Assembly: GCA_039621445.1 (NCBI GenBank)
Contig: CP154954.1
Coordinates: 5,557,919 to 5,621,918, forward strand
Direction: 5' to 3'
Length of the DNA stretch: 64,000 nucleotides
Origin: Euglena gracilis
Taxonomy: Eukaryota
Shown: piece by piece, positions 1-64,000 of the stretch
Numbering within the stretch: position 1 is the stretch's first letter
Layout: each line of letters opens with the position of its first letter
Notes under the pieces: generated by a model
What the model was told of the DNA's origin: nothing
Databases searched by the model: none
What the model saw: the letters and a program-made list of their open reading frames with translations, nothing else
Translations under genes and position numbers: made by a program

Positions 1-1915
1 CTTTTTCAGGGCCAAAATTCCCCAAAAACTCGTGATTTTCTTGAATCACCAAGGGCTGGAAACTTCCAGGTACACACAGCCTTTCCTCGAAAAACAGTTG
101 GCCGTTCAAGACTTTATAGCTTTTGGGCCCAACTGAACCACCTTTTGTAGCCTCACATTTTATTTCCACGTGGGGCATCGGAACGTGAATGTGCTTCTCC
201 CCAATCACGCTCCCATAGGGGCTTAATATCCTTAGGGGTCATACTTGGCAGGGCGTCCCCCACTTCCATACGAGTGCCCCTCCTCGAACTTTCAGCCGTC
301 TCCGGGACAGGGGTCGTCTCCCCCCACCACTTTCTCATCTAAAAAATTAACTCGCTTCTTTTCTTTCCTGGGCCCTTTTTAAGTGGGTGTCCACAGGGGT
401 GTCTTTTCCTCCTGGGTCTACCCCACCCTCGGTTCCCCTCCTTGTGCACTCTCCTTTTTCCTCCTCGGGTGGTACGTTTTTGCAACTACGGGTTGTGTCC
501 CCCCCGTATCCAGGCATTACGTAAATTGGGCTGGTTTTCTATTCTTATCTCTAAACACTGTTTTTCCTCTTCATTTTCCTCCCGGATAAAATTTTCAATT
601 TCATCCTTGTCCGCGGCCGACACGTGCTTTTTTTTATGTCCATTTGGGCCTGTGAAACTTGGTATGACCACCGACTAAGGATATCCGCTATGGTATTTTC
701 TTTACCCGGGATACATCCCACCGTCAAATCATACTTAGAGAAAATTTGGTGCCATCTCGCCCTCCTCCCAACCGGACCACTGGGGGTGTCTAAGACTTCC
801 CTTGTCCAAGACTCCAAACTTTGGTGGTCGGTTAAAACCAAAACAGGTTGCAATCCAATCCAAATGTCCCATTTATGTAGTGTCAAAATTATGGCGTACG
901 TCTCCAATTCCCTGGGGGTCAATTTTCTTTGCCGCTCGGTCAATTTTCGAGACAGAAAAGCCACTTTCACAGTTTTTTTCTCAATAACATCCTGGGCTGT
1001 GTGTCTTCCTCCCCCCTCCTTCATCTGCTCTAAGGGGTACGCACTGGCATCTAACCTTAGCACAAAGGGTTTATCTGGGTCTACCCGTTGCAACATTAGG
1101 CCCGAATACAACCTTTTTTTCAGCTCCTCAAAAGCTTTTAAATCTTCCTCATATCCTTTCAATTTGTCTTGCAACCGGGTAGCCACTTCGGCACACATGT
1201 GAATGTATGCATTTAGGAATTTATGAATGCCAAAAAGGCTCTCAAAGCCGTATTTTTTTGGAACCTCCCATTTTTCGATCGCTCGTAACTTACCTGGTGC
1301 TGGCCTCCAAGTCCCGTTTCCGAAAATCTGCCCACCAATTTAAACCTCCTGAACAAAAAGTTTGGATTTGAACTCATCGGCCACCAAAAGTTCTGTTTTG
1401 AGCACCTCCAACACCCTCCTCAAACCAATTTCATTTGCCCCCACCAGGCCCTCCCCTTCCCCGAACGTTGTCCCCACCAGCATGTCGTCTATGTACCCTG
1501 TGGCGACATCCCTTACTGGTGTTAAACGGTCATCGATCTTTTGCCGAAATTGTTGGGGGGATTTGTCAAACCCATTACATTCACTCTCCACTCAAAAATG
1601 CCTTTGGGGGTGAAACAACACGCTATGGGTGGTCTTTCTGGGTGTAGAAGTTGTTGGTGAAAAGCTTCCTTCAAATCGCTAATCGAAAACATTTAGTTTG
1701 CACCACTTTTGACCAAAATGTTTTCAATTTTTGTCAGGGTGTAGTTGCATCGCCTTGTTTGGCTGTTTGAGCCCCTGACGTCTACCACCCCCCTCCAAGG
1801 AAAATCGTTGAATTTTTTTGCAACTGGAAAAGTCTGGGACAGCCCTTCAGGATTTTTTTGCTGTGGCTGGCTCGTGTATATTTTTTCGAGCCAGTCTTGT
1901 GTGGTGAATTTCTCG
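1..1915 (-). pseudogene. pol: Decayed RT-RNaseH-linker fragment of a family-B Ty3/Gypsy pol
   Basis: ORF pieces 1693-1920 (FPWRGVVDVRG), 1340-1591 (GYIDDMLVG), 551-1198 (VLTDHQSL, NTIADILSRW) and 153-338 closely match family-B Pol at about 39500-41470 but carry many frameshifts. Confidence 0.93.
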
Positions 1916-1960
1916 CACACTCCAAATCCTTCAAAATCTGCCTCCCTTTTTGTTTTTTAG

Positions 1961-2415
1961 TGTACGTCCAACCTTTCCTTGCTTTCGCCCTTTGGTGCGA
2001 AAAGGTAAAAAGTTGGAGTAACAGAAAAATAATGAAATAAATGTAGCGTCGAAAAGTTGTAAAGCCCTTTTCCCCAATTAAGAGGCAGAGCACAAAGCAG
2101 GCGAGGGAGCCCTATGGGCTACGCAAAGAAATGCCAAGTGACTTGGCTGTCCTTTTCGGACATCAGAAGAACAAATCCAACTGGAAATCAAGTCTTGTAA
2201 ATGATAAAACAAATACCAAAATAGAATACCGCCTGCGGAGAGTAGAATCAGAATAAGGTTTTGATCTGTAGAGCTGGGTATTCCTAATTCATGCCGTTGG
2301 CCATATTTAGGAATACCACCTAGCATAGTACTGTGTATGGGACCCAGAGCTATATCTGGCCGTAGGCTTATACCTACATACACAGTACCGTGGCCTTAAG
2401 GCTGCTTGGTACACA
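1961..2415 (-). repeat. 3' LTR of the D' element (about 455 bp)
   Basis: On the + strand it starts TGTACGTC and ends TGGTACACA, the same termini as the family-D LTRs at 18959-19277 and 29616-29929. It abuts a minus-strand polypurine tract. Confidence 0.8.
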
Positions 2416-2426
2416 TCCCCCTCCCC
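2416..2426 (-). promoter_or_regulatory. Polypurine tract (GGGGAGGGGGA)
   Basis: Purine run on the minus strand immediately before the LTR start TGTGTACC. Confidence 0.8.
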
Positions 2427-3249
2427 TGGCGATGCCCGATTTCCTTACTGGACCAGGCCAGTCGGAATGCCGGACACAGTCCTAGGGACGGGGACCTGTC
2501 ACAGAGCCGTATGCGGCTTTTGGTTCTCCTGTCACCAGGGGTGTGGGAAGGAAAATGCGAAATAATGCAAAAACGCGCAAAAGAGGTTAACCGCTTATTC
2601 GGTGCCTACTTATTGCGGCAAAGGGGTGGAAGTGGAAGAGCCCATTTGAAAATGGGGTTGGAAGATTTCCATTCCAGAAAGTCCCATCCACCCAGTTTGG
2701 GGTATGACTATGGCACGCGGGGAGGTCTAATTCCATAATCACAAAAGATTGAATGGTAGGGTGTGGAAGGATTGGGCACCTGGCCAGTCATATCTGACCT
2801 GGGAGAAAGACCTATTTACAAAACCAACTGCCGGCGACAGCGATATTTTGCCCAGGGGGGTAAAGGAGAGAGGAGTGGGGACTGGTCAAAAGACCTTAAG
2901 TAGAAGTTTTGCTGTCTGGCAGTCTTATGGGGCCTCATCGCCGAAAAGTGACAAGTTGGGAACTTTTATTACGGTGTGCGCGCTGTGCGCTGTGCGTCTC
3001 CTTTCTGGCGGCATATACCCCTGGGTGAAGGCTTCACAGCGCGGCGCGGACACGATGTTATTGATGGGGTATCCCCAGAGGCTTATACCTCGACAGACGG
3101 GAGGTAGCCCAAAAGGGAGGGGTTCCATATGCAAGTATAAATACATATTGGCAGATGTGCCTGGGCTGGATACCGAATACAGGGACTGTAGGACCGATGA
3201 AAACGTCAGAGCAGGATGCATGGACCTGTGGCCTGTAGGTCTGGGGTAT

Positions 3250-6200
3250 CTATGACACAGATGGCCATTTTGTGGGAGTTGGTGGTCTTATCTCCCGAAC
3301 GTAATCTCCTTCAGGAGTTTCCACTATCTCCAGCATCGGAGGTTCAAAAATTACAAGTTGCCTTTCAGGCTCCTCGACATCATAGTCGGGCGATTCCCAT
3401 GCTTGTGTATACCCATCGGGTAATCGTACTCCGAGCCTGTTGGCTTCTCGATGAAGAAAATTCTGGAGGCTATCCCAAAAGAAAAGTGGCAACATTGCCG
3501 GCTAGATCCGAAAATTCAGGCGGGGGTGGTTGCATTGAACCTGTGGGGGTCTCCCCGGGTAAACGGCAGGATCTTCCTTGCAATGCTAGCCTGCGACTCG
3601 CGCTCGTATTGTGAATGGCCTTAAGATTTCTCTTACCCAACCGGTAAATTCCATTTTATAGGCCTCAGGGGGGTATTCAGGCAACAAAAATGTATAACCT
3701 GATCGGTTTGGCAGGTTTGTGCTGAAAAAGTGGGTATATCACCCCATCCCAGTCGGAGTCGTGAAAAAGACATGGCACTTTTGCCTTGCCTGCTGACTCG
3801 ACTGCGAGTCGGACAGCTGCGCTGTCAAGATGAAAATCTTTGGCGATTCCGCCTGTGCGGTAGCTGTGCACAGCTTTTAATTTCTTGAACTGGTAAAAAT
3901 TGATCTGGGACCTATAGTCCTGTTCCAATTTGGCCAAATGGTCTTCATTTTCTGGTATGACTCTAGTCATACTGCCACCGGCAGGAAACCAGAAATCTGC
4001 CTATAGGCAGTTGATGCAACGGACTGGTATGTCCTTATCATGATCGTTTTCCGTCCAGCGGAAATTGTTCATATTGGACATGCCAATAGGCATTCATCAC
4101 AAACCAATGCTGCGCAATTTCGCACATATGCGTCGTGGTGGAAGCTTATGCAGTCCTGGTTGCGTGTGCAGATTTGCACTGCGGGCATGCCGTTTCGAAG
4201 CCTATGGCACGCTGTACATAACCACAATAGTGGATCATTTTCCTGGAAATCCAGGACGAAATTTCCCCCAAAATATTGGGCGAATACCCTTGGAGTTTTC
4301 GCATTCCAAAAACGCCAGGTGTGGCTGGTCGTGAAAATACCAGGTTGACCCGGTGTAACAAGGGCTTGATCCACTTATTCAGCCAGGGGTCACTGCTGTT
4401 ACGGATCATATTGGCCCTAGACTGGCGAGTCTGGAGGGGGTCTACTCTGGACAATACGTCATCAGTCCAAAGTGGCTCATTGGCCTCATGAGGGACATTT
4501 CACCGAATCGGTCTGATGGGAGGATTGCGCTTAGCGCCTGAGGAAACGGCAGCCGAAAAGCTTTGCAAAGGGATGGTAGGCCTTTGGCCTGCTCCAGAGC
4601 CATCTCCACCAGCAGGTGGTGGCTCATCGTCCCGCCGCTTTTCAGCGGGCTTGCAGGTGTCTTCGGTTGAGGGTTTATCCTTAGGCTTTTTCTGTTTGCG
4701 ATATCGGCGTTCTTACCTAGGGTCTGCCGGAGGCACTGGTCTTTCCGCCGTTGGCGGTGCCGGAGCTGCCGGTTTGGCAGGAGGTGGTTGCATTTCCGCC
4801 GTTGGCGGTGCTTGAGCAGCTGGTTTGGCTGCTGGGACATCCAACTCCATTGGAGTTGTGACCGTAGCCTGTACGGCTGTTGAGCTGCTACGAGCAGCAG
4901 GAACCCGTTGAGTTTCTGGAGGGGTTGCGGCAGGTGAGCCGCGATGAGTCAGCACTGCTGATACTGCGGACATTGCCGCGGTCAGACCCTGTAGCACACC
5001 ACCTAAAACACCTGTCGGTACTGTCGGTGATGCGACAAATTCTGTCGTGGTTGGTGCCGTTGGCATTCCAGGTAAGGAGAGGGGTGGTACCAGAGGTACC
5101 GCTGGCTGTTCAGCCTTAGATGTAGGGGAGTCGGTCTCTGAGATTGCATCTCCCTCAGGAGGAAGGGGTGTTCTTGAGCCCATTGGGGCTGGCGGAAGAG
5201 CTGGACGCTGAGGTTCATCAGCACATATTTCCTCCAGGCCTTCCATGCGGTCTTCACCGCTTTCGCCATCGCTCTCTTCACTGCACTCCACCGTTTCTGG
5301 TGAAGCGGCAGGGGCTGCTGGCTGTTCCGCTATAGCGCTAGGCACAGTACCTGTTTGCGCAGTCGCGCTGGTGGGTGCCGCAGTAGCGGGCTGGGGAGAA
5401 GAGGTGGCGACAGCAAATTGGCTTTCCTGAGGTCCATTAGGGACAAAAGGTTCTGCCGTAGCCGATAGGCTTGATCCCAGGTAACGCCGACCACGCCCGA
5501 ATACAGGTGGTGGTGTCTGACCAGGGATTCCCTGGGGTACTGGCGTTGCCGATTGCGGCTGAGATGTGACTGATGTTGCCAGTTGCGGCTGGGTTGAGTA
5601 TTCCGATGGCCGAACTTCCGCAGCCGATTGCGGCTTGGGGAATGTGCCTTTGGCACGTGTCTTTTCCGTAATCGGAAACTGTCCAATGGCTTCCGTTCAC
5701 CTTCAACCATCGTGTGGTTGAAGCGCAGGAGGGGTATGGCCATGCCCTGTTCATTGACTCTGCCGCCTTGAAAAAAACGGCAGTAACAACGCTCTATCGA
5801 GCGTATCGCCGAATCGGCGTTTGACATAATCGTCAATGCTTTCCTTTTCGAACCGGGGCCTGATCGGGACATAGTCCGGGGGAATTTCCCTATCGGGATT
5901 GATATAATAATATATCTCCATGATCTGGCAGGTCCAAGCCCTGAACCAGAACTGCTGCAAATACAGCAGGAGTTGACGGTGGTTGCGTCGCCCGTTCGAG
6001 CTTTTGGTGAACATCCTTTGGATTTTTGCAAAGGTGCAGGAGCATGATGCGCTTTGGCGCTGTCTGCGGGATATTGGCCTGTTTGCCGTCCTCATCCCGG
6101 ACTTCGGCCTGTGGTTGAGTACTGCGTACTCCGAATCCCCAGAAGTCCACTGCAAACTTTTCGTAGCAGTAAGAACATCGGACGATATACATCTGGCGGA

Positions 6201-7855
6201 AGCGGAGGTCCATATCGACCACTTCGAAGTGATAGGCATATTGCCAGTGGTAAAAGACTTGCAGAACATGTTTTCCGCCAATTTGGCGATATTTTCGGGC
6301 AGTGGGTAGATGTACCATTCCAGGCCTACACTGCGGACGCAGTCAAATAGCTGCTGCAGTTGGTCTTTACCTGTATTGTATCGGTCTTCTCGACCACAAT
6401 CCAGATAAGGATAACCGCATGAGTTCAGGAACCTTTCGAAGTTTTGGGTGGGATTTCCCGCCCAGAACCAAACGTGCCAGAAACCTGGCAGATTGTCCAA
6501 TATCGGACCGAAGATGGCATTGCCCTCAAAGGCATATAAAGTTCCATCATGGTGGAACTCACGATTGCGCTCCATATAGAGCTGTCTGCTCAAAGTCACG
6601 ACGGGGGAGGCGACCAGGATTGGAAGACTAAGTTCATTTTCGAACCTCCGCATGGCCTCGAATGCGAGGTCATGAATACTCTGGATGTGCTCGAATAGAG
6701 CTACCATGTCGTCTTCATAGACGTCCCGGTATTGGCCTTTTTGGACTTGGCCTTGTCCTTTTGGCCTGCAGTAGGTGCTCGTTTGGGATCATTTTTGCCT
6801 TTACCCTTGCCCGATCGGGATTCCCATTGAGGAATCTCTTCTCTAGCTTGTTTCCAAGCATGAGGACTGAGATGGGATGCGAAACGGGGTCCCAAAAAGG
6901 CAGGATTCATATCGCTTCTTCGTCCAAGCAATTCCTGTGAGGCATAAGCCATTTTGGCTGCTGGTTATGCTGCAGGTTGATCCTTAATGTCCGCCAATAG
7001 CGGTGGATTGTTGATAGGGAGTGGTTCGCCTCTAGGCGGATCGATGTAGGTGGGGTTTCGTACACGTTCGAGGGTGTCATCAAGAATTTTATGTACGTGT
7101 GCACGCTCCGCAGCTTCATGCTCGATTGCTGCCCTATGGGCTCCTTGGGCCAGTTCGGCCTCCTCGAGCTGTTGCAGAGTGGGTTCAGGAACAGGCAGTA
7201 CCTCGGTGGTGGCCTGTTGGCCTGGAGGCACTGTGGTGATGGCGCCATTGGCGCTGCTACAGGCTGTGGCGCCGTTGGTGCTGCTACAAGCTGTGGCGCC
7301 TTTGGCGCTGCTGGAGCTGCCGGCGCTGCTGCTTTTACTGGCACCGGTCTGGGGGTTTGCGCCATTGGCGCTGGTTTATCCAGCACGGCAAACGGCACGG
7401 GTACGGGCGAGGGTGCGGCCTGTTGTCCACCCGACGTCCGCCGTTGCCGTGCTTGGTTAGCCTGGCTGGGGCTGGGGCGGGGGCTGGTGGTTTCGGTCTC
7501 TTCATTGGGGATGAAGATTCTGGCCTACCCCGTTTCCCCAGGTCTGCTGACCTGTACGGCTGTGACGCATATCTGCGCTCTCCAGACCGAGGGCCTTGAA
7601 GCTGTTCCAGGGATTGGTAGTGGATGACTTTGCTGAGGTGACGTGAAGCAGGGTTCTGGAAGAGGTTCATGTACCATTGGTACTTCCTCTTCCACAGCCA
7701 TACGGCCTTCGGCCTCGGCCTGCTCCACATCCCCAGTCCAGGATCCAGGCTCCTGAGCCATCGGCTGATCCCGTTGTACGGGCAGCTGACTTCCAGCATC
7801 CAGATGGGCTGGAAATGAAAACGGTGGTAGTGCCGTTGACGATTGTGTCGTTCAC
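3250..7855 (-). pseudogene. Disrupted ORF3 of the D' element (Pro/Ala-rich linkers plus two conserved Cys/His/Trp-rich domains)
   Basis: Pieces 5751-6707 and 5890-6318 (PGFWHVWFWAG, CSYC, VDFWGFGV, LQQFWFRAWT) match 57211-58539. Pieces 4069-4374, 3677-3970 and 3250-3495 match 30912-31880. Confidence 0.8.
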
Positions 7856-7938
7856 TTATGGCCGTTTCCCCCCCCCAGGACCATGTCCTGGGGGGGTCCT
7901 GGGGGGGTTCTGGGGGGGGGGGTCGTGGGGGGTCCTGG

Positions 7939-8362
7939 TGTGGGATTCGCTCCCAGATGTGCAGCAGAATTAAGCAGAGCCAGGCCAGAGATTCCTAATT
8001 TGTACATTCCACAGTCTGTCATCTGTAACTTTGTGCAGGTGGCAAGCAGTATGAACCCTTTGGGGCTTTGACTTCTGGTTTGTTTCTTGCTGTGGTTTTG
8101 GGAAGGTTTGGCGCAATGAATTGGCTGATGGAGGAATCAAGGCGCAGGGAGGAGCAGATTGAAAAGGAAAATTTGAGGCAGTGTGTCAAGTACCTGGGGA
8201 AAGATCCTACAAATGTCTGTGGCCCCTGGGCGCTGAAGGTTGCTGAAAGGGAAGGATTTATGCTGGCAGGGGAGTACAAGAATTGCTACAGAAAAACCTG
8301 CAAATGTCAGATCTGCCAATGGCAAAGACAAAGTGGGGGCCAGAATGGGCCCCCCCCCTACA
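7939..8362 (+). repeat. 5' LTR of the TRIM-like element (424 bp)
   Basis: Direct repeat of 9232-9653; TGTGGG...CTACA. Confidence 0.93.
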
Positions 8363-8812
8363 CAAAGGGTTCATGAGCCTTGCAGAGATGTCCAAGTTGT
8401 GCATGCTGAAGATGACAAGTCAAGGAATGCTGAGGTGTGTAATGCCAGCATCGGGCATTACAGCCCTGGACATGGTGACATTGAAGTTGATGAAGGCGGA
8501 TGTGGTGATGTACAGCTGGGCCATGGGGACCCATTGCATGCCAGAAGTGGTGATGGAGAAGATGCTCAAGCTGTGCATGCCACAGGTGTACATGCTGGTG
8601 ATGCAGTGCAAGAAACAAGCCAGAAGGAGCTGTCAAAGGTCAGATGCGAGTCCACCGACGAGGAAGAACCGTTCAACTGGGAAGTCCCGAAGAAGGATGT
8701 GGCTGAGCCAGGTGCAGACGAACCAAAGTCAAGAGGGAAGAATGAGACGACCAGTTGGAAGCGGAGAAGGAGAAGGCTGAAGCTTAAGGCTGCCAAGCGA
8801 CTCGAGGACTAA
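8363..8812 (+). CDS. Possible short His/Asp/Gly/Val-rich ORF ending in a basic KRRRRR tract inside the TRIM-like element; start uncertain
   Basis: Open frame 8240-8812. Composition and KRRRRR tail resemble the ORF at 26127-27293. Confidence 0.3.
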   Translation, partial: QRVHEPCRDVQVVHAEDDKSRNAEVCNASIGHYSPGHGDIEVDEGGCGDVQLGHGDPLHARSGDGEDAQAVHATGVHAGDAVQETSQKELSKVRCESTDEEEPFNWEVPKKDVAEPGADEPKSRGKNETTSWKRRRRRLKLKAAKRLED

Positions 8813-9231
8813 GCGGACCGGGTGTTAACCTGATTGCCTTGTTCTTTTTGCCCCCTGTCGAAAGCTCCGGGTCGAATTTTCAGTGGCATGCCGGTTTGTG
8901 TGGCAAGTCCTGGTGGCACATCTTCCGGGATGATTGCCCAGGTAACTTTTGCCCCAAACCCCCCCCCTGTGTGGCAGGCCCTGGTGGCACGTCTTCGACG
9001 ATTGCTCAGGTAGCCATTGCTCCAGGGAACCAATTGCCCCCTGTGCACAAACCGCAGGCAGTGGGCCACGGCATGCACGGGTGTGGCATGGTGGGGTTGG
9101 CAATTGCTCGAAAAACGACTTGTGTGGCTCGAGGGCGGTGGAAAGGCAGGTGGCACAGGTGAAGCCCATCTGTGAGCGACTCCCAGATGCCAATGGCTGA
9201 CATAGCTTGGGAAGCTTTTTGAGGAGGGGAG

Positions 9232-9653
9232 TGTGGGATTCGCTCCCAGATGTGCAGCAGAATTAAGCAGAGCCAGGCCAGAGATTCCTAATTTGTACAT
9301 TCCACAGTCTGTCATCTGTAACTTTGTGCAGGTGGCAAGCAGTATGAACCCTTTGGGGCTTTGACTTCTGGTTTGTTTCTTGCTGTGGTTTTGGGAAGGT
9401 TTGGCGCAATGAATTGGCTGATGGAGGAATCAAGGCGCAGGGAGGAGCAGATTGAAAAGGAAAATTTGAGGCAGTGTGTCAAGTACCTGGGGAAAGATCC
9501 TACAAATGTCTGTGGCCCCTGGGCGCTGAAGGTTGCTGAAAGGGAAGGATTTATGCTGGCAGGGGAGTACAAGAATTGCTACAGAAAAACCTGCAAATGT
9601 CAGATCTGCCAATGGCAAAGACAAAGTGGGGGCCAGAATGGCCCCCCCCTACA
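9232..9653 (+). repeat. 3' LTR of the TRIM-like element (422 bp)
   Basis: Direct repeat of 7939-8362, preceded by the PPT and followed by the CTGG TSD. Confidence 0.93.
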
Positions 9654-9657
9654 CTGG

Positions 9658-9960
9658 CAGCCCAGATGGAACAGACGCATTTGAAAAAAACTGGCACGGA
9701 AAACTGCTGTGGATGAACCCCCCATTCAGCAAAATTTCACAGGTGGTGAGAAAAATCCAAACAGACGAGGCCCATGCACTCCTCATGGTACCCAGATGGG
9801 TTCACAGAAAATGGTACGGAGAAATCAAAAAACTGGCAGTGATGTCAATGTTCATCCCAGCGGGAACAAAACTGTTCGGACAGGGTGACAAGAACTGCAG
9901 GAATACACCGTGGCATGTGGAAGTGTTTTTGGTATGCGGACACAAAACACGGTGCAAGTA
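9658..9960 (+). pseudogene. Dam-like (phage/DIRS-type) N6-adenine DNA methyltransferase domain, N-terminally truncated
   Basis: DAFEKNWHGKLLWMNPPF (NPPF at 9716-9727), then ALLMVPRWVHRKWY. The upstream DxFA motif seen in families B and D is missing. Confidence 0.85.
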
Positions 9961-10189
9961 CCTACCAGGTTTCCACAAACACTTCACCCCCCTACATCCG
10001 ACATCCAAGGTGAGGTTCGGCACAGCCCACGAGCACCCGCCAGTGGAGGACGAGGTGGAGGGTGGTGAACAAAAACCCGATTTGGGGACAGAAAAACCAC
10101 AGAAACACATCAGAAAACTGCAGGAGGCAGCCACAGCGAGAAAACCAAAACCACCAGAACGGGCCACAGCAGAAAAACCAAAACCAAAA

Positions 10190-10773
10190 ATGCTGGACCT
10201 GTTCTGTGGAACAAAATCGGTCAGCAAGGTGTATGAAAAAATGGGTTTCCAGGTGGTGACGGTGGATTCAGACCCCAGGTGGGAAGCGGATTACCAGGTT
10301 GACGTACTGGACTGGGACTTCAGAAAACACTTCAAACCTGGTGATTCCACACGGTGGTGTGTGGAGTTCCCTGCACAGAATTCAGCATTGCCCTGACGAC
10401 AAGACCCAGAAACTTGGAAAAGGGAGACAGCCTTGCAAAGAAAGCCCTGGAAATTGTGGAATTTCTGCAGCCGCAGAAATGGTGGTTGGAAAACCCAAGG
10501 TACGGATACCTGGGAAAACGAGATTACATGAAACCGTACCCGTACATTGACGTGGATTACTGTCAATACACAGACTGGGGCTACAAAAAACCAACACGAA
10601 TCTGGGGCAGCCCTGACATCCTGCAGGTACCAGCAAAACGGTGTGACGGAAAAACGTGCAAGAACCTGGACCCAAACGGTGGTGGTCACCTGGTGAAACT
10701 CAGCAACAAACACAACATTCCAGCCTTCAAAAAATTCAGGATCCCAGAACAACTGATTCAAGACCTGGCGGGG
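10190..10773 (+). pseudogene. C5-cytosine DNA methyltransferase domain with a 1-nt frameshift near 10346
   Basis: Motif I LDLFCG, VVTVD, DVLDW, motif IV GVPCTEFS (catalytic PC), motif VI WWLENP, motif VIII-like YKKPTRIW. Confidence 0.9.
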
Positions 10774-11019
10774 TTCCACGAACGGCTACGGCAAACCAGC
10801 CAAGCCCAGGCCGCGCAGCAACAACCGCTGCAGCAGCCCAGCCCTGCCCAGACTGCAAGACAAAACATGCTCTCACAGCCCAGCCCAGGACTGACAGGTC
10901 AACAGCCAAACCCAGATTCAACTGACCTAACAGAACCTGACCAAAACATTCGGCTTCCAAAACGACTGTGTGAACCGGTGTCCAAACTCCTGCTGGGGCA
11001 GGTCATCAGCAGAAAGAAT

Positions 11020-14000
11020 GCAAAACAACTCCTCATTGAAGTCCGTGCTGTGTTGCCGGACGGCAAAAAAATGTTCTTACAGGCCCTAATTGACACGGGA
11101 GCACAGGCAAACCTGGTGAAAAAGAACCTGATTCCCCAACAAAACTTCAGACGTTCACAAAAACCGTTGGCCCTGATCACAGCGGACGGAACAAGGATGG
11201 AAGGAGGACTACACGAAGTCACACTGAAACTGCAGTTTTCATCACGGGTGCACAACACGGACAGAACAAGGGAATGGTCCACCATTGGAACGTTCCATGA
11301 CGCTGACATCCAAGTGGATGCCATCCTCGGGTATCCGTGGATGGAACAACACCAACTGGGGGTTTTTCCACACCTACAATCACTGGCCCTCATAGGTGAA
11401 CCACTGCGGCTGCTGTCCAGTTGGCACCAGCTGAAGGAACAAAAACACAGGGAACGGAAAATACACCAACTTCAGAAAAACATTTCGGCAGTGCGGGCAC
11501 TGAATTTGCAGATTCCTGCTGAAGCGGGCCAGGACGAGGAAAAAATGTTTGAAGACGAAACAACACTGGAAACTCTGGCAAAACAACTTCAGAAATCGGC
11601 AAAGAAATCTGACAGGGTTCACGGTGTTGTGGTGGTGCCAGAAGGACAGGAAACACAAGGCGAAAAGGTGGCAGAACTGGTGAAAAAACTGCGGCAGGAC
11701 TATGAAGGAGTGGTTTTGCGAGACAAAATCTTCCCAGACCCCCCAGAACGTGGATCACTGGGTTATGGGAAAATCGAACTGAAACCTGGAACAGTGGCGA
11801 AAAAGCAGAGACCCATCCACATGACAGGAGAACGCCGACAGGCACTCATCGACATGGTGGACGAATGGGTTAGGGACCTGAAAGTGGAAGACGGAAGGAG
11901 TGACTGGTCCAGCCCCACGTTCGTGGTGGCCAAAAAAGGTGGAAAATGGAGAGGGGTGGTGGATTTCAGAGCACTGAACGAGGCAACAATCACAGACGCC
12001 CATCCCCTCCCTAGGATAGAAGACATCCTCGTTCAACAAGGACAACGGGCCCTGTACAGTGTACTGGACCTGAAAGACGCCTTCCACCAGGTGCCACTGA
12101 GAACAGAATCCAGACCCTACACCTGCTGCAGCACACCCAAGGGAACAAAACAGTGGAGAGTGGTGGTCATGGGAATGAAAAACGGTGTACCGATTTTCCA
12201 GAGGGTGATCGAGTACAGCCTGGAGGAGGTACAGGACATTGCAAACCCCTACGTGGACGACATAATCGTAGGAACCGTGTGGCAGAGGTCAGAAGAAAAA
12301 ACCCTATAACAACACGACAAAGACATCAGGAGGGTGATGGAGGCACTGAAAAAACAGCAACACGTGGCAGACATCAAGAAATGCAAATTTTTCGTGAAAG
12401 AGGTGGAATTCTGTGGACACGTGCTCGGTGGTGGACAACGAAAACCAGCACCTGGGAAATTGATGGCCTTGGAAAAATGGGAGGAACCAAAAACGGTCAC
12501 AGCCCTGCGGGCATTCCTGGGATTCACAAATTACTACGCCTCATACATCCCAGGGTATGCGGAATTGGCTGCAGACCTGATGGAAAAACTGAAAGTGAAA
12601 AAGGACAGGGGAAGAAAGGAAGCCTGACACCTGTGTTTTTTGGTGAAAAAGAAAGAACAGCCTTCCAGACCATCAAAGAAAGACTGCTGGGAAGCCTGAA
12701 ACTGCAAACGGGGAACCCAGACAAACCGTTCATACTCAGGGTGGATGTAAGCGGCAGAGCCGTAGGTGCGGCTCTGGAACAATTTGCGGAGGACACTGCG
12801 GACAAACCAGACCCAACAACAGCCATGACCAAAAAAACAGTACCCGTAGCTTTCTGTTCACGAAAACTGGCACCTGGGCAGGTTCGCTCGTGGTCTCCTA
12901 GGGAGAAGGAGACCTACGCAGTGATCCTGGCCCTGCAAAAATGGGCTTCCTGGATAGGAATGCAACCGGTACTGGTGTTGACGGACCACAAGTCCATTGA
13001 GGCATGGGCAACGGAGGCGCTGGACACCCCCAGTGGACCAGCTGGACGTAGGGCTAGGTGGCACGAACTGCTTTCGCGGTTCGACATAACCGTTGCATAC
13101 GTACCTGGCAAAGACAACACGGTCGCCGATGCCTTGAGTAGGTGGGCCTACCCCGCCTCACAGGCATTCGCCGACGTGAGTATCCACGGGAGTGAGGAGG
13201 ACGACCGACTCATGAAAGAAATCATCAAACAGGAGGAAAAGGAACAGAAAACTTGTATGGTGATCAACGTGGCAGACCTGACACAGGCACAAAAACAACT
13301 TCAAGAACCCGTCACTGTGGCCGTCACAACAAGGGGGGGAGCCAAAACGGGTGAAGATTCGCCCACAGTGCCTGGTTCAACGGAAAATGGTGACACCCCT
13401 CAAAAAATTTCAAAACCACCTCAAAAACCTGCAAAAACGACAAAGAAATGGGTTGTGAAGGAAACGACTGTGGTGGAACCAAGCAAAAAACTGGCTGAGG
13501 CAACCCCAAGGGAGACCACGGATGAGGCGGGAAACCTGATCCGACCAGACCAACCAAAAAACAAAACCCCAGAAAATTCAAAAACGGCCGAGGGACCATC
13601 CACTGAGGAAGACCCACCAAGGCGAAGACCCCTGGAAGAGGACCCTGTGGAACCCCTAACAACAACAGACTCAACAAAACAACAGGACGCGCAAGGTGCG
13701 TCATCCTCAACAGGGACACCCGTTGGACCTCCATCAAGGGGAGTGCACGCCCCGGAGCTTCAACAGGGGGAACCGAAAGGGGTGATGGACAGGGAATGGA
13801 AGAACGAGTACGAAAGTTGCCCAAGGTGGGGACCTGTGCTCAAGGACCTGAAGGAAACGGGGTTCAAAAACTGGCCTGACGGGTACCGATTCGACAACGG
13901 CAGGCTCTAAAAAAACGGTCTCCTGTGTGTACCAAGTGGGTTGACTGGAAACGTAATTCGGGAACATCACGAAACAGCCGGGCACCCAGGGTCAGCCCGA

Positions 14001-15263
14001 CTGTGGGACCAGATGGGAAGGTGGTTTGCGTTTGCGGACCACCAGGATGCAAAAAAACTGACAGGCAAAATGATGACCATGTGTGAAACCTGCCAAGCAA
14101 CAGAGCCCAGCCACCTACCATACAAGTGCCCCATCGAACCGACACCGATTCCTGCACACCTGATGGACAGCGTTGCCATCGATTTGTTCTCACTGCCTGA
14201 AACGACTTTTGAAGGGAAAAAATATGACACGTTGGCGTTGTGTGTGGACAGGCTGAGTGGGTGGATGGTTGCAACCCCCCACCTGGCCAAGGGACTCACA
14301 GCAGAAAAGGTTGGAAAGGAAATGTACAAACAGTGGGGAATTTTTGGGATACCCTCGGTGGTGAGCTCCGACCGGGGCTCCCACTTCACAGCCGGTTGGT
14401 GGAAAATACTGTGTGCTGCCCACGGGGTCCGTGTGGCATACGGGCAGGCATACCACCACCAAGCCAACGGACGGGCTGAGGTAGCGGGTCAACAAGTCCT
14501 CCGAAAACTGGCAAAACTGGCTGCTGAAAAAGGGGTACCCTGGTTTGAACTCCTACCGAACGCCTTGAGGGCCCTACACGACGTCCCAGGTGAAACCGGT
14601 TTGTCACCGTACGAAATTGTGTTTGGCAGGCACAGACCGTTGGCGGGATTGCCATACCAACCACAAAGGGAAGCGGAAGGGGCCACAGCGTTCTTGGAAA
14701 GGATGAAAGAACAAGACCAGTGGGTGAGCCTGGTCCTGAACGAAAAACAACGTGAACGGGCTGAAACTGTGAACCGAAAACGCAGAGAACCACCTGCCTT
14801 GGAAATCGGTTCCAAAGTCTGGTATCAACCTGAAAGACAACCTGGCACCGACAAACTCGAACCGAAGTGGAAAGGACCTGCGGTGGTGTTGGAACGGGTA
14901 GGACAACACTCCTACGTGGTTGAACTACGACCGGGAAACCGACAACCTGCCCACCGTTCACAACTCAAACCCCACGTGGAGGACCTCTACAACACAACCC
15001 CTGTCCCTCTCTATTTTTGGTCGGGCAAGGCACAGGAGTTGGAGGTCGGCCCAGACGAGTGGGAGGTTGAAAAAGTGCTGAACCACCGTAGGAAAGACGG
15101 AAAACTTCAATTTTTGATTCAGTGGAAAAACTGGGACCCGTCTGACACTCAGTGGGAACCCCTGAACCACTTCTTCCTCGGAACGAACAAAGATGTGGTC
15201 CAATATTGCAAGGAACAGGATTTGGCTGTGGATGTGAGAGAGTTGCTTGATGGGATGGAGTGA
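11020..15263 (+). pseudogene. pol: Family A pol core: aspartic protease, RT, RNase H, integrase, chromodomain
   Basis: LIDTGAQAN; LDLKDAFHQ; YVDD; VLTDHKS, NTVADALSR; HHETAGH...CETC; IDLF, SDRG, NGRAE; WEVEKVLNHR...IQWKNW...QWEP. Broken by TAA at 12307-12309, a frameshift near 12610 and TAA at 13908-13910. Confidence 0.95.
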
Positions 15264-16407
15264 CACGTGTCACATACCCCTGCGCTCTCTCGCACACACC
15301 GCCACGTCGCCAAACAACGACCTGGAAGCCAACCCCAGCTCTACCACCAATATTAACCTCTGTCGACTTGAACCTGTACACCACTGACAAAACCTGCCTG
15401 ACTCAAAACGACAAAACAGGCATTGGCAGCCCCCTGGCCAGCCCACCTGAACCCGAACCGCTGGCCAGCCCAACTCGAACCAGCCCAACGGACCTGAACA
15501 AGACCCGACCCGACCCGAATTCACTGACCTCAAGTGCCTCTCTTCTGCCAATCGATCCATTCTTCAATTCATCATCGTTGTTGTTGTTGGTTGGGACCCC
15601 CCCGGGGAGAACGAACCTTCACCCCTGGACCTGGCCAGCCTACTTGTAAAAACAAAACACAGCCCCCAACCCCAACCGTAGCAGCCAGCCAAACTGGGCA
15701 AACGGTGGAAGGGAAACCTGACTTTGTCCAAAAAATCCCGGACCTGGCCGGCCCCGGGCCACCGGCCGGGGGGGGGGGGGGGAGGCGAGGACCATCCACA
15801 GCACCTGACCTCGCACAAACCAGCCTACCCCCCAGAAAAAAAATACAAAAATACAAAAAAAACGTTGTCCTTGACCCAGCCTGATTTTTAACCGAAACCC
15901 AGCCTTCACCTGATTTTTATTAAAATTCGTCCCCGGCCAAAGCCTGACCGCTTGGCCTGGGGGGGGGGGGGCTGGAAGGCCCCAGCTGGACCCACCCAAC
16001 ACCGAACGGAGACCAACCCCAGACAGCGAATTGGCTAACCGAACAGAAAACGGCTGTCTAGGACCCTGACCGTGACAAAACAACTCACCTGACCTGGGAA
16101 TAAGAAGTTCCTGAAAATTTTAACCGTGGCTGGCGCTTGGTTCACAACGGCGCCTGCCCCCCCCCCAACGACAAACAGCCCTAGGCGGGCTGGGGGGGGG
16201 ACAACACACCAGACCCCGCACAGACCCAACTGTCAAAGGAGAACATTTGACTCAGCCCCCCGGCCCTAAAACGAACCTGAACGGCACAGCCCCCTGAGGG
16301 GGGGGGGACCCTGAACCACAACGGTCCCCTCGCTGGCCCCTCCTCACAACGAGTGCACTCCACACCCCTTCCTGTTGGAGTCGTGAAGAGTTGTAAACAA
16401 CTCCTTC

Positions 16408-16418
16408 GGGAAGGGGAG
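16408..16418 (+). promoter_or_regulatory. Polypurine tract of family A (GGGAAGGGGAG)
   Basis: Purine run directly followed by TGTGAG. Confidence 0.8.
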
Positions 16419-16897
16419 TGTGAGTCAGGGGTGCTGAGTGCCCAAAACAACATAACCTAACCCAACCCAACCTGATGACTCTGCAGTTAGGATTAGGAAA
16501 ATCTTATTAGGAATTATCAATTAGCTGACCCCATTTGTCTGCACAGGGCTCTGTCTTGTTTTTGTCTGTTTCAAGTTCAAGAATCGAATTATCTTGGTTA
16601 TCAATTATCATTCTTACCTGGACAGTACGTGGTTCATTACATTGGTGCTGGTTTTGGAATTGCTGAATTGCTTGTATTGTGCTGTTGGTCTTGTGGATTT
16701 TTTATCAAAGAAAAGGTGTGAGCCACCCAACTCACCTGTTTTCACCAAAAAGACCCACCAAAACAAAAGAAAATGCAATTTTTAAAACAAGCCGCGAGGG
16801 GAATTGAAAACACCCTGGGCAGGGTAAAAGATCCTACGCAACGGGGTGCCGGCCCCGAGGGACTTGAAACTCCAGGGCGGGCACCACGGTTACAACA
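16419..16897 (+). repeat. 3' LTR of family A (right end approximate, 16894 or 16897)
   Basis: Starts TG after the PPT, contains the GATCCTAC box, and ends at TACA/ACA where family-D gag sequence begins. No second copy to confirm it. Confidence 0.65.
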
Positions 16898-18930
16898 CCA
16901 TTAATGCTTTTACAGCGAATCTGCAAAGGTCATGTCACCTTGGTTGGTGTGGCGGTGGGTGCAACCGGTGCAGGGTTATCCGACAACACGGTGGTGGTAC
17001 CCACGGGCAAACTTCCGGGTTGTGGCTTATCCAAAAACGCGGAAATTCGCTCATCCAACCTGGTAATCTCACCTTGCGTGGATCGGGCATTCCGATTCAC
17101 CGATTCCTCAAGCCGTAATAGGCTGTTGCAGAAACCTTGCAAGGTTTCCTGCTGGCCGGTGAGCACTTGTCATAAAATGCCTTGAAATCAGGGTTCTCGG
17201 TAATCCGGGAACTGGAAACTGCAGGTAGAGACTGCATTTCCGTTGTTTTAGCAGACACCGATGCATACCGGGTCTGGAGTTCCCCAATAGCAGTTTGAAT
17301 ACCGCTAATGTCCAGAACTCGGTGGGAAAGTGCGGAATAGCTTTGTTGCAAACCCGCAATGGCCGAGTTAATCCCGCCAATGTTGGATTGCAACTGCAAC
17401 TGCAGGGAATCCTGCCGTTGTGCTACTTCCGCGACTTTCGCGCTCAGATTGGATAATCCAACCCGATTTGCGTCACAATAGCAGGTTTTCTGCTCCAAAC
17501 GGGAAAGTCGCTCCTCCAACTGCCGCACATACGTGTGGGGAGCAAAATTCTCGTTGGCTTGTGACTGGAATTGCCGAAACCTTTCCGTTTCATCGCACAA
17601 CTGCATAATGCGGTGTTGCGATTCATGGAAAGTTGCGGACAATGTGGTGAAATGGTCCATAGACACAAATCCACCACTGTTTGTTGTTGCAGACGAGGAA
17701 TCTCGTGCATGCAACTGCTGTTGCAAATGCAACAAAGCGGATGAACAGGACTCCATTTGTCCCGATAATTTCTGGAGTGAGTCATGCAAGTGCAGAAACT
17801 TGGAGTCATTCCGCGTTTCCACTTCAGGCATGCATTCACTAATTAGCCGGAAGTTTTGCGGGAGTTGTTGGCACATTTTGTCAAAGGTTTCCCGAAAGTT
17901 TGCAAGGTCAATACCAGCAAGTTCGAAATTCATCTGGCAATATTTGCCACTTGCAAGTAATTACAGCAGTATTCCAGCTGGGCGAAGACATGTTTTTGGT
18001 TGTCCCCATCAAACTGAAGCACCTTTGTTGAACGCGGTTGCACAATCTGCAACGCATTGTTGCACATGGTTGAACTGCCTCACAAGTGGGTGATCCCCTG
18101 GAAGCCGAGCAACGATATCCTGCACATCCTCAGCAGTGGAGCTCCCCAGTGCCCTTCCCATAGCCATCCATGGGTTGGGACGTACCAGAGATTTCTGGTA
18201 CCACTAGGCGAGTCTCCGGTTGCCAAGGTAGTGCGGGATAGCACCCAAGATCGGGTGGTGGCTGCAAAGCTCTGTAAGGGCTTGCTGGTGGAAGAACGGG
18301 TGGTGGCTGAAAGAAACACGGGGTTTCTAGCCCACCATCACCAGAGAAGCCCGGTGGCGGAATTACGGCGGGTCTCTCCGGTGTGCGCAGCTGCACCATT
18401 GCCGCAGACAGAGGCGAATACCCCCGTTGTGGCAAGGTGAGTGCGGAAGAGGCCGCATTAGCCTCTGAAGCCAGTGACGTGGAGGGCTCATCGCCGACCA
18501 CTGTCAATGATGACAAATGTTGCAATCTTGACAATTGAACCAGTTGTGCCTTATCGGCGTGGGAACTGGAAGCACTTTCACATAAAAGCTTCCAATCCCC
18601 AGTATCTTGGTCAATGTCTTGCAATGATGCCTGTAATAAGGCATAGTTGAATTGATGGTTGGGGCCTGTGCTTTTCATCTTTCTGATGACAAAAACAGCA
18701 AAAATCCACAAAACTAAGCAGTTGTGCTGGCACCAGAGGGGCTGTAACGGGTAATACCGTACAGAGCCTTCCGGAGCCTGCTCGTCTGCTTAGACGTTGA
18801 CTAGAAGCCGGGAGCTGACGCTGCGACCGTGTAATAACGGTCCAGGGGCCCTCCGCTGCCAGTCAGCGTAGGATCGAAAAAAATGATACCAAGAGTAATA
18901 CCTGGTAGCCTTTCTTTCTGTGAAGTATGT

Positions 18931-18956
18931 GTAGGATCGTAACCAATCTGCTACCA
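18931..18956 (-). promoter_or_regulatory. Primer-binding site for initiator tRNA-Met (extended)
   Basis: The minus strand reads TGGTAGCAGATTGGTTACGATCCTAC, 2 nt after the LTR end. TGGTAGCAGA is the complement of the tRNA-iMet 3' end (UCUGCUACCA). Confidence 0.85.
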
Positions 18957-18958
18957 GG

Positions 18959-19277
18959 TGTACGTCTGATTCCCAATTCCTCTTTCCCAATTCCCAAAAA
19001 GCCTCCGCTTTCGCCTTGGCGCACCTACTTGGGAACTGAAAATCATAGTAACAGAAAAACCCTTTTCCCACTTCCCAAGAAGCAAATCACAGAGCAATGC
19101 AGGGAGGACGGACTGGATATCCAAGTCCGGTCCGGAGAAAAGGAAGGAACAAGAATATAAAAGAATAGAATACCACCTGTGGAGAGGGAAGGGGCACCCA
19201 TTAGGAAATCCTAATAGGATCTGATTCCATCCTAACTTCCTCAACGGAAGAGGACAGAAGCATACGCCTGGTACACA
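18959..19277 (-). repeat. Family-D 5' LTR (319 bp)
   Basis: TG...CA termini; diverged direct repeat of 29616-29929. Confidence 0.88.
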
Positions 19278-20110
19278 GTATCACGCATTGTACCCAGGCC
19301 ATGTACCTTTTGGTTATCTATTAAATCCGTACCGGTTGTACCATTACCAAGTACATAGGTACCACTACCAAGTGTAGGGGGGCAAACATTCCCGGTTGCG
19401 GGATCAAATCAAATTAGTTTGGAAGATTCAACTAGACATCCACAATCAAAATCATGGTAAGCGGAGATTCTCCGACAGTGAGCGCATTGGTAGGAGGGTT
19501 GGTGCATGTGGTGCGCGTTTGTGTGGGTGTCAGTGCATAAGTTGGTGTCGGTTGGGGGAGCTGCTGGGGGGTGTACAGGGGTATCTGTGGTCGACACACC
19601 TGGTGGAAAACGAAAAAGTTGTGCAGCTGGGCGGCTACTCGACACCGCAATTACTTCAGACCTTTGGGCTTTCGGCTGGGAACCCAGCGAAACGTGCGGG
19701 GTTAAGCTACTGGTTTTCTCTACCGCATGGTAAACGAGCGGTAAAAGTGCGGTGGGTAGTGGTGCAGATATGTCTTTACCCCTAGGGTAGGAAACGCTGT
19801 TTTCGGTTGTGGAAAACGTTGTGGAAATGCGGGGGGACGTCCTGGGTGACGTCATTGGGAACAAGGTTGGGGGTGTGGTGTGTGTGCGCGGGGTAGTACG
19901 CAAACCACCAATCGGTGTTGCCGTAGGAATGGAAAACCCAAAATGACATCTGACCCGGCGATATTCGCCTCGAATGCCAAAGTACCCAAAGTACCCAGAA
20001 AAATCTGGAATTGTGTGGGGGGGGGGGTGCTTCGGGATAATGGGGAGTACTATGTCCAAAATGCATCCCAAGTCACCACCGCACATGGGACCGTTGTCAG
20101 CGGTCAAGAT

Positions 20111-20428
20111 TCAACACCCTGTGTCGACTAAAATTTTAGCTTGTGCACGAAAATTTTGAGTTTTAATTTTCGCTTGGACCAAAAGTTCAATGGGAGGAAC
20201 GCAAAGCGAAGCGTCGGGTGTAAAGTTGTTGTCGCGCCAACTGTTCCATGACCCTTTGCTTACTTTGCTCAAAATTCCAAGCAAAAATTTGGCGCAGGGA
20301 GTTGGGGACCCGAAACTTTTCCGGGTACCGACCAAAAAGACCGATGGGCAGGGGGGGCAGGGGTGATCAGTTCCTACCTCCATCTGTTCATCAGCCCAGA
20401 GGTCTGTGCCCTCAGACCTCGGGCTCCC
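20111..20428 (-). pseudogene. pol: N-terminus of family-D pol with the aspartic protease active site
   Basis: LLVQAKIK...AKILVDTGC followed by a stop; in frame with gag across the TAG at 20429-20431. Confidence 0.8.
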
Positions 20429-23400
20429 CTACTCCATATCGGAGTCGGTCTTTTGGCCTATGGTGGACTTCCTAGAGTAAATTGCGCGTATCGCGCGAAT
20501 GGCATTCCTGTCTTCCATCAGCTCATCTTCGGTGCTCTCATCCCCCACCCTGCCAGAAGCCAGGTCTTTTTCCTCGATAGATGATATTTTGAAACCAACC
20601 CGCTGCCTATTGGCAGAACCGCGATTGGAATCGCGACGACCATGCCTAGGGCGGAGAGAACGGGAACGGGGGCACTTGGATGAATGGTGGTCTTTATACC
20701 CACAAAGGGAACAACAGTCTCGCGATTGTGATTGCATTTTGGCATCATAGCGACGTGGGGAGCGGGTATCCGCTCCACCGCGATCGGACCGTGAAAAGGA
20801 TGATCCACTTCGCGACCGAGATCGCGAAGAATCGCGATTCGCATCCCGATTGCGGGTGGGCCGGGAGGACCGACCACGCGGTATGAAACCACGTCCGCTA
20901 TTGCGGCGGCGTGAACGGAAACGCGGTCGACCATCACCCGATCGGTATCCCGACCGCTGCGAATGCGCAGATCGTGAAGAACGTGAACTCCAGGAAGAGA
21001 GGGATCCTCGGGGGCTCTTACTGCGCTTTCGCGCTTGGGGATTCGGACACTCCCGAGACATATGTCCCGGTTGATAAAACAAAAAGCACACTTTGTCCGA
21101 AACTTGATCAGAAAGTGCGCGAATAGCACGATTTGGATTCCCGTGTGGGGGATTTGGTGTTTGAGCGCGGATAGCCCGCTTTGGAATCACTCGATGGTGA
21201 TTTTGGTGATTTTGGGGAGGTAGTCCTTTGGACTGCATGGACTCAACCGGTGGGTACACCAGCGGTAGGGTGGTGGTGATATAACGATTCAATCTGTCCC
21301 AGAAGTTGTGATAACTTCATTTGTTTGGAAACATAGTTCCATCCCTCATCGAGAGTCAAAATGTGTCCCGCGAGTTCCTCGCGGTTGATTTCCTTGATGA
21401 GTTTGGGGATTAACGCAGTAATACCGCATCAATTTGCTCCTTGATTTGCTTTTACCCTCACTCATTAACTTGGGCTGTCAATGCAAGCCATTTGGCGTAC
21501 CATAAGTCTATCGAATTCCAATTGCGGTCCGGGTGGGGGGGGGGGGGGGAAATCGCCATTTGTTTTCCAGACTGATTCTGGAAACCAAACTGGAGCATGA
21601 ACAAGCATATTGCTCAACCAATTCCTCAAAAGAAATGCGCCTGCAAATGACTAATTGTCTGGCGCGTTCTTTTTCTTCCCTTGGGAGGTAAACAAAAAAT
21701 TCCATCTTGATTACCTCTGGGTTGTCATCTTGGGTGGGTCCCTTCAAATCCCAATAATATTCCCAGTCGCAGAAAAATTGTTTCCACGTGGTGGGGTCAC
21801 CGTCCCATTGGGGCTTCACCTTGTTCGCTATCGCGATGGTGCCTTTGAAATCTTTCTGAGAAACCCGTGGCCCTTCGGTGGTATTCCAGGTGTGGGCCCG
21901 GGCGCGAAATTGCACCATGTGCAGGTACACCGGTGGTTGCACCAAGGGTATTGTTCGGGTTATTTTGTGAATGCGCATGGAACATACCACTTAGTGTACC
22001 ATATGTACCATGCAAATTTTCGGAATCGCAATTGCGCGAATGGTGATGCGGTTGCGCATGTGGAGGTGAGGTATCACATGGTTGCACCATTGGTGCCACT
22101 AAGCGAATTTGGGTGGTATGACCAATACCCGGTGTGGAGGTGCGGATCACACCACGAATTAGTTCGTCTAAATCTCTTGATTTAAGAGGGGGGTGGGTCT
22201 GGTTTTCGCTTGAAAACCCGACTCATCACCCGAAAACTCGTCCATTTGGACTGGTAATGCTAGTGGGGGAACCACCGCATGAGCGGAAACGCGATTTGGT
22301 GGCAATGTGCCTGTGGACTCGGGGATTGGTGCGCGAATAGCGCTTTTGCGCTGGAAGATGCGGCAAGTGTGCCAACTTTACCCGGTTGCGGGTTTTGGTG
22401 GATGGAACGCATTTGTGCGTGAATTTGGTCCAAATTTGTTGCAAACTCACTCACACTTTGCTCCAAATGGTCAAAAACCTGCCAACTGTCAGTTTTCCGA
22501 CCCACATCCTCCTGCAAAGGCTTAATCCGCCTACGGTATGAGGGTAGCTCATCGAAAAGCGGGATTTTGTCAGAAATCGACTGAAAATCGTGCGAATTTG
22601 CACCAAAACCAGCGTATAATTCCTGTACTCTTGTTGCCCAAGGTGCGCATCGCACTGCAAATGTTCTCCAACTGTGGAGATGGCTTGGTGGGTTGGTACG
22701 AATGCGGATCTTTGACTGTTTCAGCCATTGGCTGTTTCTGCAACACTGAAACTTGCGCGGATAGCGCGATAAGGTCATTTTGAAGTTTTGTGACATCCTG
22801 CTTTACCGTTTTCTCGGTGTTCACGAGACTGTCACAAAATCCTTGCATGATTTGGTCATTTTCCGTGCACATTTCAGCGCGAATCTGGTCCAAGTGTGTG
22901 TTTAGGAGTGTGGGGGTAGGTGTTGGTAACGGCAATCTGCCTTGGGTTGGTGGTTGCACCTGAATCATTTTTGAGCTCATTTCTTGCATGCGTTTGTGCA
23001 AATCCGCTATCGCGGTTTGAATGCCGGTAACATCCGGTATCCTACCAGCTACTTCCGCATAGCGGGTATGCAGCTTGGCCAACGAGGCTTCAATGTTACC
23101 AACATCCTGTTGTGACTGTTTGTGCAAATCGGACATGGTGGCCTTGAGTCCGCTAATATTCGGTGTTGGTGCTCGGGTTGCCGCGTTGCGGTTCTGCGAT
23201 TGCGGTTCGTAATTCCATTGTGTCATTCTGCCACTGTTGTTGCAAATTCTGAATCCTACTCGCGATATTCGCGATTTGGGTGTGAAAACGTGTGTTTTCA
23301 GCGGGAATCTCACCACAATGGCAACATTTTTTCTCCAATCGAGAACGTATTTCCTCCAATTGTTGCACATACGTGCGGGGGGCAAAACTTTCATTGGCTT

Positions 23401-24540
23401 GGGCAGAAAAGTGGGCAAAATTCGCGGAATCACCGCTCAACTGGAAAATTGGCTGTTGCGCTTCTTGAAATGCGGATGCAAGTGAGGAGAATTGCCCCAA
23501 TGTTATAAATTGTCCCAAATCAGGACTTTTGATGGGGGGTTCATGCAACTTTTGCTGCAATTGTGGAAAAATTGCCGTAATTGGCTCCAATTGATGGGAT
23601 AAGGCTTGCAAACTATGTTGCAGGTTGGAGAAAATCGCTTCATTGCGGGATTGTGTTTCACACATGGCTTCACTCATTTTTTGGGAGTGTTGAGGCAAAT
23701 GTACCTGCAAATGTGTGTCCAAACCTTGGCGCAAAGTTGCTAGGTCCACGTTGGTGGATTGAAAATTTGTTTGGCAATATTCACCAACATCACGCACATA
23801 AGTCCAAAGGTAATTCAGCTTGTGTTCTACAACCTTTTGGTTGATTTCATCAAAATCCAAAACCTTGTTAAGTGTCATAGCGCAATACGCTACACAAGTG
23901 TGGTCATGGGAGATTTGCCGCGTTAGCAGGTGATGCACTGGAAGATTTGCAACTATGCGCTGAATCACGGTAATGGGTTGAGGAGAAATACTTTCCAACT
24001 CTTCCGCATCACTGCTCATAAATTCTGTGGGACTTGTATAAGCCGGTACTGTCAAACGCATCTCCGGGTGCCATGGCAATGCCGGAAAAGAACCCGTATC
24101 GGTCGGTGCGGGCAATTGTCTAATCGGACTTGTGGGGGGGAAGCGTAGGGGGGGGGGGGCAGAAAGAAACATGGTGTTTCTAACCCACCCTCAACAAAAA
24201 GTTGCCCTGGCGTATCCGCCTTAGAGTCAAATGTGCCTATCGGTACTGGTGCGAGACCTCGCCGGGGGGAATTGGTGTTCGCCGATCGGCTTTCCAACAG
24301 AAGAGGTTGTGCCTGTTGGGCATTGGGTTGCTCTATAGAGCTTCACACCGATAGGTGTGTGAGTGCCCATTGGGCGGGGGGAGGATTACTCGACACAGAT
24401 ACCGATAGGTGTGACGCACGCGGGGAAGGAGGCTTACCTGTGAAATGAGTCAATGCTTGATTACTCCTATGGGGTTGTGAATGCTCAATAGAGCTGGTCA
24501 ATGATGCCGCAGGTTCATTGCAGCGTAGTCAATTGGCGTT
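20429..24540 (-). pseudogene. gag: Family-D gag (frameshifted) with an RS-rich nucleocapsid region and two CCHC knuckles
   Basis: CSLCGYKDHHSSKC (CX2CX4HX4C) and degenerate CFLFYQPGHMSREC in ORF 20429-21292. The capsid-like motif is shared with family-B gag (PNFSGQPKDWSSFVRDWDQYF). Confidence 0.85.
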
Positions 24541-24832
24541 GTGCTCTGCATTTTTAAAGGAAAAATGCGAAAACCAAGTGTGAATTGTGGCGTAAAATGC
24601 AGAAACAAGTGCAAAAAGAGGGAAAAGTATAAAAAGTAAGCAGGGACCCGAACTCTGAGGTTTGAAGCAGCGTATACTGCGAACCGTCAGGGGACGTGTC
24701 CGTGCGTACGGCTTTGGCCGGAAACGGCTTTTAGTGCCTGTGATCGCCTATAGGCGGGGCACCACACGACCGTTTGCGGTCAAAAGGATCGAAAAGACTC
24801 CGCCAAAAAGGGGTGGCCGCAGCACTACCCTG

Positions 24833-25806
24833 TTAATTTTTTATGCCGGTCGAGACACGGGCAGAACTTCCAGAACTGAAATCATTAGAACACCGCACAC
24901 TGCAATTACGATATCCTTCCCAAACAATTCCCAATCCTGAAGAATTATCAATGCCATCAGCCGATGACTGGACTGAATCGGCCCCTCCGCAGGCCGAAGC
25001 ACAGGCGGGGGCCTTGCCGTGTGAACAGGATGTTGTCCTCCCAGCGCCACGTACTTCTGCAGCTGGGCCACAGGCCGAAGCACAGGTGACCCCAGTACCC
25101 AGTACATCCATCATGTCCGAATCCACCCTGTCAGCACCAGTTTCAAGATGTCCAATGACGAGGTTGCCAACCCCGGATTCAATTGCATCACTGGCCGTGG
25201 ACCCAGAGGCACTGGGGACTGCAGCTACCCCAGCTGCCATTGCCCCACCGGCCGCAGCACAGGTGGGGGTGGGTTCCAATGACATCTCATCTTCCACGTC
25301 ACTTCCAAAAATGTAATGTGAAACTGAAAATTGATCTTGTACTTCTTCCCATGACTCACACACCTCTGTCTGAGCGTGTGCCGGCGGTAATGTCTTATCT
25401 TCTTCTTGGTTCTTCCTTTCTTGATCTTCCACCTGGACTTCAGGCATGTGACCAATGACACAACAATTGTTTTGATTGTGAGAGGGGAACACCGGGGCCG
25501 CCAACCCTTATTCCCTGCGACCCTGGCGCCCCTGGGTGGTTCTTGAACTTTTCTTTATCCAATTCATGAATTTTCCTCATATTCCTCCTGGCGCTTCCAT
25601 ATCCCCACTTCTTGAGTGTCAACTCCCAAATTGAAACCAAGTAATAAAGATGAGACATCCAAGCCTTGGGCAATCAACTGAAAGACAGTTGTGAGCTACA
25701 GAACAGAGGGTAAGGTCAGATAAAAATACAGCTGAAAACTGGGGTTCCCAATTCTTAATAGGATTCACCCTCAGAAAAAATTTTGCCTCAGCAGCGCCCA
25801 CTCACA
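24833..25806 (-). mobile_element. Probable fragment of another small LTR element: LTR-like 25477-25806 plus low-complexity internal sequence
   Basis: 25477-25806 is bounded by TGTGAG...CTCACA and contains the TCTTAATAGGA motif found in other LTRs. No TSD or second copy. Confidence 0.45.
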
Positions 25807-26126
25807 ATGTATGTACCCCCCACCTGGGGTCGAAACACACAAGATGGGTCATCTCAAGTAGGAAACGGTAATGTTGCCCACCCCTGGAAACTCAAATCTG
25901 CATTGTCTCAAAACTGCATTGGGGACAGATCCAGAGGGGCCGAAACGCACACTCCCAACCACTCCCCAATGATAATCCCCTTACATCCCTTATGGTGGAA
26001 CCACCTGGACAGAACTCTTCGCCCCGCCCAGTCCCGTCTCTTCGACTCGGGTTGAGGCACCCCTTTCATTTTTTGAAACCCAAACACATGCACCAACCAC
26101 ACCCACGACCCTCTGGGCAGGGTGGG

Positions 26127-27293
26127 CTATGTGGCCCGGTGGTACTCGAGCCTGGCTCGTCGGCGTCTCCTCTTCTCCATACCCGTCAATGATCTCGTCG
26201 TTGCCAAGGCCCTCCAGTGGGCCTCCTCTGCCTCGAAGCCGAACTCCTTGTTTGCCCGCCTGGAGGCTTCGAGGCTGGAAGCGATGTCCCTGGGGACTTC
26301 TCCTTCAGCTTCCCCTGAAGAACTGGACGGGGCTTCAGCGGCCCCTGGGGTTGCAAGCCCCATCATGGCCAGCACCGAAAACTCCCGGGCCGGAGCACAC
26401 AGGGATTCGGTCGCTTGCCATGTGACCTGCTGTGCCGCCTTCACGATGTTGGCCATGATGGCAGCATGCGGGTCTCCAGCGGCGATGATTTGGCTGCTTA
26501 CCTGGATATCCATTGGTTTCGGGCACTTGCAGGGGCGATCTGCCCAACAAAACCCATCGCAATGGGCCGGTCTCTGGAATACTTGGACAGAACGGCCATC
26601 ACCATCCACATCACCAATGTCACCATGCTCAATGTCGTCATGCCCGATGTCTTCATGCCCAATTCTGCATGTCCCCGCAGCGGCCGAAGCTCTACCCGGG
26701 GACCCTCTCTCGGCGGCCGAAGCACAGCCGGCTTTCTGAGTGGCCAAACCCTGAGTGGTTGTACAGGGCCGGGTTCTGCCTCCAACATGTCCAACTTCAG
26801 AATGCATGGCCAGGGCATCATCCACCGTCCGCCCTGACCGGGCCGTCACTACATGCACATCTCCGTCATCTGCACCTCCAGTCAGGCCAGCCCCATGATG
26901 CACACCATGTCCATGTGGGCCATCTGCAGCCTGCACCCCATGTGCACCTGAGGCATCTGCAGCATGCACCCCACGTGCATCTGCGGCATCTGCACCATGC
27001 ACCCCATGTGAATCTGCGGCATGGCCCAAATTACCGGAATGTACATCTTGAACAGGTTGACCATGTCAAGCTCCAGGATGTACCACCGGTGCATGCACCA
27101 ATCCAGCATGCGACACTGCGTCATCCGTCAGGTCTTCACTGCTGAGTTGATTGTGAAACAGGGGCGGCGCCGGGTTGGGGGCCCTCTTCGCAATCCACAC
27201 CTCTTCTGCCGCCCGACCCCGGGCCCCCTGTTTGGCTGGCTTCGGCTTCGCCTTTGGTTTCGCCTTTGCCTTGGGCTTCGCCTTCCTACCCAT
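26127..27293 (-). pseudogene. Low-complexity ORF (about 389 codons, one internal TGA): PKAK repeats, His/Ala/Asp/Gly repeats, KRRRRR tail; probably internal ORF of a non-autonomous element
   Basis: ORFs 27066-27293 and 26127-27029 are in the same frame. About 30-bp GVH(A/G)AD repeats at about 26880-27030. Confidence 0.45.
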
Positions 27294-27464
27294 TGGCAGG
27301 AAAATTCCACTTCAAATTTCCAAACCTAAACCACAACACAAAACTCAAATCTCCCAGTCTTCAATCAATCCCATGGTCCGCAGATATCCCAGAATGCCAC
27401 AACCCACGGGCCCAGCAATCAACTCATGAGGTTTGACTGAACAGAAAAAACACAAATTATAATA

Positions 27465-29615
27465 TTGCATGAGTTTGTGCAAATACGCTATCGCGGTTTG
27501 AATGCCGGTAACATCCGGGATCCTACCAGCTACTTCCGCATAGCGGGTATGCAACTTGGCCAATGAGGCTTCAATGCTACCAACATCCTGTTGTAACTGT
27601 TTGTGCAAATCGGACATGGTGGCCTTGAGCCCGCTAATATCCGGTGTTGGTGCACGGGTTGCCGCGTTGCGGTTCTGCGATTGCGGTTCGGAATTCCATT
27701 GTGTCATTCTGCCACTGTTGTTGCAAATTCTCAATCCTACTCGCGATATTCGCCATTTGGGTGTGAAAACTTGCAATTTCAGCAGGAATCTCACCACAAT
27801 GGCAGCATTTTTCTCCAATCGAGAACGTATTTCCTCCAATTGTTGCACATACGTGCGGCGGGCAAAACTTTCATTGGCTTGGGTCGAAAAGTGGGCAAAA
27901 TTCGCGGAATCACCGCTCAACTGGAAAATTCGCTGTTGCGCTTCTTGAAATGCGGATGCAAGTGTGGAGAATTGCTCCAATGTTATAAATTGTCCCAAAT
28001 CGGGACTTTTGATGGGAGGTTCATGCAACTTTTGCTGCAATTGTGTAAAAATTGCCGTAATTGGCTCCAATTGATGGGATAAGGCTTGCAAACTATGTTG
28101 CAGGTTGGAGAAAATCGCTTCATTGGGGGATTGTGTTTCACACATGGCTTCACTTGTAGGGGGTGTGGGCCTCACCACTCCCACAACCCCCTGGCGGCTG
28201 GCCCCTGGCGCCTGCAGGTCCTGCCACTGGCTGGGATCCATCAATTCACCCAGAGGGCCTGGCACCCACCTGGGACTTTCCTTGTCACTTTTCATTGTAA
28301 TCCCACTTCCCAATTCCCTGCGCTGGCACAAGTCACAATACTTCCCAGAACTGAACAACCAAAGTCAAACTGAACATGCTGCTTGCCACTGTAAACACAA
28401 ACACAGACAGAATTTTGTGTAATTCCTAATTCCTCTGCTGGAATCTTAATCTCTTTCCCAGCGCCCACACTCCCCTCCTTAAAAAGCTGCCCCGGGCAGC
28501 TAAACCTGCCTTCGGCAAAAAGGCGCTGGGAGTTTGTTTTTTTTGTTCACGAACACAATCTTGAATTTTTCTTTCTGTTGGTCTGTTTTATTTTTTTTCT
28601 CTGTGGGGCAGGGCGGGGGTCGAAGGCCGACCCTTAGGGGGATCGGTCTCCTACAGCAGCAGGGGGGAGCAGCAGGCACCCGCACCGCCTTGGGCCGTTC
28701 TGGCGGGGTTCCCCCCCAGAACAGCCCAAAGATACCCCTTGGACCGTCATCTCTGGAATATCCATCCTTGGCATTCCCGTCTCTGACATGTCCTTCCACA
28801 GCATCCAGCAGCCTGGCATCAGAGGCCACCCTGCCATGGGCCCTGAGCCTGCCAGCAGCAGGTCCGAGGTGGGTGCCAGGCCCTCTGGGTGAATTGATGG
28901 ACCCCAGCCAGTGGCAGGACCTGCAGGCGCCAGGGGCCAGCCGCCAGGGGGTTGTGGGATTGGTGAGGCCCACACCCCCTACACAAACTGAACATGCTGC
29001 TTGCCACTGTAAACACAAACACAGACAGAATTTTGTGTAATTCCTAATTCCTTTGCTGGAATTTTAATCTCTTTCCCAGCGCCCAAACACTCACTTTTTG
29101 GAAGTGTTGTGGCAAATGTACCTGCAAATGTGTGTCCAAACCTTGGCGCAAAGTTGCTATGTCCACATTGGTGGATTGAAAATTTGTTTGGCAATACTCA
29201 CGAACATCACGCACATAACTCCAAAGGTAATTCAGCTTGTGTTCTACAACCTTTTGGTTGTTTTCATCTAAATCCAAAACCTTGTTAAGTGTCATAGCGC
29301 AATACGCTACACAAGTGTGGACATGGGAGATTTGCCGAGTTAGCGGGTGGTCCACTGGAAGATTTGCGACTATGCGCTGAATCACGGTAATGGGTGGAGG
29401 CGAAATATTTTCCAACTCTTCCACATCACTGCTCATAAATTCTGTGGGACTTGTATAAGCCGGTACTGTCAAACGCAATGCCGGAAAGGAAACCCGTATC
29501 GGTCGGTGCGGGCAATTGTCCAATCGGACTTGTGGGGGGAAGCGTAGGGGGGGGGGCTGAAAGAAACATGGTGTTTCTAACCCACCCTCAACAAAAAATT
29601 GCCGTGGCGTATCAG
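27465..29615 (-). pseudogene. gag: Second family-D gag fragment (paralogous to about 22985-24215), interrupted by a mini element
   Basis: Close nucleotide match to 22985-23674 and 23675-24215; ORFs 27345-28358 and 29044-29781. Confidence 0.88.
28155..29087 (-). mobile_element. Rearranged mini LTR element (933 bp) related to the TRIM-like element
   Basis: LTR 28155-28469; minus-strand PPT AAGGAGGGGAG at 28470-28480; partial LTR 28985-29087; inverted LTR part about 28866-28983. TSD CACT at 28151-28154 and 29088-29091, confirmed by the empty site at 23671-23674. Confidence 0.88.
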
Positions 29616-29929
29616 TGTACGTCTGATTCCCAATTCCCCTTTCCCAATTCCCCAAAGCCTTCGCTTTCGCCTTAGCGCACCTGCTTGGGAACTGAAAATC
29701 AGAGAAACAGAAAAATCCCTTTTCCCACTTCCCAAGAAGCAAAGCACAGAGCAATGCAGGGAGGACGGACTGGATAACCAAGTCCGGTCCGATGGAAGGG
29801 AAGGAAGACGTATAAAGAAGAATACCACCTGTGGAGAGAGAAGGGGCACGAATTAGGAGATCCTAATAGGATCTGCTTCCATCCTAACTTCCTCAACGGA
29901 AGGGGACAGAAGCATACGCCTGGTACACA
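29616..29929 (-). repeat. Family-D 3' LTR (314 bp)
   Basis: Repeat of 18959-19277; preceded on the minus strand by the PPT GGGAGGGGGA. Confidence 0.88.
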
Positions 29930-30911
29930 TCCCCCTCCCAGGGCTATGCCCGATTTCCCCTTTCTGGCCACAGGGATTTCGGACACAGACCTGGTCTGTG
30001 GGAGGTGCACCCTGGCGCATCCACAGGGGCCCTTTCCGTCGCACAGGGGTCCACTAAAAAAGGGGGGGGGCGGAAAGGTGGGGACCCAAAAAGCCCAAAA
30101 CGCGCAAAAATGGTTTCACCTATTCTGCGGTGGCTTCTGGGTATATAGTATATTATAGCCCACTGGGGAAAATGGGGCTGGCAGGTTTCCTTGCCAAACA
30201 AACCCATCCACCCAGTTTGGGTGTGACCAAGGCACTTGGGGTTGGGTCCATGGGCATTCCAGGAAAACCCATGGGGAGGGTGTTGAAGGAGGGGGCCTCT
30301 GACCAGTCAAACCTGGGCAGGTCGCATGGCCAGTCAAACCTGACCACGCAAAAGGAAATCCTACTCTACAAAAACAACTGCCGGCGACAGCATTTGCCCC
30401 GGGGAGAAAGTAGAGAGGAGTGGGGGGTTGGCTTAGGCCAGAAAAGTTGTGCTGTCTGGCAGCCTTAAGGCCTCAAACGGCCGAAAAGAAAACAAAGGCA
30501 AAGGAAAAGAGGCCGTCGGCCCTGTGCGCTGCGTGTCGCACGCCCGCCAGACGGGAGAGGGGAGAGGGGTGTGCATGCATGCGCACGGAATCCTGCACAT
30601 GGCAGCATCCCGGTGGGAACTTACTAGCGGCGAATACCGCAAAGGGTCTTCGAAGGGGTTGTTCGGGCGAATACCCAAACAGGGTGTCAGGCGAATACCT
30701 GACGAGGGTGCTGAAAGACGCCGCATTGGCGCTCACAGACACCTCACCTGCCTTTATCGACTGGACGTTCGCGCACCTCACGCCAGTAGTCGTGTTGGGG
30801 GTCCCCTAATGGGTCCACAACCAACTCCAGTTTGCGTGGGGAACGCGGCGGAGCTGATTCACTCCGAATGGTGTTGAGCTCCGGATCGTTGACATCAAAG
30901 GAAGGGGTCTC

Positions 30912-32557
30912 CTAGTCCTTGATCCAATTATCTGGCAGCTTCTCCCTGGTACGTTCAGCATGATGCTGAAGATACCGTTGGAGTTGCTCCCAGAAAATAC
31001 TAGGCAGCATCACCGGCCAGATGATGTAATTCATCCGGGGGTGATTCGCAGGCACCTGCGGGGGCATCCCTGGGGTCTGCTTGAAGTTGATGTCATACAT
31101 CCACCTCGCTGTCCGACCTCTTGCGGTATGGGGCCGTAATACAGCCGCCAACTAACCTCTGAAGTCCACCAAATCGTGTTCTTCAGCAGGCCACAGTGGC
31201 AAGGCGTATCCGCCATGCTGACTCTTGGAGAACAGGGGGTAAACCTGTGTCTCCCAGTCGCCATCAGTCCAAAGGTAAGGCATTCTTACCTTGGCGTGTT
31301 CCTCGACAGCGAGGCGCATTGCCCCAGCGTCGATCTGGAACTCACGGGCCATTCCCGTGTGGCGGTAGCTTTCTACCTTTCGGAAGTCGGAGTGCTTCAG
31401 GCGGCCTTCCACCTGCTTGTACTCCTTCTTCCACTTCTCCAGTGTCTCCCAGTGGTGGGGGACAATGGTGGTGACTGCTCCATCAGCAGTCTGCACGAAC
31501 TTGGCTCCTATACAGTTGATGCACAAGGCAGGGATATCCCTGTCGTGAGCATTCTCACTGTAGGAGTAGTTCAAGCTGTGCTTCCAGGCGTTCAGGCACT
31601 CGCCACATACGAGCGCCACACAGTTCGGCACATATGCCCTGTGATGGAACCACGAGGACTGCACCTGCCGCTTGCACACATGCACAAGCGGTTGGTTGTG
31701 CCGCACATGGTGGCACACGGTGCACGTCCAGGCAAAGGACGTGCCGTGCTGGAAATCCAACACGCAGTCCTCACCAAAGTAGTGTGCCAGTACTCTGGGT
31801 GAGCGCCTGTTCCAAAATGTCCAGGTTTGTTCCGGGGCATAGTGGAAAGGTTCTCCTCGGACGAAGAGGGCTGAATCCATCGATTCAGTGACCCTTTCTG
31901 GTGCCTAATAGCAGCCAGTTTCTTCGTCCTCTCTTCCACGGTGCCTAGTCTGGTCAGGATATCCTGAGTCCAGAGCTGGGCATCCGCAGACACAGGAGGT
32001 GAAGCAGGTTCATCCTGCTCCTCATCTGTCGATCCGGCGGAAGATTGGGCCTGTCGGCCACGAGCCTTACCTTTCGGTTTGCTCTGGCCGTACCCGGACG
32101 ATGCAACGGCCGAATAGTCGTGCATTGTCGTAGGGCCTTTCGGATGTCCGCCAGTCTGACCTCCAGCGCCACCTTTCGGTGGTGGTTTCCCATCACCGCC
32201 TTTGGCAGGGGGCTTACAGGGTGCAGCACCCGGTTTGCCTCCCTTCGGCTTCGCACTCCCGGAATCAGGAGGCGACGCCTGCGGCTTACTCCTGGTATCA
32301 GGAGCCGATGGTGCCGGAGTAGACGTTTGCCGTCTGGGCGAAGCGGGCATACTGACCGCTGGGTCGCGCATGACGCTCCGAGGGGTCGGCACACGTTCCT
32401 GGGGTTGTTCAGCCGGCCGCCGCGGAACAGGATCATCCTGTCCGACGAGGCGTGGCACTGTGGTCGTCACCGGAATCGGTGCTTCCACAGGCGCTGGCGC
32501 TCCCAGAAACTCTGCCATTGTCCTTGGGACGGCAGGGACCCTGCGCGGTGTCGATGG
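30912..32557 (-). pseudogene. C-terminal part of family-D ORF3 (conserved Cys/His-rich domain 2)
   Basis: TWTFWNRRSPRVLAHYFG, WTCTVCHH, FHHRAYVPNCVALVCGEC, DIPALCINC; homologous to 3250-4374. Confidence 0.82.
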
Positions 32558-33386
32558 TGTCGGCCGCCGGCTTTCGCCGGCAGCCAAAAATTGCCAGAAA
32601 GCGCAAATTCCAAAGTCGCGGGTAACAGCCAATCAGTTAAAAAAACCCGCGACTTAAATTGGAAGCGGGTCAAATTACTTTGCGCTTTCAAATTCTGTTT
32701 TTTCACAGAACTTGAGGGGTTTTCCCCATTATTTGGCAAAGAAGAAATACATTGAATTGGATTTGATCAATCACATTGTTGAATTGGAATTGGCAGTTAC
32801 ATTGTTGGTCATTGCATTGTTGGTGGAGTCATTGAAGGCAATTTGGTATTGAAATCAAGAAGGAGAACCTACAACACCACCCTCACCGCCACTTCTATTC
32901 CCTATACCCCTCTTCCTTGCCCCAGGTTGTTTTTTTCATTACATTCAGTCACTCTCACAGATTTCAAACAGTGTGATTGCTTCTCCAGTGGGTTGGGATT
33001 CATTTCAGCTTCAGTGGGTTGGTTTGTGGGTTGGTTTGTGCAAGAGAGTGTGAGAGTGAGAAAGAGAGAAAAGTGAGATTTCAGAAAGAAAAGTTCGATT
33101 TCATTGCAAATGGCAGATTTTTCGGTGTTCACCAAATTTTCAGAAAACATTGAAAAAACGATCCTACGCGCCGGCTGGGGTTGGGGAAACCCCCTGGGTG
33201 AAAAAATGGGGGTTGGCTGGAGCCCACCAATTCCCCGAGAAAGCGCAGGCCCTGCCCCGGAAACACCCACCCCCCTGCTGTCGGTGGTTATCCAGGACGG
33301 CGAGGACCCCCCCGGGCCCTCGGCCCACCGGGACTCGCCGGTCGCGGGGGCGACCGGCGGCGCACAGGGGGTGGGGCCGGCGAACA
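32558..33386 (+). repeat. Family-B LTR1 (829 bp)
   Basis: TGTCGGCC...GAACA; repeated at 43733 and 55126. Confidence 0.95.
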
Positions 33387-33398
33387 TGGTAGCAGAGG
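33387..33398 (+). promoter_or_regulatory. PBS for initiator tRNA-Met (TGGTAGCAGAGG)
   Basis: Directly after the LTR; complement of the tRNA-iMet 3' end. Confidence 0.9.
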
Positions 33399-33438
33399 TT
33401 GGCTCACTGACTTCGTCAGTGAGATTTTTTCAGATTCG

Positions 33439-36400
33439 GTGAACGTTGTTGCAGAGATTTGTTCCGCTGCCTCTGCCAGCAGAATCAGTGCAAAGTTTTC
33501 AGATTCGGCTGACATCGCAAGTAAAGGTTGTTTCACTGACCCAGTCAGTGAAAATTTTTCAGAGACGGTCGACACGGTCACAGAGATTTGTTCTGGTGGC
33601 TGTGCCAGCAGAATGGTACACGAGGTCAATTTCATCAACCCTGTGGTCTGTGAATTTTCAGAAGAATCTGCAGAAATCTGCTCGTTTCCCAGTCAATCTG
33701 TCCGAATTTCAGATTGTGATGAAAATTTTCTGAGATCTGTGGCAGAAAGCTGTTTTCAGAACGAAAAGGAAACTGAATTTTCTGCAGCCCAGTTTTCAGA
33801 ACCTGTGGCATCATTGCAAATCATGATGGAATCTGTGGCAGAAAACAATTTTCAGGCTGCAGAAACTTTATCGTCTTCAGAATTTTCAGAAACGACACAG
33901 GAATCAGAATCTGATTCTGATTCGGAGAGGGGGTTAATAACATGCATCAGGCCTGTCACGGTGGCAGGGCCAGAAAATTTACAGCTGATTCCACTGCATG
34001 GCAGTGACGACGAATCAGACCCCCCAGCTTACAAAAGCGAATCAGAGGAAGAAAAATGAGCTGAAAACGCCATAATTCAGGAAATGGTTATACAGAGAAT
34101 GAAAGCTGCTGGCATGTGGCCAGTACATTTTTCAGGTTTTCAGCAAATTTCTGTGTCATCAGGAGACAGCAGCCCAGGGCCAGAACAAAAAATTTTGTGT
34201 TTAACAGCCCAGCCAGAACCATTGCCGTTAACACAGAGTTCAGAACCGCAGTCAGCACAGCCAGCTGCAGCCCAGCTGCAGGTTTTTCAGCCAGCCCAGC
34301 AGTTTTCGGCTGGGTCATCTGTTTCAGCAATCATGGGGCCAGCCCAGACGACTCCACAAGTTTTTCAGCCAGCCCAGCAGTTTTCGGCTGAGTCATCTGT
34401 TCCAGCAATCATGGGACCAGCCCAGATGCATGGGCAGGTTTTTCAGCCAGCGTTAACAGTGTCTTCAAACACAGGCCCAGCCCAGATTTTTCAGCCAATT
34501 CAGCCAGATTTTCCACAGACCCAGCCAATAAATTTACAGCCAAACACCAGTTTTTCTGCAGAAACTGGGTCCGAAAATGCTGAAAATCAGCATGATGTGG
34601 AAATGGAATCGGGCTATGGCCAATCTGACGATGATTGGAACAACTGGGGTGAAGAAATCAGTTGCAAAATTGAATGTTTACATGGCAGACTTTTGGTGCA
34701 GGAAGGAAAAAATCCTGAAAAAACGGCTGAAAATCTGGTGGGGGAGGCAGAAAACAGGCTAAATCAGGCATTGGCCATGTCACAGGGGCAGACATTGAAT
34801 CTGGTCAATGAGGCATTGGGCATGCATGATGGGCGAATGGCTGATCACATTGCCATGGTGAAACGTGAAATTCAGGCTGAACTGAGTGCAACTGTAAACG
34901 ACTTGCTTTTGCAGTTTCAGCAAAATGGTGAAATGGTGCAAAATCTGGCCCAATGCCAAAGGCATTTGTTGAGTGTGGAAATGGAACGGCAGTTTGCTGA
35001 AAAAGTGAAGAAAGTGGAGGATGGAGTAAACACGTTTTTTGAGGCCAAGGTTGAGGGGTTGAGAAAAAATGAGAGGGATTTTTCTCAGAAACTGTCGATT
35101 TTGGAAAAATCTGTGGGGGAGATGCACGTGGTGGTGCAACAAGTGGGGGAGAAGGAAAAACAGCAGGAAATTGCTGTTAATCAGGTCAAATCTGCAGTCG
35201 GTGAGCTAAGCTCTGGTCTGGAGGGACGCTTTGGGATCATTTTTCAGCAATGTAAAAGTTTGGGGGAGACTGAGTGTGCCAAATTTCAGGCGCAGGCTGA
35301 GAAATTGAAGGAATTTTCACAGTCCCTGGAGCGAGAGAGCAAAGCTCTGAATGATCGTTTGGGGAGGTTGGAGAATTTTCTGGGTCGGAAAGATTTTCCC
35401 ATTGAGAAAGTCTGTGACCTGATTAACAAGAGCGAGGAAACAATTCGGTTGGAGGTGCAAAGGGAGTTCGGGTTGCAAACGAGAAAGAATCTGGAGGTCA
35501 TTATCAGTGAAATGTTGCAGGAAAGGTTGAGGCTGAGTGAAAGGGAGGGGCAGTTTGAAAAAGTTCGGGCTGAAATGGAAAATTCGATGAAACAGCAGGT
35601 TGGAGTTTTACTGCAACAGCAGTCCAGTGAACTTTTTAAAGAACAGCAGGAGCAGAAAAAATTGCGACAAAAGCTGGATTTATTTCAGGCTGAGATTTGG
35701 TGATGAAAAATCAGCAAGCTGAATCTGCCAAATCTGCGACAGTGGATCTGACAAAGGAAACGAGAGAAAAATCAGCTTGAAACCTAGAAATCGAAGAGTT
35801 TGATCTTTTTGGTTACAACGATTTACCTGTGATCGAGAAAAATCCGGTTGAAATTGAAGGCTATGAATACGCTGAACCAGGGTCACATGCGACACATGTC
35901 AGGCAGGTTTGTGCACGACCTGTGGGGGCAGTGCCTGCAGGTGCAGGGCTGGTTCCATCAAATGCAGTGGCAACACATCAATTGATGAAAAACCTGGTGG
36001 CTCCAAATTTTTCTGGACAGCCAAAAGACTGGTCGTCCTTTGTGCGGGATTGGGATCAATATTTCAGGACGTTGGTTATTTTGCTAAATGGACATATGTC
36101 TGATTCACTCAAGCTTCAGCTTTTTGCAATGACGCTGGACGACACAAATAAAAAGGAATTGCAATTCCGACTGGAATTGAACGGAAAAACATCTTTCGAG
36201 GAGGAATTTGACAGGCTTGAAGGAAAATATGCTGGAACTCAATCCGAGTGTGCCAGAAAAAAATGGTATGATGTGAACCTCGTGAACCAAGGGAAAATTA
36301 CCGTACAGGAATGGCGAGATTTTGTCATAAATTTCAGAATAGCCTGGAGACAGGTGAAAAGCGCCACTGACGATGAGGCAGAAAGACTGGTCAAGGGAAA

Positions 36401-37268
36401 ACTGCCAAATTTCATTTTGCATTGGGTCGCCGATGAGGAGGAAAGGAAATCAACGTGTGGACCGAAAGTCAAAATGTACCCTGGAGTGCCTGCAACCGAG
36501 GAAAACATTATTTGTGCTGTGGAACGTGTCACTGGGGAAAAGCCCTGCAAGGTTTCGAAAGTTTCACCGCTGGAGTTCGAAGTCTTTTTGCCCAACACTA
36601 CGATTTGCGACAAACTGAAAGAGGTCAGTGGGAAACCAATCACAGGCACGGATAAAAGGATCAAAATTGTGGAGGAACAGCCAAAAATGGGAGTTGAAGA
36701 AATTTTCCGTTTTGTTGAGCGAAAATTGTCTTCCAGGGATTCTCAAGACATGATACACAGTTCCAGGGAGCCAAATGCATTTGGAAACCGGAGGGCCAGG
36801 TCTGCTAAGGCAGATCGGGCCAAGGGGTCCAGGACACCCTCCCCAACACGGTCAGCCAAGGGGGGCGAAACGGTGGCAAAACCGTCCGTTGGAAAATCAG
36901 ATTCACAGGTGGCAGCTCCTGCGACCAATGCAAACGTGAACCCCCCCGTGCAAAATCCAGTGCCAGTGGTTCGATCACAGTCATTGCCACCCCCCCAGCA
37001 ATCGCAATTTGGCCATGGGGGGGGATGGAGAAATGATTCTGGGAGGAATTCCAATGCCAATGCCAATTTTCAAGGAAATCAGTGGTGGAACTCAAATCAA
37101 CGGAATTTTGATTCACAGTCTGGTGGTGGCAAAGGCAAAGGCAAAGGCAAGGGCAAAGGAAACAATTCTTGGGGGAAAGGAAACAATGGAAATGACTGGT
37201 CTAGGGGAAAGGGCCAGGATGGTGGAAAAGGCAAAGAAAAAGGAAGGGGGAAAGGAAACCGATGCTAG
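33439..37268 (+). pseudogene. gag: Family-B gag, copy 1 (ancestrally one ORF of about 1300 aa)
   Basis: Pieces 33439-34059, 34084-35703 and 35829-37268. TGA at 34057 is GGA in copy 2, and there is a 1-nt deletion near 35697. Coiled-coil, capsid-like motif and GK-rich tail. Confidence 0.88.
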
Positions 37269-37535
37269 GACAGCCGGGGTGGACCGTTGGGGGCGGGAGC
37301 CGCCCCGGGGTCGCATACCCAGCCCCACACAAAGACATACGCAAATCCCAGGTGGCATGAAAAATCTCGTGTGAGTGAAAACACGATGAAAAATCTGCCA
37401 TCCCAGGAGACCTTTGCGCAAGGTGTGTCCAGTGTGTCGGGTGCGTGTGTGCGTGACGTGCAAATCTGTGATTCAGCCCAAATCTGTAAAAAAACAGACC
37501 TCATAAGAGGTCGTGCACAGCCTTCCGTAAAGAAA

Positions 37536-38122
37536 AGAGCTTTAGACCTTTTTTGCAGTAAAGGCTCGGTTGGGGATTGCCTGAGAGAGCAGGGGTTTAA
37601 GGTTGTGTCAGTGGACATAAACCCCAGATTTAACCCAACCCACTGTGCAAATATTTTGGAGTGGAGATATTGGAGGTACCCCCCCGGATATTTTCAGATC
37701 ATCGCTGCGGGGGTGCCCTGTACAGAATACAGCTTGGCCAAAACATTGGGAGTCAGAAATTTGGAGGGGGCAGATCGGCTGTTCAAAAAAACTTTGGAGA
37801 TTGTGGAATATTTCAAGCCAAAATTGTGGTGGATTGAAAATCCCCGTCATGGACTTTTGCGGAAAAGACCCTGTGTTCAAAATCTGACTTTTGTCGATGT
37901 TGACTATTGTCAGTTTTCAGATTGGGGATATCAAAAGCCCACCCGAATCTGGGGGAGCGAAAATCTGAGCAAGCTACAAAACAAACTTTGTGATGGCCAG
38001 ACCTGCCCGAATTTGATTCCTGGGGGGAGGAGTCACCGAGAAAAGTTGGGAGGATATGGAATGACAGTTGGCACCCAGAAAAAATGGAGGATGCCCAAAC
38101 AACTGGTGGAGTATTTGTTAAC
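37536..38122 (+). CDS. C5-cytosine DNA methyltransferase domain of Pol (copy 1)
   Basis: LDLFCSKGS (G to S in motif I relative to copy 2), VVSVD, AGVPCTEYS, WWIENP, YQKPTRIW. Confidence 0.9.
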
Positions 38123-38157
38123 CGTGTTGGAACGAAAAAGCGGATATCGTAGGGAGG

Positions 38158-38544
38158 ATTATGCTGTTAGGAAAGTTTGTATGGAGGAAATTGAGAAGGA
38201 ATTTCGGGTTAAGGCGGAACGGGATTGTTTTGCAACCAGCCAAAATACCAGGTGTGAAAAGTTTTACGGGGAGGATGATGATGCCATGAAAAAGGATTGG
38301 GGGGCGGAGGAAACGTTGTGGATGAACCCCCCCTGGACTTTGTGGCCTGAGGTGGCTGAAAAATTGCAAAATTCCAATTGTCGGGCGATTTGTATTTGCC
38401 CAGACTGGAATAGGAGGTGGGTGAAAAATCTGGTGGCTATGGCTGTCAAAAAGATTTATTTTCCCAAGGGGACAAAGTTGTTTGAGGCTGATGGGAGGAT
38501 TTTGAGGGGTACCCGTTGGGGGGTGTGGGCCTTGTTGATCGATA
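38158..38544 (+). CDS. Dam-like N6-adenine methyltransferase domain of Pol (copy 1)
   Basis: RDCFAT, DAMKKDW, LWMNPPW (NPPW at 38325-38336), ICICPDW. Confidence 0.87.
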
Positions 38545-41500
38545 GAAGGCAACCCTCCCAGGGGGGGGCAACCCCAGGGAAGAAAAAATTGGTTCGGCTG
38601 AAAAAAAGAATGTTGAGGGGGACAAAAACTCGGGGAGGAGCAAAGAAACTCGGGGAGGACAGACAACTACTGGTGAAAACCCAGATTAGGTTGGCAAATG
38701 GGGAGGAAAAAACGGCCAGAATTTTGATTGACACGGGGGCGGAGGCAAACCTCATTCGACAAGGGTTGATAGGGGACCACCTAATGTATCCTGCTAAGGA
38801 CCCGTTAAGGTTTGAAACTGCCAATGGGCAAACTTTGGCGGGGGGGAGCAGATGTGCTAAGGTGAAAATGATCCTTCAACAAAATTGGAATGAGGAAAGG
38901 GAAATTGAGTGTGTGGAATATGAGGTTGAATTTTATGAGGCAAATGTCAAAGTTGATGCCATTCTTTCTTATCCATGGTTGGCGGAGGCAAAACTGGGAT
39001 TTTTCCACACCACAAGGCGTTGGTAAAAGACAGCCCCGACCTGATTTTTTTGCGGGGTGTTGAAAGACGGAGGGGTCCGCAAAAATTCAGGGATGACACA
39101 AATTTTTCAGTGGACAACGTGACTGTGGCAGACGGGTCTTCGTTTGGGTTGCAAAAACTTGGTCTTTGTTTGCCATTGGAAGGGTTGGACCAGGAATTGC
39201 AATTTTTGAGTGATGAGGACCTGGGGGAGGTTGCCACAAATTTGGAGGGGAGTGACCCCCCAGTGCAAGTTATCAACCGAATGATAATTGCAAGGGAGGG
39301 GGAGGACAAAAAAAGAGGATGAACGGGTGGTTAAGTTGAGGGAACAAGTTTTGGAAGATTACCGGGGGACGGTATTTCGGTCATCGCCATTTCCAGACCC
39401 CCCCGAAAGAGGACAATATGGTTATGCATACATACCTTTGAAGGAGGGGGCAAAGCCAACCAGACAGAAGCCTTTTTTCATGCACGGTGAGCGGAAAGAG
39501 GCACTTGAGAAAATCACACAAGATTGGCTCGACAAAAAATACATTGAGCCAGCCACAGCCAAAAATTCTGAATGGCTGTCCCAGACTTTTCCAGTTCCAA
39601 AAAAATCCAACGATTTTCCTTGGAGGGGGGTGGTGGACCTCAGGGGCCCAAACAGCCAAACAAGGCGATGCAACTACCCCCTACCCAAAATTGAAGACAT
39701 TTTGGTCAAACATGGTGCAAACCAAATGTTTTCAATCATCGATTTGAAGCAAGCTTTCCACCAACAACCCCTACACCCAGAAAGTCGACCCATAACGTGT
39801 TGTTTTACCCCCAAAGGCATTTTTCAGTGGAGGGTGAACGTAATGGGTTTGACAAATGCCCCCCAGCAATTTCAGCAAATGATCGATGACCGTTTGACAC
39901 CAGTAAGGGACATCGCCACAGGGTACATAGACGACATACTGGTGGGGACAACAGTCGGGGAAGGGGAGGACCTGGTGGGGGCACACGAAAAAGATTTGAG
40001 GAGGGTGTTGGAAGTGCTCAAAACAGAACTTTTGGTGGCTGATGAATTCAAAGCCAAACTTTTTGTGGAGGAGGTTGAATTTTGTGGCCAAATTTTAGGA
40101 AACGGGACTAGGAGGCCTGCACCGGGTAAGTTACGAGCGATCGAAAAGTGGGAGGTTCCAAAAACAATTACGGCTTTGAGAGCCTTTTTGGGATTCACAA
40201 ATTATTACAATGCATACATTCACATGTATGCGGAAGTAGCTGCCCGGTTGCAAGACAAATTGAAAGTCCCCAGGGAGGTGGGAAAGAAAGGAAGTCGAAA
40301 ACCTGTGGAATTTGATGGGGAGGATTTAAAAGCTTTTGAGGAGCTGAAAAAAAGGTTGTGTTCGGGCCTAATGTTGCAACGGGTAGACCCAGATAAACCC
40401 TTTGTGCTAAGGGTTGATGCCAGTGGGTACGCCGTTGGGGCAACGTTAGAGCAAATGAAGGAGGGGGGAGGAAGACCCACAGCCCAGGATGTGATTGAGA
40501 AAAAAACTGTGCCAGTGGCTTTTATGTCTCGAAAATTGACCGAGGGGCAAAGAAAATGGACCCCCAGGGAGTTGGAGACGTACGCCATAATTTTGGCACT
40601 ACAAAAATGGGAGAGTTGGATTGGATTGCAACCCGTTTTGGTTTTAACCGACCACCAAAGTTTGGAGTCTTGGACAAGGGAAGTCCTAGACACCCCCAGT
40701 GGTCCGGTTGGGAGGAGGGCGAGATGGCATCAAATTTTCTCCAAGTATGATTTGACGGTGGGATATATCCCGGGTAAAGAAAACACCATAGCCGATATCC
40801 TTAGTCGGTGGGCATACCCAGCTTCACAGGCCCTAAGGGACATAAGTAAGCACGGGTCAGCCGAAGACAAGGATGAAATGGAAAATTTTATCCGGGAGGA
40901 AAAAGAAGAGGAAAAACAGTGTTTGGAGATAAGAATCAAAAACCAGCCCAATTTACGTAATGCCTGGATACGGGGGGTGAACACCCGTAGTGGCAAAAAC
41001 GTAACACCTGAGGAGGAAAAAGGAGAGTGCACAAGGAGGGGAACCGAGGGTGGGGTAGACCCAGGAGGAAAAGACACCCCTGTGGACACCCACTCACAAG
41101 GGCCCAGGAAAGAAAAGAAACGAGTTCATTTTTGGGATGAGAAAGTGGGGGGGGAGACGACCCCTGTCCCGGAGACGGCTGAAAGTTCGAGGGGGGACAC
41201 TCGTATGGAAGTGGGGGACGCCCTGCCAAGTACGACCCCTAAGGATATTAAGCCCGTATGGGAGCGTGATTGGGGGGAAGCATATTCCCGATGCCCCACA
41301 TGGAAAGAAAAATGGGTAGCTACCAAAGGCGATTCAATTTGGCCAAAGGGTTTCAAAGTGCTAAATGGCCAATTGTTTTTCGAGGAAAAGTTGTGTGTGC
41401 CTGAAAGTTTTCAACACTTGGTGATTCAAGAAATTCACGAGTTTTTGGGGCACGTTGGCCCTGAAAAAGTTTGGAAACACATGGCAATCCGTTTTGTTTG

Positions 41501-43175
41501 GGCTGATGAAAAGGCTGCAAAGCAACTCAACCAAAATTGCAGCAAAAATTGTTCCACATGCCAAGCGAGTGTGAGGGGGGAGAGTTTGAAAGGACCGATC
41601 GAGTCCACACCCATACCCCCTGCACTAATGACAAGTGTTGCCATCGATTTGTTTCGAATGCCAAGGGTTTTACACGACGGGGGGGAGTATGACACCCTAG
41701 CCCTTTGTGTGGATAGGCATTCGGGTTGGATTGTGGGGGTTGCATGCAAGGACAAGGGATTAACCGGTGCCAAGTTGGCTAAGGAAATGGTGAAAAATCA
41801 GTGGAGGCCTTTTGGGGTTCCCTCGGTCATCTCAAGTGACCAAGGGAGCCATTTCACAAGCACTTGGTGGAAAAACATGTGTGCACTTTTGGGGATTAGA
41901 CAAGCGTATTCCCAAGCGTACCACCACCAAGCAAACGGGAGGGTTGAGAGAGCCGGACAACAGGTAATGGAGGTGTTGAGAAAATTGTACGTGGAGGAAA
42001 AAATTAATTGGGTTGAAGCTTTACCCCAAGTTTTGGACCGAATTCATGACGTAAAGGGGGAAAGCGGATTGAGCCCATATGAAATTGTGACTGGAAGGGA
42101 AAGACCATTAGCAGGGGTACCCTACCAACCGCCCAAAGAATGTGAGGATTCGGTGGAATTTTTCCGAAGGATGCAAGACCTTGATGGGAGGGTGGCTAGG
42201 ATACTCAACAAAAAGCATGAGGGGGAGATGGCAAGGATAAATAAGGGGAGGAAAGAAATGGAACCCCTAAAGGTGGGTACGACGGTTTGGTATAGGAGAC
42301 CCGAGGGGTCGGGTGAGAAGCTTGACTCTAGGTGGGTGGGACCTGGGGTCGTGAAGGGTAGAGAGGGGGAACGAAGTTATGTAATCGAAATGAAACCTGG
42401 GGTGGAGACAAAGGCTCATAGGAGTTTTTTGAAGGAGTATCGGGAACCCCAAGTTGAAGGTAAGGGGGTGCCTCTTTTTTATTATAAACGAACCGAAAAA
42501 GAAGAAGAGGCATTACCTGATGAGTGGGAGGTGGAGAAAATTCTAAGGCATCGGAAAGGAAAAGATGGAAAGTGGGAATTTTTAACCAAGTGGGTCGGAT
42601 ATGAGGACGGGGAGGAGACCTGGGAACCGGCTGGAAATTTTATTCACAGATTCAGTGGGGAGTTTGTAAAGTATTGTTGTGAGAAGAAAGTGAAAATGGA
42701 CATAATGTCCGAACTAAAAATTGATGGTGGGCCGTAGGCTCTAAGGTGAGCCATAAGGCCCTGTCCAAGGCTCTACAGTGAGCCCAATGGGAAGGCAAAG
42801 TGCTGTTTTTAAAATTCAAAAAACCGAATTTGCACGTCCGTGTGGGTGTGAGTGCACGCACACACGCATGAGCGTGTAAAGGAGAGAATGTACAAATGCA
42901 AGAATTGGCAAGGAGAATGGAAATTGGAGAAAAAGGCCCCGCAAGGGGGCCGGGGCACCTCAGCATATTCGCCGCCGCATTGCTGTTGTACTCGCCCCAC
43001 TGCGCTTATATTTGCACACCGCATTTATATTTGTACTTGTACTCGCCACACTGCGCCTATATTTGCCGTCCTCTCCTCTTCGCTCCCGGTGTTGTAGGTT
43101 TGGAGATTGATTCTTTGAGATGATGGGTTACATTGTGTTTGGGTGTTCTTGGTCACATAATGAGCCCCCCTTCGG

Positions 43176-43460
43176 TTTGGACAAAAATCCCCCCGGCCCG
43201 AGGAGGCGGGGGGGGCCCTTGAATTTTTAAAAATCCCCCGGCCCGAGGAGGGGGGGGGGGCGCGTTTGATTTTTGGACAAAAATCCCCCCGGCCCGAGGA
43301 GGGGGGGGGGGGCGCTTGAATTTTTTAAAATCCCCCCGGCCCGAGGAGGGGGGGGGCTCGATTTTTTGACAAAAATCCCCCCGGCCCGAGTGGGGGGGGG
43401 GGTGCCAACCGAATTTTTACCAAAATCCCCCGACCCGTTGGAAAGGGGGGGGGCAGATCT
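43176..43460 (+). repeat. About 42-bp tandem repeats (AAAATCCCCCCGGCCCGAGGAGGGGGGG) in the 3'UTR of copy 1
   Basis: About 5-6 imperfect units are directly visible. Confidence 0.9.
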
Positions 43461-43721
43461 TGGTGAAGACCCTCATTCCACCCGTGAGAAGCGGGGGGGG
43501 GGGGGCAGCCAAATAACCATTGGTTGGTGAACCGAATCTTTCCCAAGGGTGCGAAGGCACTTGAAAGCCATAGTCCCTGAATTTTGTTTCCCGTTTGGTT
43601 GGTTCAAGGGAATATGTGCGGGACATAGGCTTTGGGTGAAGGAGTGCCGATTGGAGGAGTTCCCCCCTCTTTGTTGAGGAAGGGGGGGGGGGGCGAATTT
43701 TTGGTGTCCGACTAAGGTCGC

Positions 43722-43732
43722 AAGGGAGGGGG
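43722..43732 (+). promoter_or_regulatory. PPT (AAGGGAGGGGG)
   Basis: Immediately before LTR2; the same tract precedes LTR3 at 55115-55125. Confidence 0.88.
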
Positions 43733-44541
43733 TGTCGGCCGCCGGCTTGCGCCGGCAGCCAAAAATTGCCAGAAAGCGCAAATTTCAAAGTCGCGGGTAA
43801 CAGCCAACCAGTTAAAAAAACCCGCGACTTAAATTGGAAGCGGGTCAAATTTCAAAGACCTTTCAAATTCTTTTTGTTCACAGAACTTGAGGGGTTTTCC
43901 CCATCATTTGGCAAAGAGGAAATACATTGAATTGGATTTGATCAATCACATTGTTGAATTGGAATTGGCAGTTACATTGTTGGTCATTGCATTGTTGGTG
44001 GAGTCATTGAAGGCAATTTGGTATTGAAATCAAGAAGGAGAACCTACAACACCACCCTCACCGCCACTTCTATTCCCTATACCCCTCTTCCTTGCCCCAG
44101 GTTGTTTTTTTCATCACATTCAGTCATTCTCACAGATTTCCAACAGTTTGATTGCTTCTCCAGTGGGTTGGGATTCATTTCAGCTTCAGTGGGTTGGTTT
44201 GTGGGTTGGTTTGTGCATGAGAGTGTGAGAGAGAGAAAGAGAGAAAAGTTCGATTTCATTGCAAATGGCAGATTTTTCGGTGTTCACCAAATTTTCAGAA
44301 AACATTAAAAAAACGATCCTACGCACCGGCTGGGGTAGGGGAAAACACCTGGGTGAAAAAAAGGGAGTTGGCCTGAGCCCACCAACCCCCAGAAAAAGCG
44401 CAGGCCCCGCCCCGGAAACACCCACCCCCCGGCTGTCGGTGGTTATCCACGACGGCGAGGACCCCCCCGGGCCCTCGGCCCACCGGGACTCGCCGGTCGC
44501 GGGGGCGACCGGCGGCGCAGCGGGGGTGGGGCCGGCGAACA
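43733..44541 (+). repeat. Family-B LTR2 (shared middle LTR, 809 bp)
   Basis: Preceded by a PPT and followed by a PBS (44542-44553). Lacks a 20-nt segment present in LTR1 and LTR3. Confidence 0.95.
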
Positions 44542-44587
44542 TGGTAGCAGAGGTTGGCTCACTGACTTCGTCACTTTTTCAGATTCG

Positions 44588-47500
44588 GTGAACGTCGTTG
44601 CAGAGATTTGTTCCGCTGCCTCTGCCAGCAGAATCAGTGCAAAGTTTTCAGATTCGGCTGAAATCACAAGCAAAGGTTGTTTCACTGACCCAGTCAGTGA
44701 AAATTTTTCAGAGACGGTCGACACGGTCACAGAGATTTGTTCTGGTGGCTGTGCCAGCAGAATGGTACACGAGGTCAATTTCATCAACCCTGTGGTCTGT
44801 GAATTTTCAGAAGAATCTGCAGAAATCTGCTCGTTTCCCAGTCAATCTGTCCGAATTTCAGATTGTGATGAAAATTTTCTGGGATCTGTGGCAGAAAGCT
44901 GTTTTCAGAACGAAAAGGAAACTGAATTTTCTGCAGCCCAGTTTTCAGAACCTGTGGCATCATTGCAAATCATGATGGAATCTGTGGCAGAAAACAATTT
45001 TCAGGCTGCAGAAACTTTATCGTCTTCAGAATTTTCAGAAACGACACAGGAATCAGAATCTGATTCTGATTCGGAGAGGGGGTTAATAACATGCATCAGG
45101 CCTGTCACGGTGGCAGGGCCAGAAAATTTACAGCTGATTCCACTGCATGGCAGTGACGACGAATCAGACCCCCCAGCTTACAAAAGCGAATCAGAGGAAG
45201 AAAAAGGAGCTGAAAACGCCATAATTCAGGAAATGGTTATACAGAGAATGAAAGCTGCTGGCATGTGGCCAGTAAATTTTTCAGGTTTTCAGCAAATTTC
45301 TGTGTCATCAGGAGACAGCAGCCCAGGGCCAGAACAAAAAATTTTGTGTTTAACAGCCCAGCCAGAACCATTGCTGTTAACACAGAGTTCAGAACCGCAG
45401 TCAGCACAGCCAGCTGCAGCCCAGCTGCAGGTTTTTCAGCCAGCCCAGCAGTTTTCGGCTGGGTCATCTGTTTCAGCAATCATGGGGCCAGCCCAGATGA
45501 CTTCACAGGTTTTTCAGCCAGCCCAGCAGTTTTCGGCTGGGTCATCTGTTTCAGCAATCATGGGGCCAGCCCAGACGACTTCACAAGTTTTTCACCCAGC
45601 CCAGCAGTTTTCGGCTGGGTCATCTGTTTCAGCAATCATGGGGCCAGCCCAGACGACTTCACAAGTTTTTCAGCCAGCCCAGCAGTTTTCGGCTGAGTCA
45701 TCTGTTCCAGCAATCATGGGACCAGCCCAGATGCATGGGCAGGTTTTTCAGCCAGCGTTAACAGTGTCTTCAAACACAGGCCCAGCCCAGATTTTTCAGC
45801 CAATTCAGCCAGATTTTCCACAGACCCAGCCAATAAATTTACAGCCAAACACCAGTTTTTCTGCAGAAACTGGGTCCGAAAATGCTGAAAATCAGCATGA
45901 TGTGGAAATGGAATCGGGCTATGGCCAATCTGACGATGATTGGAACAACTGGGGTGAAGAAATCAGTTGCAAAATTGAATGTTTACATGGCAGACTTTTG
46001 GTGCAGGAAGGAAAAAATCCTGAAAAAACGGCTGAAAATCTGGTGGGGGAGGCAGAAAACAGGCTAAATCAGGCATTGGCCATGTCACAGGGGCAGACAT
46101 TGAATCTGGTCAATGAGGCATTGGGCATGCATGATGGGCGAATGGCTGATCACATTGCCATGGTGAAACGTGAAATTCAGGCTGAACTGAGTGCAACTGT
46201 AAACGACTTGCTTTTGCAGTTTCAGCAAAATGGTGAAATGGTGCAAAATCTGGCCCAATGCCAAAGGCATTTGTTGAGTGTGGAAATGGAACGGCAGTTT
46301 GCTGAAAAAGTGAAGAAAGTGGAGGATGGAGTTAACTCGTTTTTTGAGGCCCAGGTTGAGGGGTTGAGAAAAAATGAGAGGGATTTTTCTCAGAAACTGT
46401 CGATTTTGGAAAAATCTGTGGGGGAGATGCACGTGGTGGTGAAACAAGTGGGGGAGAAGGAAAAACAGCAGGAAATTGCTGTTAATCAGGTCAAATCTGC
46501 AGTCGGTGAGCTAAGCTCTGGTCTGGAGGGACGCTTTGGGATCATTTTTCAGCAATGCAAAGGTTTGGGGGAGACTGAGTGTGCCAAATTTCAGGCGCAG
46601 GCTGAGAAATTGAAGGAATTTTCACAGTCCCTGGAGCGAGAGAGCAAAGCTCTGAATGATCGTTTGGGGAGGTTGGAGAATTTTCTGGGTCGGAAAGATT
46701 TTCCCATTGAGAAAGTCTGTGACCTGATTAACAAGAGTGAGGAAACAATTCGGTTGGAGGTGCAAAGGGAGTTGGGGCTGCAAACGAGAAAGAATTTGGA
46801 GGTCATTATCAGTGAAATGTTGCAGGAAAGGTTGAGGCTGAGTGAAAGGGAGGGGCAGTTTGAGAAAGTTCGGGCTGAAATGGAAAATTCGATGAAACAG
46901 CAGGTTGGAGTTTTACTGCAACAGCAGTCCAGTGAACTTTTTAAAGAACAGCAGGAGCGGAAAAAATTGCAACAAAAGCTGGATTTATTTCAGGCTGAGT
47001 TTTTGGTGATGAAAAATCAGCAAGCTGAATCTGCCAAATCTGCGACAGTGGATCTGACAAAGGAAACGAGAGAAAAATAAGCTGGAAACCCAGAAATCGA
47101 GGAGTTTGATCTTTTTGGTTACAACGATTTACCTGTGATCGAGAAAAATCCGGTTGAAATTGAAGGCTATGAATACGCTGAACCAGGGTCACATGCGACA
47201 CATGTCAGACAGGTTTGTGCACGACCTGTGGGGGCAGTGCCTGCAGGTGCAGGGCTGGTTTCATCAAATGCAGTGGCAACGCATCAATTGATGAAAAACC
47301 TGGTAGCTCCAAATTTTTCTGGACAGCCAAAAGACTGGTCGTCCTTTGTGCGGGATTGGGATCAATATTTCAGGACGTTGGTTATTTTGCAAAATGGACA
47401 TGTGTCTGATTCACTCAAGCTTCAGCTTTTTGCAATGACGCTGGACGACACAAATCAAAAGGAATTGCAATTCCGACTGGAATTGAACGGAAAAACATCT

Positions 47501-48580
47501 TTCGAGGAGGAATTTGACAGGCTTGAAGGGAAATATGCTGGAACTCAATCCGAGTGTGCCAGAAAAAAATGGTATGATGTGAACCTCGTGAACCAAGGGA
47601 AAATTACCGTACAGGAATGGCGAGATTTTGTCATAAATTTCAGAATAGCCTGGAGACAGGTGAAAAGCGCCACTGACGATGAGGCAGAAAGACTGGTCAA
47701 GGGAAAACTGCCAAATTTCATTTTGCATTGGGTCGCCGATGAGGAGGAAAGGAAATCAACGTGTGGACCGAAAGTCAAAATGTACCCTGGAGTGCCTGCA
47801 ACCGAGGAAAACATTATTTGTGCTGTGGAACGTGTCACTGGGGAAAAGCCCTGCAAGGTTTCGAAAGTTTCACCGCTGGAGTTCGAAGTCTTTTTGCCCA
47901 ACACTACGATTTGCGACAAACTGAAAGAGGTCAGTGGGAAACCAATCACAGGCACGGATAAAAGGATCAAAATTGTGGAGGAACAGCCAAAAATGGGAGT
48001 TGAAGAAATTTTCCGTTTTGTTGAGCGAAAATTGTCATCCAGGGATTCTCAAGACATGATACACAGTTCCAGGGAGCCAAATGCATTTGGAAACCGGAGG
48101 GCCAGGTCTGCTAAGGCAGATCGGGCCAAGGGGTCCAGGACACCCTCCCCAACACGGTCAGCAAAGGGGGGCGAAACGGTGGCAAAACCGTCCGTTGGAA
48201 AATCAGATTCACAGGTGGCAGCTCCTGCGACCAATGCAAACGTGAACCCCCCGTGCAAAATCTAGTGGCAGTGGTTCAATCACAGTCATTACCACCCCCC
48301 CCAGCAATCGCAATCTCAATTTGGCAATGGGGGGGGATGGAGAAACGATTCTGGGTGGAATTCCAATGCCAATGCCAATTTTCAGGGAAATCAGTGGTGG
48401 CACTCAAATCAACAGAATTTTGATTCACAGTCTGGTGGTGGCAAAGGCAAAGGCAAAGGAAAGGGCAAAGGAAACAATTCTTGGGGGAAAGGAAACAATG
48501 GAAATGACTGGTCTAGGGGAAAGGGCCAGGATGGTGGAAAAGGCAAAGGCAAAGGAAGGGGGAAAGGAAACCGTTGCTAG
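44588..48580 (+). pseudogene. gag: Family-B gag, copy 2
   Basis: 44588-47080 and 47135-48265 are in the same frame (TAA at 47078 is TCA in copy 1). Frameshift near 48250; TAG at 48578-48580. Confidence 0.88.
45428..45745 (+). repeat. 78-bp (26-aa) coding tandem repeat QVFQPAQQFSAGSSVSAIMGPAQxxx, four units
   Basis: Four units here versus two in copy 1 (about 34279-34435). Confidence 0.9.
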
Positions 48581-48847
48581 GATAGCCGGGGTGGACCGTT
48601 GGGGGCGGGAGCCGCCCCGGGCTCGCATACCCAGCCCCACACAAAGACATACGCAAATCCCAGGTGGCATGAGAAATCTCGTGCGAGTGAAAACACGATG
48701 AAAAATCTGCCATCCCAGGAGATCGCTGCGCAAGGTGTGTCCAGTGTGTCGGGTGCGTGTGTGCGTGACGTGCAAATCTGTGATTCAGCCCAAATCTGTA
48801 AAAAACCAGACCTCATAAGAGGTCGTGCACAGCCTTCCGTAAAGAAA

Positions 48848-49434
48848 AGAGCTTTAGACCTTTTTTGCGGTAAAGGCTCGGTTGGGGATTGCCTGAGAGA
48901 GCAGGGGTTTAAGGTTGTGTCAGTGGACATAAACCCCAGATTTAACCCAACCCACTGTGCAAATATTTTGGAGTGGAGATATTGGAGGTACCCCCCCGGA
49001 TATTTTCAGATCATCGCTGCGGGGGTGCCCTGTACAGAATATAGCTTGGCCAAAACATTGGGAGTCAGAAATTTGGAGGGGGCAGATCGGCTGGTCAAAA
49101 AAACTTTGGAGATTGTCGAATATTTCAAGCCAAAATTGTGGTGGATTGAAAATCCCCGTCATGGACTTTTGCGGAAAAGACCCTGTGTTCAAAATCTGAC
49201 TTTTGTCGATGTTGACTATTGTCAGTTTTCAGATTGGGGATATCAAAAGCCCACCCGAATCTGGGGGAGCGAAAATCTGAGCAAGCTACAAAACAAACTT
49301 TGTGATGGCCAGACCTGCCCGAATTTGATTCCTGGGGGGAGGAGTCACCGAGAAAAGTTGGGAGGATATGGAATGACAGTTGGCACCCAGAAAAAATGGA
49401 GGATGCCCAAACAACTGGTGGAGTATTTGTTAAC
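48848..49434 (+). CDS. C5-cytosine DNA methyltransferase domain of Pol (copy 2, motifs intact)
   Basis: LDLFCGKGS (FxGxG), GVPCTEYS, WIENP, QKPTRIW. Confidence 0.92.
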
Positions 49435-49469
49435 CGTGTTGGAACGAAAAAGCGGATATCGTAGGGAGG

Positions 49470-49856
49470 ATTATGCTGTTAGGAAAGTTTGTATGGAGGA
49501 AATTGAGAAGGAATTTCGGGTTAAGGCGGAACGGGATTGTTTTGCAACCAGCCAAAATACCAGGTGTGAAAAGTTTTACGGGGAGGATGATGATGCCATG
49601 AAAAAGGATTGGGGGGCGGAGGAAACGTTGTGGATGAACCCCCCCTGGACTTTGTGGCCTGAGGTGGCTGAAAAATTGCAAAATTCCAATTGTCGGGCGA
49701 TTTGTATTTGCCCAGACTGGAATAGGAGGTGGGTGAAAAATCTGGTGGCTATGGCTGTCAAAAAGATTTATTTTCCCAAGGGGACAAAGTTGTTTGAGGC
49801 TGATGGGAGGATTTTGAGGGGTACCCGTTGGGGGGTGTGGGCCTTGTTGATCGATA
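49470..49856 (+). CDS. Dam-like N6-adenine methyltransferase domain of Pol (copy 2)
   Basis: DCFA and WMNPPW (NPPW at 49637-49648), ICPDW. Confidence 0.88.
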
Positions 49857-52800
49857 GAAGGCAACCCTCCCAGGGGGGGGCAACCCCAGGGAAGAAAAAA
49901 TTGGTTCGGCTGAAAAAAAGAATGTTGAGGGGGACAAAAACTCGGGGAGGAGCAAAGAAACTCGGGGAGGACAGACAACTACTGGTGAAAACCCAGATTA
50001 GGTTGGCAAATGGGGAGGAAAAAACGGCCAGAATTTTGATTGACACGGGGGCGGAGGCAAACCTCATTCGACAAGGGTTGATAGGGGACCACCTAATGTA
50101 TCCTGCTAAGGACCCGTTAAGGTTTGAAACTGCCAATGGGCAAAATTTGGCGGGGGGGAGCAGATGTGCTAAGGTGAAAATGATCCTTCAACAAAATTGG
50201 AATGAGGAAAGGGAAATTGAGTGTGTGGAATATGAGGTTGAATTTTATGAGGCAAACATCAAAGTTGATGCCATTCTTTCTTATCCATGGTTGGCGGAGG
50301 CAAAACTGGGAATTTTTCCACACCACAAGGCGTTGGTGAAAGACAGCCCCGACCTGATTTTTTTGCGGGGTGTTGAAAGACGGAGGGGTCCGCAAAAATT
50401 CAGGGATGACACAAATTTTTCAGTGGACAATGTGACTGTGGCGGACGGGTCTTCGTTTGGGTTGCAAAAACTTGGTCTTTGTTTGCCATTGGAAGGGTTG
50501 GACCAGGAATTGCAATTTTTGAGTGATGAGGACCTGGGGGAGGTTGCCACAAATTTGGAGGGAAGTGACCCCCCAGTGCAAGTTATCAACCGAATGATAA
50601 TTGCAAGGGAGGGGGAGGACAAAAAAGAGGAGGAACGGGTAGTCAAGTTGAGGGAACAAGTTTTGGAAGATTACCGGGGGACGGTATTTCGGTCATCGCC
50701 ATTTCCAGACCCCCCCGAAAGAGGACAATATGGTTATGCATACATACCTTTGAAGGAGGGGGCAAAGCCAACCAGACAGAAGCCTTTTTTCATGCACGGT
50801 GAGCGGAAAGAGGCACTTGAAAAAATCACACAAGACTGGCTCGACAAAAAATACATTGAGCCAGCCACAGCCAAAAATTCTGAATGGCTGTCCCAGACTT
50901 TTCCAGTTCCAAAAAAATCCAACGATTTTCCTTGGAGGGGGGTGGTGGACCTCAGGGGCCCAAACAGCCAAACAAGGCGATGCAACTACCCCCTACCCAA
51001 AATTGAAGACATTTTGGTCAAACATGGTGCAAACCAAATGTTTTCGATCATCGATTTGAAGCAAGCTTTTCACCAACAACCTTTACACCCAGAAAGTCGA
51101 CCCATAACGTGTTGTTTTACCCCCAAAGGCATTTTTCAGTGGAGGGTGAACGTAATGGGTTTGACAAATGCCCCCCAGCAATTTCAGCAAATGATCGATG
51201 ACCGTTTGACACCAGTAAGGGATATCGCCACAGGGTACATAGACGACATACTGGTGGGGACAACGGTCGGGGAAGGGGAGGACCTGGTGGGGGCACACGA
51301 AAAAGATTTGAGGAGGGTGTTGGAGGTGCTCAAAACAGAACTTTTGGTGGCTGATGAATTCAAAGCCAAACTTTTTGTGGAGGAGGTTGAATTTTGTGGA
51401 CAAATTTTAGGAAACGGGACTAGGAGGCCTGCACCGGGTAAGTTACGAGCGATCGAAAAGTGGGAGGTTCCAAAAACAATTACGGCTTTGAGAGCCTTTT
51501 TGGGATTCACAAATTATTACAATGCATACATTCACATGTATGCGGAAGTAGCTGCCCGGTTGCAAGACAAATTGAAAGTCCCCAGGGAGGTGGGAAAGAA
51601 AGGAAGTCGAAAACCTGTGGAATTTGATGGGGAGGATTTAAAAGCTTTTGAGGAGCTGAAAAAAAGGTTGTGTTCGGGCCTAATGTTGCAACGGGTAGAC
51701 CCAGATAAACCCTTTGTGCTAAGGGTTGATGCCAGTGGGTACGCCGTGGGGCAACGTTAGAGCAAATGAAGGAGGGGGGAGGAAGACCCACAGCCCAGGA
51801 TGTGATTGAGAAAAAAACTGTGCCAGTGGCTTTTATGTCTCGAAAATTGACCGAGGGGCAAAGAAAATGGACCCCCAGGGAGTTGGAGACGTACGCCATA
51901 ATTTTGGCACTACAAAAATGGGAGAGTTGGATTGGATTGCAACCCGTTTTGGTTTTAACCGACCACCAAAGTTTGGAGTCTTGGACAAGGGAAGTCCTAG
52001 ACACCCCCAGTGGTCCGGTTGGGAGGAGGGCGAGATGGCATCAAATTTTCTCCAAGTATGCATTGACGGTGGGATATATCCCGGGTAAAGAAAATACCAT
52101 AGCGGATATCCTTAGTCGGTGGGCATACCCAGCTTCACAGGCCCTAAGGGATATAAGTAAGCACGGGTCAGCCGAAGACAAGGATGAAATGGAAAATTTT
52201 ATCCGGGAGGAAAAAGAAGAGGAAAAACAGTGTTTGGAGATAAGAATCAAAAACCAGCCCAATTTACGTAATGCCTGGATACGGGGGGTGACAACCCGTA
52301 GTGGCAAAAACGTAACACCTGAGGAGGAAAAAGGAGAGTGCACAAGGAGGGGAACCGAGGGTGGGGTAGACCCAGGAGGAAAAGACACCCCTGTGGACAC
52401 CCACTCACAAGGGCCCAGGAAAGAAAAGAAACGAGTTCATTTTTGGGATGAGAAAGTGGGGGGGGAGACGACCCCTGTCCCGGAGACGGCTGAAAGTTCG
52501 AGGGGGGACACTCGTATGGAAGTGGGGGACGCCCTGCCAAGTACGACCCCTAAGGATATTAAGCCCGTATGGGAGCGTGATTGGGGGGAAGCATATTCCC
52601 GATGCCCCACATGGAAAGAAAAATGGGTAGCTACCAAAGGCGATTCAATTTGGCCAAAGGGTTTCAAAGTGCTAAATGGCCAATTGTTTTTCGAGGAAAA
52701 GTTGTGTGTGCCTGAAAGTTTTCAACACTTGGTGATTCAAGAAATTCACGAGTTTTTGGGGCACGTTGGCCCTGAAAAAGTTTGGAAACACATGGCAATC

Positions 52801-54507
52801 CGTTTTGTTTGGGCTGATGAAAAGGCTGCAAAGCAACTCAACCAAAATTGCAGCAAAAATTGTTCCACATGCCAAGCGAGTGTGAGGGGGGAGAGTTTGA
52901 AAGGACCGATCGAGTCCACACCCATACCCCCTGCACTAATGACAAGTGTTGCCATCGATTTGTTTCGAATGCCAAGGGTTTTACACGATGGGGGGGAGTA
53001 CGACACCCTAGCCCTTTGTGTGGATAGGCATTCGGGTTGGATTGTGGGGGTTGCATGCAAGGACAAGGGATTAACCGGTGCCAAGTTGGCTAAGGAAATG
53101 GTGAAAAATCAGTGGAGGCCTTTTGGGGTTCCCTCGGTCATCTCAAGTGACCAAGGGAGCCATTTCACAAGCACTTGGTGGAAAAACATGTGTGCACTTT
53201 TGGGGATTAGGCAAGCGTATTCCCAAGCATACCACCACCAAGCAAACGGGAGGGTTGAGAGAGCCGGACAACAGGTAATGGAGGTGTTGAGAAAATTGTA
53301 CGTGGAGGAAAAAATTAATTGGGTTGAAGCTTTACCCCAAGTTTTGGACCGAATTCATGACGTAAAGGGGGAAAGCGGATTGAGCCCATATGAAATTGTG
53401 ACTGGAAGGGAAAGACCATTGGCAGGGGTACCCTACCAACCACCCAAAGAATGTGAGGATTCGGTGGAGTTTTTCCGAAGGATGCAAGACATTGATGGGA
53501 GGGTGGCTAGGATACTCAACAAAAAGCACGAGGAGGAGGTGGCAAGGATAAATTAGGGGCGGTTAGGAAAGGAACCCCTAAAGGTGGGGACGACGGTTTG
53601 GTATAGGAGACCCGAGGGGTCGGGTGAGAAGCTTGACTCTAGGTGGGTGGGACCTGGGGTCGTGAAGGGTAGAGAAGGGGAACGGAGTTATGTAATTGAG
53701 ATGAAATCTGGGGTGGAGACGAAAGCTCATAGGAGTTTTTTGAAGAAGTATGGGGAACCCCAAGTGGAAGGTAAGGGGGTGCCTCTTTTTTATTATAAAC
53801 GAACCGAAAAAGAAGAAGAGGCATTACCTGATGAGTGGGAGGTGGAAAAAATTCTAAGGCACCGGAAAGGAAAAGATGGAAAATGGGAATTTTTGACCAA
53901 GTGGGTCGGATATGAGGACGGGGAGGAAACCTGGGAACCGGCAGGAAATTTCATTCACAGATTCAGTGGGGAGTTTGTGAAGTATTCCCGTGAGAAAAAA
54001 GTGAAAATGGACATAATGTCCGAACTTAAAATTGACGGTGGGCCATAGGCTCTAAGGTGAGCCATAAGGCCCTGTCCAAGGCTCTACGGTGAGCCTAATG
54101 GGAAGGCAAAGTGCTGTTTTTAAAATTCAAAAACCCGATTTGCACGTCCGTGTGGGTGTGAGTGCACGCACACACGCATGAGCGTGTAAAGGAGAGAATG
54201 TACAAATGCAAGGATTTGCAAGGAGAATAAAAAAAAAAAAAAAAGGCCCCGCAAGGGGGCCGGGGCCACCTCAGTATATTCGCCGCCGCATTGCTGTTGT
54301 ACTCGCCCCACTGCATGCTGCACTTATTTGTACTGTACTCCCCCACTGCGCTTTATTTTGTCACCGCGTATATACCCCACTGCGCCTATATTTGCCGTCC
54401 TCTCTCTCTCTCTCTCCGGTGTTGTTGTAGGTTCGGAGATTGATTCTTTGAGATGATGGGTTACATTGTGTTTGGGTGTCCTTGGTCACATAATGAGCCC
54501 CCCTACG

Positions 54508-54860
54508 GTTTGACAAAAAATCCCCCCGGCCCGAGGAGGGGGGGGGGCACTTGGATTTTTAAAATCCCCCCGGCCCGAGGAGGTGGGGGGGCGCTTGATT
54601 TTTTGACAAAAATCCCCCCGGCCCGAGGAGGGGGGGGGGGCGCTCGATTTTTTGAAAAAAACCCCCCCGGCCGGGGGGGGGGGGGGGGGGGGCGCTAGAT
54701 TTTTTGACAAAAATCCCCCCGGCCCGAGGAGGGGGGGGGGGCGCTTGATTTTTTGACAAAAATACCCCCGGCCCGAGGAGGGGGGGGGGGCGCTCGATTT
54801 TTTGACAAAAATCCCCCCGGCCCGAGGAGGGGGGGGGGCGCTCGATTTTTTGACAAAAAA
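54508..54860 (+). repeat. About 42-bp C-tract/G-tract tandem repeats in the 3'UTR of copy 2
   Basis: About 8 units are visible. Confidence 0.9.
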
Positions 54861-55125
54861 ACCCTCATACCACCCGTGAGAAGCGGGGGGGGGGGGCAGC
54901 CAAATATTCATTGCTTGGTGAACCGAGTTTTTCCCAAAGGTTCGAAGGCACTTGAAAGCCATAGTCCCTGAATTTTGTTTCCCATTTGTTGAATCAAGGA
55001 AGAATGGGTGTGGGACATAGGCTTTGGATGAAAGAGTGCCGAATGGAGGATTTCCCCCCCATTGTTGAGGAACGGGGGGGGGGGGGCGAGTTTTTGGTGT
55101 CCGACCAAGGTCGCAAGGGAGGGGG

Positions 55126-55953
55126 TGTCGGCCGCCGGCTTTCGCCGGCAGCCAAAAATTGCCAGAAAGCGCAAATTCCAAAGTCGCGGGTAACAGCCAA
55201 TCAGTTAAAAAAACCCGCGACTTAAATTGGAAGCGGGTCAAATTACTTTGCGCTTTCAAATTCTTTTTTTTCACAGAACTTGAGGGGTTTTCCCCATTTT
55301 TTGGCAAAGAAGAAATACATTGAATTGGATTTGATCAATCACATTGTTGAATTGGAATTGGCAGTTACATTGTTGGTCATTGCATTGTTGGTGGAGTCAT
55401 TGAAGGCAATTTGGTATTGAAATCAAGAAGGAGAACCTACAACACCACCCTCACCGCCACTTCTATTCCCTATACCCCTCTTCCTTGCCCCAGGTTGTTT
55501 TTTTCATTACATTCAGTCACTCTCACAGATTTCAAACAGTGTGATTGCTTCTCCAGTGGGTTGGGATTCATTTCAGCTTCAGTGGGTTGGTTTGTGGGTT
55601 GGTTTGTGCAAGGGAGTGTGAGAGTGAGAAAGAGAGAAAAGTGAGATTTCAGAAAGAAAAGTTCGATTTCATTGCAAATGGCAGATTTTTCGGTGTTCAC
55701 CAAATTTTCAGAAAACATTGAAAAAACGATCCTACGCGCCGGCTGGGGTTGGGGAAACCACCTGGGTGAAAAAATGGGGGTTGGCTTGAGCCCACCAATT
55801 CCCCGAGAAAGCGCAGGCCCCACCCCGGAAACACCCACCCCCCTGCTGTCGGTGGTTATCCACGACGGCGAGGACCCCCCGGGCCCTCGGCCCACCGGGA
55901 CTCGCCGGTCGCGGGGGCGACCGGCGGCGCACAGGGGGTGGGGCCGGTGAACA
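55126..55953 (+). repeat. Family-B LTR3 (828 bp)
   Basis: TGTCGGCC...GAACA followed by the ATGG TSD; closest to LTR1. Confidence 0.95.
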
Positions 55954-55957
55954 ATGG

Positions 55958-58900
55958 TCGTGGGGGTATCTCCTCCACTTCCATGTCGACATCCGGTCTA
56001 GGAGGTTGATCCTCCACAACCGCTGGCGCAGGTACTACGGGAGGTTGATCCTCCGCTGTAGCTGGTGCGACAGATGGCTCTGTCGGCTGGGGTTCATCCC
56101 CTGAAGATGGTTGCACTGCTGCCGGAGATGGGGGTGCGGGGACACCGACATCTGGTGTCTCCACGACCTCGGCGGCGGAGCTTGATGCTACGCCTCCACC
56201 TCGTGGCGTTAGTGCAGCAGCCACGGCAGTAATGCCGGTGACGACGGCGCCGAGCACACGGCCTTCTAATGAGGTGCGTGCTGCGGGGCTGGTAGGTTCT
56301 TCGAGGATATCCTCGACGACCATACCAGTCACCTCGGCTGGAGGCTCAGCCGTTGGAACAGGCGTAGCAGCCCCAGGTATATCCCCTGCGGGTGCTTCGT
56401 CTGGCCTAGGCTGTGCCAGAGTAGGCAGAGCAGCGTAGAGGATATCCTCCACGTTCTCACCTACCTCCTCAGGAAGTTCCTGGTCTCCACCTACCGGTGG
56501 ACAGACGGAAGCCGCCGCGGGAGCCGGGGAAACCGATCATTCTCCTGCCGCTCGAGGGGCAGAGACGAAGGATACAGCCGTTCCTGTCGGAGACGGCGGC
56601 GCTGCCTCTAGAATGGTGACGGAGGGGCTGCGGTCGCGTACCTCCCGCCGCGGAATCGCGGTGGTGGAAGCGACTGACGCCTCCCGTCTCCTTCGCGCCA
56701 GAGGTTCATCCTCTGGGGCGATGAAGGCGCGCAGATCCTCGGGCGAACGAGGACCGTCGGGGTGCCATCGACATCCCTGAGCGTCCGCCAGCCTGTAAAA
56801 TGCCAGCGTACTGCTGCTGGCGCTGTTGGGCCAGGGTGGCGGCCATGATGGCTGCACCCAGGCGTTGGCAGGCCTGTTCGCGCCCAGGAAGCTGCGGTAA
56901 CGCGTGTCTTCCCAGACCTCGAAAAGCCCTCCTCGAACTCCTGAACGCATGCCAGAATCGGCATACGCTGTTCGAGGATGGCCTTCGGGTGACACATCAG
57001 CGGAAGGAATACCTCCCGGTTGAGGGTACCGCCAAACTGCCGCCGCAAATGTTCCTCCAGGCTGCTATCAGCCAGGTGCCAGTTGGGGCGCAGGTGGCCG
57101 AGAATCTGACGACGAGGACCCTCGATGGCGTCACCGTAATCCGGTGGCAGGCTTTCCATTCCAGGCCTATCGTCCTGGGGATCACGGAGATGTATATACA
57201 CCTCCATGACTTAGGTGGTCCAGGCTCGCCACCAGAACTGCTGCAGCATAAAAATACGCTGCTTGTGGACGCGGCGACTTCTGCCCCGGACATCCGGGGC
57301 GTCGCGGCACACACGCATAAGCATGTGGCGTCCCATCTCCAGGCCCGGGTTATCCCGAGGCGGTGGAGGACTTCCGGGCACGCCGAATCCCCAGAAGTCG
57401 ACAGGAAATTCCTGCCGGCAGTACTTACAGCAGAGGTCATACCTCTGCGGGTAAGCCAGGGAAACGCGCTTAACGCGGAAGGTGGAGCCGTAATGGTTCA
57501 CCAGCCACACCTGGAGGTTGTTGCACCACAACACCTCGATCAGGCGTTCGACGCCGGGATGTAGTGGGTAGAATTCCCACTGCACGCCGAGGGGTCCGAC
57601 TGTATGAATACAATCGAAGTAGGCCTTCAGCCTCCGGGCCAACACATGCTGGTCCCGTAATCCCAACTGGTGCAGGTAACTGCGACCAGTGGAATCGCTG
57701 AAGAGACCCCAGTTCTGGCAGGGGTATCCCAGCCAAAACCAGAGCTCCCAGAAACCCGGCTGGGCATCCAGCAAGGGTCTGCCACCTTCACCTTCGAAGC
57801 CGTACAGATCTTTTCCGTAAGGGAATAGTCTGACTCGGTTCTCGGTGTGGCGTAATACCACATCGATGACTGCCTGTGGAGGAGTGACGGGGCGGTTTCC
57901 TGCAACATGGTAATCATGCTGCATTCGCCAGCCTTCGTCCTCCAGCTCCTCCTTGAACCTGAGCATATGCTCAAAGTCCGAGAGGACTTCTGCTGGTTCC
58001 TCTTCTTCCTCACGTGCTGTTCCCTTACCTTTACCCTCACCCTTCCCTTTGCCGGCCACGCCTTTGCCTTCTCCCTTGCCTTTGCCCTCGGCCCTGCCTG
58101 TGTCCTTTCCCGTCTGGCGAATACCAGAGGGTCGGGCGCTCGGTGCCGCAGGAGTCGGTTCGGTTCCTTCCCATTCCATCTCTGGGGAGGGACCTGGCCG
58201 CTCCGCTGCACGTCGCGGTGATGGCGTGGCTGGGCGTTGGCTAGGAGTCTGGCGTGGGCTTGGCTTCGACGCAGGGGGTCGCGGCTCCTTCCATACCGGA
58301 GGGATTGGCGGTGGCATTGCGGCAACAGGACGGCTCATCGCCACCTGTGCCTCCGGTGGTCGTCCAGCCGGGGTATCCTGGCTGGCTTCCACCTGCATTG
58401 CCACACCGCCGTCCGCGTCCCGTGGGCTGGGTCGCCTGGGTTGTGTGGAAAGGTTCTCCGTAGTCCTGTCGCGCTTCAGGGTGGCAGGTAATGCTGCCAC
58501 ACCTGCCGGGGGCTCACCGGGTAATACCGGGGTTGCCACCCGCAGCTGCGGCTGGTACGGATGTTAGGGGGTGTATCCACGGCCCTGAAGGGCAGCCAGA
58601 GAGGAGTAATACCTCGTCCGGTGCTCTTCAGACGCGAATACTGGCTCCTGCAGGAAGTGCCGAGCAAGCTCATCCTGCTCGGTTCCCGGAGGTGCCATGT
58701 GATAGTAGGGAGTCTCCTGCCGACGGGGGATATCCCCAGTCTGGACAGGAGCTGCACTGGGCGGTCGGGCTGCCTCACGGTGGGGAGGTTCATCCACCAC
58801 CACTATGGGCTCCGCCTGCCGCCGTGGCTCAACGCCAGGGGCAGGGGCGACCGGTGATGCCTGTGACATGTGTTGGACGTATGCCTCAGGGGGCACGTCC

Positions 58901-59640
58901 GACTGTCCGGCCGGGAGCACGCGTGCGCCGCGCGGGTAATCCGCGTGCGTCGCGTACCGCGAGACAAATTGCTCCGCTGGCGACTCGCGCGGCGGCATTC
59001 GCTGCGGCGAGAGCGGGCGAGCAAAAATTCTCGTCATCCCAGGTGGGACATGCACAGCCTCACCTACCGGTGGGGGCGTGTGCTCACGCATGTGCACGGT
59101 GTGGGATCCCACCGGCGTCTGCGTTTGCAGCATGGGCGGCACATACACGCCCAGGTCCATCATTGTCTCGCCAGGCTCGAATCAGGAATCGGATGCCGAC
59201 GAGAAATACCGTCTCCCCGTCATCAGGGCTTGACCACAGGGACACCACTGAGCCACCGGGGTGTTGGCTACCACCAACAACTCAGCACAGTACGCATCCC
59301 AAAGGGCTTGCATAAAGGGCTCCGTTGGGGGGTGTGCGCACATACGCATCGCCCGCTCCAACGTCTCCGTAGTGCGGAAGATCATCTCTCCCGCATACGG
59401 GGGCAGGCGCGATCTGCGCTGCGCTGGTGGCTGAGGTGCCGGCTGCTGGACGGCAGATGGATCTGGTACCGCATATGCTGACCGGCTGCTGGTAGCCGCG
59501 GCGAATACCGGGGCTGAAACCCTCTCAGCATGTGGGGCACCCGAAATCGGGGCCTCAGCATACTGAGGGTACTGGGGGTATGGCGCGCCAGAAGGCTGCG
59601 GCCATGGTGGACCTGGTCCAGGTCCGCGCCCAGGCAGCAT
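55958..59640 (-). pseudogene. N-terminal and central part of family-D ORF3 (conserved domain 1)
   Basis: ORFs 59182-59640, 58564-59163, 57211-58539 and 56608-57207 are all in one frame, separated by stops. One frameshift leads to 56537-56995 and 55856-56452. Confidence 0.82.
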
Positions 59641-59836
59641 GATGCTACCCGAACGACGACGACAACCAAGGGTAACCTTGTTGTCAGTCGCTGTGAGTGC
59701 TGGTGCACTGAAAAAAAGTAGGCTTCTATCTTAATTAAAAACTCTGCGAGAAAGATAGAGAAAGAAGGAAGTGCAGGGGGGGTATAAACGCGAAACATTC
59801 ACATAAAACACACGCATTCTCCAAAACGAAATCGTT

Positions 59837-62800
59837 TCAGAAAGTGTTTATGTTTATGTCTATGTGATTGCGCTTGTTCCACAGCTTCCAATCCTGCTGG
59901 ATATATCCAACAAAACTGGATGCTGGCTCCCAAGTGTCCTCCTCTGGCCCATACCCTTTCCAACGAACTTTCCAGTAGTGCACACCCCTGTCGACCTTGT
60001 GGTCTATTATCCTATCGACCACAAAATCGTCCGTTTCAGGTAATCTGGAACGGGGCTTGAAATATAGGCAGGGGATAGCTTTTCCGTCTGAGGGGCTTAG
60101 GTACGGTTTGAAGTCGTCCATATGGACGTCCTCAATCCCGTTGGGCAAGGCAACTTTATATCGCCCGCTACTACCTAACCTCTCCAATATTTCGCATGGG
60201 CCGAGCCAAAGAGGATCTAGCTTGGAAGATTGCATGCGGGTGCGGTTATTCCGTACCCACACGCGGTCACCTGGACTATACACAGGTGTGTTTAAGTTTT
60301 GTAAAAACGATTTCCGTTTGTTGGAATGAATTTCTGTGTTACGTGATTGGACTGCAGAGCGGAGTGATTCCACTTCTGCAAACCACGTTTCACAGCTGAC
60401 GCTACTTCGGGCATGTCTCTCCGAGGGGATATCCCCTATGGCCGGAGGGTCTCGTCCGAAAACAATTTTGTACGGTGAGTGTGGTAATACCAACCCTGGC
60501 AAGGTACTGATGTAAAACAAACACCAGTGAAGAACGGATAAACAATTCTTACCCGAGTCAGCCAGTGAAAGGCGAAGCATATTGACAACGGATTTCACGG
60601 CTGCCTCGGCTCTATCATTGCCTTTTGGGCGGTATATAATGGAAAAATGCTGCTCAATGCCGAGTAAACCGCACAAAGTTGTGAAAAACCGCGAAGAGAT
60701 CAAGTGATCTTGATCACTCACGATTTCGTTCGGTAAACCCATTAAGCAGATACAACAAAAACGTAACCGTAAATTTTGTCATCTGATCCTTTGCAAGGTT
60801 CAAGTTCGAGAAAATACATGCAGAGGGACGTAAAAATGTCTGGTGGTACGGGGAAAAAGTCCATCGTACCAGGGGGGGTACCTCTGCGCGGTTTCACAGC
60901 CTGACAAATTTGGCACCGTTGCGAAATTCGCAAACAGCGCGAATATAAATCTTTTACACTCAGGGTTGTGCAACATCTGCGACCCACTCGTGAAAGAAGT
61001 TTGGGGGCCCCAGGGTGACCATGGTTGTGATAGCTGAAAATCACATCATCAACCAGGTCTTGGGGTATACAATATTTATAACCAGAATCATTCCGGAAAA
61101 TAAGCCGCAATGGTGATAGAGAGTAATTCTCTATAGATTCACCATTTACGAAGTTTATTCACAATGGTACTATATATAGGGTCACGCGAATAATCCCATT
61201 CGCGGAAAAATAGGGGGGTAGGAGTTTCCGTACGCGTAATGCGACGGGGTCCGGCAGTGCGTCCACGCCGGCGCCTTCCACGCAATGGTGAAATGGCGAT
61301 GCTGCGATATACCCGGGAAACGGGTAGTGAATCGAGCATGTTGTCCGCAGCGTCGGATCGACGTGCGAACTGGTCAGCCTCATGGCTGCCATGAAAAGTC
61401 GCATCACCCTCATCCGGGTTCCCAGGATAATACCAGGGGGCTCGGCTGAGAGGATTCGCAACTTTTTGCGTGTGACCTGGGGTATAGATAACCACCAGGT
61501 TAAACTGGCTCAAGAACTCATGCCATCGGCATCTTCTGCCCACTGATGACATGGCCTTGTTCAGGTCCTCGGTATACCAGTGTTGAAGGCTCTCATGATC
61601 CGTCAACACAAGTATCTGGACCAAGCTGCTGGCTATCCAGCTGCGGAATTGCTGGAGAATAAGCACAATGGCATATGTCTCCTTTTCGCGAATGCTCCAT
61701 TTAACCTGTCCTTTCCCGTTGTCGCCCTGTAGCTTCCTGCTGAAGAAAGCCACAGGTCGGAGGTCATTCGCCGCATTATGCAGGCTAAGAACCCCGCCAA
61801 CAGCGTAATCGCTGCTGTCGACTTCCAGGACATACAGCTTGTATGGATCCGCGATATCGAGAACCACGTTCTCGAGCAGCAAGTCCTTGATTTTATTCAA
61901 GGCCTCGCACATTTGGTCATCCCAAATGACTTTTGCGTTATCGGGTGTCCGATTTTTGAGTTGTCGGGTTAGGGGTACCCCGATTTTCGTGAAATCTTTC
62001 GTGTAAATCGCGTAATATTGGGCTAATCCCAAAAATACCTTTAAATGCGTTAAGGTCTTAATGACCTCAGGAGTCCATTTCTTAATGGCCTCCATCTTAC
62101 TGGGTGCGGCTTTACGCTGCCCGTTGCTCAGGATATGCCTGCAAAACTTAATAATTTTGCGGAACAGGTACATTTTGGAACCCTTCACAAAAAGCACATG
62201 CTTTTGGAACGCGGATAATACCGCCCGCACATCGCGATAATGCGGTTCGAGGATATCCTCGCCCGATTTCGCGGATGGCGGTTGGGTTCCCACCAGTACA
62301 TCATCGATGTACACCAGAGCAAACGGTAAATCGCGCAAAACCCACTGGATCATGCGTTGAAACATGGCTGGGCCATTCTTAACACCCATGGGGAGTACCG
62401 TCCGTTGGTACACACCCTTGGATGTCACGAATGCCGTGTACGGTTGCGAATCAGGATGCAAATGCATCTGATGGAAACCGTCTTCCAGATCAAAGATTGA
62501 CCACAACCGGTTATCCGATTGTCTGGTGATCAAATCCTCGATCACCGGTAACGGGAAGGGGTCATCCTTCGTTTGTGAGTTCAGGTACCGGTAATCCAGC
62601 ACTAGTCTCCACTTCTTCTGACCAGACTGGTCAGCTGGTTTGGGCACCACAAAAGCTTGTGATGTCCACTCGCTCTTGGAAGGGATAATCCACTTCCGCT
62701 GGATGAGCTTCTCAATCATCTCGTTGAGAGCTTGTTCGCGTTCACCCGAACAACGGAAGAATTTCCGGTGCATGGGTTTAGCGCCATCCTTGAGCTCGAT

Positions 62801-62849
62801 TTTGCAAACACCGAACGGGCCGTGAATCGCGGGGTCGATGTCGCAGGCT
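59837..62849 (-). pseudogene. pol: Family-D pol core: RT, RNase H, integrase, chromodomain (frameshifted)
   Basis: WRLVLDYR, FDLEDGFHQ, YIDD; VDSSDYAVG, LTDHES; HNHGHPG...[21 protein letters not shown]...[15 protein letters not shown]. Confidence 0.94.
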
Positions 62850-63009
62850 TAAACTGGGTTATCCAGTACACCATGGAATTCGCGAGTAATTCGCGAACAA
62901 TAGTCAGCAGACTTGGGGTGTTGGTCCGCACTCTCAATGACCGCAGAAATCTGCGTTGAGGGTGTGGCCTCCCCATTGGTACCAAGGTATCTTGGCACAC
63001 GCAAATCGG

Positions 63010-63440
63010 ATATTCCGAATGCGTCAAAGAAACAAATGCGAAAAATGATTTCTTTAACAGGTGGTAATAATAAACCACAAAAATCCTCAAATAGTGGTAC
63101 ATCAGCGGGTAAATCCCACCAATGAAAACACACATAGGACAATTGGTGAAACCAATCCGCATTCGGATTGACGGGTATGAGGAGAGCTCCTCGCGCTTCA
63201 TCGCGGAGGATTTTCTCCACCACATCCGGGATAAGTTTTGGGGGAGGGTGCATCCAGAGCACCGTATCACCCCAAAATTTAGCAAATGCGTTGGAATGTC
63301 GCGACCAATATCGCGACAAGCGCGCATGCGCTGTTGATGAAAACGCATCAATTTCCAACGACAAATCGAAGGAATCAGCCAAAGCCGCGATCTTGGAGAA
63401 CCATTCCTCCAAAATACGGTATTGGCCAAAATTAAAGGCG
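63010..63440 (-). CDS. Dam-like N6-adenine methyltransferase domain upstream of RT in family-D pol
   Basis: IDAFSS, RYWS, NAFAKFWGDTVLWMHPPP, GALLIPV, ADWF align with the family A and B domains. The catalytic motif is HPPP (63239-63250). Confidence 0.82.
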
Positions 63441-64000
63441 TTCCATACGCGCATCGCGTATGTGTTGACCTGGTTCGCGGTTGAAGAGGGGTAACGCAAT
63501 TCAGGGATCCGCAAACATAGGTCAAGGGTGTGTCATCCACACTCCCTAGGGGCATTCCCAAGGGTTGATGGGTTGGATGGGTGCATACCCAGTCCATATC
63601 ATGCCAGATGGAGGTGGGGGAGGTGTGTGACACGGATTTCGCGGTCCCAAACAACAAGGCAATACCTCGTTGTTGGAGCACTTGATGTACGGTCGCGCAT
63701 TGCGATCCGCAACCAAGTGTATGGGCGAGCGAAATCGGGATTTGTGTTGGTGTTTGGACTAGACATCCACAATCGAAATCTGGCTGGGCGGAAATTCTCC
63801 TACAGTGCACACATTGGTAGGAAGTGTCGGAGTAGTGGTCCTGGTCGCGCATGTTGGTCTGGTGAGGGTGTGTGTAAAAGTTGGGATGCGCTTTTGAAGC
63901 TGCTGGGGGGTGTACAGATGTATCTGAAAGCGATACATCTGGTGGAAAACGGGGTATTGATGCAGCTGGGCGACTACTCGACACTGTGATCACTTCAGGC

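Follow-up and report, generated by a model that had tools for sequence, protein, structure and literature searches.

A long third reading frame with two conserved Cys/His/Trp-rich modules in an abundant Euglena gracilis chromovirus

Among Ty3/Gypsy retrotransposons, extra 3′ open reading frames are known as the env genes of insect errantiviruses and as the env-like frames of the plant Athila and Tat lineages. The element described here, element D of Euglena gracilis, resembles these in having an extra long frame between pol and the PPT or 3′ LTR. Unlike the errantivirus, Athila and Tat env frames, however, this third frame, ORF3, is without a signal peptide, a clear membrane anchor or a match to an env family, and it is much larger (~ 1,830 codons), with a product that is probably disordered over most of its length and contains two Cys/His/Trp-rich modules.

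Within the same host lineage, the main text of a recent report describes Euglena chromoviruses (DAM-LTR / EpiLTR) shown to carry DNA methyltransferases (bioRxiv 10.64898/2026.05.21.726589). Element D shares with these, as they are described there, a backbone with a Dam-like region and a chromodomain; unlike them, it gave no Pfam match to a DNA methyltransferase (DNMT). The terms ‘ORF3’, ‘additional ORF’ and ‘accessory’ are absent from that main text, and our literature search found no published ORF3 of Euglena LTR retrotransposons. A more distant parallel is offered by arthropod Copia elements, described as having captured a methyl-CpG binding domain whose binding was shown, whereas its action on chromatin is supposed (PMC6673714). 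These elements likewise carry an extra non-replicative module, but the module in the Copia account is a known host domain, whereas those of ORF3 match no known family and are read from sequence.

Element D lies on the minus strand of the window, the 64,000-nucleotide stretch of E. gracilis DNA that was analyzed. Its pol (59837..63532, with the stop at 59837-59839) comprises a Dam-like region, RT, RNase H, IN with SH3 and a chromodomain, and is matched by the Pfam models RVT_1 (E 5e-24), RT_RNaseH (1e-20), SH3_Tf2-1 (2.5e-7) and Chromo (8e-11); the IN region is placed by its alignment with the integrases of other elements. Judged by the order of RT, RNase H and integrase together with the C-terminal chromodomain, element D is a Ty3/Gypsy chromovirus. 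The Dam-like region (62852-63532) falls below the PF05869 cut-off of 28.1 bits (23.4 bits, E 5e-5), and its counterpart in element B, a Dam region to which it aligns at E 1e-10, passes the cut-off with 41.3 bits. At the 3′ end, a PPT-like purine run (30742..30758, minus strand) overlaps the ORF3 stop and is followed by a TG at 30741, where the 3′ LTR presumably begins, and the flank downstream of ORF3 is common to that of D′, a second copy described below. The 5′ LTR lies beyond position 64000; what the window holds of an LTR pair or target-site duplication is limited to the purine run, this TG and the shared flank.

The initial annotation had proposed that, once an insert of family B is excised, a single frame with a few stops and about two frameshifts runs from 59640 to 30912. 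The frame was confirmed, and its end moved. ORF3 starts with an ATG at 59640 on the minus strand, 197 nt after the pol stop. Its upper part (55958..59640, minus strand) runs in frame 0 to ~ 56921 and then in frame 1, and its lower part (30744..32557, minus strand) continues in frame 1 from 32557 before passing into frame 2 beyond a C-run near 31866. Two bases are missing, both in homopolymers (the T-run at 56921 and the C-run near 31866); the stops are more than a few, as six lie in frame (59184, 58566, 57213 and 56539 in the upper part, 31154 and 30914 in the lower). The TAG at 30914, close to the proposed end, aligns with a Trp in D′, and the terminal TGA lies at 30746-30744, so that ORF3, read through, measures 5,497 nt plus the two lost bases, or 1,832 codons. 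For a stop count, ORF3 was divided into nine segments by cutting it at four of the six stops; within these, 2 stops lie in the proposed frame, compared with 35 and 61 in the other two sense frames. The long frame is real, beyond chance expectation. In this copy, ORF3 is nonetheless a pseudogene: the six stops and the loss of one base at two places disrupt it, and a 23.4-kb tandem dimer splits it.

This dimer, the family-B insert (32558..55957, plus strand, 23,400 nt), has the arrangement LTR-internal-LTR-internal-LTR, with LTRs at ~ 32558-33386, 43733-44541 and 55126-55953, a PBS starting at 33387 and an ATGG target-site duplication. It encodes DNMT, Dam, PR, RT, RNase H, IN and a chromodomain; the DNMT, Dam and chromodomain are as the main text of the Euglena report describes for DAM-LTR / EpiLTR (10.64898/2026.05.21.726589). 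Since the length of the insert is a multiple of three, the ORF3 frame is unbroken across its excision.

Other copies were found in public sequencing runs, which were examined as assembled contigs and may contain DNA. The family of element D is among the most abundant, a chromovirus of the Euglena gracilis type, and a single DNA run yielded 50,709 contigs that map to 9 kb. In all four of four runs, contigs end at ~ 55955, with unaligned letters that correspond to window positions 32527-32553; thus, other family copies are uninterrupted at exactly the point of insertion. Two of the stops, at 57211-57213 and 56537-56539, are private to this copy, and other copies have sense codons there: in run X1, the change at position 57211 is T>A or T>G over about the whole depth, and that at position 56539 is A>G, with a count of 280,951 of 321,131. 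An additional A after 56921 is present in 215,534 out of an X1 depth of 589,778, as well as in the sole X15 contig and the sole X17 contig. The remaining ~ 63% of the X1 depth is without the base, and this frameshift is therefore common to many copies.

The spacer between pol and ORF3 (59641..59836, minus strand) is rich in indels among copies and includes a pyrimidine run ending in AG ~ 60 nt before the ORF3 ATG. In run X15, 14-16 unaligned letters occur at 59652 and at 59701. A 2,402-nt contig from an RNA library spans 57915-60311 and bridges pol and ORF3, and no joints were seen in the contigs of three RNA-type runs. The contigs revealed no splice, strand or start of a transcript.

D′ (3253..6788, minus strand) is a second and diverged ORF3 region, in which domain 1, linker and domain 2 follow one another as in D; several stops and frameshifts interrupt it. 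Conservation of both domains, as first noticed in the annotation, is borne out by tblastn, with 27% identity over 288 aa in domain 1 (E 7e-23), 48% and 39% identity in domain 2 (E 4e-52) and 41% in its C-terminal extension, whereas blastn detected no match between D and D′. The two families differ by 50-70% at the protein level. Across domain 2, identity at the first, second and third codon positions is 0.60/0.70/0.35 and 0.60/0.61/0.37, and pS is 0.80 and 0.74 versus a pN of 0.35 and 0.40; in shifted-frame controls, pS and pN are about equal. The corresponding codon-position values in domain 1 are 0.51/0.58/0.34. Third positions are thus near random in both regions, and the protein was therefore under purifying selection. 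The first ~ 550 codons and the segment 56920-56540 have no counterpart in D′; the openness of the frame is what backs the former, and the latter has hardly even that. Within the window, no recognizable pol adjoins D′, so the arrangement of pol followed by ORF3 is seen once in the window, plus in the one bridging contig.

Domain 1 (56990..57990, minus strand) is a Trp-rich globular region of ~ 350 aa that continues ~ 70-90 residues beyond the private stop at 57213. It carries the motifs FW..F.LGY..N, G(I/V)QW and YPQxY...CxxC......DFWGF, then His/Cys, and its CxxC...H..C element resembles a zinc ribbon. Domain 2 (30747..31996, minus strand) consists of a Cys/His/Trp-rich region and a C-terminal extension, ~ 400 aa in all; twelve Cys/His are kept between D and D′, enough for two or three putative zinc sites. 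The two domains show no relationship to each other (hhalign E 0.7), and ahead of each stand a basic Gly/Lys run and then an acidic EE.EPA motif. The spacers are rich in Pro and Ala, as had been noted (P 13.5-15.8%, A 9-15%), and most of the protein is Pro/Ala/Gly-rich and probably disordered.

Neither domain could be assigned to a family, in keeping with the initial annotation, which did not recognize them. All eight ORF3 pieces were without a Pfam match at E up to 0.1, and Pfam searches with the alignment members and, at E up to 10, with selected pieces and the 101-residue core of domain 2 returned only noise. NCBIfam and PHROGs gave no match to ORF3, and in the PDB, searched by sequence with the domain-1 profile as well as with single sequences, the best hit had an E of 0.13. 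AlphaFold models were poor for domain 1 (pLDDT 54.7, core ~ 70-80) and for domain 2 (pLDDT 35.8). With the weak domain-1 model, Foldseek found nothing in the PDB at E 0.001 or better, and a BFVD fold search reached E 0.12 at best. Neither model lends structural support to zinc binding or to any activity. An Atlas lead to a C5 DNA methyltransferase for domain 1 (score only 0.87) was rejected, as there was no PF00145 match and BLASTP against the element B DNMT gave a best E of 0.26.

The CxxC and His/Cys clusters have the spacing of small zinc modules such as RING, PHD, C1 and zinc ribbon, but no Pfam model reaches even E 0.01, and to our knowledge the spacing fits no textbook zinc signature. 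Atlas leads to RING/C1-type features in domain 2 are weak (scores of 0.80-0.83 only), as are matches of residues 194-244 of the protein P0006 to zinc-ribbon-type HMMs. On the Cys/His patterns and these leads, zinc binding by ORF3 seems marginally probable.

ORF3 sequence is present in transcript data. Domain 2 matches E. gracilis transcripts; the EukProt E. gracilis protein P0001 is 97% identical, and P0011 is a protein of the D′ type. Another protein, P0002, reads a different frame at 31930-31880; comparison with D′ and P0001 identifies it as a frameshifted copy and not as an alternative frame. For domain 1, a search of 1.84 billion representatives yielded six matches, five of them credible; the relatives are distant and metagenomic. 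Two of the matches, ENA proteins with lengths of 332 and 470 aa, share the domain 1 motifs and lie on short contigs, where they look stand-alone. A word-based search found no homologue of domain 1 at near lengths, and profile scans of metagenomic and viral contigs gave no confirmed locus for its relatives.

Could such a frame be no gene at all, either a fortuitous opening in repeat DNA of high GC content or decayed remnants that have no function? The GC content of 61-63%, the long frames on both strands (279 and 283 aa, for example, on the plus strand) and the eight breaks in this copy would suit this. However, the protein similarity to D′ comes without DNA similarity, third codon positions are saturated while first and second positions are conserved, and transcript-derived proteins exist. 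In addition, the whole proposed frame has only six stops, two of which are private to this copy, and the segment counts separate it from the other frames. ORF3 is very probably a genuine gene of the element. Its dismissal as no gene is extremely improbable and, where domains 1 and 2 are concerned, largely refuted; it may still apply to the N-terminal ~ 550 codons. If it is a gene, its location between pol and the 3′ LTR is the classical env position, and one borderline hydrophobic stretch in the Pro/Ala-rich linker, GRVLGAVVTGITAVAAALT (56207..56263, minus strand; Kyte-Doolittle 19-residue mean 1.58), keeps its character in D′ and could be a membrane anchor. The annotation had seen neither a signal peptide nor a transmembrane stretch. 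By hydropathy scan, the former holds, as there is no N-terminal hydrophobic core and no 19-residue window in the first 1,040 residues is at or above 1.4; the latter has to be qualified on account of the segment at 56263-56207. This segment is, however, single and borderline and has linker sequence on either side. The Cys/His clusters belong to the type seen at intracellular zinc sites, and no env family was matched in Pfam. An envelope or membrane-anchored protein is accordingly very improbable, and it is likely that ORF3 is not env.

The modules could also be captured Euglena cellular genes that travel as passengers with no role in the element life cycle. The GC content of ORF3 (0.63 and 0.58) is far above that of pol (0.49), as might be expected of sequence from outside the element, perhaps from the host, and both the stand-alone-looking relatives of domain 1 and the D′ copy with no adjoining pol can be taken in the same sense. 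A mere passenger would decay, however, whereas this protein was under selection while the families diverged, and module order, linker features and 3′ flank are the same in two families so far apart in protein sequence. We consider a passenger improbable, though an origin by capture is compatible with an accessory gene. Less probable still is a second polyprotein, from which the protease of the element would separate domains 1 and 2 at the repeated linker motifs. The long linkers, the mutually unrelated domains and the Gly/Lys-rich basic run with acidic EE.EPA before both modules would be in accordance with it, but cleavage is a proposal made from the sequence, and the EE.EPA motif is short, lies in low-complexity sequence and is only loosely kept in D′.

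The explanation that we favor is a real accessory gene, in an abundant chromovirus with a Dam-like region, for an intracellular zinc-binding, non-env factor with its own mRNA; taken as a whole, this is reasonably probable. Intact relatives would encode a ~ 1,830-residue protein with two lineage-restricted globular modules, which may aid the element inside the cell, as a zinc-binding factor that attaches to chromatin, to nucleic acid or to a host protein. The protein would come from a dedicated mRNA arising from the pol-ORF3 spacer and would not be made as an extension of pol. Here, we infer zinc binding, intracellular location, expression mode and function. From the annotation’s proposal of a novel zinc-binding accessory protein, the genuine extra gene stands: purifying selection is present, and no known env, captured known host gene or other known family was matched; its zinc binding keeps the lesser strength given above. 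The anti-silencing or targeting factor that the annotation gave as an example stays a suggestion, and a role related to chromatin or silencing is possible but doubtful. A more specific version, in which ORF3 belongs to an epigenetic toolkit of Euglena chromoviruses, is unlikely: one of the modules would have a new fold for reading or shielding methylated DNA or chromatin, with the aromatic-rich domain 1 as the reader and the multi-zinc domain 2 as an adaptor to DNA or protein. Expression would be through a distinct mRNA, which trans-splicing within the spacer might generate, and ORF3 together with the Dam-like enzyme and the chromodomain might allow escape from the heavy CG methylation of the host.

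We read ORF3 as an undescribed accessory gene with two conserved modules that match no known family. The E. gracilis genome is described as ~ 2.4 Gb in size and more than half repeats (PMC11252322). A conserved, selected gene of ~ 1,830 codons in an abundant family means that a large share of the genome encodes an undescribed protein. Were ORF3 a passenger, it would still record a capture event and mark the family for annotation. Should its targets prove to be chromatin or nucleic acids, ORF3 would add to a wider picture of retrotransposons that assemble host-interaction modules, and would contribute two new domain families.

Element D, a minus-strand Ty3/Gypsy chromovirus at the right end of the window, carries a third long frame, ORF3, after pol. 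A Dam-like region (62852-63532, minus strand; PF05869, E 5e-5, under the Pfam cut-off) is followed by Pfam-recognized reverse transcriptase and RNase H (61142-62848, minus strand) and by an integrase C-terminus with SH3 and chromodomain (59840-60778, minus strand), which ends at a stop at 59837-59839. ORF3 begins with an ATG at 59640 (minus strand) after a 197-nt spacer and terminates at a TGA at 30746-30744 (minus strand). The initial annotation had placed its end at 30912, but the TAG at 30914 aligns with a Trp in D', a second, diverged copy of the ORF3 region (3253-6788, minus strand). The TGA overlaps a purine run followed by TG, presumed to be the PPT and the start of the LTR. With an insert removed, ORF3 measures 5,497 nt, which together with the two bases it lacks makes 1,832 codons. 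The D family is extremely abundant, as 50,709 contigs from one DNA run match the 9 kb at 55000-64000.

The insert (32558-55957, plus strand; 23,400 nt) cuts ORF3 and is flanked by a duplicated target, ATGG. It is a tandem dimer of one element, family B, arranged LTR-internal-LTR-internal-LTR (three LTRs, two internal regions) with a repeat spacing of ~11.3 kb and units 96-100% alike, and probably arose by unequal recombination. It codes for protease, reverse transcriptase, RNase H, integrase and chromodomain; the part 5' of the protease adds a fragment of a C5 DNA methylase (PF00145, 22.7 bits) and also a Dam domain (41.3 bits). Because 23,400 is divisible by three, the ORF3 frame is equal on both sides. 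In contigs of all four public runs compared with 55000-64000, the match ends at ~55955 and the letters beyond are those of 32527-32553; the family thus has other copies that are unbroken exactly there. The long frame proposed across the excised insert is real, with corrected boundaries.

Several further repeats lie in the window. Dam-like regions occur upstream of protease/reverse transcriptase in three different chromovirus families: besides that of D, one lies at 9530-10393 (plus strand) and another at 37269-39023, with a twin near 49493-49891 (plus strand). Near the 3' end of element B is a tandem array (54486-54900, also 43090-43261) whose minus-strand translation repeats PPPP.AGG.F.KKSSA, and 1-1903 (minus strand) is a further family-B fragment (RT/RNase H) 88% identical to the insert. 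The segment 19431-19659 (74% to 63758-63998, upstream of the Dam-like part of D) adjoins 18958-19277 (91% to 29615-29929, the 3' flank of D), an arrangement suggestive of a relative of D altered by deletion or recombination. Just upstream of a plus-strand chromovirus, a 426-nt direct repeat (7938-8363 and 9231-9654; 99.5% identical, 1,293 nt apart) may represent the two LTRs of a tiny non-autonomous element. A 1.2-kb repeat has one copy interrupted by 28155-29087 (~930 nt), which starts with a 122-nt repeat (28155-28276) present as an inverted copy at 28862-28983 (97.5% alike) and looks like a small TIR element.

Where a few stops and about two frameshifts had been described, this copy of ORF3 contains six in-frame stops (59184, 58566, 57213, 56539, 31154 and 30914), whereas the frameshifts are indeed two, each the loss of a single base: one from a T-run at 56921 (TTTT), the other from a C-run near 31866 (CCC). 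In contigs of other copies, practically the whole DNA-run depth has a sense codon in place of the stop at 57211-57213, and 280,951 of 321,131 have one in place of the stop at 56537-56539. Of the DNA-run depth at 56921, 215,534 of 589,778 retain the base lost here, as do the single contigs of runs X15 and X17. At the C-run, P0001, a database protein derived from the EukProt E. gracilis transcriptome, is continuous in frame, and D' requires a frameshift at the same site. Since both losses lie in homopolymers, assembly error is possible for both; other possible causes are a mutational hotspot common to D and D' or, with lower probability, programmed slippage.

Could ORF3 be no gene at all? The region is GC-rich (0.63 and 0.58) with long open frames on both strands, so openness alone is weak evidence. 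Across nine segments, cut at four of the six stops, there are 35 and 61 stops in the two remaining sense frames, compared with 6 in the whole proposed frame (2 of them inside the segments). D' keeps the parts of ORF3 in the same order, namely domain 1 (about 57990-56990 in D, minus strand), a Pro/Ala-rich linker, domain 2 (about 31996-30747, minus strand) and a C-terminal extension. The conservation of both domains noted initially is borne out, at 27% identity over 288 residues for domain 1 (E 7e-23) and 48% and 39% for domain 2 (E 4e-52), and the extension is 41% identical; blastn finds no D' match at the DNA level. For first, second and third codon positions, the share of identical nucleotides is 0.60/0.70/0.35 and 0.60/0.61/0.37 for domain 2, compared with 0.51/0.58/0.34 for domain 1. 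In domain 2, pS is saturated (0.80 and 0.74) and pN is not (0.35 and 0.40), a contrast that vanishes when the same DNA is read in a shifted frame. Codon-position identity and pS versus pN thus indicate that the ORF3 protein was under purifying selection while the D and D' families diverged. The window holds no recognizable pol beside D', nor a D' counterpart for the first ~550 codons or for 56920-56540. Related sequence also follows ORF3 in D and D' (3' flanks 67-78% alike over 336 and 82 nt), which supports a common element boundary as the end of ORF3 in the two copies. A less likely reading is that ORF3 is a passenger host gene.

A membrane or env-like protein would suit the position of ORF3. 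A hydropathy scan found no signal-peptide-grade hydrophobic window in the first 1,040 residues, in line with the initial annotation; its claim of no transmembrane stretch is not entirely correct, since there is one hydrophobic segment (56263-56207, minus strand), which is borderline (mean 1.58), lies within a linker and keeps its character in D'. The protein is probably intracellular rather than an envelope. It is mostly Pro/Ala/Gly-rich (P 13.5-15.8%, A 9-15%), which bears out the Pro/Ala-rich spacers first noted. A second polyprotein cut at a repeated linker motif is a further alternative: in front of each of the two domains, which are mutually unrelated, stand a basic Gly/Lys-rich run and then an acidic EE.EPA motif (58100-57990 and 32150-32000, minus strand), and the Logan fragments P0002, P0004 and P0010 contain this prelude too. 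It may be a processing or targeting signal.

Neither domain resembles a known family, as had been suspected: ORF3 has no match in Pfam, NCBIfam, PHROGs or PDB sequences. Among 1.84 billion representatives, domain 1 has six matches. The repetitive 1,412-residue P0007 is probably spurious, three are short Euglena-like fragments, and the remaining two, ENA metagenome proteins with 332 and 470 residues, contain the invariant motifs FW..F.LGY..N, G(I/V)QW and YPQxY...CxxC......DFWG, then His/Cys. The CxxC region of the database protein P0006 gives weak zinc-ribbon-type matches (Lar, terminase gpA, primase; E 0.04-0.19). A feature-based lead to a C5 DNA methylase is not supported for domain 1, which has no PF00145 match and is unlike the genuine DNMT of the insert. 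Fold searches with its weak model (pLDDT 54.7) returned nothing above noise, and the domain 2 model (pLDDT 35.8) is unusable; a new fold is possible. Domain 2 keeps 12 Cys/His between D and D' (CxxCH, C, HH, C, CxxC, H, CxxC), with weak RING/C1-type feature leads (scores 0.80-0.83).

Domain 2 is 97% identical to P0001, and P0011 is a second transcript protein, of D' type; the window thus comes from E. gracilis or from a very near relative. One contig, from a library recorded as metatranscriptomic RNA, covers 57915-60311 without gaps (pol end, spacer and ORF3 start); such contigs are blind to strand, starts and levels, and may derive from carried-over DNA. Contigs of three RNA-type runs over 55000-64000 showed no joints. 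Indels number at least 12; among the entries listed, beyond which there are 22 more, 8 of the 12 indels fall within 60 nt of the spacer (59716-59775) and three in ORF3 (the frame-restoring base, one of 3 nt, one of 2 nt). This distribution fits a non-coding spacer and a coding ORF3 body. The ORF3 protein would come from a separate mRNA that arises in the spacer; a pyrimidine run there ends in AG ~60 nt 5' of the ATG.

D is thus an abundant chromovirus with a selected extra 3' gene, and transcript data contain the sequence of this gene. Of the accessory zinc-binding protein initially envisaged, the selected extra gene, the lack of a secretory signal and the zinc-site-like Cys/His clusters are observed, along with long flexible linkers; the remainder we infer. 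From its conserved residues, at least domain 2 quite plausibly binds zinc. The protein would bind nucleic acid, chromatin or a host protein, to the benefit of the element; a role related to chromatin or silencing is possible, if rather doubtful.

Ty3/Gypsy lineages with an additional ORF between pol and the 3' LTR are known; ORF3 is like such ORFs in position, but has none of the env features. A 2026 preprint (10.64898/2026.05.21.726589) describes Euglena DAM-LTR and EpiLTR elements with Dam, DNMT and chromodomain. The insert fits the EpiLTR architecture presented there, and D has the Dam-like and chromodomain backbone in common with these elements; the terms 'ORF3', 'additional ORF' and 'accessory' are absent from the main text of the preprint. 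A search on ORF3 of Euglena LTR retrotransposons found no relevant description, and within the literature searched ORF3 is undescribed. D is an LTR retrotransposon with an accessory ORF that carries two unannotated domain families. ORF3 is of moderate interest, which a demonstrated role in chromatin or methylation would raise to high.

Follow-up and report, generated by a model that had tools for sequence, protein, structure and literature searches.

The locus described here raises the question of what a Ty3/gypsy retrotransposon of Euglena gracilis would do with two methyltransferase modules, one of C5-cytosine and one of Dam-like adenine type, inside its polyprotein. The window, i.e. the whole stretch of DNA analysed, comprises 64,000 nucleotides (GenBank assembly GCA_039621445.1, contig CP154954.1, positions 5,557,919 to 5,621,918 of the forward strand). 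Positions 32558-55953 are a single Ty3/gypsy chromovirus insertion with the arrangement LTR-internal-LTR-internal-LTR, flanked at both ends by the 4-bp target duplication ATGG, as read directly from the bases. The two internal regions are referred to as copy 1 and copy 2, and the features are as follows.

32554..32557, + strand: target-site duplication ATGG, left; the same 4 bases directly follow LTR3
32558..33386, + strand: LTR1, 829 bp, TGTCGG...GAACA (self-blastn, sequence, pairwise identity)
33387..33402, + strand: primer-binding site, beginning TGGTAGCAGAGG, directly 3' of LTR1
33202..35703, + strand: ORF0 of copy 1, rich in coiled coil and interrupted by a single stop (34057-34059)
35781..37268, + strand: gag of copy 1, 495 aa with a tail rich in Gly and Lys, terminal TAG in frame with pol
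37269..42737, + strand: pol of copy 1, with C5-methyltransferase (C5-MTase), Dam, protease (PR), reverse transcriptase (RT), RNase H (RH), integrase (IN) and chromodomain
37521..38138 and 38151..38558, + strand: C5-MTase (FCSKG variant) and Dam of copy 1
43720..43732, + strand: polypurine tract directly before LTR2
43733..44541, + strand: LTR2, 809 bp, common to both internal regions (self-blastn, pairwise identity)
44357..47080, + strand: ORF0 of copy 2, open for 907 aa and sharing the frame of gag and pol
47081..48580, + strand: gag of copy 2, with a disruption near 48246-48310, terminal TAG in frame with pol
48581..54048, + strand: pol of copy 2, open over 48581-51760
48833..49450, + strand: predicted compact C5-cytosine methyltransferase, about 206 aa (pol aa 85-290), copy 2 (Pfam, PHROG, fold, conservation)
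49463..49870, + strand: predicted Dam-like N6-adenine methyltransferase, about 140 aa (pol aa 295-430), copy 2 (PF05869, phrog_111, fold, conservation)
50009..50179, + strand: aspartyl protease (DTGA), copy 2 (weak Pfam matches to Asp_protease_2 and gag-asp_proteas)
50909..51406, + strand: reverse transcriptase, copy 2 (RVT_1, E 4.3e-18)
51793..52059, + strand: RNase H, copy 2 (RT_RNaseH, E 7.9e-17)
52708..53235, + strand: integrase, H2C2 zinc finger and catalytic core, copy 2 (Integrase_H2C2, E 5.4e-7; rve, E 8.2e-11)
53836..53958, + strand: chromodomain, its three aromatic residues in EWEV, TKW and TWE, copy 2 (Chromo, E 8.2e-11)
55113..55125, + strand: second polypurine tract, before LTR3
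55126..55953, + strand: LTR3, 828 bp (self-blastn, pairwise identity)
55954..55957, + strand: target-site duplication ATGG, right

LTR1 is 98.9% identical to LTR3 and 95.4% identical to LTR2. The primer-binding site has a second copy at 44542, and it may resemble the 3' end of initiator tRNA-Met. Of the 127 transitions that separate the two copies, 32 are CpG-type, with CpG positions accounting for 6.2% of bases, and this share fits cytosine methylation of the element within the genome.

ORF0 and gag form one long frame that continues through an in-frame TAG into pol, where both modules, small and of SAM-dependent methyltransferase type, lie at the 5' end, ahead of the protease. The original prediction of an uninterrupted ORF from 48599 in copy 2 was confirmed, as this position lies just inside a stop-to-stop ORF of 1059 aa (48581-51760), and the motifs that it named (FCGKG, PC, ENP, KPTR, DCFA and NPPW) are all present in the translation. 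Pfam likewise bore out a chromovirus Pol with the order C5-MTase, Dam, PR, RT, RH, IN and chromodomain in both copies, the last three domains of copy 2 being reached only past a frameshift near 51740 and an in-frame stop at 53554-53556. The same layout had been proposed for 37269-42737 and was recovered there, with two frameshifts in the stretch from about 38950 to 39320 and with FCSKG replacing FCGKG, i.e. with loss of the first motif-I glycine. Both copies in the window are broken by frameshifts or stops. Tandem repeats of 78 bp (26 aa) occupy 45428-45883 in ORF0 of copy 2. At place 47079, within the stop of this ORF (47078-47080), a different base stands in all contigs from the three small runs and in almost all from X1. 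Searches with Pfam gave no match for copy-1 ORF0 and no family above threshold for copy-1 gag. The hairpin that follows the TAG does not exceed shuffled sequence in stability (z -0.54), so that read-through is without structural support.

From the profile, fold and conservation analyses, we conclude that the first module is a predicted compact phage-type C5-cytosine methyltransferase, with its motifs FCGKG, PC, ENP and KPTR at pol aa 95-99, 150-151, 190-192 and 223-226 of copy 2. The original prediction had proposed profile searches for both modules; PF05869 scored above its cut-off (see below), while PF00145 (DNA_methylase) was borderline: its cut-off is 22 bits, and the scores were 20.5 in copy 2 and 22.7 in copy 1, the match spanning just profile positions 4-117 of 324. 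PHROG DNA-methyltransferase families matched with phrog_363 at E 1.2e-12 and phrog_757 at E 1.4e-10. For the AF2 model (pLDDT 92.5), all of the Foldseek PDB matches listed were C5 DNA methyltransferases, and VIA-align scored DNMT3B at Z 14.7 (199 aligned, rmsd 3.9) and M.HhaI at Z 13.8; DNMT3, M.HhaI and DNMT1 are among the Foldseek and VIA matches, and DNMT2-type tRNA methylases reached Z 10.5-11.1 in VIA. Together, the PHROG, Foldseek and VIA matches are far beyond chance. The family profile of the module aligns with DNMT1 at motifs I, IV and VI, and its alignment to the sequences of solved eukaryotic DNMTs is weak. In alignment A1 (108 sequences), F95 is conserved in 94/98, G97 in 94/97, P150 in 101/102, C151 in 98/102, E190 in 98/102 and R226 in 99/102. 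Motif VIII reads QKPTR, not QxRxR, motif X is without GN, and the target-recognition domain is almost absent.

These features resemble those of compact phage methyltransferases, with which the module aligns over its full length and which are close to it in size, at about 220-256 aa. In a residue-by-residue alignment, the phage gene at OP947164.1 1505-2275 is 27% identical across the module. Common to the two are motif I, a catalytic Cys, motif VI in its unusual ENP form, the KPT of motif VIII and an insertion rich in Cys and His; where the element has PC, the phage gene has LC. For the other phage genes matched, among them the 'putative C-5 cytosine-specific DNA methylase I' of Bacillus phage BCP8-2, the tblastn table gives 27-30% identity across 95-98% of the module. 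The phage genes are stand-alone, with no annotated Dam neighbour at the two loci inspected, whereas the C5 module of the element is fused to Dam and Pol.

The second module can be assigned to the phage-type (PF05869) N6-adenine methyltransferases by its sequence, with DCFA at pol aa 319-322 and NPPW at aa 353-356 of copy 2. PF05869 matched at E 3.5e-10, its 40.2 bits exceeding the cut-off of 28.1, phrog_111 matched as well, and TIGR01712 gave E 2.6e-9 with a score of 36.8, under its cut-off of 97. Among 35 relatives, N353 is kept in 31, P354 in 35 and P355 in 34. With the AF2 model (pLDDT 93.6), the top Foldseek matches were PCIF1/CAPAM cap-adenosine N6-methyltransferases (E 4.3e-5), so that in structure the module comes closest to an enzyme that acts on RNA caps and not on DNA; VIA gave Z 10.8 to PCIF1, 9.1 to T4 Dam and 9.0 to E. 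coli Dam, where rows less than 1-2 Z apart are near ties. The rRNA adenine methylases KsgA, Erm and DIMT1 make up much of both lists.

The combination of modules is not confined to this insertion, and the window contains a second family:

9530..15263, + strand: divergent chromovirus family with Dam, C5, PR, RT, RH, IN and chromodomain

Its Dam (NPPF, about 9671-9868) precedes its C5 module (about 10214-10786, frameshifted near 10345-10396), which is the opposite order to that of the 32558-55953 element (element A). Compared with element A, identity is 35% for Dam, and 34% and 50% for the N-terminal and C-terminal parts of C5. The window as a whole is a dense heap of transposon fragments; another element in it, element C, has a degenerate HPPP where NPPW is expected. 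Both modules were found in 57 of 360 fetched relatives, at no fewer than six positions within Pol, and intact relatives with C5 before Dam, of 1763-1911 aa, also occur. The order C5, Dam, PR, RT, RH and IN occurs in six uninterrupted polyproteins from unrelated assemblies, of which P0245, P0246 and P0248 also have the chromodomain. In some relatives PR sits between the two modules, and these therefore need not act as a single unit. P0243 (EukProt name 'EG_transcript_113') is an intact 1540-aa ORF from Dam through chromodomain, 97% identical over 100% of copy-1 pol. Contigs from an RNA library are present in 28 of the element's 30 bins, which is a weak sign of expression because such a library can contain DNA; contig X15, from a small run whose kind was guessed as RNA, spans both modules (48823-49821) with 6 differences in 999 nt.

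The original prediction knew of no LTR family with both methyltransferases and a chromodomain. Such elements have been published as 'EpiLTRs', LTR elements with DAM, DNMT and chromodomain in E. gracilis and Cymbomonas tetramitiformis (Fernandez-Moreno et al., May 2026, bioRxiv 10.64898/2026.05.21.726589). The dual architecture is thus already catalogued, which by the original prediction's own reasoning removes its novelty, and we conclude that it is not new. The element described here is very probably an EpiLTR-type chromovirus of Euglena: the E. gracilis EpiLTRs share its host species and domain set, and their proposed logic of engaging 5mC and 6mA also fits it, although the likeness is one of description, as the available preprint text is without domain order, size or coordinates. 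That text places the EpiLTR DNMT as sister to eukaryotic DNMT4, whereas the C5 module here aligns end to end with phage enzymes, and it contains no mention of two opposite module orders. The Cymbomonas EpiLTRs are likewise chromovirus-like, but their DNMT lies at the 3' end of pol, not 5' and before PR. The same text infers that DAM-LTRs took DAM from DIRS-like elements.

Related modules are known from other retrotransposons. The original prediction's background, Dam-like domains in DIRS elements and C5-MTases in dinoflagellate and charophyte retrotransposons, agrees with the portion consulted of de Mendoza et al. (2018, PMC5890265), which cites the former and describes DNMTs in LINE and DIRS elements of Symbiodinium as well as in a Gypsy element of Klebsormidium. 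The DIRS domains are of the PF05869 type, as here, but on another backbone and without a C5 module. KnitGypsy-Dnmt3 of Klebsormidium nitens also has its DNMT, reported to be under purifying selection, inside a Gypsy-type Pol polyprotein; that domain is of DNMT3 type, with no Dam or chromodomain mentioned in the portion consulted, in contrast to the compact phage-like enzyme plus Dam. SymbioDIRS-Dnmt3, for which two coexisting domain orders are reported, and SymbioLINE-Dnmt reside in a genome that has trans-splicing and in which CG methylation is near-default, and the self-methylation hypothesis has been raised for them as well. As described there, they are without an adenine methyltransferase and have DIRS (tyrosine recombinase) and LINE backbones instead of a Ty3/gypsy backbone with DDE integrase and chromodomain.

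Could the architecture be an artefact, in which nested insertions or assembly chimeras joined unrelated methyltransferase genes to a chromovirus? The preprint cautions against both in E. gracilis, and the window is densely packed with fragments. This explanation is nevertheless extremely improbable and effectively refuted already: both modules share the 1059-aa frame with PR and RT, the layout recurs in copy 1 and in the six uninterrupted polyproteins, three with chromodomain, a transcriptome protein joins Dam to PR, RT, RH, IN and chromodomain, and X15 crosses both modules. That the modules are catalytically dead, serving as nucleic-acid- or chromatin-binding domains or persisting as slowly decaying passengers, is unlikely. 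It would accord with the failure of other eukaryotic DAMs to raise 6mA in dam-deficient E. coli, as stated in the preprint, with the HPPP and FCSKG variants and with the missing target-recognition domain and motif X GN; these last features, however, occur in equally compact phage homologues, and the modules were kept through repeated reshuffling within Pol. Moreover, the catalytic Cys and Glu, the motif-I glycines and NPP persist in 81-100% of relatives (about 100 for C5, about 35 for Dam) of just 40-60% identity, which is hard to explain other than by selection on chemistry. Both modules retain their catalytic signatures, which are almost invariant among the relatives, and in intact copies they are probably catalytically competent.

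Alternatively, the substrate may be RNA, namely the element's genomic RNA, its primer tRNA or the hybrid's RNA strand, with effects on transcript packaging, stability or sensing. The PCIF1/CAPAM matches, the rRNA adenine methylases in both structural lists and the DNMT2-type matches of the C5 module point in this direction; an RNA:DNA hybrid substrate is suggested in the preprint to explain the negative E. coli assays, and RNA methylation is raised for SymbioLINE-Dnmt in PMC5890265. We nonetheless regard this as quite improbable, as by sequence the Dam module falls in phage DNA N6-adenine methyltransferase families (PF05869, TIGR01712), T4 Dam and E. coli Dam are close behind PCIF1, the best matches of the C5 module are the DNA enzymes DNMT3 and M.HhaI, and the genes that match it over its full length come from phages and are annotated as DNA methyltransferases.

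Overall, we lean slightly towards reading the insertion as a Euglena chromovirus of the EpiLTR kind that methylates its own new cDNA; taken singly, self-methylation of cDNA is a tentative assignment of function, somewhat less likely than not. Pre-marking of own cDNA with 5mC and 6mA, which the original prediction also proposed, is discussed as a hypothesis in the available preprint text, according to which CpG 5mC is the default state of the Euglena genome, 6mA marks a subset of active genes, and E. gracilis expresses its LTR elements at low or undetectable levels. In such a scheme, Pol would be made via TAG read-through, and the two modules would be packaged along with RT, as a di-domain or following protease cleavage, and would methylate either fresh cDNA or the RNA:DNA hybrid, no later than the integration step. 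The resulting copies would carry the default CpG 5mC and hence not be conspicuous as foreign, would remain transcribable by also carrying 6mA, and would be directed by the chromodomain to methylated-histone chromatin. Beyond the EpiLTR report, our analysis adds the end-to-end match of the C5 module to phage-type enzymes, a family with the opposite module order in the same window, and the presence of both modules in many relatives.

The element that carries two methyltransferase modules is a Ty3/gypsy chromovirus at 32558-55953, in which two internal regions alternate with three LTRs of 809-829 bp each, all with the ends TGTCGG...GAACA. Self-comparison and direct reading placed the LTRs as follows.

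32558-33386, + strand, first LTR (LTR1)
43733-44541, + strand, second LTR (LTR2)
55126-55953, + strand, third LTR (LTR3)

A putative PBS starting with TGG lies directly 3' of LTR1 (33387) and LTR2 (44542), a polypurine run is found 5' of LTR2 (43720-43732) and LTR3 (55113-55125), and the same 4 bases, ATGG, stand at both outer flanks of 32558-55953 as a target-site duplication. From the three LTRs, this PBS and polypurine pattern, and the occurrence of ATGG at the outer flanks, we conclude that the array is one insertion with the order LTR-internal-LTR-internal-LTR. Identity between the outer LTRs, LTR1 and LTR3, is 98.9%, and LTR2 shares 95.4-95.5% with each of them; the internal regions of the upstream copy 1 and the downstream copy 2 share 97.4% identity across 9.2 kb. 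The array may have originated by recombination of two related elements and not by plain duplication. In the methyltransferase region the identity of the two copies is 99.1%; 15 of 1680 nt differ (6 synonymous and 9 nonsynonymous changes), none of them in the Dam module, and pN/pS is uninformative. We considered, and rejected, that the architecture is an artefact of assembly or of nested insertions.

According to Pfam, both copies contain the Ty3/gypsy pol order PR-RT-RH-IN and a chromodomain (PF00385) at the integrase C-terminus (E 8.2e-10 and 8.2e-11). In copy 2, whose pol lies at 48581-54048, a stop-to-stop scan with the standard code yielded an uninterrupted 1059-aa frame (48581-51760). The original prediction of a C5 and a Dam-like methyltransferase in a single ORF is borne out by this translation, which contains all of the predicted motif strings, with FCGKG, PC, ENP and KPTR within the first 290 residues and DCFA and NPPW after them. 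The same frame matches RVT_1 (E 4.3e-18) and, weakly, aspartyl protease families. RNase H, the integrase zinc finger and core, and the chromodomain do follow as expected, in the next two frames, and are reached only past a frameshift near 51740 and an in-frame stop at 53554-53556. The pol of copy 1 (37269-42737), predicted to repeat this layout, has the same Pfam domains, with two frameshifts around 38950-39320 and with FCSKG replacing the FCGKG of copy 2 at the SAM-binding motif I (FxGxG).

ORF0 (44357-47080, 907 aa), gag and pol of copy 2 share one frame with single stops between them. No Pfam family was matched by this ORF0. A coiled-coil-like part and 26-aa repeats were observed in ORF0 (regions 44357-48580 and 33202-37268); copy 2 has three or four units of the corresponding 78-bp repeat (45428-45883, three overlapping placements by the repeat finder), and copy 1 has one (34279-34578). 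Position 47079, within the ORF0/gag stop, has a different base in all contigs of three small sequencing runs and in nearly all contigs of the public DNA run X1, and because the contigs read another base inside this stop, ORF0 and gag may form one giant gag protein of about 1400 aa. In four public runs, the contigs that span the ORF0/gag stop, the pol frameshift or the pol stop depart from the window sequence there, and so do those over the first gag indel (48246), which is covered in three of the four runs. With the contigs differing at each of them, these four defects of copy 2 look private to this copy. The gag-pol junction is in frame with a single TAG, kept in both copies (37266-37268 and 48578-48580). 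The GC-rich hairpin 3' of the gag TAG was no more stable than its shuffles (59 of 200 had an equal or better fold, z -0.54), and we therefore claim no read-through signal. Tandem arrays with 45-53-bp repeats were seen in the 3' untranslated part (43136-43451 and 54513-54887), in numbers that differ between copy 1 and copy 2, for which the repeat finder gave 5 and 6 overlapping placements.

The family of the element is abundant in the DNA runs that contain it; in run X1, 90,185 contigs align to it, and for 21,409 of these the identity is at least 99%. Pieces of the element cover 28 of its 30 bins in the RNA library X20 and leave 2 uncovered, although such contigs are no proof of transcription. 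A transcriptome-derived EukProt protein of 1540 aa (EG_transcript_113, P0243) is 97% identical to the pol of copy 1 over its whole length and constitutes an intact Dam-PR-RT-RH-IN-chromodomain ORF. It begins at a Met just 5' of the Dam module, without the C5 module, and its chromodomain has a 24-residue internal duplication.

The two Pfam profiles named with the original prediction differed in outcome: PF05869 (Dam) passed its cut-off of 28.1 with 40.2 bits (copy 2, E 3.5e-10) and 41.3 bits, whereas PF00145 stayed near its gathering threshold of 22, with 20.5 bits in copy 2 and 22.7 bits in copy 1, and covered only profile positions 4-118 of 324. PF00145 scores of relatives reached 25-29 bits. 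PHROG DNA-methyltransferase families match the C5 module (aa 85-290 of the copy-2 pol) with E values of 1.2e-12 and 1.4e-10, and in a profile built from 108 relatives, motifs I, IV and VI of the module line up with those of DNMT1 (FSGCG, PPCQ and ENV). Single-sequence phmmer against the PDB gave weak matches (best E 0.27), and profile and fold searches were needed. In textbook C5 methyltransferases, from which the motif names and the comparison with M.HhaI are taken, motif VI is ENV, motif VIII is QxRxR and motif X contains GN. The module has ENP at motif VI and QKPTR at motif VIII, in which the final Arg is the sole one retained, and the TRD position is occupied by approximately 45 residues with conserved C214, C241, C246 and H256. 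At the position of motif X there is a conserved K/R-x-P-x-x-L-V helix without GN. The catalytic positions are highly conserved, with P150 and the catalytic cysteine C151 of motif IV in 101 and 98 of 102 relatives, respectively, and the catalytic glutamate E190 of motif VI in 98 of 102. At least 96% of about 100 relatives (40-60% identity) keep the F and first G of motif I, D116, P150-C151 and E190, and likewise K223-P224-T225-R226 and the Cys-Cys-Cys-His set.

The AlphaFold2 model of aa 80-440 (mean pLDDT 92.5) shows a predicted C5-methyltransferase catalytic fold in this module. All matches listed by Foldseek against the PDB were C5 DNA methyltransferases, with probability 1.00 to DNMT3A, DIM2, M.HhaI and DNMT1. 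A VIA search, which is independent of Foldseek, ranked C5 methyltransferases at positions 1-16 (Z 10.6-14.7), led by DNMT3B (Z 14.7, 199 residues aligned, rmsd 3.9) and DNMT3A (Z 14.6); the alignment with M.HhaI (Z 13.8) spans M.HhaI residues 10-324.

The Dam module (aa 295-430) scored 36.8 bits against the NCBIfam equivalog model TIGR01712, below its cut-off of 97.05 bits, and is, as judged from these profile scores, related to the phage enzyme without being an equivalog of it. The catalytic (D/N)PP(Y/F/W) motif is NPPW; the N is retained in 31 of 35 relatives, the first P in all 35 and the second P in 34. Asn-Pro-Pro is described as nearly universal in DAM domains in the available text of a May 2026 preprint (bioRxiv 10.64898/2026.05.21.726589). 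An adenine-N6 methyltransferase fold is evident in the predicted structure of the module (pLDDT 93.6), for which VIA returned PCIF1 (Z 10.8, 129 of 146 residues aligned), T4 Dam (Z 9.1) and E. coli Dam (Z 9.0), middling values with near-tied ranks.

Two further chromoviruses with methyltransferase domains are present in the window.

9530-15263, + strand, element B: Dam (NPPF) first, C5 second, then PR-RT-RH-IN-chromodomain
59837-63532, - strand, element C: chromovirus with a Dam-like domain only

Between element B and the main element, identity is 35% for Dam, and 34% and 50% for the N-terminal and C-terminal parts of C5, respectively; the C5 module of element B is frameshifted near 10345-10396. 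The N-terminal part of element B appeared near-identical, by eye in an alignment, to a JGI metagenome protein (P0170). A 426-bp direct repeat is found 5' of element B (7938-8363 and 9231-9654, 99.5% identity). The Dam-like domain of element C matches PF05869 with an E value of 5.3e-5, and its catalytic triplet is HPP(P), not NPP(W). Other repeats in the window include an inverted partial copy (RT-RH) of an element approximately 90% identical to the main element at 1-1903 (- strand), and a minus-strand family with long coiled-coil-like ORFs (17097-18789, 22260-24190 and 27345-29862), with identities of 95.7% (22984-23674 versus 27465-28154) and 91.6% (23671-24216 versus 29088-29613). The ORFs 5751-6788 (-) and 57211-58563 (-), the latter in a 61% G+C block (56000-60000) just outside the main element, share the motif-rich stretch FW..WFW.G.P.QN... 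and possibly represent a further repeat or gene family. Over the 64-kb window, Rfam gave no matches at gathering scores and a tRNA scan found no genes.

Both modules were detected by a phmmer domain-order tally in 57 of the 360 fetched proteins, a biased sample, as it was picked by similarity.

Module orders in the 360-protein tally
C5, Dam, PR: 10 proteins
PR, Dam, C5: 11 proteins
C5, PR, Dam: 4 proteins
Dam, C5, PR: 3 proteins
PR, C5, Dam: 2 proteins
Dam, PR, C5: 2 proteins

The order of the main element also occurs in three uninterrupted polyproteins of 1763-1911 aa, and 12 full-length elements in the tally have C5 without Dam. An exhaustive profile-free search retrieved 3675 representative clusters with E values up to 0.001, of which 260 had E <= 1e-30; nearly all of those with an assigned source came from metagenome assemblies.

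Compact phage methyltransferase genes align with the 206-aa C5 module over 95-98% of its length at 27-30% identity (best E 2e-15), and 30 of the 35 phage records with a match have 80% or more of the module aligned. One 256-aa phage gene, compared pairwise, has ENP, KPT and the Cys/His insertion in common with it. The sequences of solved eukaryotic DNMTs match far more weakly than the phage genes. The preprint places the DNMT of its EpiLTRs as sister to DNMT4, and its methods, in the available text, name only eukaryotic representatives for the DNMT tree (bioRxiv 10.64898/2026.05.21.726589). The phage alignments, the weaker DNMT matches and the eukaryote-only tree together make a phage-type origin of the C5 module a credible alternative to a position as sister to DNMT4, as far as sequence comparison can indicate. 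No Dam gene was annotated beside the compact C5 gene in the two phage records inspected (of 35 matching), and we therefore see no support for joint capture from one phage. A broader reading, to which we would give somewhat less than an even chance, is that the C5 module is no offshoot of eukaryotic DNMTs but a phage-type mini-methyltransferase of approximately 210 aa, in which ENP and KPT occur and a Cys3-His insertion takes the place of the TRD. Together with a phage-type Dam it would form a mobile two-enzyme cassette that has occupied at least six Pol positions in a large, mostly environmental chromovirus radiation; on this reading, the two opposite orders in a 40-kb stretch of one Euglena chromosome would imply strong, repeated selection for both activities on the replication complex.

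For the main element we envisage that the gag TAG would be read through to make pol, that both methyltransferase modules would be packaged together with RT and could methylate the nascent cDNA or RNA:DNA hybrid, and that integration would be guided by the chromodomain. Self-methylation of element cDNA has been proposed for methyltransferase-bearing retrotransposons in the accessible text of de Mendoza et al. 2018 (PMC5890265). Two other explanations are serious, namely that the modules methylate RNA and that they are catalytically dead domains. At the level of sequence, the catalytic signatures of both modules are intact and conserved; other eukaryotic DAMs expressed in E. coli gave no rise in 6mA according to the part of the preprint available, which also describes CG 5mC as near-default in Euglena and 6mA as present on a subset of genes (bioRxiv 10.64898/2026.05.21.726589). 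Between copies 1 and 2, 32 of 127 transitions are of CpG type, against 6.2% of bases in CpG positions. The CpG observed/expected ratio is 0.56-0.59 in the two C5-bearing elements versus 1.02 in element C, an anecdotal comparison of few elements. The CpG transitions and the ratios of 0.56-0.59 fit a CG-methylated genome.

The background to the original prediction agrees with the accessible text of de Mendoza et al. 2018 (PMC5890265), which reports Dam-like domains in DIRS elements, and DNMTs in LINE and DIRS elements of Symbiodinium and a Gypsy element of Klebsormidium. The suggestion made with the original prediction, that no LTR family was known to combine both methyltransferases with a chromodomain, did not hold. 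The preprint, in the text available, reports DAM domains in non-DIRS LTR elements and defines EpiLTRs by the presence of DAM, DNMT and a chromodomain in an LTR element, with Cymbomonas tetramitiformis and Euglena gracilis as hosts (bioRxiv 10.64898/2026.05.21.726589). Because EpiLTRs are reported there in Euglena gracilis, the dual architecture is already catalogued, in the same species; we matched our element to them by the text description. Like them, it unites DAM, a cytosine DNMT and a chromodomain in one LTR retrotransposon, whereas the Cymbomonas EpiLTR, as described there, has its DNMT at the 3' end of pol. Nothing further of relevance was found in other literature on Euglena LTR elements and methyltransferases.

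The window contributes a concrete Euglena case, dissected in full and given with exact coordinates. It adds as leads a C5 module that is phage-derived in look, like the adenine module, opposite module orders in neighbouring families, and a large environmental family; these leads supply constructs for activity assays, namely single modules, the fused di-domain and both orders. Mobile elements are not only targets of host silencing, a point already in print in May 2026, and retrotransposons with 5mC and 6mA writers and a histone-mark reader can take a small set of epigenetic tools to the site of integration.
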